A stretch of 64,000 bases of DNA from Geosiphon pyriformis uo1 (GCA_016748015.1 JAAOMT010000280.1:81046-145045), one strand, 5' to 3'. Shown: positions 1-64,000, counted from the first letter of the stretch. The notes: generated by a model not told the origin, from the letters alone. A program made the numbers and translations.

Positions 1-967
1 TTTGTTTAAACAACAAATATAATTAACTGTAGCCAATTTTGCCAAAAATATTAACAGTTGAACATAAAATCTCGTAATATTATTTCAGATAATATGTTAA
101 ATGAGACTAGTATTTAAAATCTTGTACAAAAATATTTTGATCAAAACAGTTTTTTTGAAATAAAAAAGTTTTAAATAACTGTCAAATTTTTGAATTTATT
201 CGAAATTATAATGTTAAATCTCATAGGTCTGAAAAATATAAAACTAATTTTGATGATTTAAATATTTTACTTACAATAACCAAGAAAAGTGTTTTAAAAA
301 TTTGGCAAAAATTTGTTAAAAAAATCGATAATATCAATATCTGTAATTTTTTTGGTGTATATATAAAGCAGTTATTAATAGTATAAACTAAAATTTACAA
401 ACAAATTGTCAAGTATTATTTGTGCCATTTACTTGTATTACAACTATTTAGATAATAACTGTTTACTATAAAGATTTTGAATAATTTTGAATTTTTTAAA
501 ATCCATGGCGAAATAAGTGAATGTTGTAAAATTTTCTTTTAGCCAAAAAAATTTTTTGGTTTAAAAATAAAAACTTGTGATTTGAATTGTTTGTTTATTA
601 AAAAAAAAACAAAGACAATAACTATGTATTTGGTGTATTTGCAATTTTTTTTGGACTTATTACCATTTCAGTATTGTTACATAAAAGACCCAATTATCTT
701 GAATAAAAAAAAACCACACTTTGGTGAAGAGCAAAACAATAATAAAGTGGGAAATTAGACATTAATGAACATGATCAGAAAACTGTATCCAATAAGAAGT
801 TAAGTAGACCAAACTGATGTTCAACTACCTTCTATCAAGATTGTATTTACAGAAAGCTCAAGTTGAACGATGTTGCAACATATCAAAAAAGATGTTTGAA
901 GCTTCAGATGAGATATCATTGAGATTGGCAAATGGAAACCGAAAAAGCACAAAAAAGTTTAAAGAAC

Positions 968-1486
968 TCAAAAAAAGGCAAAAGACTTTAGAACCCTTGC
1001 TATAGAAAAAAAAAATTTTTCGGGTTTTCCTTGCTGACGAGTTTCAGACAAGCTGGTAGTGCTCACATTTTTAGGAAGAGGGCACCAAGTGCAAAAAGTT
1101 TCATGTTTAGCTGAATAAAAAAAACGATAGCAAGAGAAGTTTCTGACTAGTAAATGATTTTTTCCTGTGCCAACAGTGCACGCCTGACATGTGATACAAT
1201 CGCAAGACACTACCAGAGGTAAACAGTGTTGTTACATCAACATTAAATACTCAGAATTTACACAGGACCAAAAGTGCTCTGGTAAAATGCCAAGAGATAT
1301 TTGAAATTCTAACGGTGTCCATACAGATAACTAAAACATTCATGATCTGAAAACAAAACATGTCTTTATTTCTAAATAATTTTTATTGAAAAACAAATTT
1401 TCGGAAGGTAAATCATCATCATCATCATCTTCTTCTTCATTATCATCACCATCATAATCATCATATTGTTTAACAACTTGTTCTTT
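968..1486 (-). pseudogene. Possible decayed gene fragment (acidic stretch followed by a Cys-rich, RING-like segment)
   Basis: Higher-GC island. The minus strand reads KEQVVKQYDDYDGDDNEEEDDDDDDLP, then in another frame FWSCVNSEYLMLM*QHCLPLVVSCDCITCQAC...TFCTWCP. It has an internal stop and a frameshift, and I recognise no family with certainty. Confidence 0.2.
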
Positions 1487-1985
1487 CCTTGGGGGTAATA
1501 AGATAAGATATAAAAACCAGGATATTAATTGTTTTTGATAGAGCCTGGTTTTAAAATGTCACATTTTTTTCAACAACCAAAAATTAAAAAGCATAGATTT
1601 CTCAGCTGGGGAGGATCTAAACATAATTATTCTAGTTTTTAATCTTTTATTTGTACTCAATCTATTAATTTTAAATTAAAATAAACTGGCGATATATGTT
1701 ATCATTAATTATGATAGAAGCTTCGATTCAAATTATCAGTCTTAAATTGGAGTCTTTAACAGGAAAGTATGAATCACTAGAGTAACTTTTCAAAAGTTCC
1801 TAGAACGATATGGAAAGTGGGAGATTTTAACTTTGCCTATTTGAGATGACGTGGAAATTTTAGAATTCTTAGGAAAACGGTTAAATTTCTTGTTTCTAAA
1901 ATTGTTAATTTTTTTGAATTGTGCCCAGTCACTTGTTAACCACGTAAAGTCTGGGTGCTAGGAATCAAGAAATAAAAAATTTCAA

Positions 1986-1992
1986 TATAAAT
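1986..1992 (+). promoter_or_regulatory. Candidate TATA box of peptide gene 1
   Basis: TATAAAT about 150 nt upstream of ATG 2142. Similar TATA boxes lie upstream of genes 3 (~11602), 4 (~14933) and 5 (~47168). Confidence 0.35.
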
Positions 1993-2141
1993 AAGAGACA
2001 TTTGAAAGAACCTCTTCATCAATTAATTTTTTTGTATTTGGTCTTCTTAAGTCACTACAAAAGAAAATAAAAAAACAATTTCTCTTTATTAAAAACTCAA
2101 CGAAAACATCAATTACTCTTTATTAATTCAAAACTTTCAAA

Positions 2142-2637
2142 ATGAAAACCTTTGTTTATACCTCCTTATTGGTCGTTTTTCTTGTTTGCAATATTTTGAC
2201 TGCAACACTGGTGAACGGTAAATATTGAAAAAGTTGAACTTTTATTTAATTACTATCTAATATAAAAAAATTTTTTCTATTCATTAATCAGGTCAAAGAT
2301 GCACAAGTAAGTTTTTCTCTTCTTCTTCTTCTTCTTCTTCTTCTTCTTCTTCTTCTTCTTCTTCTTCTTCTTCTTCTTCTTCTGTTTCTTCTTCAACCAC
2401 TAATACTTTAGGATAAATAAAATTTTATTAATAATGTTGAAATTTTGAATTTCTTTCCATTTATGACGGTAATTCGGATTTTTTTATATACAGCCAATAG
2501 TTGTGAACGTAAGTTTTTCACTGAATAAAATTTGTAAATTGACTTAATGATATTTCTTTTAAAACAATATTTATTTATTTATTTATTTTTTAATAGCTTG
2601 TCGAGTTTCTTGCGAAGGGGGCCAATGCACTTGTTAA
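2142..2637 (+). CDS. Secreted cysteine-rich peptide 1 (48 aa; 22-aa six-Cys defensin/toxin-like mature peptide), 4 exons
   Basis: Exons 2142-2217, 2292-2306, 2494-2508 and 2597-2637. Donors are GTAAAT/GTAAGT/GTAAGT, acceptors CAG/CAG/TAG, all phase 1. Spliced translation: MKTFVYTSLLVVFLVCNILTATLVNG-QRCTTNSCEPCRVSCEGGQCTC*. Confidence 0.85.
2320..2382. repeat. (TTC)n microsatellite in intron 2 of peptide gene 1
   Basis: About 20 uninterrupted TTC units. Confidence 0.95.
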
Positions 2638-3599
2638 GTATTCAAAGAGATACTCTGCTTTAAATCTTATCCTTTATACAAAAAATGTAAATATAGGATA
2701 TAAAAGTTTATAAAGCATTTAATAACCCATTTTTTGAGGTAAATACTCGAATGAAATATTACTTTATATATATTTATTAATTAGTTATTTATCTAGAAAT
2801 ATCATTTTAATTAAGTTCAAACTTTATTGTATTTCATAAAATTATTTATTATTAATAATTAAACAAATAGATTTCGAGATTATAAATTTAAAAAGTAAAA
2901 TCAATTATCACATTAGAAATAAAAAAATTTCAATTGTATTTTTGATTAGAAAAAAAAATATTAAGGGAATAAAAGTATAAAAGTAAGAAGACCATTAGTT
3001 AATACCAAAAAAATTTTACTCTGAAGATTAAAAAAAATTACTTCAACAGGAGGTATATCTCGTTTCTATTTTTGAAATAATAAAAGTTTCCAAGAAAATG
3101 TTACAAATTGATTTGAACTTCATATTTTCAATCGAATAAAATGATCCTTTTAAGATTAATCCAAGATAATATCAAAAGAATATTTATTGTTTTTAAACAT
3201 AACATAAAAAAGAATTTTCTATGGATTCTAGATTGACCCTTAACCTTAATTAAAGTCATAATTCAATATTACCCAATTGGATGACTTGATATAGATAATT
3301 TTGTTGTTATTAAATCTAGAAAAGTGAAATGAAAAATTTTCAAATCTTTATTTTTGGGTTATTTGGATGGAATCGTAGAAAAAATATTTGTATCAAACTC
3401 GCTACGTATGTTAAAGAATTTCAAATTTTTTTTTAAGTGTTTAAAGAATTTTGTTGAAATATGGTGCAAACCATTTATAATCATCAAAAATGTAGATCAG
3501 TCCGAAATTTTAAATGATAATTTTCACGTGTTTTTATTTATATAATTAAATTTTATTGGTTAATATACATGTGGTTTTAATATATTATTTATAATAAAA

Positions 3600-6500
3600 A
3601 ATAAAATTTTATTAAATTTTATATAGTATAAAACCAAATACAGTATTACAAAGTTTGAATATTATTTAATTTGTCTAATTCTTCAAGAATATTATCTGGA
3701 ATTTTTTTATGAAATTTATACTTTTTTATAGCATATTCTACTAATTTTCTATTAAAATCTTTTCTATAAAAATCTATATAACACCAACATTTTCTTGAAA
3801 ATCATCTAATAGTTATTAAAGATACTGATTCAAGACTTTTAAGCACTGTTTTTTGTAATTTTTTTCATGAATAATTGTATTTGTTATGTATATATCTTTT
3901 AGCAACTTCTCAATATCTTTTAATAAAATTTAATTCACAATAAAATTTTGGAAAAAAATGCACTTATGTTCCATACTTTTGAATAATTCTTCAATTGCAT
4001 TTTTTTGAACAAGAAAATTGGATTCCAAAGATATTACTTGACATGCACAACAAAAAACTTTTAAAGAAACTTTGATTTTTTTTTTGCATTTTTAGCATTC
4101 TAATACTAATTTTTTAATGACCATTTTTCTCATTCTATTAATATTTGTTTAATTTCTTTAGACAATCTTTAAAGTTTTTCATCTAAATATATTTCTGAGA
4201 AGATCATTGATTATAATTAATTATCTAATCTAAAAAAATATCTTGTATTAATAATTGCTTTTTACTTGGACTTAAATTTATCCTGTTTACAATTAAAGCA
4301 TTTTTACAAAATGTTGCATGATTAAAACTATTATTATAAACAAATATGGCTGTACAATTCAGATATAATTTCTCAAAAATTGGAATTGTTTTACATTTAA
4401 TTTGTTTAAGAAAATGGTCTGCTGTCTAATAACTATCTTGATTTATATCAAATTGCAAATAACATTGTGTTTTTTCTGGTATATTAAAATATTTTCTATA
4501 TCATTTTGTTGTAAACATAAATGTTTATTAATTTTAGTTAGAAATTCACTAATCATAATTAATCTTCTATTTCTTTTTTTTCTTAGCAGCAAATTTTTAT
4601 GCTTAGCTTATATGTCATACTTGCCATTATTTGAATAAAAAATGCATTTATTATGAATTACAAAAACTTTTTTTTCTTTTTATTAAGTAAGTTAGAATCT
4701 ATTTGATCCATAAATTTATTTTTATACTTTGATATATACTTTTTATGCTCATATATTTTTTCTAAATATTCTTTTTAAGATTACAAGACATTATTTTTTT
4801 ATGTCAATTATAATATAAGTCTTAATGATGTTGTTGAAATAAATAACCAAGAATTTAGAGTCATTTTATTACAATTATAAAACTAATAGTTTTTTTTTTT
4901 ATTATTATTCTAATATTAGGAAACAATTCATGCTCAATAAATTTTTTAAATGTAGCTAAAATAGCATTGAAGTTTTGGTTTCTAATCCAAATATGACATT
5001 TTTTTACAATGTTTTCATTATCAATTATTTTAATTGTTTTTTGATGTTTTCTATATTTTGATGTTGAAAATTTATTATTAAACAATTAATATTTTGCAAG
5101 ATATCAAATTTTTTGTGCTTTTTAGATACTACCATTAATAAAAACTTTCTGGGGAATTTTCAAACTGGCATTAATTTTTTCATCTCTATTATTATTATTT
5201 AACAAGATAAGATATTTAAAAATAGCTTTTTTTGATTATATTTGAAAACAGTTAACTGAATATGTTGTTTTTCTAAATGTTTTTTTAATTCTTGTCCTTT
5301 TTTTATTCGATTAACATACAAATTAACTTTACTTTCTGCATAGTTTGAAAATTTATTAGATTTGGGCCATTGTAAGTCTGTAGTTTAAGTATTACTAATA
5401 TTAAAAAAAGTAATAATTTTTTTAATTCCAGCTGCTGCTTTGGTAAATAAACTATTTGGTCTATATTTATTATAATAAATTGACTTTGGTATTTTTTTTG
5501 TTATATAAAAGTCTTGTTTCTTTTTTTCTAGATGATTGTTGTTTTTTTATACTAAACTAAGTTTTTTTAATTTTGTATTTATTTTAATTGCAGCTTTCAT
5601 ATCTTTTGTATCATTCCATTTGCTGTTATTATTGTTATCTCATTTTTTATTACTAATATCTAATTTATTAAATTTGTTTATTTTAATATCATAATTATTT
5701 ATTAATATAGTATGATATGTTTTTTATATAATCTTTTTGTATTTCTAATTTAATTTTTAGCTTTTTTTTTTTTAGAATAAAGTGGCATTTTTTTATGTAA
5801 TATAATATTAATCTAATATGTAATTGATGCTTGGACAAAATTAAAGGATTTAAATCATGTAATATTACACAACAAAATTATATTACAATAGAAATAGCAT
5901 TTTTAACTCAGATATATATTTATTTTTTAAATTTTTTTGGTTCTAATTTAAACTTTAATTTCTGTTTTGTAGTTCTAAATAAAAAATAATCAAAAAAAAC
6001 TCTTTTGGTATTCATCAAAAAAAATTTTTTATTGGGATCAAAAAGATTATCTGAGTCAAAAATTCAGGTGACATTAATAAAAATAGTTATCACAAAAATC
6101 TTTTTGATTTATAACAAAAAATTTGAACAAAAAAGTCTAATATTAACAATTATATAACTAATTTAAAAAAAACCCAATTTTTAAATTGAAGCTGATCTTT
6201 CAGAGCTGATAAAAGATTTATTGTAAATGATTGTTAATTAAAAAGATAGTAGATAAGAATATTTGAAATAAATTTTAATTTTAGTATTACAGTCTAGTTG
6301 TGATTTTTTATTTTCATATTTAATAGTTGATAATATACTGAATTATTTATGAATTTACTGTCCAAAGAAAAATATTCAGAATATTATGATGTAATCAAAG
6401 AGTTAAGATTCTTACATATGATTAAAGTTGGTATTATGCACTTTTTTCTCATCAGTTGCTTAATATTTAACATATGTTTTCTATATCACATTAGTAAAAA

Positions 6501-9000
6501 ATTCGAAAAAAAATTATCTATTTATGAATTTAAAACTTGCAATTAATTTCGAAAATACCATGTATTTTAATAATGATTCACATATTTTCAAAAATGCTAA
6601 ATTCTTACAAGTAAGAAATTTATTAGGTCTTTACAAAAAAATCTGGGTTTTATCTACTTGAACTAATATATTTTATATATTTTTTGCATCAAAATAAACT
6701 TATTAAAAAATATATAATACTAACAAAAAAGCTATTTAAAATTATAGACTTTAAGACAACTTTAGTTTTTTCAATCAAAGTAAAGCCAAAAATTTTTCAA
6801 TTCTAATCTGATTCTCTTAAATTAATATTAATTAATATAAGTTTTTTAATTATTATAATAAGCTATTATATATTATATTCTAATAAATTGTTGAAATATT
6901 CAACAATTAAAATTTTTTTTACAGTTTAGAAAACCAATTCTAAAACTAGATCATAATTTAATTGAATACACAATAGATATTTTAGTCATTATATTTTTTT
7001 TTGATATAATTTATTATTTAAATATTAAATTTAATTAGAAACTTTTATTATAAAAAATTTTGTATATCTCTTAAATCCAAACAATTTTTTAAAACACAAC
7101 ATTATAGTTATTGAAAAGTTATTTGTAAATTCAAAATAAGTATTTACATTATAATAAAAATGATACTGGTTAAAATTTTCAAAGTTGTTTATTGTTTTTT
7201 ACCTTTCATAAATTGCAAAAACAGTTTATGGATTCTTTTTTTTTCAGATTTAATCAAGTTAATTTTTAATTATGAATACTATTTTTATGCTTTACATTTT
7301 TAAGCTTTTATTCATTTCTCTTATTAGATAAAACATAATTTATTTCTAAAATTTTATGAAAAAAAAGTGTTTAAAACATCAGTTATTAAAGAACATATAT
7401 TATAAAATATTGTAAGAAAATATTATATTATGTACATAGAGATTATGTTTAAGATATAATATTCATTTAGAAATTGTTATATAATTACTGTAAGTTTAAT
7501 TTCACACAATTTATTTATAGAATATCCTAAAAGATTTAATGACAATAATATCTATATATGTAAATTTTCATATGTAATAATATTAAAATTTTTTGCTACT
7601 ATTAACAATTGAAAAAATACTTTTTTCTGTGTCTCAAGTTATATTAATACACATAATACACTATTTAACAAGGAAGTTTTTCAGCAGAATTTGCCTTTGG
7701 ATTTTTTTATACAGCATATTTTTAATTAAAAACCAATTAACAATACATCAAAAACTCGAAATAAACAAATTTCTTCTTTATTTATATTTCTATTATTATA
7801 TATTACTATATAATAACAAAAGCTAACAAATGTCTTTAGAAATCAGCATATGCAGAATAAAACATTTGGGAAAATAAAGTTGAAAATTAAAGTTTCAGAT
7901 AATATAAATATCAACCAGCCATATATTTGTCTAATTCAACAGTTAAGTTATATGATCAATTGTTTTTGACTATATTATTTTATCTAGTTTTTTCAATTTA
8001 TCTTGAAAGCTTTGTTCCAAAATCTCCGAAAAAAATCTCACATCTGCTTAAATTGATACATCCATATAATGAAAATAAGCACATAAAAAAAACCAATTTA
8101 ATAGAATATAAATTATTGATTAAATATTAGATAATAAGACAGATATTAAACTTACTATACAAAAAAACTTAAAAATTACATAAAAGTTAACAATTATAAT
8201 ATTTACAAAAGTATTTAGCAGACTTTTTCAACCATAAATAAAAACATATTAGAAACATTTATCAAGTTATCAAATAGTATTATTCACTTTGTAATGCATG
8301 CTTTAAACATTATAGTATATAATACTGCAAAAAAAAATAAGCCATTTATAATTTATTACAGAGTTTATTTATTAAAAAATTAATTGTATTAATTTTTTTC
8401 ATAAATTTTGAGCTGTATTTTTGCTTCAAAATATAGGAATTGAGGCAAATGATTGATCTTTTGCAATGTTTTTTATACTAAACATTTTGTTTATAGTATT
8501 ATTCTTGAGCTAACAGCCAATTACATTACAGTTATTCTAATTTTTGTCTTAAATTTGCTGTTCTCAACACCAAAGCCAGTTGTTTTCAATGTTTATTAAG
8601 AAAAACACAAGGTTACAAATAGAGTACAAATAACATTCCCAAATTCTTTAACAATTACTCATAATACTTTTATAATTTTTTTGGCATCTGGTGTGAACAA
8701 TATTGATATTTGAATTTCTGTTCTGATAATAACAATTAAATATAATAATAGTGTGAATGGAATATTTATGGTTAATAATGCTGTGTCATCAGCAGAAGAC
8801 ACACAAACCAAGAGATATTATATCTTTATAAAAAAGTGATTATCTAAAAATTAGATTAATATTAATTAAAAGTTTTTCTGAAAATGATAATATTTTGATG
8901 ATTTATTATATGGTAATGTGATTTTAATGATTGTTGATTGGCTAAAATCTAATTGATTAGCATTCGAAAATTAAAAATTAATAATAAAAATGGCTAATTT
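3600..9000 (-). mobile_element. Heavily decayed, probably transposon-derived coding remnant (unclassified)
   Basis: CpG-depleted AT-rich block with stop-riddled protein-like fragments on the minus strand (e.g. KCHIWIRNQNFNAILATFKKFIEHELFP; NISN..TDLQWPKS). No termini found; boundaries approximate. Confidence 0.3.
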
Positions 9001-10699
9001 TAAACTTTAATAACTTTATAAAATAGAATATAATACAAAAAATTAAACTGTATATATGAAAGAAAAAAACGTAATCTATCATATTTATGGTTTAGTTTTT
9101 TAATATTATTAAAATTGGAAAACTATATAAAATTTAAAATTATATAAATTGTTTGATGACTATAAATAGTTTGCACCATATGAATTTAGAAAGTTTCAAG
9201 TTTCCAAAAAAAAAAAAATTTTTTTTGTGTAAATAATAAAAAATTAATTGTTCAATAAATATTTACACAATTAAAAAACTAAATTAAATATTAATATTGA
9301 ATAATAACACATTAATTTAATAATAATAATAATAATGAGAATAATAATGAGAATAATTCCTTGGATATTTTAAAAATTGATGAATTTAAAATTTTTCAAA
9401 TGATATTGAAAAGTGTGAACAGAGTTAATGATCAACACACAAAAAACTTTATTCAATAAATCGTTTTGATCAAAATACAAGAATTTTATAAAGGAGTCAT
9501 AAAAGGTAAAAAAAATAAAAATAAAAAAGTTGTATAAAAGTTAATTTTCGCCTATCTATTGTCAAGTTTTTTTTTTGCATATATTAAAATCTCATGCCCC
9601 AGTTTCCCTATAATAATAATAATAATAATAAATTCCTACATAATGAATTCTGCAAAATGCAATATCATTAAAATATTTATAGAATTTGGAATGTCTAATA
9701 TTTTATAAAGTTAATTTAATTCCATTTCAAAAATTGGACTATTTAAAATTTTTCATTTTCGTTAGAATACCAAAATTTTAAGCATAAATTATAAAGTCTT
9801 TTTCACAGCCACTCGGAATAACAATTAAAATTTAAAATGTAATGTTCTTGAATTTTTTCAATACATGCAAAATTTCAAGATTTGTTCATTTTGCTTATTA
9901 ATTTCACATTCGGAATAACAATTAATACTATTATTAATAATGGTTCAGTTGGGGGCAACGAAACGAGAAAGTGACTCTTATTTGTTAAAATCAAAAAATT
10001 TAACCTTTTAACCTTGAACCAAACTAATTTACATACTAATATCTTGCTTTTAAAAAATATTTTCTTCTTATTAAAAGTAATTCTGACACTTTATCTCTTT
10101 TTCGTGTAAAATAAATAAATAAAAAATTTCATAATTTACCAATACATATATATGTCTATGATTAACCATCCGTAATATAGACTTCTGAATATTCAGCCAA
10201 AAAATCGATTAGGGGGCTTGAATTCTTATATTCTGAGATGGAAATTATTTTTTCAATCAAAAGTTTGAAAACCTCTGGATCTTGATAATCTCACTTTACT
10301 AAATATCTTTGAATATTTTTTCTACATTTCGATATTCATTCCTATTCCTATTCCTATTCCCATTCCCATTGATACAAAAAAATTTATAGATAAATGTATT
10401 TTATTTTATTTTATTTTTATTTTTTAAAAACTTAATTGATTCGCGAGTTTAGAAGTTTTCCATGAATTAGAATATATAAAATTCTATTTAAAAGCCCTAA
10501 CCAAAGTCTTGAATTATAAAAGCAATTTAACAAGAGCCAGAATGTGGCTCTTGTTAAATATTTGTGATTTATACGAAAAATTTTCGATGATTGGTTCAAA
10601 TCTTTGATTCCAATCTTTTTTTGGAATGATTAATTTTAATTTTCAAAAAAAAAAGAAAAAAAAAACTTAAAAAATAATTATTAATTCAAGGAAAAAAAA

Positions 10700-10930
10700 A
10701 TGATTCCTAAAAATTTCTCCTGGAAATTGACTTTTTTGATTCTTATTGGACTATCCATGATTTTTTCCACTGGAGATGGTTAGTTTTTTTTTTATCACAT
10801 CTTATTAATCTGCTAAATAAGTGCTTAAAACACACATTTTTAATTTATTTAATATCTACTCTTATTATTATTATTATTATTATTATTATTCTCAGGTGAT
10901 TACCTTTTTCAGCCAGTCAATTATTTATAA
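10700..10930 (+). pseudogene. Truncated or chimeric paralogue of peptide gene 3 (signal-peptide exon plus an unrelated short exon)
   Basis: Exon 1 10700-10778 reads MIPKNFSWKLTFLILIGLSMIFSTGD-G, nearly the same as gene 3. Intron 1 is homologous to the gene 3 intron up to a (TTA)n tract. The acceptor CAG at 10895 gives GDYLFQPVNYL* (37 aa, no Cys). Confidence 0.6.
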
Positions 10931-11735
10931 TCAAAACCTTCAAAACGTTTTCGGCTGTGGAAACACTCCATTAATTAATTAGTAAAACTATGATCCCATA
11001 TTCTTTCAATTTTTAGGTTCAAAATAAATAAAAAGATAAAAAAGCCCAATATACATATATATATATATATAGATATAGATATAGCTATAATTAAATAATC
11101 CATTCATGATTTCCTAATTGAAATGTTTATCTTGTTCACGAGCAAAAAATGTTAAAAAAACCAAATCAGGAATACTCGGGATGTTCCATATTTAGTAGTA
11201 ACCGCAATAAAAGAAGAAACATAAAATTGGATTTCTTGATCAGAATTCTAATTTGATAAAGAATATATATTTTTTTAAAGATTGTTTTGGATTTTCACTA
11301 TTATAAACTCATTAAAAAACAAATTGTTTCTTTCATAGAATAGAATTTCAAACAAGAAAATCTGTCATCTACCGTTTATCACGCTCAAATCAAACAATTT
11401 ATTCTCAAATTAAGTTTTCTATGAAAAAGCACATTTATCCCATGATTGGATATCTCTTTCTCTTTCTCTAAACTTTAATCTTTTCTCCCGAGACAAACTT
11501 AGTAAACGTTCCACTATTTAATTTACACAAGGAACAAGGAAAGAAGAAATGTTAGAGGATCCTAAAATTAAAAATCGAATACATCTCAAAAAATAATCTT
11601 ATATAAAACCCGTCTTGATCTCATTTCTTTTCCGTTTTTTTATCAATCCAGCATATTTCATATTCTCTCAATCAGAATTTTGTTAAAAATTGATAATTTC
11701 CAACTTTCATACATTATTAATTCAAAACAAAAAAC

Positions 11736-12072
11736 ATGCTTCCTAAAAATTTCTCTTGGAAATTAAGTTTTTTGATTCTTGTTGCGCTATCGATAATTCT
11801 TTCAACTGCTAATGGTTAATTTTTTATTATTATCTCATATCTTACCAATCTACTAATTAAGTGACTAAAAAACACTTATTTTTAATTTATCTAATATCTA
11901 CTCATTATTATTATTATTATTATTATTAAAACCGTAATTAGGAAGCCCATTAGAGTATAAATCCAAAAGATCATTTACACCCTGTTTCAAGGCATGCATT
12001 CAAGGCTATGTTTGTGCAAAGAATGGCAATTGTGTTCTTGAAAGTAAGTACTATTAAATAACATTAAAAGCA

Positions 12073-12113
<41 letters not shown>

Positions 12114-12308
12114 ATAGTAGCCTCTCTTACCAATAAAAACAAACTTTTAATTTAAAATTCTTCTATTCTGACCCCAGAAACCAAAGGCTACAACGAAAAA
12201 TGTGATGATGATAGTAACTCACAGCCAGTTTGTAATATGTTATGTATCATTGGCAAACACTGCGAAATCATTGACAACAAAGCAGAATGTGTGGATAACA
12301 CGGTATAA
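11736..12308 (+). CDS. Secreted cysteine-rich protein 3 (103 aa; signal peptide, KR-ending propeptide, two C-x3-C-x2-G-x2-C-x5/8-C-V repeats), 3 exons
   Basis: Exons 11736-11814, 11942-12043 and 12178-12308 with phase-1 GT-AG introns. Translation: MLPKNFSWKLSFLILVALSIILSTANG-SPLEYKSKR-SFTPCFKACIQGYVCAKNGNCVLEKTKGYNEKCDDDSNSQPVCNMLCIIGKHCEIIDNKAECVDNTV*. AATAAA follows downstream. Confidence 0.88.
12075..12109. repeat. (CT)n microsatellite in intron 2 of gene 3
   Basis: Perfect CT run. Confidence 0.9.
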
Positions 12309-12777
12309 CATGAAAACCACCTGTTCTTATTTAATAAAAAACGCTAAAGAGTCTTGTATCTATGTGTAAAATTAGATAAAACAGTGGTTGAAATCTTTAG
12401 AAGGAATTTTTTTTTGATATAAGATTTTGGGTAATCATAAATAAATAAATAATTAATATATTTATTTATTTATTTATTTATTTAAACACATCTTTCATAC
12501 GGTATAAAATATTTTCTTGTTAAATTAAAGGCTTTGCAAATTTTTTTTTTTGAAAAGCCATATTATCAAGCTTTGTATTTGATGAAAAACAAATATATTT
12601 AGCTTAAATAAGGGGTTTTTCATCAAATAAAAGGTTTTATTATACTGTATATATGTTAAAAAAATTTTTTTTTTAAACATAATTTAAATTAAATAACTTT
12701 ATTTTATTCTTGAAAAATAAATAAATAACTTTTATTTACTTGAAAAAAATTTAATATTAACTTTTGTAAATATATTT

Positions 12778-13237
12778 AAATTATATTACATGGTTTTTAT
12801 TATTTTGTAAATTAATATTGAATTTTATTTTAATAAAAAAATGTACCATATTAATTATTAATTATTATTATTAAATTATATTACATGGCTTTTATTATTT
12901 TGTAAATTAATATTGAATTTTATTTTAATAAAAAAATGTACCATATTAATTATTAATTATTATTATTAAATTATATTACATGGCTTTTATTATTTTGTAA
13001 ATTAATATTGAATTTTATTTTAATAAAAAAATGTACCATATTAATTATTAATTATTATTATTAAATTATATTACATGGCTTTTATTATTTTGTAAATTAA
13101 TATTGAATTTTATTTTAATAAAAAAATGTACCATATTAATTATTAATTATTATTATTAAATTATATTACATGGCTTTTATTATTTTGTAAATTAATATTG
13201 AATTTTATTTTAATAAAAAAATGTACCATATTAATTA

Positions 13238-13302
<65 letters not shown>
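12778..13302. repeat. 95-bp minisatellite, 5 near-identical copies, running into a (TAT)n microsatellite
   Basis: The unit start TTATATTACATGG recurs at 12781, 12876, 12971, 13066 and 13161. (TAT)n spans ~13242-13302. Confidence 0.95.
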
Positions 13303-14844
13303 CAATTAATAATTTTAATTTTAATTTTAATTACTTTATTTTTTCAATTTTATCTTATTTTATCAATTAAAACTTTGTTAGAATTTGTCTTTTTTATGAA
13401 ATATACCATATACTGTATATAAAGTTTAAAAGAATAATAATTTTCAATTTATAATTTTATAATCGTTTTTAAAAAATATTTTTCAAACATTATATCTGAC
13501 CAATTATTAAAAAAAATTAGAATTCAAGTTAGAATTTTTTTTTTTCAAGAGTTTCATATATTTTTATCACAAGATTCTGACTAAATAATATTTTAAAATA
13601 AAAAATCATAATTTTACTAAAATTATCAATCAATCAATCAATCAATCAATCAATTAGCGATCGAAATTCGTTAAAATCTTTTTTATCACCCTGAATCGCA
13701 TGGTCTAAATTTTGCGAGTAGATATGAAGTTAGAATAAATTAAATTGGTCAAATTAATTACTAATTCATATAATTTTTATTCCCGTATGATTTAGGATGA
13801 CAAAGCTTTATGGATATTTTTGTAAAAAAAAGTTAAATTTCTAAAATTAAAAATTTTGAAAAGCAAAAGGTTAAACACAAACAAAAAAAATTGACCACAA
13901 GTTCTTTGATCAAAGATTTGTTTTGGTAATATAAGCGCACAAAGAGAATAAGAAAAATTGTCCTAAATTTAGAAATAAACCTATTTTTAATTCATTTCTA
14001 ATAATATTTACATATTTTAAAGGTATTAGATTGAAACTTTTATATTTTTAGAATCATTCAGCCAAATTGTTTCAGAATATTTTAAAAGAACAAGGAAATT
14101 TTCAAGGTTTTTTCAAATTTCTAAGTAAAATTATTTCTTAAAAAGATCAGTTTTAAAACGGTTTAACATTTTCCCAATTTTTGGAATACTGAATCTATGA
14201 TAATCACACACAGCAAAATGGGGAATATATATGCTCAGATGTCCATATTTGTTCAAGTTCAATTAGTTCAAATAAATAACAATCTGTGACATGTTACATG
14301 TATTTTTTAAAAGCGAGTTATTTCCTTAACTAGACTAACAAAATGTGTCACCATGCCAAGGAATCGTACTCTTAAACGAATTATTTAAAATATCCGAGAA
14401 AAAGCATTATTTCAAATCAGTTAATTATCGTTATTCATAAAGAATGACAAAAATCATAGAAGCTTTCCTTTTACTTTACTTTACTTTACTATACCATACT
14501 ACACTACATCTACACCTACACCTTTTATACCTTTTATACCTTTTATACCTTTTATTCCTTCACAAACTGATGCAGGAGGGACCTTTTAATTAATTACATG
14601 TATCAGAGAGTATCATTTTTAAAAAGTAATAACCATAGGCGAGAAAAATTAAATGACAAACTCAAACTAGCTAGCTAGCTAGCTAGCTAGCAGGCAAGCA
14701 AAAAATTACCATAGAATAAAAATCACCAAATCTCAATTTTGATCAATCTCCAAATGTAAATAGAAAACTCTGTGGGTGCATGTGTGTGTAAGAGAAGGAA
14801 AGAGGAATATAGTAAATATTGATTCGAATAAAAATAAATTTCAA

Positions 14845-14885
<41 letters not shown>

Positions 14886-15132
14886 ATCTTACGGTTAGCA
14901 TCCTTAAGATTTTTTTGCGGGACCGTTATTTGGTATAAATACAGGTAAACTCCTCGAGATTTCCCGGAAAAGAATTAAAATTGCTTAATTCTTTTTCTCG
15001 CATTTTAACGAAAAAAATTAAAAAAATTAAAATTTCTTTTGAAAACCTCTTTTTCCCCAAATACTAGAGTTCCAAAAGAATTAAAGAACCAGCAATTATT
15101 TATTTTATTTGTTGTTTGTTTGCTTGTTCACC

Positions 15133-15518
15133 ATGACTAAATCTCTTACTTCCACTTGGACTAAATTCGTCATCTTGTGTCTCATTGTCTTGGCCATGTT
15201 TACAAATGTTGGGTTGAGTTGGGGAAGACGTATGTATTATAGTATTTTTTTTCTTTTTCTTTTTCTTTTCTTTTTAAAGTTTTTGAAGTTGATGAGTCAC
15301 CGAAAACTAATCTGAAAAAAATATTTACAATATTTTAATTTTAAATAGTTAACTGTGGATCACAAGTGATTGGGTGTTTTGAAGGCTGCAAAAGTGATGA
15401 GAAATGCTTTTATGCCCAGAATCAATACGGATGTTATTACGCGTTTTGTGCTAATCCTAATAATTTCGGTCCTGATTGTAGAGATAGTCAGGGAAACCAA
15501 GTCAAGCTATTACCTTAA
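15133..15518 (+). CDS. Secreted cysteine-rich peptide 4 (88 aa; six-Cys core plus one extra Cys), 2 exons
   Basis: Exons 15133-15229 and 15349-15518 (GTATGT...TAG, phase 1). Translation: MTKSLTSTWTKFVILCLIVLAMFTNVGLS-WGRLNCGSQVIGCFEGCKSDEKCFYAQNQYGCYYAFCANPNNFGPDCRDSQGNQVKLLP*. TATAAATA at ~14933. Paralogous to genes 5 and 6. Confidence 0.9.
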
Positions 15519-16196
15519 AATAGTCAAGAATTATCATTTAAATTAGATAAGAAATTGTTAAAGAAATCTATTCTATGTATATTCAAAGTTTAATTAGTTT
15601 TAAAATAAGATAATTTCAATAAAATTATTCAAATATTATGAAAGCTACAATTTACAAATTCTGATATTTCTGAACATATAGCTAGCTAGCTAGCTGGCTT
15701 GCTTGCTTGGTTATTTATTTATTTATTTATTTGTTTGGTTATTTATTTATTTATAAAAATTCAACTTGGTTTGAATTGTAATTTATGAAAAAATCCAAAA
15801 TTTTAATTCACCACTCAAAGATATTATTAAAATAAATTATAGTTTTTAATTAAATCTCATCATTTTTAAAGATTAACACTAATTTTTCGTAAAGTTCAAT
15901 TTGATTTTGTGAAAATCTCCATTATTTCATTAGGTTACATGAAAATGTTTCTGGTCTTTTTTCATTTAATTTAATTTTATAATATTCGATGTGAATTATG
16001 GAATGTACCATAGTCTCATATAATTAGGAAATGATTCAGACATAAAAATATGTAACTTAAAGGTTTCCCTCTTTTTCTTTATTTAATTTTTATGAAAATT
16101 AATAAATTATTCAATAAAAGTTAGAAATGTTTGTTATTTTTTTAATATAAAAGATTTCATTTAATTTATTTCTCAAAGTCTGAGAGTTGGTTAACA

Positions 16197-16318
16197 CTGG
16201 AATAAATTAAAAATCTGACCAAATTAAAATCGACATCTGGTCCAAAATGAAATTTTAATTTGGCTCAGCCCAGATTAATATAGGTAATCAAAATTAGATT
16301 TTATCTTAACTATTAATA
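16197..16318 (+). repeat. Left terminal inverted repeat
   Basis: Reverse complement of 46152-46280 with scattered mismatches and a 7-nt indel. Confidence 0.85.
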
Positions 16319-16879
16319 TCTCGAATTTGTAATATAATATTATCATAAAATAACTATTTACCTTTTAAACTCATGTCTGTCTATTATAAATAGATAATAA
16401 TTAAGATTTAATATCAAGTTAATATTATATAATATTAATTTAATTGGTTAAAATCATACATTTTATGCTAATTTTTGTAATACAAATATTTTCATGTTAC
16501 ATTTATTCTTATAATTTTATTCTTTTCATTTTTAAAAATAACTTTTAAATAAATTCAATTTATTTCTTTTGAAAAATTTAATGTTATTCTAAAAAAAAAA
16601 TTATTTTTAAATATTATTATGATTTGAAATTTTTAATAATTTTGAAAATTTTCTTTTTATATTAATTTGTTATTTGGTTAAAAATATGGTTTAATAATAG
16701 TTTTAAAAAATTAATTGTTTATTGACTTAATTTAAAATATATGTTAAATATTTATTTAATCAGATATTAATTTTAAATTGTTATTAATTTTAGATTTTTA
16801 AAGATTTAAATTAATAAGTAAAATTTAATAATAATGTTTTAAACAAAAAATTATTAAAAGTTCTTTTTTTCTTATATTT

Positions 16880-18300
16880 TTATAATTATATTCAAAACAA
16901 AAACTAAAAAAAAACATAACTTATTTTTTTTATTGTTTTTAACAGTTTTAATACTTTAAAAGCTTTTAGAAATAGTTAAACAATATTTCTCTAAAGTGTT
17001 TATTTTAAGTAATAAAAACATAAAACAGTTTTTTAACTGCTAATAAAACACTTTTTTGATTTTAAATAAAAATTTATTATTATTTAAAGTTCTTTTTAAG
17101 TAATTAATTAAAACCAATTTTAATATAATTATTGCTAATATAAAAACTTTTAATAATTTTTTTTGTTATTGCTTAAATAATTAAAAAATCCAAAAAACAA
17201 TTCATTTTTTTTAAAAATACTATTATTAATTTTTTTTAAATATTAATAAAAAATATTTTTTCTAATGTTTTTTAAATTATTATTTTTTAATTAAACTCTT
17301 TTTTTTTTCTTATAAAAATAAAAACATTGATTTTTTTTGGTTTTTTTAATATTTTTATTAATACTATTACAACTATATTAATTATAATATTTAATTTTAT
17401 TTTAACTGTAACAATATTTTTTTAAAATAATAATAACAATAATATATTTTTCAAAATTAATTTGAATTAATATATAATTAAATTACTTAATATGTTAAAT
17501 TTTGTTTAATTTTTACTGGTTTTAAAAACAAAAAAAATTATGTTTTTACATATAATTTTTATTAATTAATTTATAAATTACTTAATCTTAAAAATTAAAC
17601 TAATAAAATAAAAACTAAAACATTTTTTTGGTTTTTTAAAAACATTATTGGTTTTAGTAATATATAAAAAATAATTACAAATTATTAAAAAACTTTTATA
17701 TAAATAAACTATTAAAATTAAGTTGGTTTATATTATATTGTATTTTAGTTTTTATATAAATTTATTGGTTTAAAATTAATTATTAAAAACAAATTTAAGT
17801 TTTTAATATAAAATTTATATTTTATATTTTTTTAAATACTACTATTAAAATTAAATTGGCTGAATTATTATTTTTAAAATTATAAAATATTTTGTAATTT
17901 TTGTTTTTGTTTTATTCTTATTGTTATAATTTTGTATAATATTTTCTTAAATATTTTTTTAATATAAATAAAAATACTTTTAATGTTTTTGGTAAAATTT
18001 TTGATATTGAATTAAAATTTCTTGGTTTATAATAATATGTTATTGTGTATTTTAAGTATTTTAAAACTATTAAAACTATTGCTTTTTATTATTATTAAAT
18101 TATTAAAAATTTTTTAATTTGTAATACCAAATATTATTTAAAATTTTAGATAATTAAATTGTTATAATTAATTTAAAAAACAAATTTGTAATATTATTAA
18201 TTTAATAGCTAATATATGCAAAAGTTTTTGTTAATTTTTTTTTAAATTTATTAAAAAATATAATCCAACTATTGTCTAATAAGAAACAATTCTAGTATTA
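16880..18300 (+). mobile_element. Extremely decayed LINE-ORF1-like (gag-like) element, copy 1
   Basis: Colinear by eye with the better preserved copy at 28510-30750 (KTKTKKK start, W-A-D-Q-M-E-like block, IKIKLV block). Nearly all C and G lost; boundaries approximate. Confidence 0.5.
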
Positions 18301-19212
18301 ATTTCTTAAATAATAAATAAATAAATATAATTTTTATTTTTATTAATATACAAAATAATTAAAAAATAATTAAATTATTATTTTAATTAAAATAATAATT
18401 ATATAATAAAACTTATTTTTTATTATTTATTTATATAAATAAATATATAATTTTATTTTTTACAATATTAATACACAAAATAAATAAATAAATTATTAAA
18501 CAATTATTGATTTTTTTCTTTTTCTTTTTTTAATTACAAATAAAATAAAAAATAAAAAAAAACAATTTTTAGTTTTTTTATTATTTTTAATAATACAACT
18601 ACTTTTAATTATAAAGTAGCTAAATAATGCTTTATAAAAACATTTTTTTAAATAATAAAAAACTTAAGCAGTTTTTAGTTAAAAATATTTTTTAAATTAA
18701 TATACCAAAAAAATTTTAATATAATTATTATTATTACTTTTTTTTTTACTGTTTAAATAACTAAAAAACAAAAACAGTAAAAAAACATTTTTATTTTTAT
18801 TTTTTAAAGTACTTTTTTTAACTTAAAATTTGTCACTTTTTTTTAAAAAATAAAACATTGATTTTTTTAATGTTTTTATTAATTTTGGTTATAAAAAACA
18901 GATGTTTTTTTATTGTAAACAATAATAACAATAACAAATTTGCCAAAGCTAATTTAAATTATTATGTTTAATTTATTAAATTCTAATTAATTATTATTAA
19001 TTTTAAAACAAAACATATTGGGTTTTTATATATAAATTTAATTAATTAAATTATTAAATTATTAATTACAAAAATCAGACCAAATAAAATAAAAACTAAT
19101 GTATTTTTTTGTTTTTTGAAAATATTATTGGTTTTAATAGTATTTAAAAAATAATTACTAATTATTTAAAATTTTCTAAATAAGTAATTTCTATTTTGGT
19201 ATTTAATATTAC

Positions 19213-19877
19213 TATTATGATTAAAACTCATAGTTTTTATTAGTTATCATATGTATTAGTCACTGATGTCATATAATTAGCCACTCTATTTTTAAATAGT
19301 GATCAATGATCTGACTGTTGACCTAATCATTGACCTGATCATTGATTATTTTTGATAGCTATATAAGTAATGAATTTTTTAGCTGTAGAAAAGCATATAA
19401 TAACAAGCATCTGAATAATTAAGAATAAATAAAATAACAACTTTTATCTCAATTCTTCTCTTATTGCTAATTTCCCTTTCCCTATTTTCAAGTATCTGAA
19501 CATCTTAAAGATAAAAAATTACTTGTTGGTCTTTTCCTGATGTATATAATTGTAACATTTGAAGATTATTTGAATAAACATGACTGAAAAGCACAAGTTG
19601 ATACCTGATATTGAATTCTAAGAACACTGACATGAGACATAAAATTATACCAGTGGTAATTAATTGTTGACAGTATGGACTATCTCTCTACCTTTAGATT
19701 CCCCAGTTATCTTTAAAAAGAATAGCGACTGAGATATTTTATGAGACTGATCTCACACATTGAATCCATACTCATTCAATTCACTCTTTAAAGTTGAATT
19801 CCCCTTTGATTATTTCTATCATCCTACAATCTTGTTCTCTCTTGCTATCTATTAGCTTGTTACTTTAACCTGTAACA
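19213..19877 (+). repeat. 5' LTR of Gypsy A
   Basis: Direct repeat of 27144-27881. Ends TGTAACA; the initial TG has mutated to TA. Confidence 0.95.
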
Positions 19878-19899
19878 TAAAAGTGGTGCTCTTTGTGAA

Positions 19900-22800
19900 G
19901 TTGTCAAAATTCACTTATTTCCTCATTGTATGGGTGATTATTTATACTTGTTACAGCAATCAGAAAAACACTTTGCAGTACACAACAGAAATGATCTAGA
20001 GTTTATTGAACTCAATCTTCTGCCCTTTTGCTTGATCTGTTTTCCTGTTGAAAAACAATTCAATAGACAATTCCAAAACTTTTAGAACTGGTTTCTGAAC
20101 AAGTATTCAGCTGAAACCTACACAGCTTATACCATCTATTACTTTGATCAAGCTTATTTTGAAGACAATTTTGAAGAAAGAAATACCAGAATCAATCAGC
20201 TCTTATACTCCACAACTTTTGAACAACAGCCCTCTGATTTCGAATATCTGAATCACCAAATCCATATTTGGATTGCTGCTTACCAACTAGTTGAAAATCC
20301 CTTTGAAATAGAAGAAAAAAGTTACCAAACTGCCCTTATTTTTGATATTTTCTCAAATGAATCAGAGCACTCTACACAAACAGTAACTCCTGAACCAATG
20401 ACCCAAGATCCAATACAAGCAAACATCCTGGCCGCTCTCCAAGACATACAAACTGCTTTGAAACAAAGAAACAACACTCCACTATTATTATTCAGAGACA
20501 ATGCACAAGATCCAATTGAATGGTTGGATGACTTTGAAAAAGCTGCTACAGCCAACCAATATGATGATGAATACAAGTTTCAAATTGTTGGTAGCTATCT
20601 CCAAGGCTTTCCTGCTACCTGGTTCTCACAGGAAACTGATGCTAATGCTTATCAAAAAATCATTAGATGGATGCCAGCAAATGCCAGAGAAAACAACATC
20701 TCTTTTACAACCCAGTTTGAAAACAAGTTCAGAATTCCAATCTTGATATTCAAGTGGCACATGGAATTAGAAAAAAAAACTCAAGGCTCTGGTGAAATTG
20801 TAACTGAATATGCTAAAGCAATCAGAAAGTTAATTAAGTGTGTAGACTCTGAAAGAAATTGGACAGAAGAGCAAAAGATTCATTCTTTCACAAAAGGATT
20901 GAGAACCGATTTATCTTATGCTCTTTGGTCTCTTTTGGCCTTGAAAGACAATCCTACAATGGACATGGCCATTGAACTTGCCCAATGAATTAAAAACAAC
21001 CAAAGAATACATTTGGGATCTACACTTCCAGTTTTTGCTCCTGTTCCTGTCATGGCTTCTGCCTCTCAAATGGCTGCTGCCTCTTTTTCTGCCCAAACTC
21101 AAAATCCAAATAAACAATTAATTAATAGACTCACAGCCAATTTTGCCCAGTTATTAGAACCTTTGGCACAAGCAGTTAGAGATAACCAACAACCACAAAG
21201 ACCCAGATATGAATCATGTTTTAATCAGCCCTAACAACCTCCTTATCAAAGACAGCAAAATTATGGTCCTTCTGTATGTTATAGATGTGGATTAACTGGA
21301 CATTTCTCAAAAGATTGCAACAATCCTCTTTTACCTCCTTCAGTCCCCAGAAATAATGACAATCAAAACAATAGACTCATCAACAATAATGCTTCCAATC
21401 AAAGACCCAACCATGCCAACATCAATTTCTTTGGAGAGGATCTTCTAGTTGAAGCCACAGTCTATCAGTCTTTAAACTGGTAGGCATATTTCCAAAGGGT
21501 AAGAGTACAAGCCAACCAAAAGAACACCCCTTTTTCACTTTTAACTTAACTAATGATGACTATGACATAGATGAATTAGCAATTAACACTTCTGAATCAA
21601 CCAAAAAAAAGAAGAAAGCCAAGATTGATTTCGTTCTAGATCCCAACAAATCCTCAACTTCTACTGCTGATAACAATGAGCCACCAAAAGCCAAAGTTTT
21701 TAAGAACCCTCCAAAGTTAAAACCCCCAAAAATTGTACAAAAATCTGAATCCTATTCTGTTGTTAAAGATCTCATGAAAACCCTAGTACACATTACCTTT
21801 GGCCAGTTAATAACCCATCCACAGTTCAGAAAAGATCTCCACAAATCTTTAATTCCCAAAAAGAAAATACCAAAGACCAATAAATGTCCTCACTAAGCTG
21901 AACTTGCTGACAACAGCAATGTCACTCCTCTAATTTGCAAAGCACAAGTGGCTGGTTACTTTATTGACTTAATCCTAGACAGTGTTACCGGAGGTTTTTG
22001 GTCTCTTTTCTTAAATGTTGTTGATGCTTGTTTGCTGTTTTATTCACGACTAGAGGAAGTAGTTGAACCTTCGATAACTGAATTTATCTTCAAATTATCT
22101 CCTATAATTTGAACCGCTGGGCTTATAAGTGGAATGGCCAATTCCGTGCCAGTTACTTTATGTAGTTACGTTGTAGTAAACGTCAACTCTTTCCCAGGAA
22201 TTGCTCGTCTGGAAGCTCACTAAAAATGTGTAGTTACTTTGCTGTGAAAGTCAACTCTTCTACAGGAATCTCGTCTGTAGGCTACCCAAATGATTATGAT
22301 AAGAAAAGAAAGAGAAAAATAAAAGAAACGTAAAGAAATAGAATTTTATCAAGGAAAACGTTTTCTATCCAGGCCTGGAGTCACTAACAGATTACTGAAA
22401 TTGGTAGCTAATCAATTTCAAAATGTTAGTTGTGTTGAGGGAATTTCAAGTGTAATAATTTTAAGGATTTGGTTTTCGAATATTTTAATTTTTATTTGAT
22501 TTTGTAAAAGGTGATTTGTTCCAATTAAGATATTTGAAGTAAGTTACTATGATAAGATACTATGTTAAGATATGAGAAGATATATTTTCTTGAAGAGAGA
22601 AGCTCTTCTTTTATACAACTTGTTGTAATACTAGTCTTTGAACTTGCACTTTTTCTCTTTTCTAGAATTTCGGTGAACTAAAGATACATTTCGGCAAACT
22701 ACAAGTTATTTCACTGAACTATGAATTATTTCGGCCAATTTTCATTAATTTCGGCGAATTTTGGCTATGTTATATGGTTCAGAGTATTGTGTAAATTGAT

Positions 22801-25800
22801 CATCTCAATTTCTATGGTCCAAATCGGGTTATTGATTAAATGATGATAATTGCTAATTTGATTAAATAATAAGTGAAATTCGAAACAATAATAATATATG
22901 CTAATTAATGATAGGAATTATAAGAGAAATTTCATGCTAATTAATAGCTAAAATTCTACTGGTAACAACAGTGAATCATCTGTTAGTGTAATTGCCAAAC
23001 ACTTCCTTGAAGCAATTGGTAGAAAAATTGATGAGCCTTCCACCCGACCAATGACCAACGTACATGGTGACAAGAAGAAAAGTCTGGGCATTGCCAAAGT
23101 TATTCCTGTCTGCATCAATGACATCAGTATTGAAACTGACATGAAAGTTTCTGAAGCTAAAGAATACACTATCATTGTTGGCAATGAGTGGTTCAAGAAA
23201 GCAAAAGTCTTACTCGACTATGAATTTTGTGAGCTAACCATAAGATGTGGTGAAAAACCCATTGTGGTTAAATGTTGCCATTGGACAACTCCTCCAGCAA
23301 CCAAACAAAATCAAAAAGATGAACAATCAGAGGAATCAGATGATGAAGAGAGTGATGAAGAAGATGAACAAAAAGAACAAAAAAAAACTGCTGAACTCAT
23401 CTACACCACATTCACCAACAATGGCAAGCCATTAGACAATATTAAAGCTGATAGAGAGGAAATCATTGTAAATGGCAAGCTGATCTGCTGGTCTTACTAT
23501 GATATTCTAAGAAGAACCTTTGACCAAAAGCCTGGTAAGAAAGCCAAATACAGTTATTAGTGACATGGCCCTTGTGCTCAGTGCTGGTGCAATAAACTTT
23601 TGTATTTTCTAAGTAATAAATGCAAATTATGCCTGATTTATTACAAAGATTGGGAACCAATTAGCCTAATACCAAGAGATGAATTAAAAGAAGTACAGAA
23701 GTCCTTTGAGAATAAACCACCTGAGATTCAATTATTAGTAATAAAACAAAGAGAACCCTCCCCAGAAGAAAGAAAAATAGACATTGAAAATCTGTTGGCA
23801 AGAAACAGCTCAGTTATTTCCAAAGAAAGTGATACCCCAGGACAAACCCATGTGATACAACACACCATCACCACCAGAGAAACTTGCCCCATCCATTTGA
23901 AGCCTTACCAATCCAATTGTCAAAATAATGAGTTCATCAAGAAAAAAATAAACCAGATGAAAGAACTTGGATTCATACAAGAAACCAAGAATGAATGGGC
24001 TTTCCCAGTTGTAGTGATATCCAAGAAAGATGAAACTCTACACTTCTGTGTTAACTACTGCCAATTAAATGCCATTACTGAAAGAGACATATACCCACTT
24101 CCCAAGATTGATGCAATGCTGGACCAATTCAAAGATGCTGCTTTCTTTTCAACCATTGATCTAACTGCTGGATTCTGGCAAGTAGAGATGGATCCAGAAA
24201 GCCAGAAAAAAACCGCCTTCATTATCAAGTATGGCACCTATGAATTCACAGTCATGCTTTTTGGTCTTACCAATATCCCTTCCACCTATCAACACTTAAT
24301 AGATAAAGTATTTGAATCAGTAAAAAAAAACTTTGTTCTGGTCTATCTGGACAATATAATGGTGTACTCAAAAACCTGGGATGAACACCTTGAACATTTG
24401 CAAAAGGTTTTTGATCTTCTTAGAAATACAGGTCTTTCTTTGGAAGACAATCCACCCAATTCCTTGGCCATCTTATTACAAAAGATGGAATCTTCTCTGA
24501 TTCAGCCAAAGTGGAAAAAGTTCAGAACATAAAACAACCAATGAATGTTTATGAGTTACATTCTTTCTTTGGTTTGGCCTCCTATTATCACAAATTTGTT
24601 AAGGATTTCTCCAAAATTGCCTCTTCACTCAATCAGCTACTCAGGAAAAATATCAACTACCATTGGGGCACACATCAGCAGAAAGCATTTGAAACTCTTA
24701 AAGAAAAATTGGTTACAGAATCTATTCTCAAGCAACCTGATCTGGATCAACTTTTCATCCTTCACACTGATACATCTGGCTATGGACTTGGTGCTGTTTT
24801 CTCACAAAAAGATGAAGATAGCAGGGAACATGCAATAGTCTATACCAGTAGAACCCTTACACCAGCAGAAAAGAACTATTCAGTTACTGAGCAGAAATGC
24901 TTAGCAGTAGTTTGGGCTACCAGCTACTGGGATAAGTATCTTCTTGACATGAAGTTTTTGGTGATAACAGATTACCAAGCTTTGGTTTGGCTGCACAACA
25001 AAAAAAAGCTAGAACATAAATGGATAGTCTGCTGGATACTCCACTTGAATGAATTTGACTATAATATTCAACACCGTAAAGGAGCTAATCATCAAAATGC
25101 CGATGCTCTCTTCAGACTTACCACCAAGTGACAGTACAATCTCCCAAACCAAACCAACCTAATTATTAGTAATTCTCTTACAACCAAACATGATAATGGA
25201 CTTGGACAACTACTCTGCCTTAATAGAATTTTTGGGTAAAGGACAATACTCACCAAAATACACTCAACAGCAAAGAGAACATTTGCCCAAACAATCAAAT
25301 TTTTATTTGATCTGCCAGAACCAATTATACAAAAGAAATAGAAAAGATCTTGACTGTCCTCAGAGAGTCATAAGATTTGAAAAAAGAGAAATTGTGATCT
25401 ACAACATGCACACTGATCCATTAGCCAGACACTTTGAAAAAACAAAAACAATTCAGAAAACTCTAGCTCGCTATTATTGGTCTACCTTGGAAAAAAACAT
25501 TGCTAAGTACATCAAAACCTGTGATACCTGCCAAAAAAGAGGAAAACCCAATTACAAAGAAAACATTCATTCAATCTTTGTTGGCCAACTCTTTGACAGA
25601 ATTGGTATAGATGTTGTTGGACCATTAACAGTAACTCCTAATGGCAACAGATACATTATCACAGCTACTGACTATCTTATAAAGTGGGTAAAAGCAAGAG
25701 CCACCCCAGATCAAACAGCAGTTTCCATTGCTAATTTTATTTATGAAGATATCATTTATTGCCATGACTGCTTCAAAGAACTTTTATCTGATAGAAGAAG

Positions 25801-26440
25801 AGCTTTTCTCAGTACACTTGTTGAAGAACTTTGCAGAAAAATGGGAATATGTCACAAACTTTCCTCCCCTTATTACCCCCAAACAAATGGCCTAGTGAAA
25901 CGTTTCAATAGAACACTGTGTGAAACCTTAGCCAAAACAAGTAAAGAAACAAACTTATAAGACAAAGTACTGCCTTCAACTTTGTTTTCTTATAGAACTG
26001 TAAATCATAACATAACAAGTTATGAACCCTTTTTCCTGCTCTATGGACAAATGGCAACACTACTAATAGAAACTGATATTAAGACAATACTCTTTAAAGA
26101 AATCACAATAGAAAATTACAAAGACATTTTACAAAAAAGACTGGGTACCATTTTTGACTTCTTAGTAGAAGCATAAATAATTGCTTTTGAAAAGATAAAA
26201 CAGTTTTAAGAAAAGCTTAAGAAAAAAAAAACCTATAAAACACTTTCTTTAAACATTGGTGATGTCTATGATGATAAATTTTCTAGCTGATGGAAAGGAT
26301 CTTTTATAGTCAACAAAGTTCTGAACAATGGTTCTTATATTCTTCAAGATCAATCTGGAACAATCTTTAATAATTGTTCTGTTCATGGCACACGACTCAA
26401 AAAATATTACAAACGATCTGATTGGTTACCTGTTGTAATA
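19900..26440 (+). pseudogene. gag-pol of Gypsy A (fragmented)
   Basis: Gag capsid-like DPIEWLDDFEKAA, zinc knuckle CYRCGLTGHFSKDC (~21277), protease ILDS(E)SS, RT (YPLPKID, IDLTAGFWQV, YLDN), RNase H (LHTDTSGYGLGAV), integrase (CDTCQK, IGIDVVGP, YPQTNGLV). Many stops and frameshifts. Confidence 0.95.
21983..22967 (-). mobile_element. Solo LTR (985 bp) of a different family inserted in the Gypsy A protease
   Basis: TGTTACC...GGTAACA termini and 4-bp TSD ACAG. Non-coding, CpGs retained. A related fragment lies at 52592-52793 in the opposite orientation. The strand is tentative. Confidence 0.85.
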
Positions 26441-26517
26441 ATACCAATTCAAATGATCAGCAAAAATCAGATATAAATAAATCCACCACTCCCAAAACAG
26501 AGGTATCTTCAATCAAC

Positions 26518-27174
26518 ATGAACAATTATTTTCTAGATTAAAACATTCAAAATGTTTTCTATACTCTTCATGAGTATTGGATTAAAAACTATCCAAATGC
26601 TACTCTGACTATTGGAAAACAAACTACAATAACTAACAACAGTGGAACACATACTGTTATCAGACCAAAGAAAACAATTACCAGAAGAGAAAGAATTGGT
26701 AGCAAAATGGATAAGTATTTGCTGGAAAGTATAACAGCAGCAATACTTGCACTTTCCATCACAATTGGAAAAACAATTAAAGAAATCTTGCCCATAGACA
26801 AAAACTTGTTATATAGAAGACAACTAGAACTCTATGGTCGCCTTGGTGAAATCATAGAAGACATGAAGCTCATGAAAAAAACAACTTCTAAGATACAAGT
26901 GGAAATTTTGGGCATTGTATGATTAGATGTTCCAAGAGTTTTGACCATTGTAAAAAAAGCCAAAACTCTTATACAAAGATTTGGTCTCTTAAACACAAAG
27001 CTCATTTTGCCTCAAGTTTTATATATCTTATCCACAAAAGACTTCAACAAACTAGTTAGTTTTGAGTTAGATAAAACTCTTCAAATAGAGTATCCTCTAA
27101 ATAGTTTGATTTCGCTGGAGCTCAATCTCTTTGAAGAGGATGATGTTATGGTTAAAACTCATAGTTTTTATTAG
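26518..27174 (+). pseudogene. Extra ORF (ORF3) downstream of integrase in Gypsy A
   Basis: Single frame MNNYFLD*NIQNVFYTLHEYWIKNYP...LELYGRLGEII...AKTLIQRFGLL..., broken only by point-mutation stops. Conserved in Gypsy B. Confidence 0.75.
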
Positions 27175-27881
27175 TTATCACATGTATTAGCCACTAATGT
27201 CATATAAATTAGCCACTCTATTTATAGATAGTAATTATTAATCTGATTAATGACTTGACTGTTGACTTGATCATTGATCTGATTAATGACCTGATCAATG
27301 ACTTGATTGTTGACCTGATCATTGACCTAATTATTGATCTGATTATTGACCACTTTTGATAGCTATATAAGTGATGAATCTCTTAGCTGTAAAAAAGCAT
27401 GTAATAACAAGCATCTGAATAATCAAGAATAAATAAAATAACAACTTTTATCTCAATCTTTCTCTTATTGCTAATTTCCCTTTCCCAACCTTTAAGTATT
27501 TAAACATCTTAAAGATAAAAGATTACTTGTTGGCCTTTTCCTGACGTATATAATTGTAGCATTTGAAGATTATTTGAATAAATATGACTGAAAAACACAA
27601 GTTGATATCTGATATTGAATTCTAAAAGCGCCGACATGAGGCATAGAATTATATCAGTGGTGATCAATTGTTAACAGTATGGATTATTCCTTTATTTTCA
27701 GATTTTTCAGTTACCTTTGAAAAGAATAGCAACTGAGATATTTTATGAGACTGATCTCGCACATTGAATCCATACTCATTCAATTTGCTTTTTAAAGTTG
27801 AATTTCCCTTTGATTATTTCCATTACCCTACAATTCTGTTCTCTCTTGCTATCCGTTAGCTTGTTACTCCAACCCGTAATA
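27144..27881 (+). repeat. 3' LTR of Gypsy A
   Basis: Starts TGTTATGG; terminal CA mutated to TA; carries an expanded 12-bp TGACCTGATCA(A/T) array. Confidence 0.95.
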
Positions 27882-28509
27882 TTACTTTTAAAATTAAATT
27901 AGTTTATATTAAAACTATATTTTAATTTATACATAATTTATTAAAATAAAATTAGTTATAAAAATATTATTAAGCAAATTTGTATTTTAAATTTTTGCAA
28001 ATACTATTATTATTGTTAAACTTAATTTTTTTTTTACTTTTAAAGTTTTAAATATTATTTAATTTTTATTTTGGTTCTGTTTTTATGGCTTTTTATAATG
28101 AATTTTTTAATTATACTTTTGAAGTTTTTGGTAAAATATTCAGTATTAAGTTAAAATTTATTAATTGTTTTTATTTATTGGTAAAAAAAACAATATTAAA
28201 ATTTTCTAATTAGCTTAAAACATATTTAAAACCAAGTTTAATTAACTTTTTTTTAATTGTATTTTTTTAAAATTAATAATTTGGTTTTTTAAATAAGTAA
28301 TTAAATTTGTTTTATTTTTTGTTTTATTATTATTAAATATTTGCAAATATTATTTTTAACTTTAAAAGTTTTTAATTATATTAATATAATATGTGTAAAA
28401 TTTATTTGATTTAATAAAATTTTATTTTTAATAAATTTAATTATATTTTTTTGTAATTAAGATAAATTTTATTATAAATATTAAAAAAAATTTTGTTTTC
28501 TTAATTTTA

Positions 28510-30750
28510 TGATCATAACTAGAACAAAAAATAAAAAAAACTATAATTGGTATTTTTTTTAATATTTTACAAAGTTTCAACCAGAGAAGTTTTTTTCGTT
28601 GTAAAAACAGTTAAACAAAATATTTTAGAAGCTTTTATATTATTTAGTAATTGTGAAAAACTGTTTTTAGTAATTATTAAAGCATTTTTCTTATTTTTGA
28701 CAGGTTTTTTATCAGTCAAATTTCTCTTAAAAAAACACACTTGAATTAGTTTTAGTGTTATCTTTATTTTTTTAAAGAGTCTAAAAATTTTTAATAACAA
28801 ATTAATCAATGAGTTGGTTTTTTTTTTTGCAGTTTCTATATTTGGTGCTGCTAATACTTTCTTTTCAAAAAAATGATTAAAAAAACTGAAAGTTCAAAAA
28901 ATAGAAGTAATCACTTGTTTTTACTATTGTTGCACCAAACTCTTCTGTAATTCCTAATAAAATCCTAGATAAAATTTTTATTTTATTATCTGATATATCA
29001 TTTAAGATAGACCAAAATCAACTATTGGTCATATTATTAAATGTGGTATTTTTTAACAAATTATTGCTAATTTTAAAAACAAAACAACAGTCTTTTGTTG
29101 GATTATCTGTTTATAAAAACTGGGCTAATTAGATAAAAACTAACTCAATTTTTTTTTTGGTTTCTGGTATTATCATTGATAATGCCTAAAAAACTATCAC
29201 TAATTATTAAAGATTTGTTAAATAAGTAATCTTTATTCTGGTGTCTGATGCTATTTTTAAGATTAAATTGGCTTATATTAAGACTGTTTTCTAGTCTGCA
29301 TATGGTTTTTTAAATACAAAATTGGTATCAAAAGACAATATGAAACTTTTCTGTATAGAGTTTGCTTTTTAAGAGTTTTTGAAAGCTGCTTTTTTGGTTG
29401 AGCTTACAAGCTTTATTTATTTAGCCATTCTTAAAATTGCCAAGTTTTTGGTAATTTCTAAGTCTGATTCCTTTTTGGCTACTGTTATATTGTATAATAT
29501 ATCTTTTGGTGTGTTTACTGTTAATATTAAAACAGTTTTTAATATTTTTGGTGAAGTTGTTTATGTTATACTAAAGCCTACTGGTGTTTGATAATATATT
29601 ATTGTTTACTTTAATAAACTAAATTTTACTGTGTTTGTTTTAAATTACTAATTAGTTTTGGTAGATAAAAATAGTATTAAAATTTTTTTTTTGGTAAATC
29701 AAAATAAGACTATTATATTTCATAATAGATTTAAGACCAAGTTAGTCAACTTTTTCTCTGGTTGTATTGCTTTTAAAATTAGTAATATAATCTTTTAAAT
29801 TAATAATTAGACTTGTTTTATTTTCTACTCTCCCAATTTTGATTGCTATTTTTAGTTTGTTTTGGTTATATTTGATTCTTAAATAGATTTGAATACTGCT
29901 ATAATCAAAATTAGTATACTAAAAAAGTGCTGTATCTGATAAAAAACTTTTGCTGTTGGTGCTGTTTTAAGTATTAAGAAGTAAGTTATTTGACTGTAAA
30001 TTATAAAGTGTTTTTACTTTTTACTTTTAAAACTTCTAAGATATTTACATTTTATTTTGTAAGCTCTAAGTTTTATATTAAAGCTTTTATTTTTTTGAGC
30101 TCTTTTAAGTTTTTATCTCTAATAATTTCTGTCTTTTTTTTTGTTGTTGTTAATAACTTTTTGGTATTGTTTCAGTTGTTTTCTTTGGAATTTGATTTAA
30201 TTAAACTTTCTGTATTAGTTGAATTAATTGTTAAGTTTGTTGGCTCTTTAGTTACTATGTTTAAACAATTTATTAAAGGTAATTTAGTTTCAAGCTGTGT
30301 TCTTAGATTTAAAATTAATGAACTTATAATTTATCTGGATTTTTTTAGCAAGATTGTTGATAATCTGTGGAAAAAAATAGTTTTATTAAAAAAGTAATGT
30401 TGTATAAATAATGTTGACATGTTTAGTGATTTAGATTTTTTAGTTGATATTAATGATAATATATTTTTTAATTTAATGTCTTTTTGGATACATGAATCTA
30501 ATAGTATTAAAACTGATCTCATAAAAACAGCTGAATAACTGGTTAAATTAGTCTCTTATAGTATTAGATTATTTAATATAGTTCAAAGAATATTGGCTTT
30601 AGATAAATTTACTTTTATTATAGTAATATATCATATTTTAAACTGGCTTGAGTAATTAGTTATATATAGAAAACACATAAATTATATTTAGTCTTAGAGC
30701 TCTTAGTTTGTTCCTAATTTTTAGATAATAATTAAGCCATACTTGTTAAA
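28510..30750 (+). mobile_element. Decayed LINE-ORF1-like (RRM plus zinc-knuckle type) element, copy 3, with no ORF2 seen
   Basis: Track ORFs 28547, 29379 and 29990 are pieces of one protein (AAFLVELTS..ILKIAK, FGEVVYVILKP, FKTKLVN, degenerate knuckle near 29960). Followed by (AAAT)n at ~30760. Confidence 0.6.
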
Positions 30751-33700
30751 TCTTAATAAAAAATAAATAAATAAATAAATAAATATTAAAAATTTAAATT
30801 TAATTTATTTTTAAGATTATAATATTTTTATGTAATTAATATAATTAGTATAAAAATTATATAATAAAAACTTATTTTTATATAATTTTAATTTTTATAA
30901 TATTAATATACAAAATATTATAAAATAAAATATTATTTTAATTAAAAGAATAAAATATAATAAAAATTTAAATTTTATTATTTATTTATTATAAATAAAT
31001 ATAATTTTACATAAATTGGCTATATAATAAATTTTGAATTACTTTTATGCAAAATTTTAAAAGTTTTAAATAATAATTTGTATTATTTTAAATATGCTTA
31101 TGGAATTTTAAATTTTTGTTATCAAATAAATAAATAAAAAACTTATTTTTCTCTTATATTTAAATTCTCCAAAGAGTAAATTTTTAAAATAAAAATTTTT
31201 TTGTTTTCTCTGTTTTATATTTTACAATTTTCTAAGAAACAAACTCTTTTGTTGTTAAGTTAACTACCACTATATATAATTTTATAATTAAGAAAAAATC
31301 AGCCAAAATTTTGATATTAAATTTAATTAATAAAAATTTAGCTTAAAAGCAAAAAGCTTTTTTTGACAAAGTAAAATATTTAAAAAATAAAGCTAATTTA
31401 AGCTTTAGTGGATCTGAATATGTTGTTAATCAGTTTGCTAAAATGAATATTTTTAAGACCAAACAAGTTAATACTAGTACTATTATTGATTTTCTAATTG
31501 GTTTTTTTAACCATAATATAGATAATAATAAGATTTTTTTCTTTTTCTATCTCTTTATTTTTTTGGACTGAAAATAGATTAATTCAAAAATTACCAAGAC
31601 TTAATTGAAGATATTTATTAAAAAATCAGTTTAAAATGCTTTTGTTTATTTTTTTAGTAAAAACAACTGCTTATAATCTTGGTGTTTTGTTAAAAAAAGC
31701 TGGTAGAAAAACTTGTGTTATTAATTATTTATTTGAAACTAGTATTATAAATAAACTTGATAAGATATAATAATAATGTTTAGTACTCTATATTTAAATA
31801 AGAAAGCTTAAAAAGCTTTTTTGTTTATTATAAGAAGTGAGTTAGAGTTATTAGTTTTTAAAAGTTTTAATAAATATAAATTTACTTATAGAGTTTTTTG
31901 GTTATAAAACACAGAAATGTAGTTTGTTTGTCTGTAATTTGGTATATATAATCTATTTTTTTAAGTTAGTTAAACACAATTATTAGAGTTTAATATTGTC
32001 TTTTTATCTTTTTAATAAGTTAACAAGATAGAATAAATATTTAAATCTAAAGAAAGCTTTTTTTTTATCAAGTTATTATGAAATCTATTTTCAAACAGAT
32101 AATTTTTTTAATATTGCTATTTTATCAAAAAAAAAAAAAATTTAAGAAAAAAAAAAAAAAAAAAAAAAAAATTAAAAATAAGAGAAAAATTAAAAATTAG
32201 TATTGTTAATTACTATAATCAAGAGCAATTAGTCCAAGTTATTAGAGTTCTAAAACTGTTTTATGCTAAGAGCATCTGGCTTGAAAAGAAAATAAGAGAA
32301 ATAATAAAATTAATTTTAACAACACAAATTCTAAAATCATATATAAATGAATTAAATAATATTTTATTTAATAATAAGTATAAAAATATAAAAAAAATAA
32401 GATAAAAAGTTTTGTTAAGTTAAAGATAAAAGGTGTTTTAAGAGAATGAATTTTTGTTTTTTGTATTTTTTTTATTTGTTAAAACTACTTGTTTTTATAT
32501 ATTTTTTTTAGTTTTACAAAATTGTTTTTAATTATTTGTTATTATTAGCTATTGTTTGCTATTTTCTGTTATTGCTTTGTTTTTTATACTATAATTAATT
32601 ATCTTATTTTATGACTAGTTATTCTGTACTATTTTATATTATTGTGTATTATCTTGCATTATTTTAAGTTATTATGTATTATTATGTATTATTTTGTATT
32701 ATTACATTTTTTCTATATTATTATGTTTTAATCACATTTTTTAATAGCTTTTGAATTGGTTTTTCTACTCAAATAATACTAGTAATAGAGTTTGTTGTGT
32801 TGTGGTTAGTTTTGATTTGAAAAAAAATTCGAATTCAGTCTTTTATACAAAATCAAATTTTAATAGTATAAGATTTTTTTAGGCTAAATTGGGCTTAATT
32901 TATTATAAAAAATGTAAGTGTTTTGAACACTTTACTCTAAAGTATAATGTATTGAATGCATTCATTCCTTAGTTTTTGAAAATATATAAAAAGTTTACTT
33001 CAGAAAATAATTATCTTTAATTGGCCAAATTGTATATTAAAAAAGTATTTTTTTTTTATTTTGCTGCTTTTGGTAGCAAATTACAAACTTAAGTGGTTTT
33101 GTTAATGTTTATTTTTAATAATGCTTGCTTAAATTCTGGTTTTGGGTTGTCTCTTTTAAGTGCTTCATGTTTTAGTAAAATTCTTTCTGTTTTATAAGAT
33201 ATCTTATCTATTAATACTTATTTAGTCTTTTTGATGTATTTTTTAAAACTTTTAACTAATCAAATATCTAATATAGTATAAAAACTAAATAATATGAATT
33301 TGGTGTCTTTAATATCTACTTCTTAATTTCTTTCTTCAACTATTTTAATGTTGTTAGGTGCAAATTTAAATTCAGATATGGCTTTAAATAACTTGTAGAT
33401 TTTAATTTATTTTTTTCTATTAACAATACTTGGATATTAAAATTAGATTTAAGTAGCTTTAAAATTTTAATCACCAAAATAAACAGCTTGAAATTAAAAA
33501 TAATTATTTTTGAAGTTTTTATTGGTTTAGTTTTGGCAAAATTAAATTAATAGAACTTTGGCTCAAGTTTTCTAATATATTTACTGTTTTAATAACTGAA
33601 TATATTTAGAAGTTTACAATATGTAATATCAAAAAAATAAAAAATTTGGCTAAACAGAATGATATTATTAAGTATTAAAAAATTTTGGAAATTTGGTTTT

Positions 33701-34235
33701 AATATTTATTAAGACAAAACTAAAGAAACAGACTAGGTCTTAAATTAAAAACAAGTTTTTAGATTTAAAAATTTTTGTTTCTGGTTTGAACACTAGTTAT
33801 TAAAATTTGAGAGTAATAATAATAATAAATAATTTTTTGCTTAACATATATATAAAGTCTTTAAAATATTTGGTTGTTTTTTTTGATTTAATTATTGTTT
33901 AACAATAGAGTTTTAGTAATAATTTTAGGTTTATATATTAGTGCTTTAATTAGTGTATATTTTAATCAAATTGGCAAAGTGAATTTATATATTGCTAATA
34001 TGATTAATTCAAGTTTTTATGTAGTATTAAATGGTAATTTCAATAAAAATAGAAAAAAATAAAACACTAGTTTTAAGAAGTATTTTGATCTAGGTTTATA
34101 TAATTCTCTTTTAAATAATTCTGTTTTTAAGCTTCCAACTTGGAACAATTTGAAAGATGTAAAAAAAACCATTAATTACATCTTTGTTAATAAGCATTTT
34201 TTAACAATTATAGTAGATTGAAATGTTAATAGTAT

Positions 34236-34938
34236 TGTTACAGATTGGAATAACAAGCTAATGAATAGCAAGAGAGAACAAGATTGTAAAGTGATGAAAA
34301 GAATCAAAGGAAATTCAACTTTAAAGAGCAAATTGAATGAGTATGGATTCAATATGTGAGATCAGTCTTATAAAATATCTCAGTTACTGTACTTTTCTAA
34401 AGATAACCAAAAATCTGAAGATAGAGAAATAGTTTATACTGTCAACAAATGATCACATCTAGTATAATTCTATGCCTCACATCAGTGCTCTTAGAATTTA
34501 ATAGCAAGTATTAAATGTACTCTTTAGTTACATTTTATTCAATAATCTTTAAATGCTGCAATTACACATTTTAGGAAAAGAATAAGAAATAATCAACAAA
34601 TAGTCTTTTATCCCAAGATGTTCGAATACTTGAAGGTAGGAAAAGAGAATTTAGCAATAAGAAAATAATTGAGATGAAAGTTATTATTTTATTTATTTTA
34701 TTTCCTTGATTTCTAATATGCTTTTTTACAGCTAAGAAATTCATCACTTATATAGCTATTAAAAGTGGTCAATGATCAAGTCAATGACTAGGTCAATAAT
34801 CAGGTCAATGATTAGGTCATTAATCAAGTCAATGATTAAGTCAATGATTACTTTCTAAAAATAGAGTGGCTAATTTATATGACATCAGTGGCTAATACCT
34901 ATGATAATTAATAAGAAGTATAAGTTTCAATCATAACA
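34236..34938 (-). repeat. 3' LTR of Gypsy B
   Basis: Direct repeat of 41260-41962; inverted homologue of the Gypsy A LTRs. Confidence 0.95.
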
Positions 34939-34939
34939 T

Positions 34940-35565
34940 CATCCTCTCCAAAGAGATTAAGCTCTGGTGAAATCAAGCTATTTATAATGTAATCTATTTA
35001 AAAGTTTTTATCTAACTCAAAGCTAACTAGTTTGTTAGTCTTTTGTAGATAAGGTATATAATACTTGAGACAAAATGAGTTTTGTATTCAAGAGACCAAA
35101 TCTTTGTATTAAAGTTTTGGCTCTTTTAGCAATAGTTAAAACTCTTAGGACATCTAACCATATAATGCCCAAAATTTCTGTCTGTATCTCTGAAGTTGTT
35201 TTTTTTATGAGTTTCATATCCTCTATAATTTCACTAAGACGACCATAGAGTTCTAATTGCCTTTCATATGACAAGTTTTTGTCTATGAGTAAGATTTCTT
35301 AAAGTGTTTTTCCAATTGTGTTGGAAGGTGGAAGAATAGCTGTTGTTATACTTTCCAACAAATATTTATCTATTTTACTACCAATTTTTTCTCTTCTGAT
35401 AGTAGTTTTCTTTGGTCTAATAACAGTATGTGTTCTACTGTTATCAGTTATGGTGGTTTGTTTTTCAATAGTCAGAGTAGCATTTGGATAGTTTTTGATC
35501 TAATACTTATGGAGAATATAAAAAGTGTTTTGAATGTTTTAATCTAGAAAATAATTGTTTATGTT
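34940..35565 (-). pseudogene. ORF3 of Gypsy B
   Basis: Track ORF 35035-35274 (RQLELYGRLSEIIEDMKL...AKRAKTLIQRFGLL) matches ORF3 of A. Confidence 0.75.
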
Positions 35566-35629
35566 AATTGAAAATATCTCTGTTTTGAGAATAGTGCATT
35601 TATTTATACTTGATTTTTGCTGATCAATT

Positions 35630-38600
35630 GAGTCGATATTACCACAACAGACAGCCAATTAGGTCGTTTATAATATTTCTTAAGTTGTATACCATGAACA
35701 GGACTATCATTAAAAATTGTTCTGGATTGATCTTGAAGAATATAAGAACCATTGTTCAAAACTTTGTTGACTATAAAAGGTCTTTTCTACTGGCTAGAGA
35801 ATTTATCACCATAGACATTGTCTCTGTCTGAACAGTATTCTAGTACCAAGTTACCAATACTTAAAAAAAGTGTTTTATAGGTTTTCTTTCTTTTAAGCTT
35901 TTCTTGGAACTGTTTTATCTTTTCAAAAGCAATTATTTATGTTTCTACTAAGAAGTCAAGAATAGTACTCAGTTTTTTTTGTAAAATGTCTTTGTAATTT
36001 TCTATTGTGATTTCTTCAAAGGGTATTGTTTTAATGTCAGTTTCTATTGGTAGTGTTGCCATGTGTTCATAGAGCAGATAAAAAAGTTCATAACTTGTTA
36101 TGTCATGATTCACAGTTCTATAAGCAAACAAAGCTGAAGGCAGTACTTTGTCCCATAAGTTTGTTTCTTTACTTGTTTTGGCTAGGGTTTCACATAATGT
36201 TCTATTAAAACATTCTACTAGATCATTTGTTTGGGGGTGGTAAGAAGAGGAAAGTTTGTGACATATTCCCATTTTCCTGCAAAGTTCTTCAACCAGTATA
36301 TTAAGAAAAGCTCTTTCTCTATCAGATAAAAGTTTTTTGGGGCAGCCATAATGGCAAATAATATCTTCATAAATGAAATTGGCTATTAAGACTGCTGTTT
36401 AGTCTAAGGTGGCTCTTGCTTCTACCACTTTGTAAAATAGTCAGTAGCTGTGATAATATATCTGTTGCCATCAGGAGTAATTGTTAAAGGTCTAACAACA
36501 TCTATACCAATTCTGTCAAATGATTGACCAATAGAGATTGGATGAATATCTTCTTTGTGATTGGGTTTGTCTTTTCTTTGACAGATGTCACAGGTTTTGA
36601 TGTATTCAGCAATGTTCTTTTCCAAGATAGACCAATAATAGTGAACTAAAATTTTTTGAATTGTCTTTGTTTTTCCAAAGTGTCTAGCTAATGGGTCAAT
36701 GTACATGTTGTATATTACAATTTCTTTTTTTTTAAATCTGATGACTCTTTGGGGGCAGTCAGGATTTTTTCTGTTTCTTTTATATAATTGGTTCTGGTGG
36801 ATCAAATAGAAATTTAATTGTTTGCACAAATGTTTTCTTTGCTGTCGAGTGTATTCTGGTGAGTATTGTCTTTTACCCAAAAATTCCATTAAGACAAAAT
36901 AGTTGTCCAAGTCTATTATTGTGTTTGTTTGTAAAGAAGTTACTAATAATTAAGTTGGTTTGGTTTGAAAGGTTGTACTATTATTGGATAATAAGTCTAG
37001 AAAAAGCATTGGCATTTTGATGATTTGCTTCTTTGTAGTATTGAATATCATAGTCAAATTTATCCAAGTAGAGTATCCAGCAAGTTATTTGTTTGTGTTT
37101 CAGCTTCTTTTTATTGTGCAGCCAAACCAAGACTTGATGATCTGTTACCACTAAAAATTTTACACCAAAAAAATCTTGATCCCAGTAGTTAGTAGCCCAA
37201 ACTACTGTTAAACATTCTTGTTCAATAACTGAATAGTTCTTTTTTGCTGGTGTAAGAGATCTACTGGCATATGCTATAGCATGTTCTCTGCCATTTTCAT
37301 CTTTCTGTGAAAAAACAGCATCAAGTCCATAGCCAGATGCATTAGTGTGGAGGATGAAAGATTGGTCCAGATCAAGTTGCTTAAGAATTGGTTCAGTAAC
37401 AAGTTTTTTCTTTAGAATTTTAAAAGCTTTTTGTTGATAAATGTCCCAGTAATAATTGACATTTTTTTTGAATAGCTGATTGAGAGAAAAGGCAATTTTG
37501 AAGAAATTTTTGATAAATTTGCAATAGTAAGAGGCCAAATCAAGGAAAGAGCATAGTTCAGGAACATTTATTGGTTGTCTAATGTTCTGAACTTTTTCAA
37601 CTTTAGCTGAGTCAGGAAAGATTCCATCTTTTGAATTAAGATGACCAAAGAACTGGGTGGATTGGCATCCAAAGAAAGATTTGATTGGGTTGATCTTAAG
37701 GCCAGCATTTTTGAGCAGATCAAAAACTTTCTGTAAATGTTTAAGGTATTCATCTCAGGTTTTTGAATATACCATTATATTGTCCAAATAAACCAGAACA
37801 AAGTTTTCTTTTACTAATTCAAACACTTTATTCATTAGGCATTGAAAGATGGGAGAAGCATTGGTGAGACCAAAAGACATAACTGTGAATTCATAAGTGC
37901 CATACTTGGTGATAAAGACAGTTTTCTTTTTGCTTTCTGAATCCATCTCTACTTGCCAGAATCTAGCAGTTAAGTCAATGGTTAAGAAGAAAGCAGCACC
38001 ATTGAATTTATCTAGCATTGTATCAATTTTGGGGAGTGAGTACATGTCTCTTATAGTGATGGCATTTAGTTGGCAATAGTCAACACAGAAGCATAAAGTT
38101 CTATCTTTCTTGGATATTACTACAACTGGAAAAGTCTATTCATTCTTGGTTTTTTGTATGAATTTAAGATCTTTCATCCAGTTTATTTCTTTCTTGATAA
38201 ACTCATCATTGCATTGATTGGATTGATAAGGCTTCAAATAGATGGAACAAGTTTCTTTTGTGGTGATGGTATGTTGTATTACATGAATTTGTCTAGAGGT
38301 GTCATCTTCTTTTGAAATAACTGGGCTATTTCTAGCCAACAAATTTTCAATGTCTATTTTTCTTTTTTCAAAAGAAGGTTCTCTTTGTTTTATAACTAGT
38401 AATTAGATTTTAGATGGTTTATTTTCAAAAGACTTTTGTACTTCTTTAAGTTTTTTTCGAGATATCAAGCTAATTGGTTTCCAATCTTTGTAATAGATCA
38501 GGCAGGATTTGCATTCATTACTTGGTAAATACAAAGATTTATTACACTAGCACTGTACACAAAAACCATGCCACTAATAACTGTATTTGGCTTTCTTGCC

Positions 38601-41230
38601 AGGTTTTTTGTCAAAGATTCTTTTGAGGATATTATAGTAGGGCCAGCAGATTAGCTTGCCATTTACTATGATTCCTTTTTTGTCAGCTTTAACATTGTTC
38701 AGTGGCTTGCCATTACTGATAAAGATGATATAAATAAGTTCAGCAGTTTTTTCTGGTTCTTCTTGATCTTTATCATCACTTTCATTATCATCTGATTCAT
38801 CTGATTGTTCTTCTTTTGGTTCTGTTTGGTTGCTAAAGGAGTTGTTCAATAATGGCATTTAACCACAATGGGTTTTTTACCATATCTGATGATTAGCTCA
38901 CACAGTTTATAGTCAAGTAATGCTTTGGCTTTCTTAAGTCACTCATTATTAACAATAATGATATACTCTTTTGCTTCAAATACTTCCATATCTGTTTCAA
39001 TGCTAATACCATTGATGCGAACAGGAACAGCTTTGGCTATATCCAAATCTTTCTTTTTGTTATCATGTACATTGGTCATAGACTAAGTAGAAGATTCATC
39101 AATTTTTTTTTCAATGGCTTCTAGAAAGTGTTTGGCAATTACACCAACAGATGATCTACTGTTTAGGATTAAATCAATAAAGTAGCCAGCCACTTGGGCT
39201 TTACAAATCAGAAGAGTGACATTGCTGTTGTCAGTAAATTTAGCTTGATGAGAGTGTTTGTTGGTTTTTGGTGTCTTTTTTTTTGGTATTAAGGATTTGC
39301 AAAGTTTTTTTCTGAATTGTGGATGGGTTATTAGTTGGCCAAATATAATATGTATTGGAGTTTCTATGAGATCTTTAACAACAAAATAGAGTCCAGATTT
39401 TTGTACAATTTCTGAGGGTTCTAATTTTGGAAAATTTTTAAAAACTTTAGCCTTTGGTGGCTCATTGTTGTCAACAACAGAAGTTAAGACTTTATTGGGA
39501 TTTAGAACGAAATCAACCTTGGCTTTTTTTTTCTTTCTTGTTAAGTTAGAGGTGTTGATTGCCAGTTTATCCATATTATGATTATTAGCAGTTAAGTTAA
39601 AAGCATAAAATGGGTTTTTTTCTGATTGGCTTGCACTTTCACTCTTTAGAAGTGCTACTAATTTAAAGGCTAATAAACAGTGGCTTCAACTAGGGGATCT
39701 TCTCCAAAAAAATTAATGTTGGCATGATTGGATCTTTAATTGGAAATATTATTACTGTTGGGTCTGTTATTCTGAGTGTTATTATTTTTAGGAGCTGGAG
39801 GAGGCAATAGAAGATTGTTGCAGTCTCTTGAGAAGTGTTTAGTTAGTCTATGATGATAGCACACAGGTAGACCATAATTTTACTGTCTTTGATATGGTGG
39901 TTGTTGAGACTAATTGAAACAGAGTTCAAATCTGGATCTTTGGATTTGTTGATTCTTTCTAACTGCTTAGGCCAAAGGTTCTAACAGCCAGGCAAGATTT
40001 GTTGTAAGCCTATCTATTAATTGTTTATTTGAATCTTAAGTTTGGGCAGCAAAAGAGGTAGCAGCCATTTGTGAAGCAAGAGCCATAATAGGTGCAGGAG
40101 CAAAAACCAGAAAGGTGGATCCCAGATGCATTCTTTAGTTATCTTCTATTCTCTGAGCAAGTTCAATAGTCATATCCATTGTGGAATTATTTTTTAAGGC
40201 CAGGAGAGGCTAAAGAGGATATGATAGATCAGTTTTTAGTTTTTTTGTAAAGGAATGTATTTTCTGCTTTTCTGTCCAATTTTTTCCAGAGTCTACCCAT
40301 TTAATAAGTTTTCTTATTGCTTTGGCATATTCTGTCACAACCTCATCAGAGCCTTGAGTTCTTTTTTCTAATTCCATATGCCATTTGGATATTAAGATAG
40401 GAGTTCTGAATTTCATTTCAAACTGAATAGTGAAAGAAGTATTGTCTTCTCCAGCATTTGTTGATATCCATCTAATGATTTTTTGTTAAGCATTGGCATT
40501 GGTTTTTTGTAAGAACCAAGTAGCGGAAGAGCCTTAAAGATAGCCACCAACAATTTGGAACTTGTATTCATTATTATATTGGTTGGCTGTGACTGCTTTT
40601 TCAAAGTCATCTAATTATTTGATTGGATCTTGTGTATCACCTCTGAATAATAGTAGTGAGATATTGTTTTTTGTCCTAAAGCAGTCTGTATATCTTGGAA
40701 GACAATCAGAATGTTTTGTTGCAAAAGGTCTTGAGCTATTGGTTAAGGGGTAACTGTTTGTGTGGATGAGTTTGATTTGCTTAATAAAAGGTCAAAAACA
40801 GAAGCAGTTTGGTAGCTTTCTTCTTTTGTTTCAAAAGAAGTTTTAGTTGCTTGATGGACAGTAATTCAAATGTGGATTTGATGATTCAAATATTCGAAAT
40901 CAGGGGGCTGTTGTTCAAAGGTTGTAGAATATAAGAGCTGATTAATACTGTTGTTTCTTTCTTCAAAGTTGTCTTCAAAATAAGCTTGGTCAAAGTAATA
41001 AATTGTATAAGCTGTGTAGATTTTAGCTAAATGCTTGTTCAAGAACCAGTTCTAAAAGTCTTGGAATTGTCTGCTGAATTGTTTTTTAATGGAGAAGCAA
41101 ATTAAGCAGGAGGGCAAAGGATTGAGTTTAATAAAGTCTAAATCGTTTTTGTTGTGTGCTTCAAAGTGTTCTTCTGATTGTTATGGCAGGTATCAATAAT
41201 TACCCATATAATAGGAAACAAAGTGGAATT
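35630..41230 (-). pseudogene. gag-pol of Gypsy B (fragmented)
   Basis: Gag, PR (LILNSRSS from ILDSGSS), RT (YSLPKID, YLDN), RNase H (HTNASGYGL) and IN (CDICQR, IGIDVV, YHPQTN) fragments in the ORF track. Confidence 0.95.
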
Positions 41231-41259
41231 TGACAATCTTACAGAAAGCACCACTTTTA

Positions 41260-41962
41260 TGTTATGGGTTGGAGTAACAAGCTAATAGATAGCAAAGAAG
41301 AACAAGATTGTAGGGTGATGAAAGGAATCAAAGAGAATTTAACTTCAAAGAGTGAATTGAATAAGTATGGATTTAATGTGTGAGATCAGTCTTATAAAAT
41401 ATCTCAGTTGCTGTACTTTTCTAAAGATAACCAAAAATCTGAAGATAAAAAAATAGTCTGTACTGTCAACAAATGATCACACCTGGTATAATTTTATGCC
41501 TCATGTCAGCACTTTTAGAATTTAATAACAAGTATCAGATGTACTCTTTAGTCACATTTTATTCAATAATTTTCAAATGCTGCAATTACACGTTTCAGGA
41601 AAAGAATAAGGAATAACCAACAAGTAGTCTTTTATCCCAAGATGTTCAGATACTTGAAGGTAGAGAAAGGGAATTTAGCAATAAGAGAATGATTGAGATG
41701 AAAGTTGTTATTTTATTTATTTGATTTTTTTGATTTCTGACATGCTTTTCTACAGCTAAGAAATTCATTGCTTATATAGCTATTAAAAGTGGTCAATAAT
41801 TAAGTCAATGACTAGGTTAATGATCAGGTCAATAATCAGGTCAACAGTCAGATTATTGATCAGGTCAATGATCACTTTTTAAAAATAGAATGGCTAATTT
41901 ATATGATATTAGTGGCTAATATATATAATAATTAATAAAAAGTATAAGTTTCAACCATAACA
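41260..41962 (-). repeat. 5' LTR of Gypsy B
   Basis: Adjacent to the PBS (AGCACCA on the + strand at ~41247-41253). Confidence 0.95.
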
Positions 41963-44900
41963 GTATATTAAATTTTTTTGATTTTGATCATATTGCTATT
42001 ACAGTTTTTTTTGATTTGAGTAGTTTTTTAGATAAATATTTGAGTGCAATTCAAAAACAAACTAATAAAAATTGTTAAAAATTTAAGATCAAAGATTTAA
42101 ACAATGCCAAATAGGCCTATTTTAAAAAATATATCTTTGTTAAATATTAATAGCTATGGCTAGATTTGTAAATACAAAAGTTCTTAAAGATTTGAATACT
42201 CTGTAAGAAGATAATAATAGATTTAACAGATATAATTTTCTCTAAAAATTGGTTTAATAAGTTTAAATACTCAAGAAACAAATAACTTTTAAGGTTTTTT
42301 AGACTAGAATTGTTAGTCACCAAGATTATAAAAGAATTAATTTAAACAATGAACCTGAATGTAATTATTTCATTTGAACATAATTAATTATTAATAGTAA
42401 TAAAACTTTCAAAATTAGTGTTTTGGTTTAAGATAGTACTAAGTTAATAGATATTTTTAAATATTTATTAACAATTAAGAAAAAGTATAAGAAGTCTAAG
42501 TATTGTGAATTTAAGATTACTAAAAATACAGCCATTAAGAAAACAATTAATAAGCAAATAAAAAGTTTTAATAAGAAGAACATAATAAAAAGTGTTTTAG
42601 AACAGTCTTTTTATAAAGTAATCTTGAACTATTTAATAATTAAAAAGAAATTAGTTTTAAAGTTAAATAAAATAAAGCTTAGAGTTGATAAAATTATAGT
42701 AGATTAGACAAAAAAGCATAAAATATCTGTTGTACTGTTTGATTTATGGTTTTATTAGTATATACTATTGAGCTATATAAAGAAATATGTTTTTTTTGGT
42801 ATAATAAAAAATATTAATATGGATAAATTGGGTTTGGTAATTAATGATTTGTCTAATAATAAGATTGCTAAATTATTTGAAATATCAAATAAGCTTTAGA
42901 AACATTGTAACAATGTAATAATGAAGTGTTTTTTAGATCTGTTAAATTCTTATTTAACTATTGACAACATTTCAGTTTTTTAGAAGAGAATATAAGTTTT
43001 GATAATTTCCAAGCCTTATAATTAGAATAATATATTGACTAATATCAAACTGATTGCATTAATAAAAACAGTCAAAAAAATTTTGTCAAAAGTCTTCTTA
43101 GACCGAATTTTTTTGGTATGCAGTAAATTTGACATTTTTTATAGAGACAATTTTTTGGTATTAAAAAATATGTTGATTTGATTTTCTATGTTTGTAATTG
43201 GTTTAATAGTCAAAGATGCTTTAAAAAAAAATAAAAAATTATAATTAGTTTTGCAAAACATATATAAAGCTTACAACTTAATTGGTTGATTTTATCTAAA
43301 AACTAGCTTAAAATATATCAAAATATGTAACTGTTTTATTAATTTCTTTAGCAACATATATTAAAACAAAATAAACAGAGTAATAATTGACTTTAAATTC
43401 TCAAATGGTTATTGTATACATGATATGTTGAATTAAAATAAGATTTTTTATTTTTTCTTTAAAAAATGTTCTATAATTTTTTTCTGTATAAGATTAAAAG
43501 ACATAAGTATTTGTGGCCAAAACTAACAGAGTAAAAAACAAGAAAAAAAAAGTCTTTTTTTGCTGTCAGTATTTTTGTTAATAATACTATTTAAGTAGAA
43601 AATAGTCAAATTTTAACTTAATATATTTTAAATATTGTTAGTAAATTTTTTAATATTAATAATATTTTAATTAATAATAATAAAACAATAGTCATTTTTA
43701 TTAACCAAAAAACATTAAATACTTTATTAAAAATTAGTAATTGTTTCATATTTATTGTAAAAAAAAATAAGTTATATTAATACTTAGATAATTTTTTTTT
43801 AACTAAAAAACTGTCTAAGCCAAGTTTGACTAAGGCCTATTTTGATGTTAATTTTTTTGCAAATATGGTCATAAAAAAGATAATTTCGAATAAACAGTTT
43901 TGCTATCTGGTTTTGGCTATTTTGCTTTTTATTGTTAATTAATATATATAATTTAATTTTGTTTTAGTTAATATTTATTACAAGTAAAATTTTATAATTA
44001 AAAAGAATTTAAGATTAAAAACTAAGTTGTTTAAGAATTTCTTCAATAAAACTTTGTATTATTCACTTTTATATAATATAAAATTATTTAAACAGTTGTA
44101 AGCTGAAAATAAAATAACATTAGTAATTAATTTTACAAATTTTAAAGATATTTTTGGCTGTTTTTTTGATTATTATTTCTTGAATTTATAAGTTTTAAAC
44201 TGGACTTCAGCTAATCTATTATAGTTTTTTGTTAAGTTAAAAATTAGTTTTATAAACAATTTTCTTACTAGAATAATAAAGATATTTTTAAAAAATAAGC
44301 TTTTATTGACAAATAAACTGTTAAATGTTTTTTAAGATTCTGACAGATTATAATGTTTAATATCTTAAAACAATTATTTTACTTTAAGTTAATAAATTTT
44401 CTAAGGTGTTTTAGTATTGTTTTTAAGAACATACTTTTGAATAAACATGGTGTTTTAATGTCTTGAAAAACATTTTATTATTGGAAAAAACTAAATTTAT
44501 AAGGTTTTATTTTATTTTGGTTTATTATTACATCTAAATTTATGGACAATAGTAAGTCTATCTTTAAAAATAAGATGAATTTTTCTGGTGTTTTGTTTTA
44601 TAATGTCTTAAACTTAGATGATTTTAATTCTATAAAAGACTTTTTTTATAAAATTTGGACTGGTTCATTCAATGTATATATCATTGGTTGTTAAAAAGTC
44701 TTGGTTTAGTAAAAATAGCTGGCAAAATATTTATATACTTTTTTAATATAAATATAGACATTGGTATTGGAGTTTTTGAATTGGTTTTATCTACTTTAAT
44801 TGAATTATAAGCTGTTACTTTGGCTTTAAAGTGTGTATTTTTTTCTAGCATAGTGGTTTTATATCTGAATAGTCAAGTAGTCATTAATATATATGTTTTA

Positions 44901-46151
44901 AAACTTAATTTAATTAATCTGAATTTTTGTAATTAATGCTAAGTAAAAAAGTATTATGTTGTTAATCTAATTAAAAATAAAAATATTTTAGTAATTTAAT
45001 CAAAGATTAAAAATTATTTAAATGTTTTAGGTAATAATTAAACAGATATGCTGGCTGAAACTATTACTAGTTCTTTTTTGTATTTTTCTATTGATATTAT
45101 AAAGTGTTATTTAATGACTAATAAGTTAATAATGTTTAATAATATATGTTATTTTGTTTGAAATATATACAAAACAATTACTTATATATGCTGAAAAATA
45201 AATTTTGGTGTTAAAATTTTTAATAGTTTTTTTATTTGTAATATTAATTAAGTTTAAATGACTTTAGTTTAACATCCTAATTCTTATATGTTGATTGATT
45301 TTATTAGCAAGTTTACAGTTGGTTTCAGAACATACATAATAAAAACTATTTATAAAAAACTCTTAATTACTGTACAGAAAAAATTATATAACTGGTTATA
45401 TCTGAGTGTTTTATGTTTATCTTGTGATAAGATAGAGTTTTTTAATTATTTATTTATATATACAAAGAATATTGATTAACAGAAAGATTTAATCATAAGT
45501 TATGTTGGATTTTGGAAGTTTTTGACAGTTAAAAGTGTTTTTGTGTCTTTTTTTGTTTTGAGTTCTTTTTTTTTTTTTAAAGATTGGTTTATATTTAGTA
45601 TTTTATAAGAGTTTTGTGCTTAAGATTTGGTTTAAAAATGTTTTATTGATATATAATAATAATAATAATAAATATTATTTATTCTAGTAAATTTTTTTGT
45701 TAATTAGTCAAATGTCGCCACAGAAAAATTTGGTTGGTTAGATTTTAATTTAGATTAAAGGCAGAAAAATACAAATTGGTAAATAATAATAGCCATAATT
45801 AAAAAACCTTTTATGATTTGTTTAATGGAATAATTTGTATATTTGGTATTATTAAGTTAATGGTAGTAAGTTTTAGTAGGCATTTATTTTACTTATTCTT
45901 CTCTGGTATTAATAATTGTTTATTTGTGCACATAGATATATAGTATTGCTTAGATTAGCTTAAATAGCTGGTTATATATAGCAAGCATATGAGTTGTATT
46001 TAGTTAGAATTACTTAGTTTAATTCTGTATACTAGATAGCAACTGGGTTGTACTTATTAAATTCAAAATTTATTTAAAGTATATGTTTTTGCAAATTAAA
46101 TTGTAAAATAAATTGATGTACAATATAAATAATGATGTCATTTTTAAATTT

Positions 46152-46280
46152 ATTATTAATTGAGATAAAATCTAATTTTTATTATCTATATTAATATAGG
46201 CTGGCACAAATTAAAATTTCATTTTGGGCCAGATGTCGATCGGGCTATTTTAATTTGCTTCCATTTTTAATTTAGTCCAG
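46152..46280 (-). repeat. Right terminal inverted repeat
   Basis: Inverted copy of 16197-16318. Confidence 0.85.
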
Positions 46281-47323
46281 AACGTGTATAAATTTATTAA
46301 AACCCAGAATCGTGAACTTCGATTTAAAAAAAGTTTAATGTTTCATGGTTTATTTAACTTGAACATATTATTTTGAAGAGAATTTGTGGTAATAATCCCA
46401 ACAACACTACCAAATTCATATTATTGTTTATGTAGTTCATCATCAAGGTCAATAAAATTACTAAATTGAAACTTTTTTCACTGTTCAGACAAGAATTTCA
46501 AAAGAGCTAATTAAAGTTAGATTCAGAATATCCAGTTTTTGACTAATTTTATAAAATTTTGCTTATTCTTTAATTTTTTGGAATTTTCAGTAGGAATCTA
46601 TTTTCAGGTTTGAAATTCCATGGGTTGGGCCTCATTAAATATTATAAATGTATTTCAATTTTTTTGTTGGTGATTAAGAAACCCACCCACCTACCCTTCT
46701 TTAAGGTAAAAGTTTAATAAATTAATGAATTAATTTATTATTTATTTATTTATTTATTTAGAAGCTTCAAAATACGAAAGCATTTACAATTAGAGCTTGA
46801 ATTTTCTATTTGATTGATTCTAGTTTAATAAATGTTTTAATCAGCGTGTGAGTAAGATAACGTAAATTTGAATTTTCTTCATAAAACCCAAAATGTCCGA
46901 AAAGCTAAATTACGCGGAATAATTAGACCCAATATTTTGTTTTCGGGCATAAATCTCGGCGATTAAATAATGAAAATCTATTTTGATTTTTGTTCAGGTT
47001 CAATTAAAAAAACAAATGCTCTTGAACGCTATTGGCTATTATTTGTGTAAAGAATTTTGATCCGAACCAAAAAAGAGTTTTCATACATAAATATTTTTCA
47101 ACTGCTCAACATTTGTTAACGGAGATAATTATTACTTTCAATTGAAACTTCTTGGCTACCGAACCAATATAAAAGAAGCAAACGAAAAATGGTTTTTTCG
47201 AAGCTATACTTTAAAATCTTTTTCAAATATACAACAATCTCCTATTCAAAAACCCAAAATTACCTTTAAAATTGATCTTTAAAATTAAAATCATTTACTA
47301 AACCAAAAATACTGAAATTGAAA

Positions 47324-47792
47324 ATGAAGCCATTTTTATTTGCAATACTTTTTCACTCGGCTTTCATTTCCGTGATCCTAGTATTAATAATACCCTTACA
47401 ATTAGTGAATGGATATGCCAATATTGGTAGATCATGTAAGAAAGCCGAAAATTATCTTGTTTTGATGAATTAATTTTCTCTTGACACGTTTAAAGAAATA
47501 TTATCCCTGTTTCTTTTTCTCAATCATCTAGTAAGGTGTCCAAATACAGAAATAGGATGTTTCGATGGATGTCCCGTAGATCAAGAATGTGAATATTATA
47601 CCGAAGAATCGAATGGATGTTATAAAGCTCGGTGTAGTGCAAAAGATAAAAATAATACCCATTCAGGTTTGTATCATTTATCTGAACCCATTTTTTGAAT
47701 GAAAATTTCTCAACTTATTTCTTAATATATATATATTTTTTTTTTTGGATATTATTTTAAAAGGTAAAAAAGACAAGCCAAAACGACCTTAA
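47324..47792 (+). CDS. Secreted cysteine-rich peptide 5 (91 aa; six-Cys core, basic tail), 3 exons
   Basis: Exons 47324-47435, 47532-47666 and 47764-47792, phase 1. Translation: MKPFLFAILFHSAFISVILVLIIPLQLVNG-YANIGRSLRCPNTEIGCFDGCPVDQECEYYTEESNGCYKARCSAKDKNNTHSGKKDKPKRP*. The last exon is less certain. Confidence 0.87.
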
Positions 47793-49696
47793 AAAAAGGC
47801 CCAGGAACGTACTTTTTTTATTTTTAGCGTTTAAAAAACTTTTTACATACGCTTTATTCTCAAATTCATGATTCTTGGCTGGCTAGCTGACCCAAATTCG
47901 ATGGAAATAATTTTACCAAGGTTTTGGATTATAATTTCAAAAGAAACATGTACTTTAAAAATTTACAATCCCTAGTAATTTCAATTTTTTCTCTTATACA
48001 ACATTTGTCAAAATAAATTTGAACTTTGAAACTTATTGGTACATTTTTATATGAAGTAGATAATTTTTAATTCTTAATTAATCGGTATTTTTATTATTTA
48101 ATATTATTGTAATTTCTTTTTAGGATTTCCTTTAATTAATATTAATATAAATTTAAAATTGTTACTGCTAAATTAAAAGTTTATAATCTTTTTGGTTGTT
48201 CAATAAATAAATAAATAAATTGTTAAAATTTTTTTTGGATTATTAGCAAATAACTATTTAAGAAAATTGTAGAAACTCATAAAAATAATATTTTGATATT
48301 TTATTTCTTTCAATAATAAAATTACATAAAAAAACCATATAATTAAGATTAATTTAGTTTAATCAATATTTTGCTAAAAGTATTATTTTTTTAAGCTAAT
48401 ATTCAACATGTTTAAAAGTAATTTATGATATTTTGAATTTTTAAGATTAAATGATTTTTTTATTTTCTTAAATTTATGGCTTTTTTTAAATGGTTTGAAA
48501 TTCTTGAAATTTTACAAATGGATATTTTTATTAAATTATTTTATAGTTAAAATAATTTTCAAATAAACATAAAATAACTATTATTAAAACAGACACAAAC
48601 AAAGAAACCAAATAATTCAAAATAAATAAAACAAACAAAACTAATCAAACTTTTTATTTTTGTAATAGGTATTAATTTGCTTAAAAAACCAAAGCCAGAT
48701 TTAATCAGTTTTTTTTTATATATCCAAATATCTCAAAAAAGTTCAAAAAACTCCATAATGTTTTTTATATTTGTGACAAATATGATTTATTTTTTTTAAT
48801 AATTTTTTTAATTATTTAAAATGTTAAATAATGTATTAATAAATAATATTTAAAACTTTAAAAATTAAATTTTTAAGAGTTTAATTTTATTTAATGTTTG
48901 CTTTAAAGAAATTTTAAAGTTGTTTTTTGGATAATTTATACTATTTAACTCCAAATATTAATCTTTTATATAAGCATATTAATTTTTGATGTTTTTTTTT
49001 TCATTTCAACATTAATTTTTATCATATTTTTTATGCTTAATTACATATATTTACCTAATTAAAAATATCTTAAAAAGTTAAATTTAATATCATAAAAATT
49101 TTTTTAATTGTAAAATAAACAAAAAAAGGATATTTTGTTTAAAGAAGAGCAAAATTTACAATATTTAAAAGAAACCAATCATCTGAAATGAAACTGCACT
49201 TAATTATTCACCAATAATTTCTTGTTTTAAATGCGGATGGAAACACTTTATGTTTTTCATTTAAAATCTTTCATAATTCGAAACTAAAAATAATGAAGGT
49301 TGTTCTATTTCATAACCAAAAACAGCTGTTTTAATCAATTTTGAGTTTTTTTTTAATGTTTCAAAATCAGTTTGAACTTGGTATTTAATCTTTTCTTAGA
49401 GGATTTCTTTTTACCTTCTCAAAGAGAAAAAATCTGGATTCAAAAATTGAAAGAGTTAATCGATAACTTGCTTGCAACTAGAAAATGTGTGACATCATAT
49501 TACGTTCATTAGTTATCATTAATGGAGGTGCATTTGGCAATAAACGAAAACAAATTACAAAGAACAATGTCAAAAGCTGATCCTTTTTATCATCATTGAC
49601 GAGTTTATCAAACAACTTAATTCAGTGCCGATTGCCTTTATTAGTCACTGCAATAGGAATTTTAAAAAAGAAAATGCTGTGTGGGCTTATTTTGTG

Positions 49697-49803
49697 GCTT
49701 CTACTTGGTTAGAATTTGTGAAAAACTTGTTTGAATGGGCCCAGTGTAAAGCTTTTACTTGGTTAGCATTGGTGAAAAACTTGTTTGAATGAGTCAGTGT
49801 AAA
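49697..49803. repeat. 54-bp tandem duplication upstream of gene 6
   Basis: GCTT(C/T)TACTTGGTTAG..GTGAAAAACTTGTTTGAATG..CAGTGTAAA occurs twice. Confidence 0.9.
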
Positions 49804-49908
49804 ATCATTTAAGTGGGCAGCTGAAAACTTTTGGTGAGCAGAGAATTTCTAATTGTGCCGAATTTCTTAAAAATCTTCAATAGCTAATATTTTTAAAATC
49901 TTTTTGAA

Positions 49909-50408
49909 ATGCAAATGCAAATGCAAATGAAAATTGAATTCCATATTCTCATATTAATCATTCTAGCTTTGACCATGGTTACACATTTTATAAATGCTTT
50001 ACCATCTCCTAATAATCATTTAGGTTGTTATTTTTAAATTTTGAAGTTTATTCTCAAATCCTACCGTTTTCTAACTTCTCGTTGAATCATTATCTTTATT
50101 CCTCCAGCATGTCCAAATATTGAATTAAGTTGTTTTAACAAATGTCCAAAGGAACAGTGTTACTTTTATACAGAAAGCTCAGCTCCTTGTCTCAAAAGTC
50201 GATGTAAAAATAAAGATTTTAATGAAGGTATGAATTTCGAATCAATCGAGAGTCTCATTATCAAACCATTTTGTCGTTTTAATCTGGTGAATTACTTAAA
50301 TAATCAATATGGAAATTGAATATACTCTTTTTTCCTTTCTACCGATATTGGGAAAATATAGATAACAATAAAAAGTCAAATTTTAAAGAACTGCAACGAC
50401 CAAAATGA
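49909..50408 (+). CDS. Secreted cysteine-rich peptide 6 (87-93 aa; six-Cys core, basic tail), 3 exons
   Basis: Exons 49909 (or 49927)-50023, 50108-50227 and 50362-50408, phase 1. Translation: (MQMQMQ)MKIEFHILILIILALTMVTHFINA-LPSPNNHLACPNIELSCFNKCPKEQCYFYTESSAPCLKSRCKNKDFNEDNNKKSNFKELQRPK*. Intron positions match gene 5. Confidence 0.85.
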
Positions 50409-51751
50409 ACCTCAATTAAACCAAATCAAATATCGTACCGATTTCAGTATATAGCAAGCTAAGTATCAAAATTTAATGGGTAATTGCGTATTTCTTGTAT
50501 CTTAAACACTTGAAAATAAGTGTTCAATAAATGATATATGTAACAATAAACAACTAGAAATGGCTAATAATATGATATAATAGTGTGATGCTTGTGTGTC
50601 ACTCTTTTGCAAATATATTTAAGTAAAATTCTTAAAATTGATTTAAAAAAATTTAATATATATATACATATATATAATTATTACAAATTATTATAATCGG
50701 GTGGCTGGTCACGTGTAGGAAATGCTTAAGCTATTTCTATTGTAAAACAGTTATTTGTATTACATAATTAAAGCTATTAAATAAATATTATAATAATTAA
50801 GCAACAAAATTTTTTAAAAACAATAGTTATAACTTTTTAAAAAATATTGTAAACTTACATTAATAATTTAAAAAATAAGTTGAAATAAAAACAAATTATT
50901 GATTAATATTAATTATTTTGTTTTTAATGGTTTATTTATTTTAATAATAATAAAAATATATATATATTTTTGATTTAATATGTATTAATAAAACATTAAA
51001 AAAATTTTATTATTATTTATAATTTAAGTTAATAACTTGGTTAATAATTAATTATTAAAATATATAATAAAATCAATTATAATATATTAATTTAAGTAAT
51101 TAAAAATAAAAATATTTAAATGTTTTTTTAAAATTAAATTAACTTGTTTTGATTTATTTTATTTTTAATTGTAAATAAAAAAACAAATTGTAAATTATAA
51201 TTGTTTAAAACTATAAAAGTTTTATTATTTATTATAAAATTAATTTAAAATATTTTTTAATAGTAATTGTTTTATTACTTAAAAAAGTAATAATTATCTA
51301 TAATTTACAAATATAAAATTAAATAATATTTTACAATAAATATAATTTATGTTTTGAATATATGTGATAAAATTGTTTTTTAAATATTAATTTATTTTGT
51401 TTTAATATAGTTAAAAATATTTTGTTTTTAAATTTAATATTATTAAAATTATTGAATTTTTAAATAAATTTATTAACTGTAATTTTTTTTACAAAAAAAT
51501 CAATTTTTTATTTTAATTATAAATTATTTAAAATATGTATAAATTTTTAATATTATATATTAAAATTATTTTTTAAAAATTAAATATTTTGTAAAAAAAT
51601 AATTTTACAAAAAAAAATTTATTTTTTATTTTATAAGATATATACTTTTTTGTTTTAAATTTAATAATTACTATAAATAAAATAAAAAATAAACTCTTTC
51701 TTTTTAAAAATAAAAAATAAAAAGTTTTAAATATTACTTTTCTTATAGTAA

Positions 51752-52591
51752 TATTTTAAATTAGAGTAATAAGTTAATAAATTGTAAGATAAAACAGAAT
51801 TAAAAAAAATTAAATTAAAAAAATAATAAAAAAATTTAAAAGTAAAAAAATAATTTATTTTATTAACAAAAAATAACACACTAATATAATTCTATGCTTT
51901 ATATTAATGTTTTTAAAATTCAATATTAAATATTAATTGTATTTTTTAGTAATATTTATTTAATTATTTTTAAAATTAACAATTGCAAATAAATATTAAT
52001 AAGTAACTTTTTATTACAAAAATATTTAGATATTTAAAAAAATTTAAGAAAAAAAAATAAGTGAATTAGAAAAAATTGGATATTTAAAAATAATTTTTAT
52101 TATTTTAATTTATATATGTTTTGTATATTAAAATATGTTTTTTTAAAACTAAAAAATATAATATTTATATAACTATTTAAAGTAATCAATAATTAAATTA
52201 GCAATTAGATTAATAATTCGATTATTAATTAAGTTAATGATTAGATCAATAATTAAGTTAACAATTAAAACATTATTTATTTTTTAAATATAAAATGATT
52301 AACTATATAATATTAATAACTAATACATGTAATAATTAATAAAAACTATGATTTTTAATCATAATATTATTTTTTTTAAAGAGATTGAGCTCTAGTAAAA
52401 TTAAACTATTTATAGAGTATTCTAATTAATAAGTTTTGTTTAGCTTAAAATTAACTAGTTTGGTAAATTTTTTTATTAATAAAATATACAAAATTTAAAA
52501 TAAAATAAGTTTTAGATCTAAGAAACCAAATCTTTATATAAAAGTTTTAGCTTTTTTGGCAATAATTAAAATTTTTAAAACATTTAACTAT
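51752..52591 (-). mobile_element. Highly decayed third copy of the A/B Gypsy family (3' LTR ~51752-52366, PPT and end of ORF3)
   Basis: Colinear with 34236-35160 (e.g. AAAGAGATTGAGCTC, ACTAGTTTG, ACCAAATCTTT). Confidence 0.75.
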
Positions 52592-52793
52592 TGTTATTAG
52601 TAGAATTTTAGTTATTAATTAGCATGAAATTATTCTTATAATTTTTATCATTAATTAGTATATATTAATATTATTTCAAATTATCACTTATTATTTAATC
52701 AAATTGTTAAATATTACTATTTAATTAATAATCCAATTTATACAATAAAAATAAAGATAATCAAATTATATAATACTCTAAACTATATAATAT
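52592..52793 (+). mobile_element. LTR fragment of the 21983-22967 solo-LTR family, interrupted
   Basis: TGTTATTAGTAGAATTTTAGTTATTAATTAGCATGAAATT is the reverse complement of the 22967 end. Confidence 0.8.
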
Positions 52794-53422
52794 TGTTACT
52801 TATAGAATATAGAAATTAAATATTAGTATATAAATTAGCCAACAAAATAGATATAGTAAAAGTAGAATTTCAGAATTCTTTTTAAAGAAATTGCAAGATT
52901 CTAGAATTACAGAATTCTCATATGAGAAATTACAAGATTTTAAGAATTTCAGGATTTCTGGTTAGAGAATTAAGGAATTCAAGGAATCTCATATAACATA
53001 AATTATGTATATATAATAGTAGTATCAGAAGCTAGAAAATTAATTAGTTAGACTCTTAGAATCAATTAGACTTGTAAGTCATAATTATTAAATACTCTTT
53101 TTTTAAAAAATAGAATACTATAACTTAAAGTAAAATCATTTCCATGTTAATGAAATTATTCATTATTCTCAAATCCATGTTATTATTTATTATTTAATCT
53201 GCTGACACAATAGCTCTTGATCATGGCTATTGACAAGACACTTATTTTTTATTTTTTATTTTTATTTTTTTTTATTTTTTTTATTTTATTTTCTTTTGTT
53301 GTTCACTAAATTGATTAAAAATATTAAGTGCTAAGTTATTGACATTAAAGTAACTGGTAAAAGACCCAAAAATAAGAGTAGAACACTCATTATTAAGGAT
53401 AGCTTATCAAGAAAATTACCAG
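52794..53422 (+). mobile_element. LTR E (related to LTRs C and D), interrupted near its 3' part
   Basis: Starts TGTTACTTATAGAATATA. Shares the GAATT(G/T)CAGGATTC array, AATAGCTCTTGATCATGGCTATTGAC and CTGGTAAAAGACCC with LTR D. Confidence 0.8.
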
Positions 53423-54279
53423 TATTACTTATAGAATATAAAAAGTATATTAGCATATAAATTAGCCAATTAGAAGTAGCCATAGTAAATATGGAATTTC
53501 AGGATTCCTCTCAGAGGAATTGCAAGATTTCAGAAATTGCAGGATTCTCATACAAAGAATTGCAGAATTCCAGAATTTCAGGATTCCTCTTAAAGGAATT
53601 GCAAGATTTAGGAATTGCAGAATTCCTGGTGTAAAAAATTGAGAAATCAAGAAATCTTAATTATGTATATATAGCAGTAACATTAAAAGTAGAAAAAAAC
53701 AGACCTCTTAATTTAGATTTAATCTAAGCAATCTTTCATATTACAAATATCAATAAATAATTATTCACTATCTCAAATCTACTCTCTACTATCAACTTTT
53801 CATGTTGATAGTAATCAATACTTGACTACACTGAAACAATAGCTCTTGATCATAGCTATTGACAAAATACTAACTTGCAATTGTCTTGGCTTATTTTTTT
53901 TATCTTTTCTTTATATCTTTTCTTTTCTTTTCTTTATTTTGTTGTGGTTATTAATTGATTGAGAATTAAGTACTGAATTATTAATTTCAAGGATAGCCTG
54001 GTAAAAGACCCAAAAAAAAAGTAATATTAGATATATATTAACAGATAGCTTACCAAAAAAGCACAAATACCAGAATAAACCAGCCACCAAGCTAAAGAAA
54101 GAAATTGGGAAAACAACTCACCAACAATGGCAACATTATTATCAAATCTCTGTTTATTATACAAAGGACTCAACCAAAACCTTCAGATATTAGCAACCAT
54201 CAGTAAATTAATTAAGCACCAAGTTATGGGTTTGTTATTTGCTTTAAGACTCCAAATAATCAACTATAACATTTGGTGC
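53423..54279 (+). mobile_element. 5' LTR D (53423-54271) plus the start of its PBS (TGGTGC)
   Basis: T(G>A)TTACTTATAGAAT ... CTATAACA, then TT-TGGTGC, cut off by Gypsy C. Confidence 0.8.
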
Positions 54280-55117
54280 TGTTACAGGTAACTATTTCTG
54301 GTGTTGGATTAGCTAACAAATCCATAACTTGATGCTCAAATCTAGTTGCAGTTGATAGTGATCTTAAGGTTTGTGTCTGACAGATTTGTATTTGAAGATT
54401 CAATAGTAATAGTTTTATCTGTAGCTTTCCGAAACCACAGTTTTGTCAATTTTTTTCTCAGCTTGATGGCCAGTATTCCTTCTGGTAAGCTATTTTCAAT
54501 TGAGTGTTTTACCCTTATTTCTGGGTTTTTTACCAGTCACATTTATTCTGACATCAGTATCCCATGCATTAATCCTCAATAGAGTTAGTAAACAACAATA
54601 AAATCAAAATAAAAAATAAAAAAAAGAAAAGAAAATAAAAAAAGAAAAGAAATAAGCCAAGGCAATTTGCAAGTTAGTATTCTGTTAATAGCCATGATCA
54701 AGAGCTATTGTTCCAGTGTAGTTACATATCAATTACTATCAACATGAAGTGTTGATAATAGCAGCAGGTTTGAGATAACAAACAGTTATTTATTTGTGGT
54801 TTGGAAAGTTGTCTAGATAAAATCTAAATTAAGAGGTCTGTCTTTTTAGCTTCTAATCCTACTGCTATATATACATAATTGAGATTCTTCAATTCCTCAA
54901 TTCTTTACAACAGGAATCTTGGAATTCTTAGAATCCTGCAATTCCTTTGAGAGAAATCCTGGAATTCTGAAATCCTGCAATTTCTTGTGAGAATCCTGTA
55001 ATTCCTAGAATCCTGCAATTCCTGAGAGAAATCCTGGAATTCCACATTTTACTATATCTACTTCTGATTAGTTAATAACTATGCTAATATATATTCTCTA
55101 TATTTCTATGAGTAACA
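54280..55117 (-). repeat. 3' LTR of Gypsy C
   Basis: TGTTAC...GTAACA termini; direct repeat of 63551-64000. Confidence 0.92.
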
Positions 55118-55130
55118 TTATTCTCTTCTT

Positions 55131-55790
55131 TTAATATTGAGCTCCATTGAAATCTAACTCTGTTAATTCTCCTTCTTGAAGTATTTCTTGAATTTTATTT
55201 TCAAGAATTACTTGTGTTATTTGAGTCTGTAATTTTTCAAATTAAGCATTGGTGATCTTTCCTAATTGATTACTGGTAACCATATCCATTGCTTTGTTAA
55301 GTAAGATTTCTGGTCAATCCTAAAATGCTGTATGTATTCAGTATATGGCTTGGGCCTGTGTAAATAAGTTGTTCTTTTCCACAAACTGTTCTAATTGTTG
55401 TAGTATTTTTGTGTCAAATAATCACTTTGTTTTATCCATATATAAATTCTAGATATTCATGTGTTGTCCCAAGTAAAAATAACAATAGTTTTTTGGAAAT
55501 TGTTGTATCCACCAATTCCAAGTTTTTTTAGTCAATTCTTGATATAGTGACTTTTTTGTCAACTCTTTTATTACTAATTTTACTTTTGCAATGATTTTGT
55601 CAACAGTATTTTCTGTTTTCTTCTGTGTTCTATGTGGTAATGTTTTTCTAGTGTCTTGATATCAAATGGTTTGTTGATTAATTGTAATTTCTATCTCTTG
55701 GTGTTGAATCAATTGAAAGAGTTGTTGTGCTAGTAAGTAGATGTTGTCTGTAATTTCTATTTTTCTGATATTTTTTGTCGTGTCTATCAT
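55131..55790 (-). pseudogene. Extra ORF (ORF3) downstream of integrase in Gypsy C
   Basis: MIDTTKNIRKIEITDNIYLLAQQLFQLIQ...YCYFYLGQHM...QLGKITNA*FEKLQ...ELDFNGAQY*, with point-mutation stops. Confidence 0.65.
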
Positions 55791-55899
55791 GTCTTTATAT
55801 ATTCTTTTGATAGATTAATTTAACATGTTGTTGTCAATAATGATAATTGGTTCCAAATCTCATGAAATCTCCTCTAGTTAGATTAGTATCTTCTATACT

Positions 55900-58620
55900 C
55901 CTAATTGTGGAATATTACTGGTGAATGGTGGTGTAATGTTGTGGTATGGTTTCAGTCGATCTTCATGTGCTGCTTTGGTTAAAATTTTGTTATCCAGTCT
56001 TAATTTGTAAGCTCCATTCCCTAGAATTTCTTTTATGTGAAATGGTCTATCCCATTTGGAGTCAAATTTTCCACTCTATTGTTTTTCCACTTTGGTACGA
56101 TGTAAGAGTACTTTGTCTCCAATCTTGAATTCAACTGGTTTGTCTGGTAGTTGATTATTATGTCTTTTTTTCTGTTTCTCTTGTGACTTTTGTATGTTAT
56201 CAGCTGCTCTTCTTTATTTGTTTTCCAATGTTTCCATTAAGTTATATGTTCTTTTTAACAATGTTTTTTGAAAATTCTCTTCTGTTATTAGTTCAGTTGG
56301 ATATGTGTTAACCTCTATCTCAACTGGTAATGTTGCTGTTCTACTGTATATCAATTCAAATGGTATTGCTTGTGTGGTGTCTTGCTTCATTGTCTAATAA
56401 GCAAATAATACTGATAGTATGGACAAATTTCATTCATCCTGGTTTTTTTGGCTGAGTTTTGCTATTGCTTCACACAATGTTCTATTAAATTTTTCAACTA
56501 ATCCATTGGTTTGTGGATGGTATGATGATAATAGTGGTCTCTTAATTCCGAATCTTTGGCTTAGTTCTGCTAATGTTCTATTCACAAAATAGGTTCCTTA
56601 GTCTGATAATAGTTCTTTTGGACATCCATGTTGACAAATCAGATCTTGATGAACAAATTTGGCAACGGATTCTGCATCTGCTCTTTGAATTGCTTTGGCT
56701 TTTGGCCATTTAGTAAGATAGTCCATGGCTACTGCAATATATCTGTTGTCTCTGCTGGTAATTGTCAATGGTCTAACTAAATCGATTTCAATGCGGTCAA
56801 ATGGTTGTTCCACTTTAATTGGTCTCAATGGTTTGCTGGGTTTTGTTCCTTCTCTTCTTTAACAAGCATCACAATTTTGCACATATTGGATAATGTCTGG
56901 ATACATTTATGGCCAATAGTATCTCTTTCTGGTTCTTTCCATGGTTGCTTCTTTATGAAAATGTTCTGTAGTTAAATCTGAGTGCATGTTGAACAGTATT
57001 GTCTCCTTTTCTGGTTCTGTAATTACTTTGGTTGGTTGATCTGCATCTTTTCTATTTTTCCGATAAAGTATATTTTGGTGAGTAATAAAATATTTGGATT
57101 GTTGTTTGATTCTCTTTTGTTCCAGTTGAGATAATTTTTTCTTGAACTGTTGAGTATCTATATAATGTTGAAATTGTTGATATTTTTGTGTGTTCATCTT
57201 TTGTTATATTTTCGTGAGTATTGCTTTAGTTTTGTTATATTTTTGGGTTGAAATGTTCTTAGATTTGTCTCATTCATAACAAACCATCAGCATTTCCATT
57301 GTTTTTTTTCTTTTTATAATGTATGGTATAAGTATATGTCAAAAGAGCCATTTTCTATCTTGACTGTCTTCTGTCTCCAAATTCTTGTTTTTGAAGTAAT
57401 GTCAATTCTTTGTGATCTGTGTACACCTCAAACTTTTGGCTCAAGTATTCTTTTTATTTCATAACTGCCCAATAGATTGCTAGATGTTCTAATTCTGGTG
57501 TTTCATAGTTCTTTTCGGCTGGAGTCAAACCTCAGCTGGCATATATGACTGAATGTTCTCTTCCATCCAATCCTCTCTGAGATAGTACTGCTCCCAATGC
57601 TTGACCTGATGCATCAATAATAATAATGAATGGTTTACTATGATCTGGATAGATCAATACTGGAGCTTAAATAAGCTTTCTTCTTAAGATGTTAAATGCT
57701 TCTTGCTGGGTTTTAGTCCATTCATACTTTGCATTTTTGGTTTGAAGATCATTAAGTGATTGTGCTATCTTTGAAAAGTTCTTTATGAAGTGTCTATAAT
57801 AGCTCGCAAATCCCAAGAATGATTTTAGCTCAGTTACATTGATTGGTATTGGAAAGTTCTTTACTATCTCTATTTTCTCCAGATCTGTTTTTATGTTGTC
57901 TTTGCTAACTATGTGTTCCAAGAATTTTAGTTCTGTTTTGCCAAAAAAACACTTTGTTGCATTCAATTTTAATCCTGTTCATTATAGTCTTTTGAACACT
58001 TGTTGGAAATGACATAGATAATCATTGAATGTTTTTGAAAACACATTGGTGTTATCCAAGTATACAACTACTGATTTCCACAATAAGCCGGTATACATGA
58101 TTTCTATTAGCCATTGGAATGTAGCTGGAGCATTGGTTAAGCCGAATGGCATAACTTTAAACTCAAAGTTTCTCTCTCTTATGGTGAATGCCATTTTTTT
58201 TTGTTGGCTAGATCCATGGCTACTTGTCAGTAATCACTATCCAAGTCTAATATTAAGAACCATTTGTTTCCACCGAAAGCGTTGAATAGTTTTTGTATCC
58301 GTGGAGTTGAATAGTTGTCTTTACAAATTACACTATTGAGTTTCCTATAGTCTACACAAAATTGGATTTTTCTATTCTTCTTATAGATGAGTACTACTGG
58401 TGATAACTATGGGCTCATTGATGGCTGAATTAACCCATTGTCAAGCATTCAGTTGATCTCTTGACAGATGATTTCATGGCTGGCTGGTAATACTCTATAT
58501 GCTTGCTGTTTCATTGGCATTACATCTCCAGTCTTAATCTGATGCTGGATAATATCAGTTCTCCCAAATTCATTTTTACTGGCAAAGATGTTATTGAAAT
58601 TATTAAGTAACATCTTTAGT
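55900..58620 (-). pseudogene. RT, RNase H and integrase of Gypsy C
   Basis: FKVMPFGLTNAPATFQ, YLDN, SFLGFASYYRHF, DAS, RYYWP, FDRIEIDLV, YHPQTNGLVEKFN. Confidence 0.95.
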
Positions 58621-59096
58621 TACATCTGTTGAAGTGGGTCTAGATTTCCCATGTTTATGTGTTCCAATTGTTCTGGCTGTAACAGATAACATTTGTTTTG
58701 TCTGTAGATGGTTTGTGATGTAATTTCTACATATCTACAAAGCTGTGGAAAATTTGGAATACTGCTTGGTGCTTGATCTTCAATTTCTGTGGTTAAATAT
58801 TTAAGAGTGGTTTCTTTCGGTATTTCTACAACATTTTCAGTGTTGTTATAGATGAGAATTTTGATATGGTTATGGCTCTTGGCTGGTATGTGTAGATTGA
58901 TAAGTCCAATTTTTCCTGATTCACAAAGGGTTGCTTCTGCTTCAAAAATCTGTTCTTGCTCTTTCTCTCTCCTTTTTATTGCTAACATGTATTGGCTATA
59001 TAGTGGAATGGAAATTGTTTGACTGGTTGAGATAATTTCTCCTTGGCCAATAATTTCTTCCTCCATCATATTGACTGGTACATCTATTCTATTCAT

Positions 59097-59483
59097 TAAT
59101 CCAAATCCCTGTATCCCTCTTGCTGTTATCCCTAATTCTTTTCTATTTTTCACTGAAACTAACTGAGCGATTTTCACCAGAGGCAAGAATATTGCCTGTG
59201 CTATCCTTTCATTTGGCTCTATAACATAGGCCTTTTCTGAATCATTTTGTAGTATAGCAATGATATTTCCTACATATCCTGCATTAATTATTTCTCCTCT
59301 GATGTTTATTTCTTTTTTTGCTAAATTACTTCTAGATGCTAATTGAACCATTGTTGTTGTTGAAATTTTCAGTGCTATTTTTAGATTGATGCAAGTGTGC
59401 AAATGGGGTTCTAATTTGATGGCATTTTTTCCTAGATATCTCAGATCAAATTCTGGATCAGTATCATGTACATGTTCTGGTAT
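59097..59483 (-). pseudogene. Trimeric dUTPase domain within pol of Gypsy C
   Basis: All five dUTPase motifs in degenerate form: DPEFDL (AGxDL), ASRSNLA (RSxL), GEIINAGYVGNI (GxIDxxYxG), ERIAQAIF and RGIQGFG. Confidence 0.9.
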
Positions 59484-60779
59484 GATATCTTTATCATTAT
59501 CACTGAACCATTTCAGTTCTTGCTCTTTGGTGAGGTCAGAGAGTGTGATATATTGTTCATAGTTTGAATTGGAGTTTGAATCTGAGTTGGAATCATTGTC
59601 ATAGCCATTTTGAACAAAGCTGGAACTATTATTTTTGTTATCATCATTGTCAGAGTTTGAATTGGAGTTGGAACTTGATTCTGATTTTGATGCACAGCTG
59701 TTGATTGGTTTTTCTTCTTCGAAGATCGTGTAGATGATGCATGGTGGTAGATTGTAGATGAGGTCACAATCATCACAGAATTGGAAGTCACATGGAATCA
59801 AACAGTGGTCACATAATCAGGTGTTGATTTCTTTCAAGTGTTGCTTTTGCTCTTTTTTCATGGGTGTTAGATTCTGATAATGTTCATGAAATTCTTCTGG
59901 GCTGTTTTCTAAGTCAATAAAGGCATCTCAGTTGAGAACCAAAACAATATCTGTTGGTTCTGGAGGGTTATTCTTGATCTCCAGAATTTCACTGGGCGAA
60001 GCACCTTTTACTTTAATGTTGGCCATTCACTAGATCTCATCCTCGTCATGTGAATAGCTGTCTAGGCAGGATATAGCTCAGTGCCATGCTGCTATAATAG
60101 GTGTACCACAACTCATCTAGTCACTGATAAGGATTGTGTATTGGCATGAAATGTCACATGTTCCTTCTCGACCAAGAATGTCATTCCACATTCCTTTGTC
60201 AAGTAATTGTTTGCCACAAGTGAGACATGGTTTATTGTCCCACTTGTCTTATCTTTTTGGGTAGCCATATTGTTTCCTATGGCAGGGCTTGCAATAGTAA
60301 TGGGTTCGCATCCAGTAGTCTTTGTCTAGCGCTACCCAAGCTCCCATTGAAAACAGTTTCTTTCCACAGTCTTTGCATTTGAGAGGTATATATGGCAGCT
60401 CTTTTATTGGTTCACGTAAGTATTCCCTTTCCCAGCCACTAGTTATTTCTTCTGTAATGGTGGTTTTTTCAGGTATGTTTTCTTCCCTTCCTTTCTCTTT
60501 TTTCCTGTTCTTTTCTTCCCAATTTAGAATTGGTAGCATTTCACTTTGGTTGTTGTTGGTCCAAGCATTGATGGTGGCTTCCCAGATAAGTTCTTCTCTT
60601 TGTTTCTCCTTTTTATTGTCATTGTTGTCCCAGGCAAGTATTGGTGGCAGTTCGTTGTAGTCGACATCAGCCCACAAGACTTGGTACACTTCCCAGGTGG
60701 GTTTTGCTTTTTCTTCTTTGAATTCAATAAGTGGTGTTGATGGCATGGTAATGGGCTTGAAGTGGCCACAAGTGGCTGG

Positions 60780-61110
60780 TACTCATGTGTATTGGCCGTT
60801 CAGGCTAAGCTGAAGCTCTTGGGTGTTCCAATCTAGGGTTGCATTGGTTTTGGACAGCCAGTTGTTCTCAACAAGTGCTTGGTATTGAGTGGCTTTCATG
60901 ACGAGTACTTTGATTGGTACTATGATGCTGTTGACTTCTATGGAGAAATCATCAATCTCTCCAATGGGTGTTTTGGTTGCTCTATCAGCTATAATAATCT
61001 TAGCACTGGCAACACAATCAACTCAGTGACCTAATTGATCTATGAGTTGTCTTGTGATAATGCTGCCAGCTGATCCACTATCTAGGATCAGTTTGAGTTT
61101 TTCTTCGAGT
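60780..61110 (-). pseudogene. Retropepsin protease of Gypsy C
   Basis: KLILDSGSAGSIIT...ALVENNWL. Confidence 0.9.
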
Positions 61111-61689
61111 ACTGCTCTACTGAACAAAGGTGGATTGATGGTTTCCTCCAATTTAAAAGAAAAAATGGCTGCAAGAGATTCGTTTTTGGTGACCATTGCT
61201 GGTAGAATATTGTTGGTAAGTGTTGTTTGGGATGGGTTGGATTCTGAGTTGTTGGTGGTGGCATCTTCTGGAGTAACTAGGAAACTTAAATAGTTCTGGG
61301 AATTTGGGTTTTGGGTAGAACCAGTACCCGGATTCCGCTGTCGAAAGCCTGATGGTTAGTGAAAAAAGCTGGGGATTGGTTAATGAACAACCATTACTGA
61401 TTTCCAGTTTTGAGTGATTCTAGGTCTTGGGTTTCCTGATGTCATTTGAGTAGGATTTTGGAATGGTGTTTGAATTGGTTGTTGGGACTGATAAATTTTT
61501 TGGGGCTGTGGCTGATAAATTACCAGTGGCTGTGATTGATAAATTGGAGGTTGATATACTGGTGGTTGATAGATTGGTCACTGCGTCATTGACAGGTAAT
61601 TGGTTTGATATTGGTCTTGATTTGAATAGTAATTCTGAGTTTGAAATCTGCAATCAGGGTTTCGATATTGATTTCTCAATTGTGAATTG

Positions 61690-63530
61690 TTGCTATAAAA
61701 TCAACAGTTGGCTCTAATGTGACCTTGTTTACTACAGTTGTGGCAAACATGTGTTTCTGGCTGCCATGGCTAATTGGGTAACAATAATAATGATGATGTT
61801 GATGGATGTGGCTGATTTTAGAAATGATTTGTGTTTCCTGAATTATTGCGTCATTGTGGTGGTTGATAGACTGCATGATTGTCAGCTAAGTATCCTTCTA
61901 ATTTCTGATTGATTGTATTACTGAATTGTTTCAGTTTGGAATCCAAGTCAGATGATCCATTTATCACTAAATTTACAGCTTGGGCGTGGTTGGCTTTTAG
62001 CTTGGCTGCTTTAAAATCTCTGGCATGGATGATGGCAGTTGGGAGGTCAACTGGATGCATTGGACATACTCGTTGAAGAATGCTACTGCACAATTCTCTG
62101 ATGAACTGGTTTAAGATCTGTGGTGCTGTAAAGTAATCAGCTTGGATTGTCTGAATTTGGTGCAGATTTCTATGGAAGTGTCTTAAGTAAGTGGTGACTG
62201 CTTCTGTGTCCCCTTGTTTGATGGTAGTAAATGTGTTGGTCAAGTAATTGATACTATTGTTATTACTAAAATATTCCAAGAATTCTGTTTTGAACTCATT
62301 GAAGGTTTGTGGTTTGGTGGCTAGGCTTTGATACCATGAGTCAGTGGTATCTTTGAGAAAATAGGTGATTGTTTGAAGGGCTCTACCATTGTTCCATCTA
62401 TTGGCTACTATGGCTTTTTCAATGTCATTGAACCATATTTGGGCGTCATCCTCTTCGCTGGTAAAATTGTCAAGTTTTGCAATTGGTGCGTAGGCTATTG
62501 GATTTAAGTTGGGTTGTTGTGGTGGTAGTTGAAGTGGTTGTTGTTGCACAGGTTGTTGGGGTGGTAGTTAAAGTGGCAGTTATATGAGTTCAGCTATTGG
62601 ATTAATCGGTAGTTGATCAATAACAATTACTGAAGGTAAGTTTTGTTGATTTATTAAATTGGGGTTTCGATTATCCTGAGTTGGTGGTGTTTGAATGTTT
62701 GGAGTTTCAATTTCCGGATTTTCTGGGTTTAGATTTTACTGAGTTTGAAGATTCAGGGTTTTAAATTCCGGATTTTCAGCAATCAGGTTCTGGCAAGTGA
62801 ATTCTTGATCTTCAGTTTCTTCTTCTTCCTCTTCTTCTGATTCCGTTACTTCCCACAGATCAGAAATTCTGAAATCTGGGAGAGATGGTAGTGATCGGAG
62901 TCCTAATGGCATTGATGATCACGAGTTAAATCCTTCAAAATACGCACCATATGGTCCTAATAATTCTGCTTTTCTTTGTTTACTTTGGAATAGAAATTGT
63001 CCAAATGCTGATGCCGTGTTTGATGTGGACACGCTGATAAATGTAATATTAATGACGCTTTCAGGTGTATAGTGGTATGATGGATTAGTTGGGGACTTAA
63101 CTCTTGTTTTCTTCTAAGTAAGTAGTTGTATTCTTTTGGGTGTTACTGCTGGTATTTGCAGTTTTTCTTTGCCTTTGTTCGCATAAGTAATGGAATATCT
63201 TTGCTGTGTGTAGTGTTCAATTTCTTTGTTGATTTCTATGATAATGGAGACAAAATTGTGATTTGTTGGCAGATTGGTATTTTGAATTAATTCACTGTAA
63301 AAGACTTCTCTTGCCGATTTGATATTTACTGGTGTTTTTAACAGATAGGCAATTCTTTTGTTGACATAGAAATTGAAAGCTGATTCTACTAGTATGTCAT
63401 TGTGATTTAATCCCAAATGTTGACAGTAGTGTTGAAATAAAGATTTCATGAATCCTAGATGGTTTGCTCCTATGTTTTCTGATTCTGCCACTTTTAGATT
63501 TGTGTTGGTGCTGGTTCTCTGTAAGATTAT
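61690..63530 (-). pseudogene. gag of Gypsy C
   Basis: Capsid-like region (APIAKLDNF..DAQIWFND..IKQGDTEAVTTY..QILNQFI) and CCHC knuckle CHNCSKQGHIRANC (~61705-61746), with a long N-terminal extension. Confidence 0.9.
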
Positions 63531-63550
63531 ACCTTACAGGAAACACCAAA

Positions 63551-64000
63551 TATTACAGGTGACTATTTTTGGTGTTGGATTAACTAACAAACCTGTAACT
63601 TGGTGCTCAAATCTAGTTGCAGTTAATAGTAATCTGAAAGTTTGTATCTGACAGGTTTGTATCTAAAAGGTTTAGTTGAGTTCTTTGTATAATGAACAAA
63701 GATTCAATGATAATAGTTTTATCTGTAGCTTCCTGAAACTGCAGTTTCACCAATTTTTTTCTCAGCTTGATGGCCAGTATTCCTCCTGGTAAGCTATCTT
63801 TAATTGAGTATTCTATCTTTATTTCTGGGTTTTTTACCAGTCATGTTTATCCTGACGTCAATACCCCGCACATTAATCCTCAATAGAGTTAGTAAACAAC
63901 AATAAAATCAAAGCAAGAAATAAAGAAAAAAAAAAAAAATAAAGAAAAAAAAAAAAGCCAAGGCAATTTGCAAGTAAGTATTCCATCAATAGCCATGATA
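63551..64000 (-). repeat. 5' LTR of Gypsy C (partial)
   Basis: Matches 54280-54700 with an extra ~45-50 nt near 63660-63700. Confidence 0.92.

What the first reader, a model, noticed from the sequence alone, without database searches (positions are those of the whole stretch)
2142..50408. Hidden co-oriented cluster of six spliced genes for small secreted peptides (five Cys-rich, three different scaffolds)
Seen: the only intact host genes in 64 kb are tiny multi-exon genes on the + strand. Each has a hydrophobic signal-peptide exon followed by a phase-1 intron, and five have a Cys-rich payload. The ORF track misses them. Established: a signal exon plus a phase-1 intron is a common architecture in defensin and venom-peptide genes, and effector clusters often sit in TE-rich compartments. 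Inference: this is a peptide arsenal locus (antimicrobial, symbiosis effector or protease inhibitor). If the organism is Geosiphon or another glomeromycete, the peptides are candidates for control of endosymbiotic bacteria (Nostoc or Mollicutes-related endobacteria), by analogy with legume NCR peptides. That function is speculative.
Basis: partly seen in the sequence, partly recalled or inferred. Interest (0 to 1): 0.9.

Follow-up and report, generated by a model that had tools for sequence, protein, structure and literature searches.

The report
Small secreted cysteine-rich gene cluster, Geosiphon
A transposon-rich stretch of the fungus Geosiphon pyriformis carries five plausible small genes for secreted cysteine-rich proteins plus one truncated duplicate; three of them are soluble versions of a known fungal domain (Opy2), and nothing here shows what any of them do.

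Summary
The six + strand ORF chains exist as described. Each has a hydrophobic first exon, and all introns are GT-AG and phase 1.

- g5 (47324-47792) is already in GenBank as hypothetical protein KAG9299896.1, identical to my model, so it is not hidden.
- g4, g5 and g6, plus a fourth copy on another contig, are old paralogues in which only the Cys-rich exon stays alignable. Profile comparison places that exon as a divergent six-Cys form of the Opy2 cysteine-rich domain (PF09463). The proteins are short and lack a membrane anchor.
- g3 is an orphan nine-Cys protein with a weak likeness to CREMP/FOLN-type modules.
- g2 is a truncated 5' duplicate of g3 with no Cys-rich part.
- g1 is a singleton. 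Its two 15-nt microexons form a statistically non-random structure, but splicing is unverified.

No RNA run was listed, so splicing and expression remain untested. I found no support for an antimicrobial or NCR-like role: there is no defensin signature and the net charge is near neutral.

The scan's first readers have noted many similar hidden secreted-peptide genes elsewhere in this genome, including an Opy2-like one. Verdict: a real but fairly ordinary cluster of lineage-specific small secreted protein genes, of unknown function.

The parts
2142..2637 (+). g1: a 4-exon model (2142-2217, 2292-2306, 2494-2508, 2597-2637). It gives a 48-aa precursor with a 22-aa six-Cys C-terminal part, spaced C-x4-C-x2-C-x3-C-x4-C-x-C. 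Exons 2 and 3 are 15-nt microexons.
   Evidence: Sequence and model. CDS GC is 0.40 against 0.21 in the introns. The only two AG-N15-GTAAGT sites in the window are these microexons, and both share the donor context GTAAGTTTTTC. Genome-wide the motif occurs 13 times against 4 for the control. g1 is a singleton at the DNA level. Splicing is unverified.
2120..2131 (+). TTATTAATTCAA box, ending 10 nt before the g1 ATG. The same box sits at 10678-10689 (g2) and 11714-11725 (g3).
   Evidence: Searches found 7 box-N10-ATG sites in the genome against 6 for the control. Three are these sites; the other four have no signal-like ORF. g1 and g3 show no wider similarity.
10700..10930 (+). g2: a truncated 5' duplicate of g3. 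Exon 1 is 10700-10778 and intron 1 ends at 10895. The reading frame stops after 10 more residues, with no Cys-rich payload.
   Evidence: Alignment to g3. Alignment z is 18 for exon 1 and 14 for intron 1. No Cys-rich in-phase exon lies downstream.
11736..12308 (+). g3: a 3-exon model (11736-11814, 11942-12043, 12178-12308) giving 103 aa with 9 Cys after the signal-like part. A KR dibasic site lies shortly after the signal. Exons 2 and 3 each carry a module of the form C-x3-C-x5-C-x5/8-C.
   Evidence: No paralogue in the genome. No Pfam hit. Exon 3 matches the four modules of PDB 9pgb_A (CREMP) with whole-sequence E 0.0014. The Atlas leads (TILa, FOLN, EB) score only 0.77-0.82.
15133..15518 (+). 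g4: a 2-exon model (15133-15229, 15349-15518) giving 88 aa. It carries an Opy2-like six-Cys domain plus a seventh Cys in the tail.
   Evidence: It was not among the hits in the 1.84-billion-protein library, so it is probably unannotated.
47324..47792 (+). g5: a 3-exon gene (47324-47435, 47532-47666, 47764-47792) giving 91 aa. It has an Opy2-like six-Cys domain and a basic tail. It equals GenBank KAG9299896.1 (G9A89_005425).
   Evidence: The model and P0001 are identical.
49909..50408 (+). g6: a 3-exon model (49909-50023, 50108-50227, 50362-50408) giving 93 aa. It has an Opy2-like six-Cys domain and a basic tail. The intron-1 donor is weak (GTTGTT). There are four possible ATGs (49909-49927).
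   Evidence: Its exon 2 aligns to that of g5 with z 5.9. It was not among the hits.
20398..25960 (+). Decayed Ty3/gypsy retrotransposon (gag, RT, RNase H, integrase in separate broken ORFs), lying between g4 and g5.
35937..39574 (-). Second decayed Ty3/gypsy copy (RNase H and integrase fragments), lying between g4 and g5.
58620..63491 (-). Third LTR-retrotransposon remnant (gag/Ty3 capsid and a dUTPase-bearing pol fragment), downstream of the cluster.

Best explanation
This is a TE-invaded cluster of lineage-specific genes for small secreted cysteine-rich proteins in Geosiphon pyriformis.

**How each product is made.** Each gene encodes an N-terminal signal peptide on its own exon. Phase-1 introns follow, and then one to three small exons encode a disulfide-rich part. 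That part would fold in the ER and be exported.

**The genes.**
- g4, g5 and g6, with a fourth copy on contig C637, arose by old duplications, tandem for the three in this window. They are soluble single-domain derivatives of the Opy2 cysteine-rich (CR) domain. They have lost the first and sixth of its eight cysteines, and they lack the transmembrane and cytoplasmic parts.
- g3 is an orphan with two four-Cys modules, one per exon, and probably a Kex2-type KR cleavage site.
- g2 is a dead 5' duplicate of g3, or at most an alternative first exon for it.
- g1 probably yields a 22-residue six-Cys peptide using two 15-nt microexons.

**Likely mode of action (inferred).** The products are probably extracellular protein-binding or effector-type molecules. 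For g4-g6 this rests on the yeast Opy2 CR domain, which binds the HMH domains of the mucins Hkr1 and Msb2.

**Shown versus inferred.**
- Shown: gene structures, paralogy, exon-limited conservation, Opy2 homology, and one public annotation.
- Inferred: splicing of g1, g3, g4 and g6; secretion; processing; function.
For: **Organism and annotation**
- g5 is identical to GenBank KAG9299896.1 of G. pyriformis.
- The C637 paralogue is KAG9300492.1. It has the same exon plan: a signal exon, a phase-1 intron and a domain exon.

**Conservation**
- All six Cys and one Phe are invariant in the four copies.
- Between copies only exon 2 aligns (z 5.9). Introns, flanks and signal exons are at background. 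The duplicates are therefore old and the domain is constrained.

**Opy2 link**
- The family profile hits the metagenome protein P0005 at E 9e-5 in 1.84 billion proteins.
- P0005 is a three-repeat Opy2 protein (Pfam E 1.3e-10).
- hhalign of the family against Opy2 domains gives probability 95.5%, E 1.4e-8.
- Against only canonical eight-Cys Geosiphon domains it gives 89.7%, E 1.9e-6.
- The g3 exons used as Cys-rich controls give 0.4-2%.
- A shape search lists an Opy2 cluster at TM 0.52.

**Opy2 CR function**
- The CR domain binds the Hkr1/Msb2 HMH domains (PMC13233613).

**g1**
- The microexon motif is statistically non-random.

**Composition**
- CDS GC is 0.34-0.40 against intron GC of 0.18-0.25 for g1, g3, g4 and g5.

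**Signal-like N-termini**
- All have hydrophobic cores.
Against: - No RNA run was listed, so no junction or expression is verified.
- No formal signal-peptide predictor was available.
- g1 and g3 are singletons with no comparative support.
- g6 has a weak intron-1 donor, and its CDS GC equals its intron GC.
- g4 and g3 have odd Cys counts.
- The family does not reach the Pfam Opy2 cut-off (best 10.4-15.5 bits against 22.1).
- Foldseek against PDB found nothing.
- The AF2 model has only moderate confidence (pLDDT 73).
Confidence: 0.68

Rival explanations
1. One reading: the locus is an antimicrobial or symbiont-control arsenal. On this view the peptides act like legume NCR peptides or defensins on Nostoc or on Mollicutes-related endobacteria.
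For: - The products are small and Cys-rich, with signal-like leaders.
- The organism does house Nostoc (PMC9453076 and related papers).
- g5 and g6 are mildly cationic because of basic tails (+1.8 and +3.8).
Against: - No defensin, knottin or inhibitor family was hit by Pfam, the PDB sequence search or Foldseek.
- g1, g3 and g4 are near neutral (-0.3 to -0.5).
- The main scaffold is homologous to a protein-binding signalling domain, Opy2 CR.
- No expression data tie the locus to the symbiotic bladder.
Confidence: 0.1
2. Only the Opy2-like family is functional. g1, g2 and g3 would then be decayed or chance ORF chains in AT-rich, TE-rich DNA that gene finders rightly skip.
For: - g2 is clearly a truncated duplicate.
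- g1 and g3 have no paralogue or homologue anywhere I could search.
- No RNA evidence exists.
Against: - g1: the two microexon motifs are among 13 in 128 Mb, lie 202 nt apart, are in frame and each carries a Cys codon. Its exons are GC-richer than its introns.
- g3: it has intact frames, 9 Cys, consensus GTAAGT and CAG sites, one Cys module per exon, and a marginal CREMP match.
Confidence: 0.17
3. A specific functional reading: g4-g6 are soluble decoys or ligands that bind HMH domains of Msb2/Hkr1-type signalling mucins, either the fungus's own or those of other fungi, and so tune MAPK signalling.
For: - The family is homologous to the Opy2 CR domain.
- The CR domain is the HMH-binding part of Opy2 (PMC13233613).
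- The genome holds many further secreted multi-Opy2-domain ORFs besides one canonical membrane-anchored Opy2.
Against: - The idea is pure inference from domain homology.
- Two of the eight cysteines are lost.
- No mucin partner was looked for or shown.
- I could not test binding with any justified pair.
Confidence: 0.12

Closest known systems
Opy2 cysteine-rich (CR) domain, Pfam PF09463 (yeast Opy2, membrane anchor of the HOG pathway)
   Same: g4, g5 and g6 align over positions 4-35 of the 35-position domain. The spacing C-x6-C-x3-C-x5-C-x9-C-x4-C is shared, as is the 'CP..QEC' core. The same six-Cys variant occurs inside bona fide Opy2 repeat arrays: L039 and P0005.
   Different: - They fall below the Pfam cut-off.
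- They have six cysteines, not eight.
- They have a signal peptide and then only 10-25 residues after the domain, with no transmembrane helix or cytoplasmic tail.
- The canonical Geosiphon Opy2 lies elsewhere, on C669.
Small secreted proteins / candidate effectors of arbuscular mycorrhizal fungi in TE-rich compartments (own knowledge; context in PMC11952901 and PMC13443276)
   Same: They are short, lineage-specific and Cys-rich, with signal-like leaders. They are clustered, duplicated and embedded among retrotransposons.
   Different: No expression or host-translocation data exist. Geosiphon's partner is a cyanobacterium, not a plant.
Legume NCR peptides and defensins
   Same: Small size, 4-6 or more Cys, and a signal peptide on a separate exon (own knowledge for NCRs).
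   Different: They share no sequence, Pfam or fold match. The charge is mostly neutral. This is an analogy only.
CREMP (cysteine-rich eggshell membrane protein, PDB 9pgb) and FOLN/TILa-type four-Cys modules
   Same: g3 exon 3 aligns to each of the four CREMP modules, following C-x3/4-C-x2-G-x2-C-x8-C-V. The top Atlas lead carries TILa/FOLN.
   Different: The match is marginal: whole-sequence E 0.0014, and each module on its own is not significant. There is no Pfam hit. g3 has only two modules. The two g3 modules are not significantly alike by BLAST.
Micro-exon genes of schistosomes (own knowledge)
   Same: g1 would be a secreted product built from symmetric (phase 1-1) microexons.
   Different: g1 has only two microexons, is a single gene in a fungus, has no family and is unverified by RNA.

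Membership tests
Opy2 CR domain (PF09463), for g4/g5/g6 | Pfam HMM score at or above the gathering cut-off (22.1 bits) | tested here: not met
   g5 exon 2 scores 10.4 bits (E 0.87). The C637 paralogue scores 15.5 bits (E 0.022). g4 and g6 give no hit. None of them is listed in the genome-wide PF09463 scan.
Opy2 CR domain (PF09463), for g4/g5/g6 | Homology to bona fide Opy2 domains by profile comparison | tested here: met
   hhalign gives probability 95.5%, E 1.4e-8. Against ten canonical eight-Cys domains only, it gives 89.7%, E 1.9e-6. Cys-rich controls give 0.4-2%. There is also a transitive link through P0005.
Opy2 CR domain (PF09463), for g4/g5/g6 | Eight conserved cysteines | tested here: not met
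   There are six Cys. The first and sixth cysteine positions of the eight are absent. The same variant exists in the repeats of L039 and P0005.
Opy2 protein (membrane anchor orthologue) | CR domain followed by a transmembrane helix and a long cytoplasmic tail | tested here: not met
   The models end 10-25 residues after the domain. The orthologue with a TM helix and tail is at C669:1236256-1236357.
Small secreted cysteine-rich proteins (SSPs) of AM fungi | Cleavable N-terminal signal peptide | tested here: inconclusive
   The N-termini have hydrophobic cores (Kyte-Doolittle 12-mer score 2.6-3.4) and small residues near a plausible cleavage site. No SignalP or experiment was available.
Small secreted cysteine-rich proteins (SSPs) of AM fungi | Short length (under 300 aa), Cys-rich, no further membrane segment | tested here: met
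   Lengths are 48-103 aa, with 6-9 Cys after the leader.
Small secreted cysteine-rich proteins (SSPs) of AM fungi | Transcribed and spliced as modelled | not testable with these tools
   No RNA run was listed. No transcript contig is on record.
Defensin / NCR-like antimicrobial peptides | Defensin-type sequence or fold signature | tested here: not met
   There are no Pfam hits. Foldseek against PDB gave nothing below E 2. The PDB sequence search with the profile was blank.
Defensin / NCR-like antimicrobial peptides | Antimicrobial activity, usually with a strongly cationic peptide | tested here: inconclusive
   The computed charge at pH 7 is -0.3, -0.5, -0.3, +1.8 and +3.8 for g1, g3, g4, g5 and g6. 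Activity itself is not testable here.
FOLN/CREMP-type Cys modules, for g3 | Significant sequence match to the family | tested here: inconclusive
   The match to PDB 9pgb_A has E 0.0014 summed over four modules, each weak alone. There is no Pfam FOLN, TILa or EB hit. Atlas scores are 0.77-0.82.

The most novel reading that the evidence does not exclude
Geosiphon has turned the ectodomain of a MAPK-pathway membrane anchor (Opy2) into a family of free, secreted six-Cys mini-proteins that act as diffusible ligands or decoys in partner or self recognition. Next to them sits a true fungal micro-exon gene (g1) that assembles a 22-residue six-Cys peptide from two 15-nt exons. On this reading the locus would be a symbiosis-related signalling-peptide cluster.
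Probability: 0.1. Interest if true: 0.65.

Novelty: new member of a known kind. Interest (0 to 1): 0.3.

Why it matters
If these genes are expressed, they add to the secretome of the only known fungus with an intracellular cyanobacterium. At least two of them (g4 and g6) appear to be missing from the public annotation.

They also show that the Opy2 CR domain, known as part of a membrane anchor, exists as free secreted mini-proteins. That gives a concrete, testable hypothesis: binding to mucin HMH domains.

Small secreted Cys-rich proteins in TE-rich regions are nevertheless a familiar feature of AM-fungal genomes, and no function is shown here. The finding mainly improves annotation and supplies candidates; it does not open a new class.

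Tried and rejected
**RNA evidence**
- The look-up of sequencing runs on 10650-15560 listed no run.
- Exact look-ups of P0001 and P0003 in assemblies found no record.

**Structure**
- The AF2 model of the g5 domain has pLDDT 73.
- Foldseek against PDB gave no match below E 2.
- The Atlas shape search gave only TM about 0.5 rows, one of them Opy2.

**Wider relatives**
- The metagenome scan with the family profile found no confirmed relative.
- The hmmsearch gave two tick repeat proteins, which I take as spurious matches to a short Cys motif.

**Ideas rejected**
- A common origin of the three scaffolds is rejected. g3 exons against the g4-6 profile give probability 0.1-2.8%, and g3 exon 2 against exon 3 gives no BLAST alignment.
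- A 'reusable secretion cassette' shared by g1 and g2/g3 is not supported beyond a 15-nt identity. Upstream, exon 1 and intron 1 give z of 1.3 or less. Genome-wide the box-N10-ATG count equals the control.
- An alternative Cys-rich payload for g2 was not found.
- Other + strand GTAAGT sites and other Cys-rich frames in the window did not look like genes.
- The 40 kb upstream of the window on the contig holds no further such genes.

Exons were searched one by one, by reference.
- Joined models were translated only inside local scripts, to read frames, count Cys and check identity with P0001.
- As a result the full-length public-annotation status of g1 and g3 was not determined.
- The search for homologous proteins was not used. 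Its length window would exclude the full-length proteins when queried with single exons.
- The g1 exons are too short for any protein search by reference.


Full report
**Setting.** The window is very AT-rich (GC 0.12-0.40). It is the last 64 kb of a 145-kb contig in a 128.3-Mb, 792-contig genome. A protein found later names the organism: Geosiphon pyriformis. That agrees with the published 129 Mb, 64% repeats and 29% GC (PMC9453076). All ORFs of 100 aa or more belong to three decayed Ty3/gypsy-type elements at about 20.4-26 kb (+), 35.9-39.6 kb (-) and 58.6-63.5 kb (-). A 540-bp dispersed repeat with at least 40 copies lies at about 3460-4000.

**Locating the six genes.** The finding gave no coordinates for the individual genes. 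I scanned for ATG-led hydrophobic N-termini and read the sequence. This recovered six + strand chains starting at 2142, 10700, 11736, 15133, 47324 and 49909. I call them g1 to g6. A script fixed the exon borders and translated the models locally. All 11 introns are GT..AG and phase 1. Donors are mostly GTAAGT, GTAAAT or GTATGT, but g6 intron 1 has a weak GTTGTT. After the leader the products carry 6 (g1), 0 (g2), 9 (g3), 7 (g4), 6 (g5) and 6 (g6) cysteines.

**g4, g5 and g6 are real paralogues.**
- Six-frame searches of the whole genome with the Cys-rich exons found only four members: the three here and one on contig C637.
- The C637 copy has the same plan: a signal exon, a phase-1 intron, a domain exon and another phase-1 intron.
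- Six Cys and one Phe are invariant across the four copies.
- A profile of the four exons was run by HMMER against 1.84 billion representative proteins and returned only five hits.
- Hit P0001 is identical to my g5 model. It is GenBank KAG9299896.1, hypothetical protein G9A89_005425 of G. pyriformis.
- Hit P0003 is the C637 copy, KAG9300492.1.
- g5 is therefore already annotated, with exactly the splice sites read here.
- g4 and g6 are 27-37% identical to g5 and to each other over their full length. They would form their own representatives in the library but did not appear. They are probably missing from public protein sets.
- At the DNA level only exon 2 aligns between copies (z 5.9). Signal exons, introns and flanks are at background. 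The duplications are old and the domain exon has been kept.

**What the g4-g6 domain is.**
- Pfam gave only sub-threshold Opy2 (PF09463) hits.
- The fifth HMMER hit, P0005, comes from a JGI metagenome contig. It carries three repeats of the same six-Cys pattern and is a significant Opy2 protein (E 1.3e-10).
- The Geosiphon genome has at least 19 PF09463 matches above the cut-off.
- One of these is a canonical Opy2 with a CR domain, a TM helix and a long tail. Several others are secreted-looking multi-domain ORFs.
- hhalign of my family against these domains gives probability 95.5%, E 1.4e-8.
- Against ten canonical eight-Cys domains only, it gives 89.7%, E 1.9e-6.
- The Cys-rich exons of g3, used as controls, give 0.4-2%.
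- The alignment shows that the family lacks the first and sixth cysteines of the Opy2 pattern. This variant is also present in one repeat of a bona fide array (L039) and in P0005.
- An AF2 model (pLDDT 73, a beta-hairpin) found nothing in PDB. The Atlas shape search listed an Opy2 cluster at TM 0.52, which is weak.
- In yeast the CR domain of Opy2 binds the HMH domains of the mucins Hkr1 and Msb2 (PMC13233613).
- I therefore read g4-g6 as free, secreted, single-domain derivatives of the Opy2 CR domain. They are homologous to the domain family but are not Opy2 orthologues, and they fall below the Pfam threshold.

**g3 and g2.**
- g3 has no paralogue and no Pfam hit.
- Its exon 3 matches each of the four modules of a cysteine-rich eggshell membrane protein (PDB 9pgb_A). 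The summed E is 0.0014, but no single module is significant.
- The best Atlas lead carries TILa/FOLN, at a score of only 0.82. Exon 2 gave nothing useful.
- By eye both exons carry a C-x3-C-x2-G-x2-C-x5/8-C-V module, but BLAST sees no similarity between them.
- A KR pair shortly after the leader suggests Kex2 processing. This is an inference.
- g2 shares with g3 a block running from 22 nt before the ATG through exon 1 and the whole of intron 1 (z 18 and 14).
- After that block g2 diverges and stops after 10 residues. No in-phase Cys-rich exon follows within 900 nt.
- g2 is a truncated duplicate. It could at most serve as an alternative first exon spliced to g3 exon 2, which would be in phase. 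This is untested.

**g1.**
- g1 is a singleton. Its model needs two 15-nt microexons.
- GTAAGT occurs 23 times on both strands of the window, and two of these lie inside g1.
- AG-N15-GTAAGT occurs only twice in the window. Both occurrences are the g1 microexons, and they share an 11-nt donor context.
- The fuller motif CAG-N8-TGY-N4-GTAAGT occurs 13 times in 128 Mb (control 4). Two of the 13 are these sites, 202 nt apart on one strand.
- Both microexons are in frame, stop-free and carry one Cys codon each. CDS GC is 0.40 against 0.21 in the introns.
- The structure is therefore not chance. Whether both microexons are spliced in is unverified. Every combination of them stays in frame.

**The shared box.** TTATTAATTCAA-N10-ATG precedes g1, g2 and g3. 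Genome-wide it is no more frequent than its control (7 against 6), and the other four sites lack signal-like ORFs. g2 and g3 share it by duplication. g1 and g3 share nothing else that is significant. A third copy 9 kb away is unlikely by chance, so it may be a local regulatory element. A 'cassette' is not supported.

**Function.**
- No RNA run was listed, so expression and splicing are untested.
- Mature parts are near neutral (g1, g3, g4) or mildly basic through their tails (g5, g6).
- No defensin, toxin or inhibitor family was hit.
- The antimicrobial or NCR-like idea remains an analogy without support.
- Literature searches found no description of secreted Opy2-domain mini-proteins in the held library. 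That is not proof of novelty.

**Context from the scan.** First readers have left many notes on hidden secreted Cys-rich peptide genes elsewhere in this genome, among them an 'Opy2-like peptide with paired cysteine loss'. Two notes lie on this same stretch, one on the g1 microexons and one on the box. I tested the two local notes and confirmed the Opy2 reading for my own locus.

**Limits.**
- Spliced models were searched exon by exon, by reference. The joined proteins were never sent to a search tool.
- The public-annotation status of g1 and g3 is therefore unknown, and their homologues in other Glomeromycotina could not be sought.

**Verdict.** The cluster consists of five plausible genes plus one relic. 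One gene is already annotated, and one scaffold belongs to a known domain superfamily. The 'arsenal' function is unsupported.

Noticed in passing
window 801-1350: A GC-richer patch (up to 0.39 against about 0.2 around it) that is unique in the genome. It holds short ORFs on both strands, including an 80-aa ORF with 6 Cys in one 35-residue stretch at 968-1210 on the - strand. There is no Pfam hit. It may be an unrecognised exon or a decayed gene.
   Followed up: partly
window ~3460-4000: A roughly 540-bp dispersed repeat with at least 40 copies at 86-93% identity on many contigs. It is probably a non-autonomous element.
   Followed up: no
window 49690-49810: Two tandem copies of a roughly 60-bp unit about 100 nt upstream of the g6 start codons. 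Their role is unknown.
   Followed up: no
G000:C669:1236256-1236357 (-); also C549 ~389.8k and ~434-436k, C597 ~180.5k and ~190.5k, C643 ~175k, ~185k, ~242k: Geosiphon has one canonical Opy2 (CR domain, TM helix and long tail). It also has several clusters of ORFs with a signal-like leader and 2-5 tandem Opy2 CR domains. At least 19 domain matches exceed the Pfam cut-off. This looks like an expansion of secreted Opy2-domain proteins.
   Followed up: partly
G000:C661:586781, C673:232591, C496:31627, C596:898031: Four of the 13 genome-wide CAG-N8-TGY-N4-GTAAGT sites resemble each other. They may be a conserved 15-nt microexon of another gene family.
   Followed up: no
L028 (JGI metagenome contig, 5514 bp), gene at 3067-3576: The only non-Geosiphon relative of the six-Cys family. 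It is an unspliced 169-aa protein with an N-terminal hydrophobic segment and three six-Cys Opy2 repeats, next to rotamase and Myb genes. The source organism is unknown.
   Followed up: partly
G000:C564:51046-71045 (L044, L041), upstream of the window: Ordinary genes resume about 26-30 kb upstream of the window, with P-type ATPase-like ORFs. They are separated from the window by another Ty3-type element.
   Followed up: no
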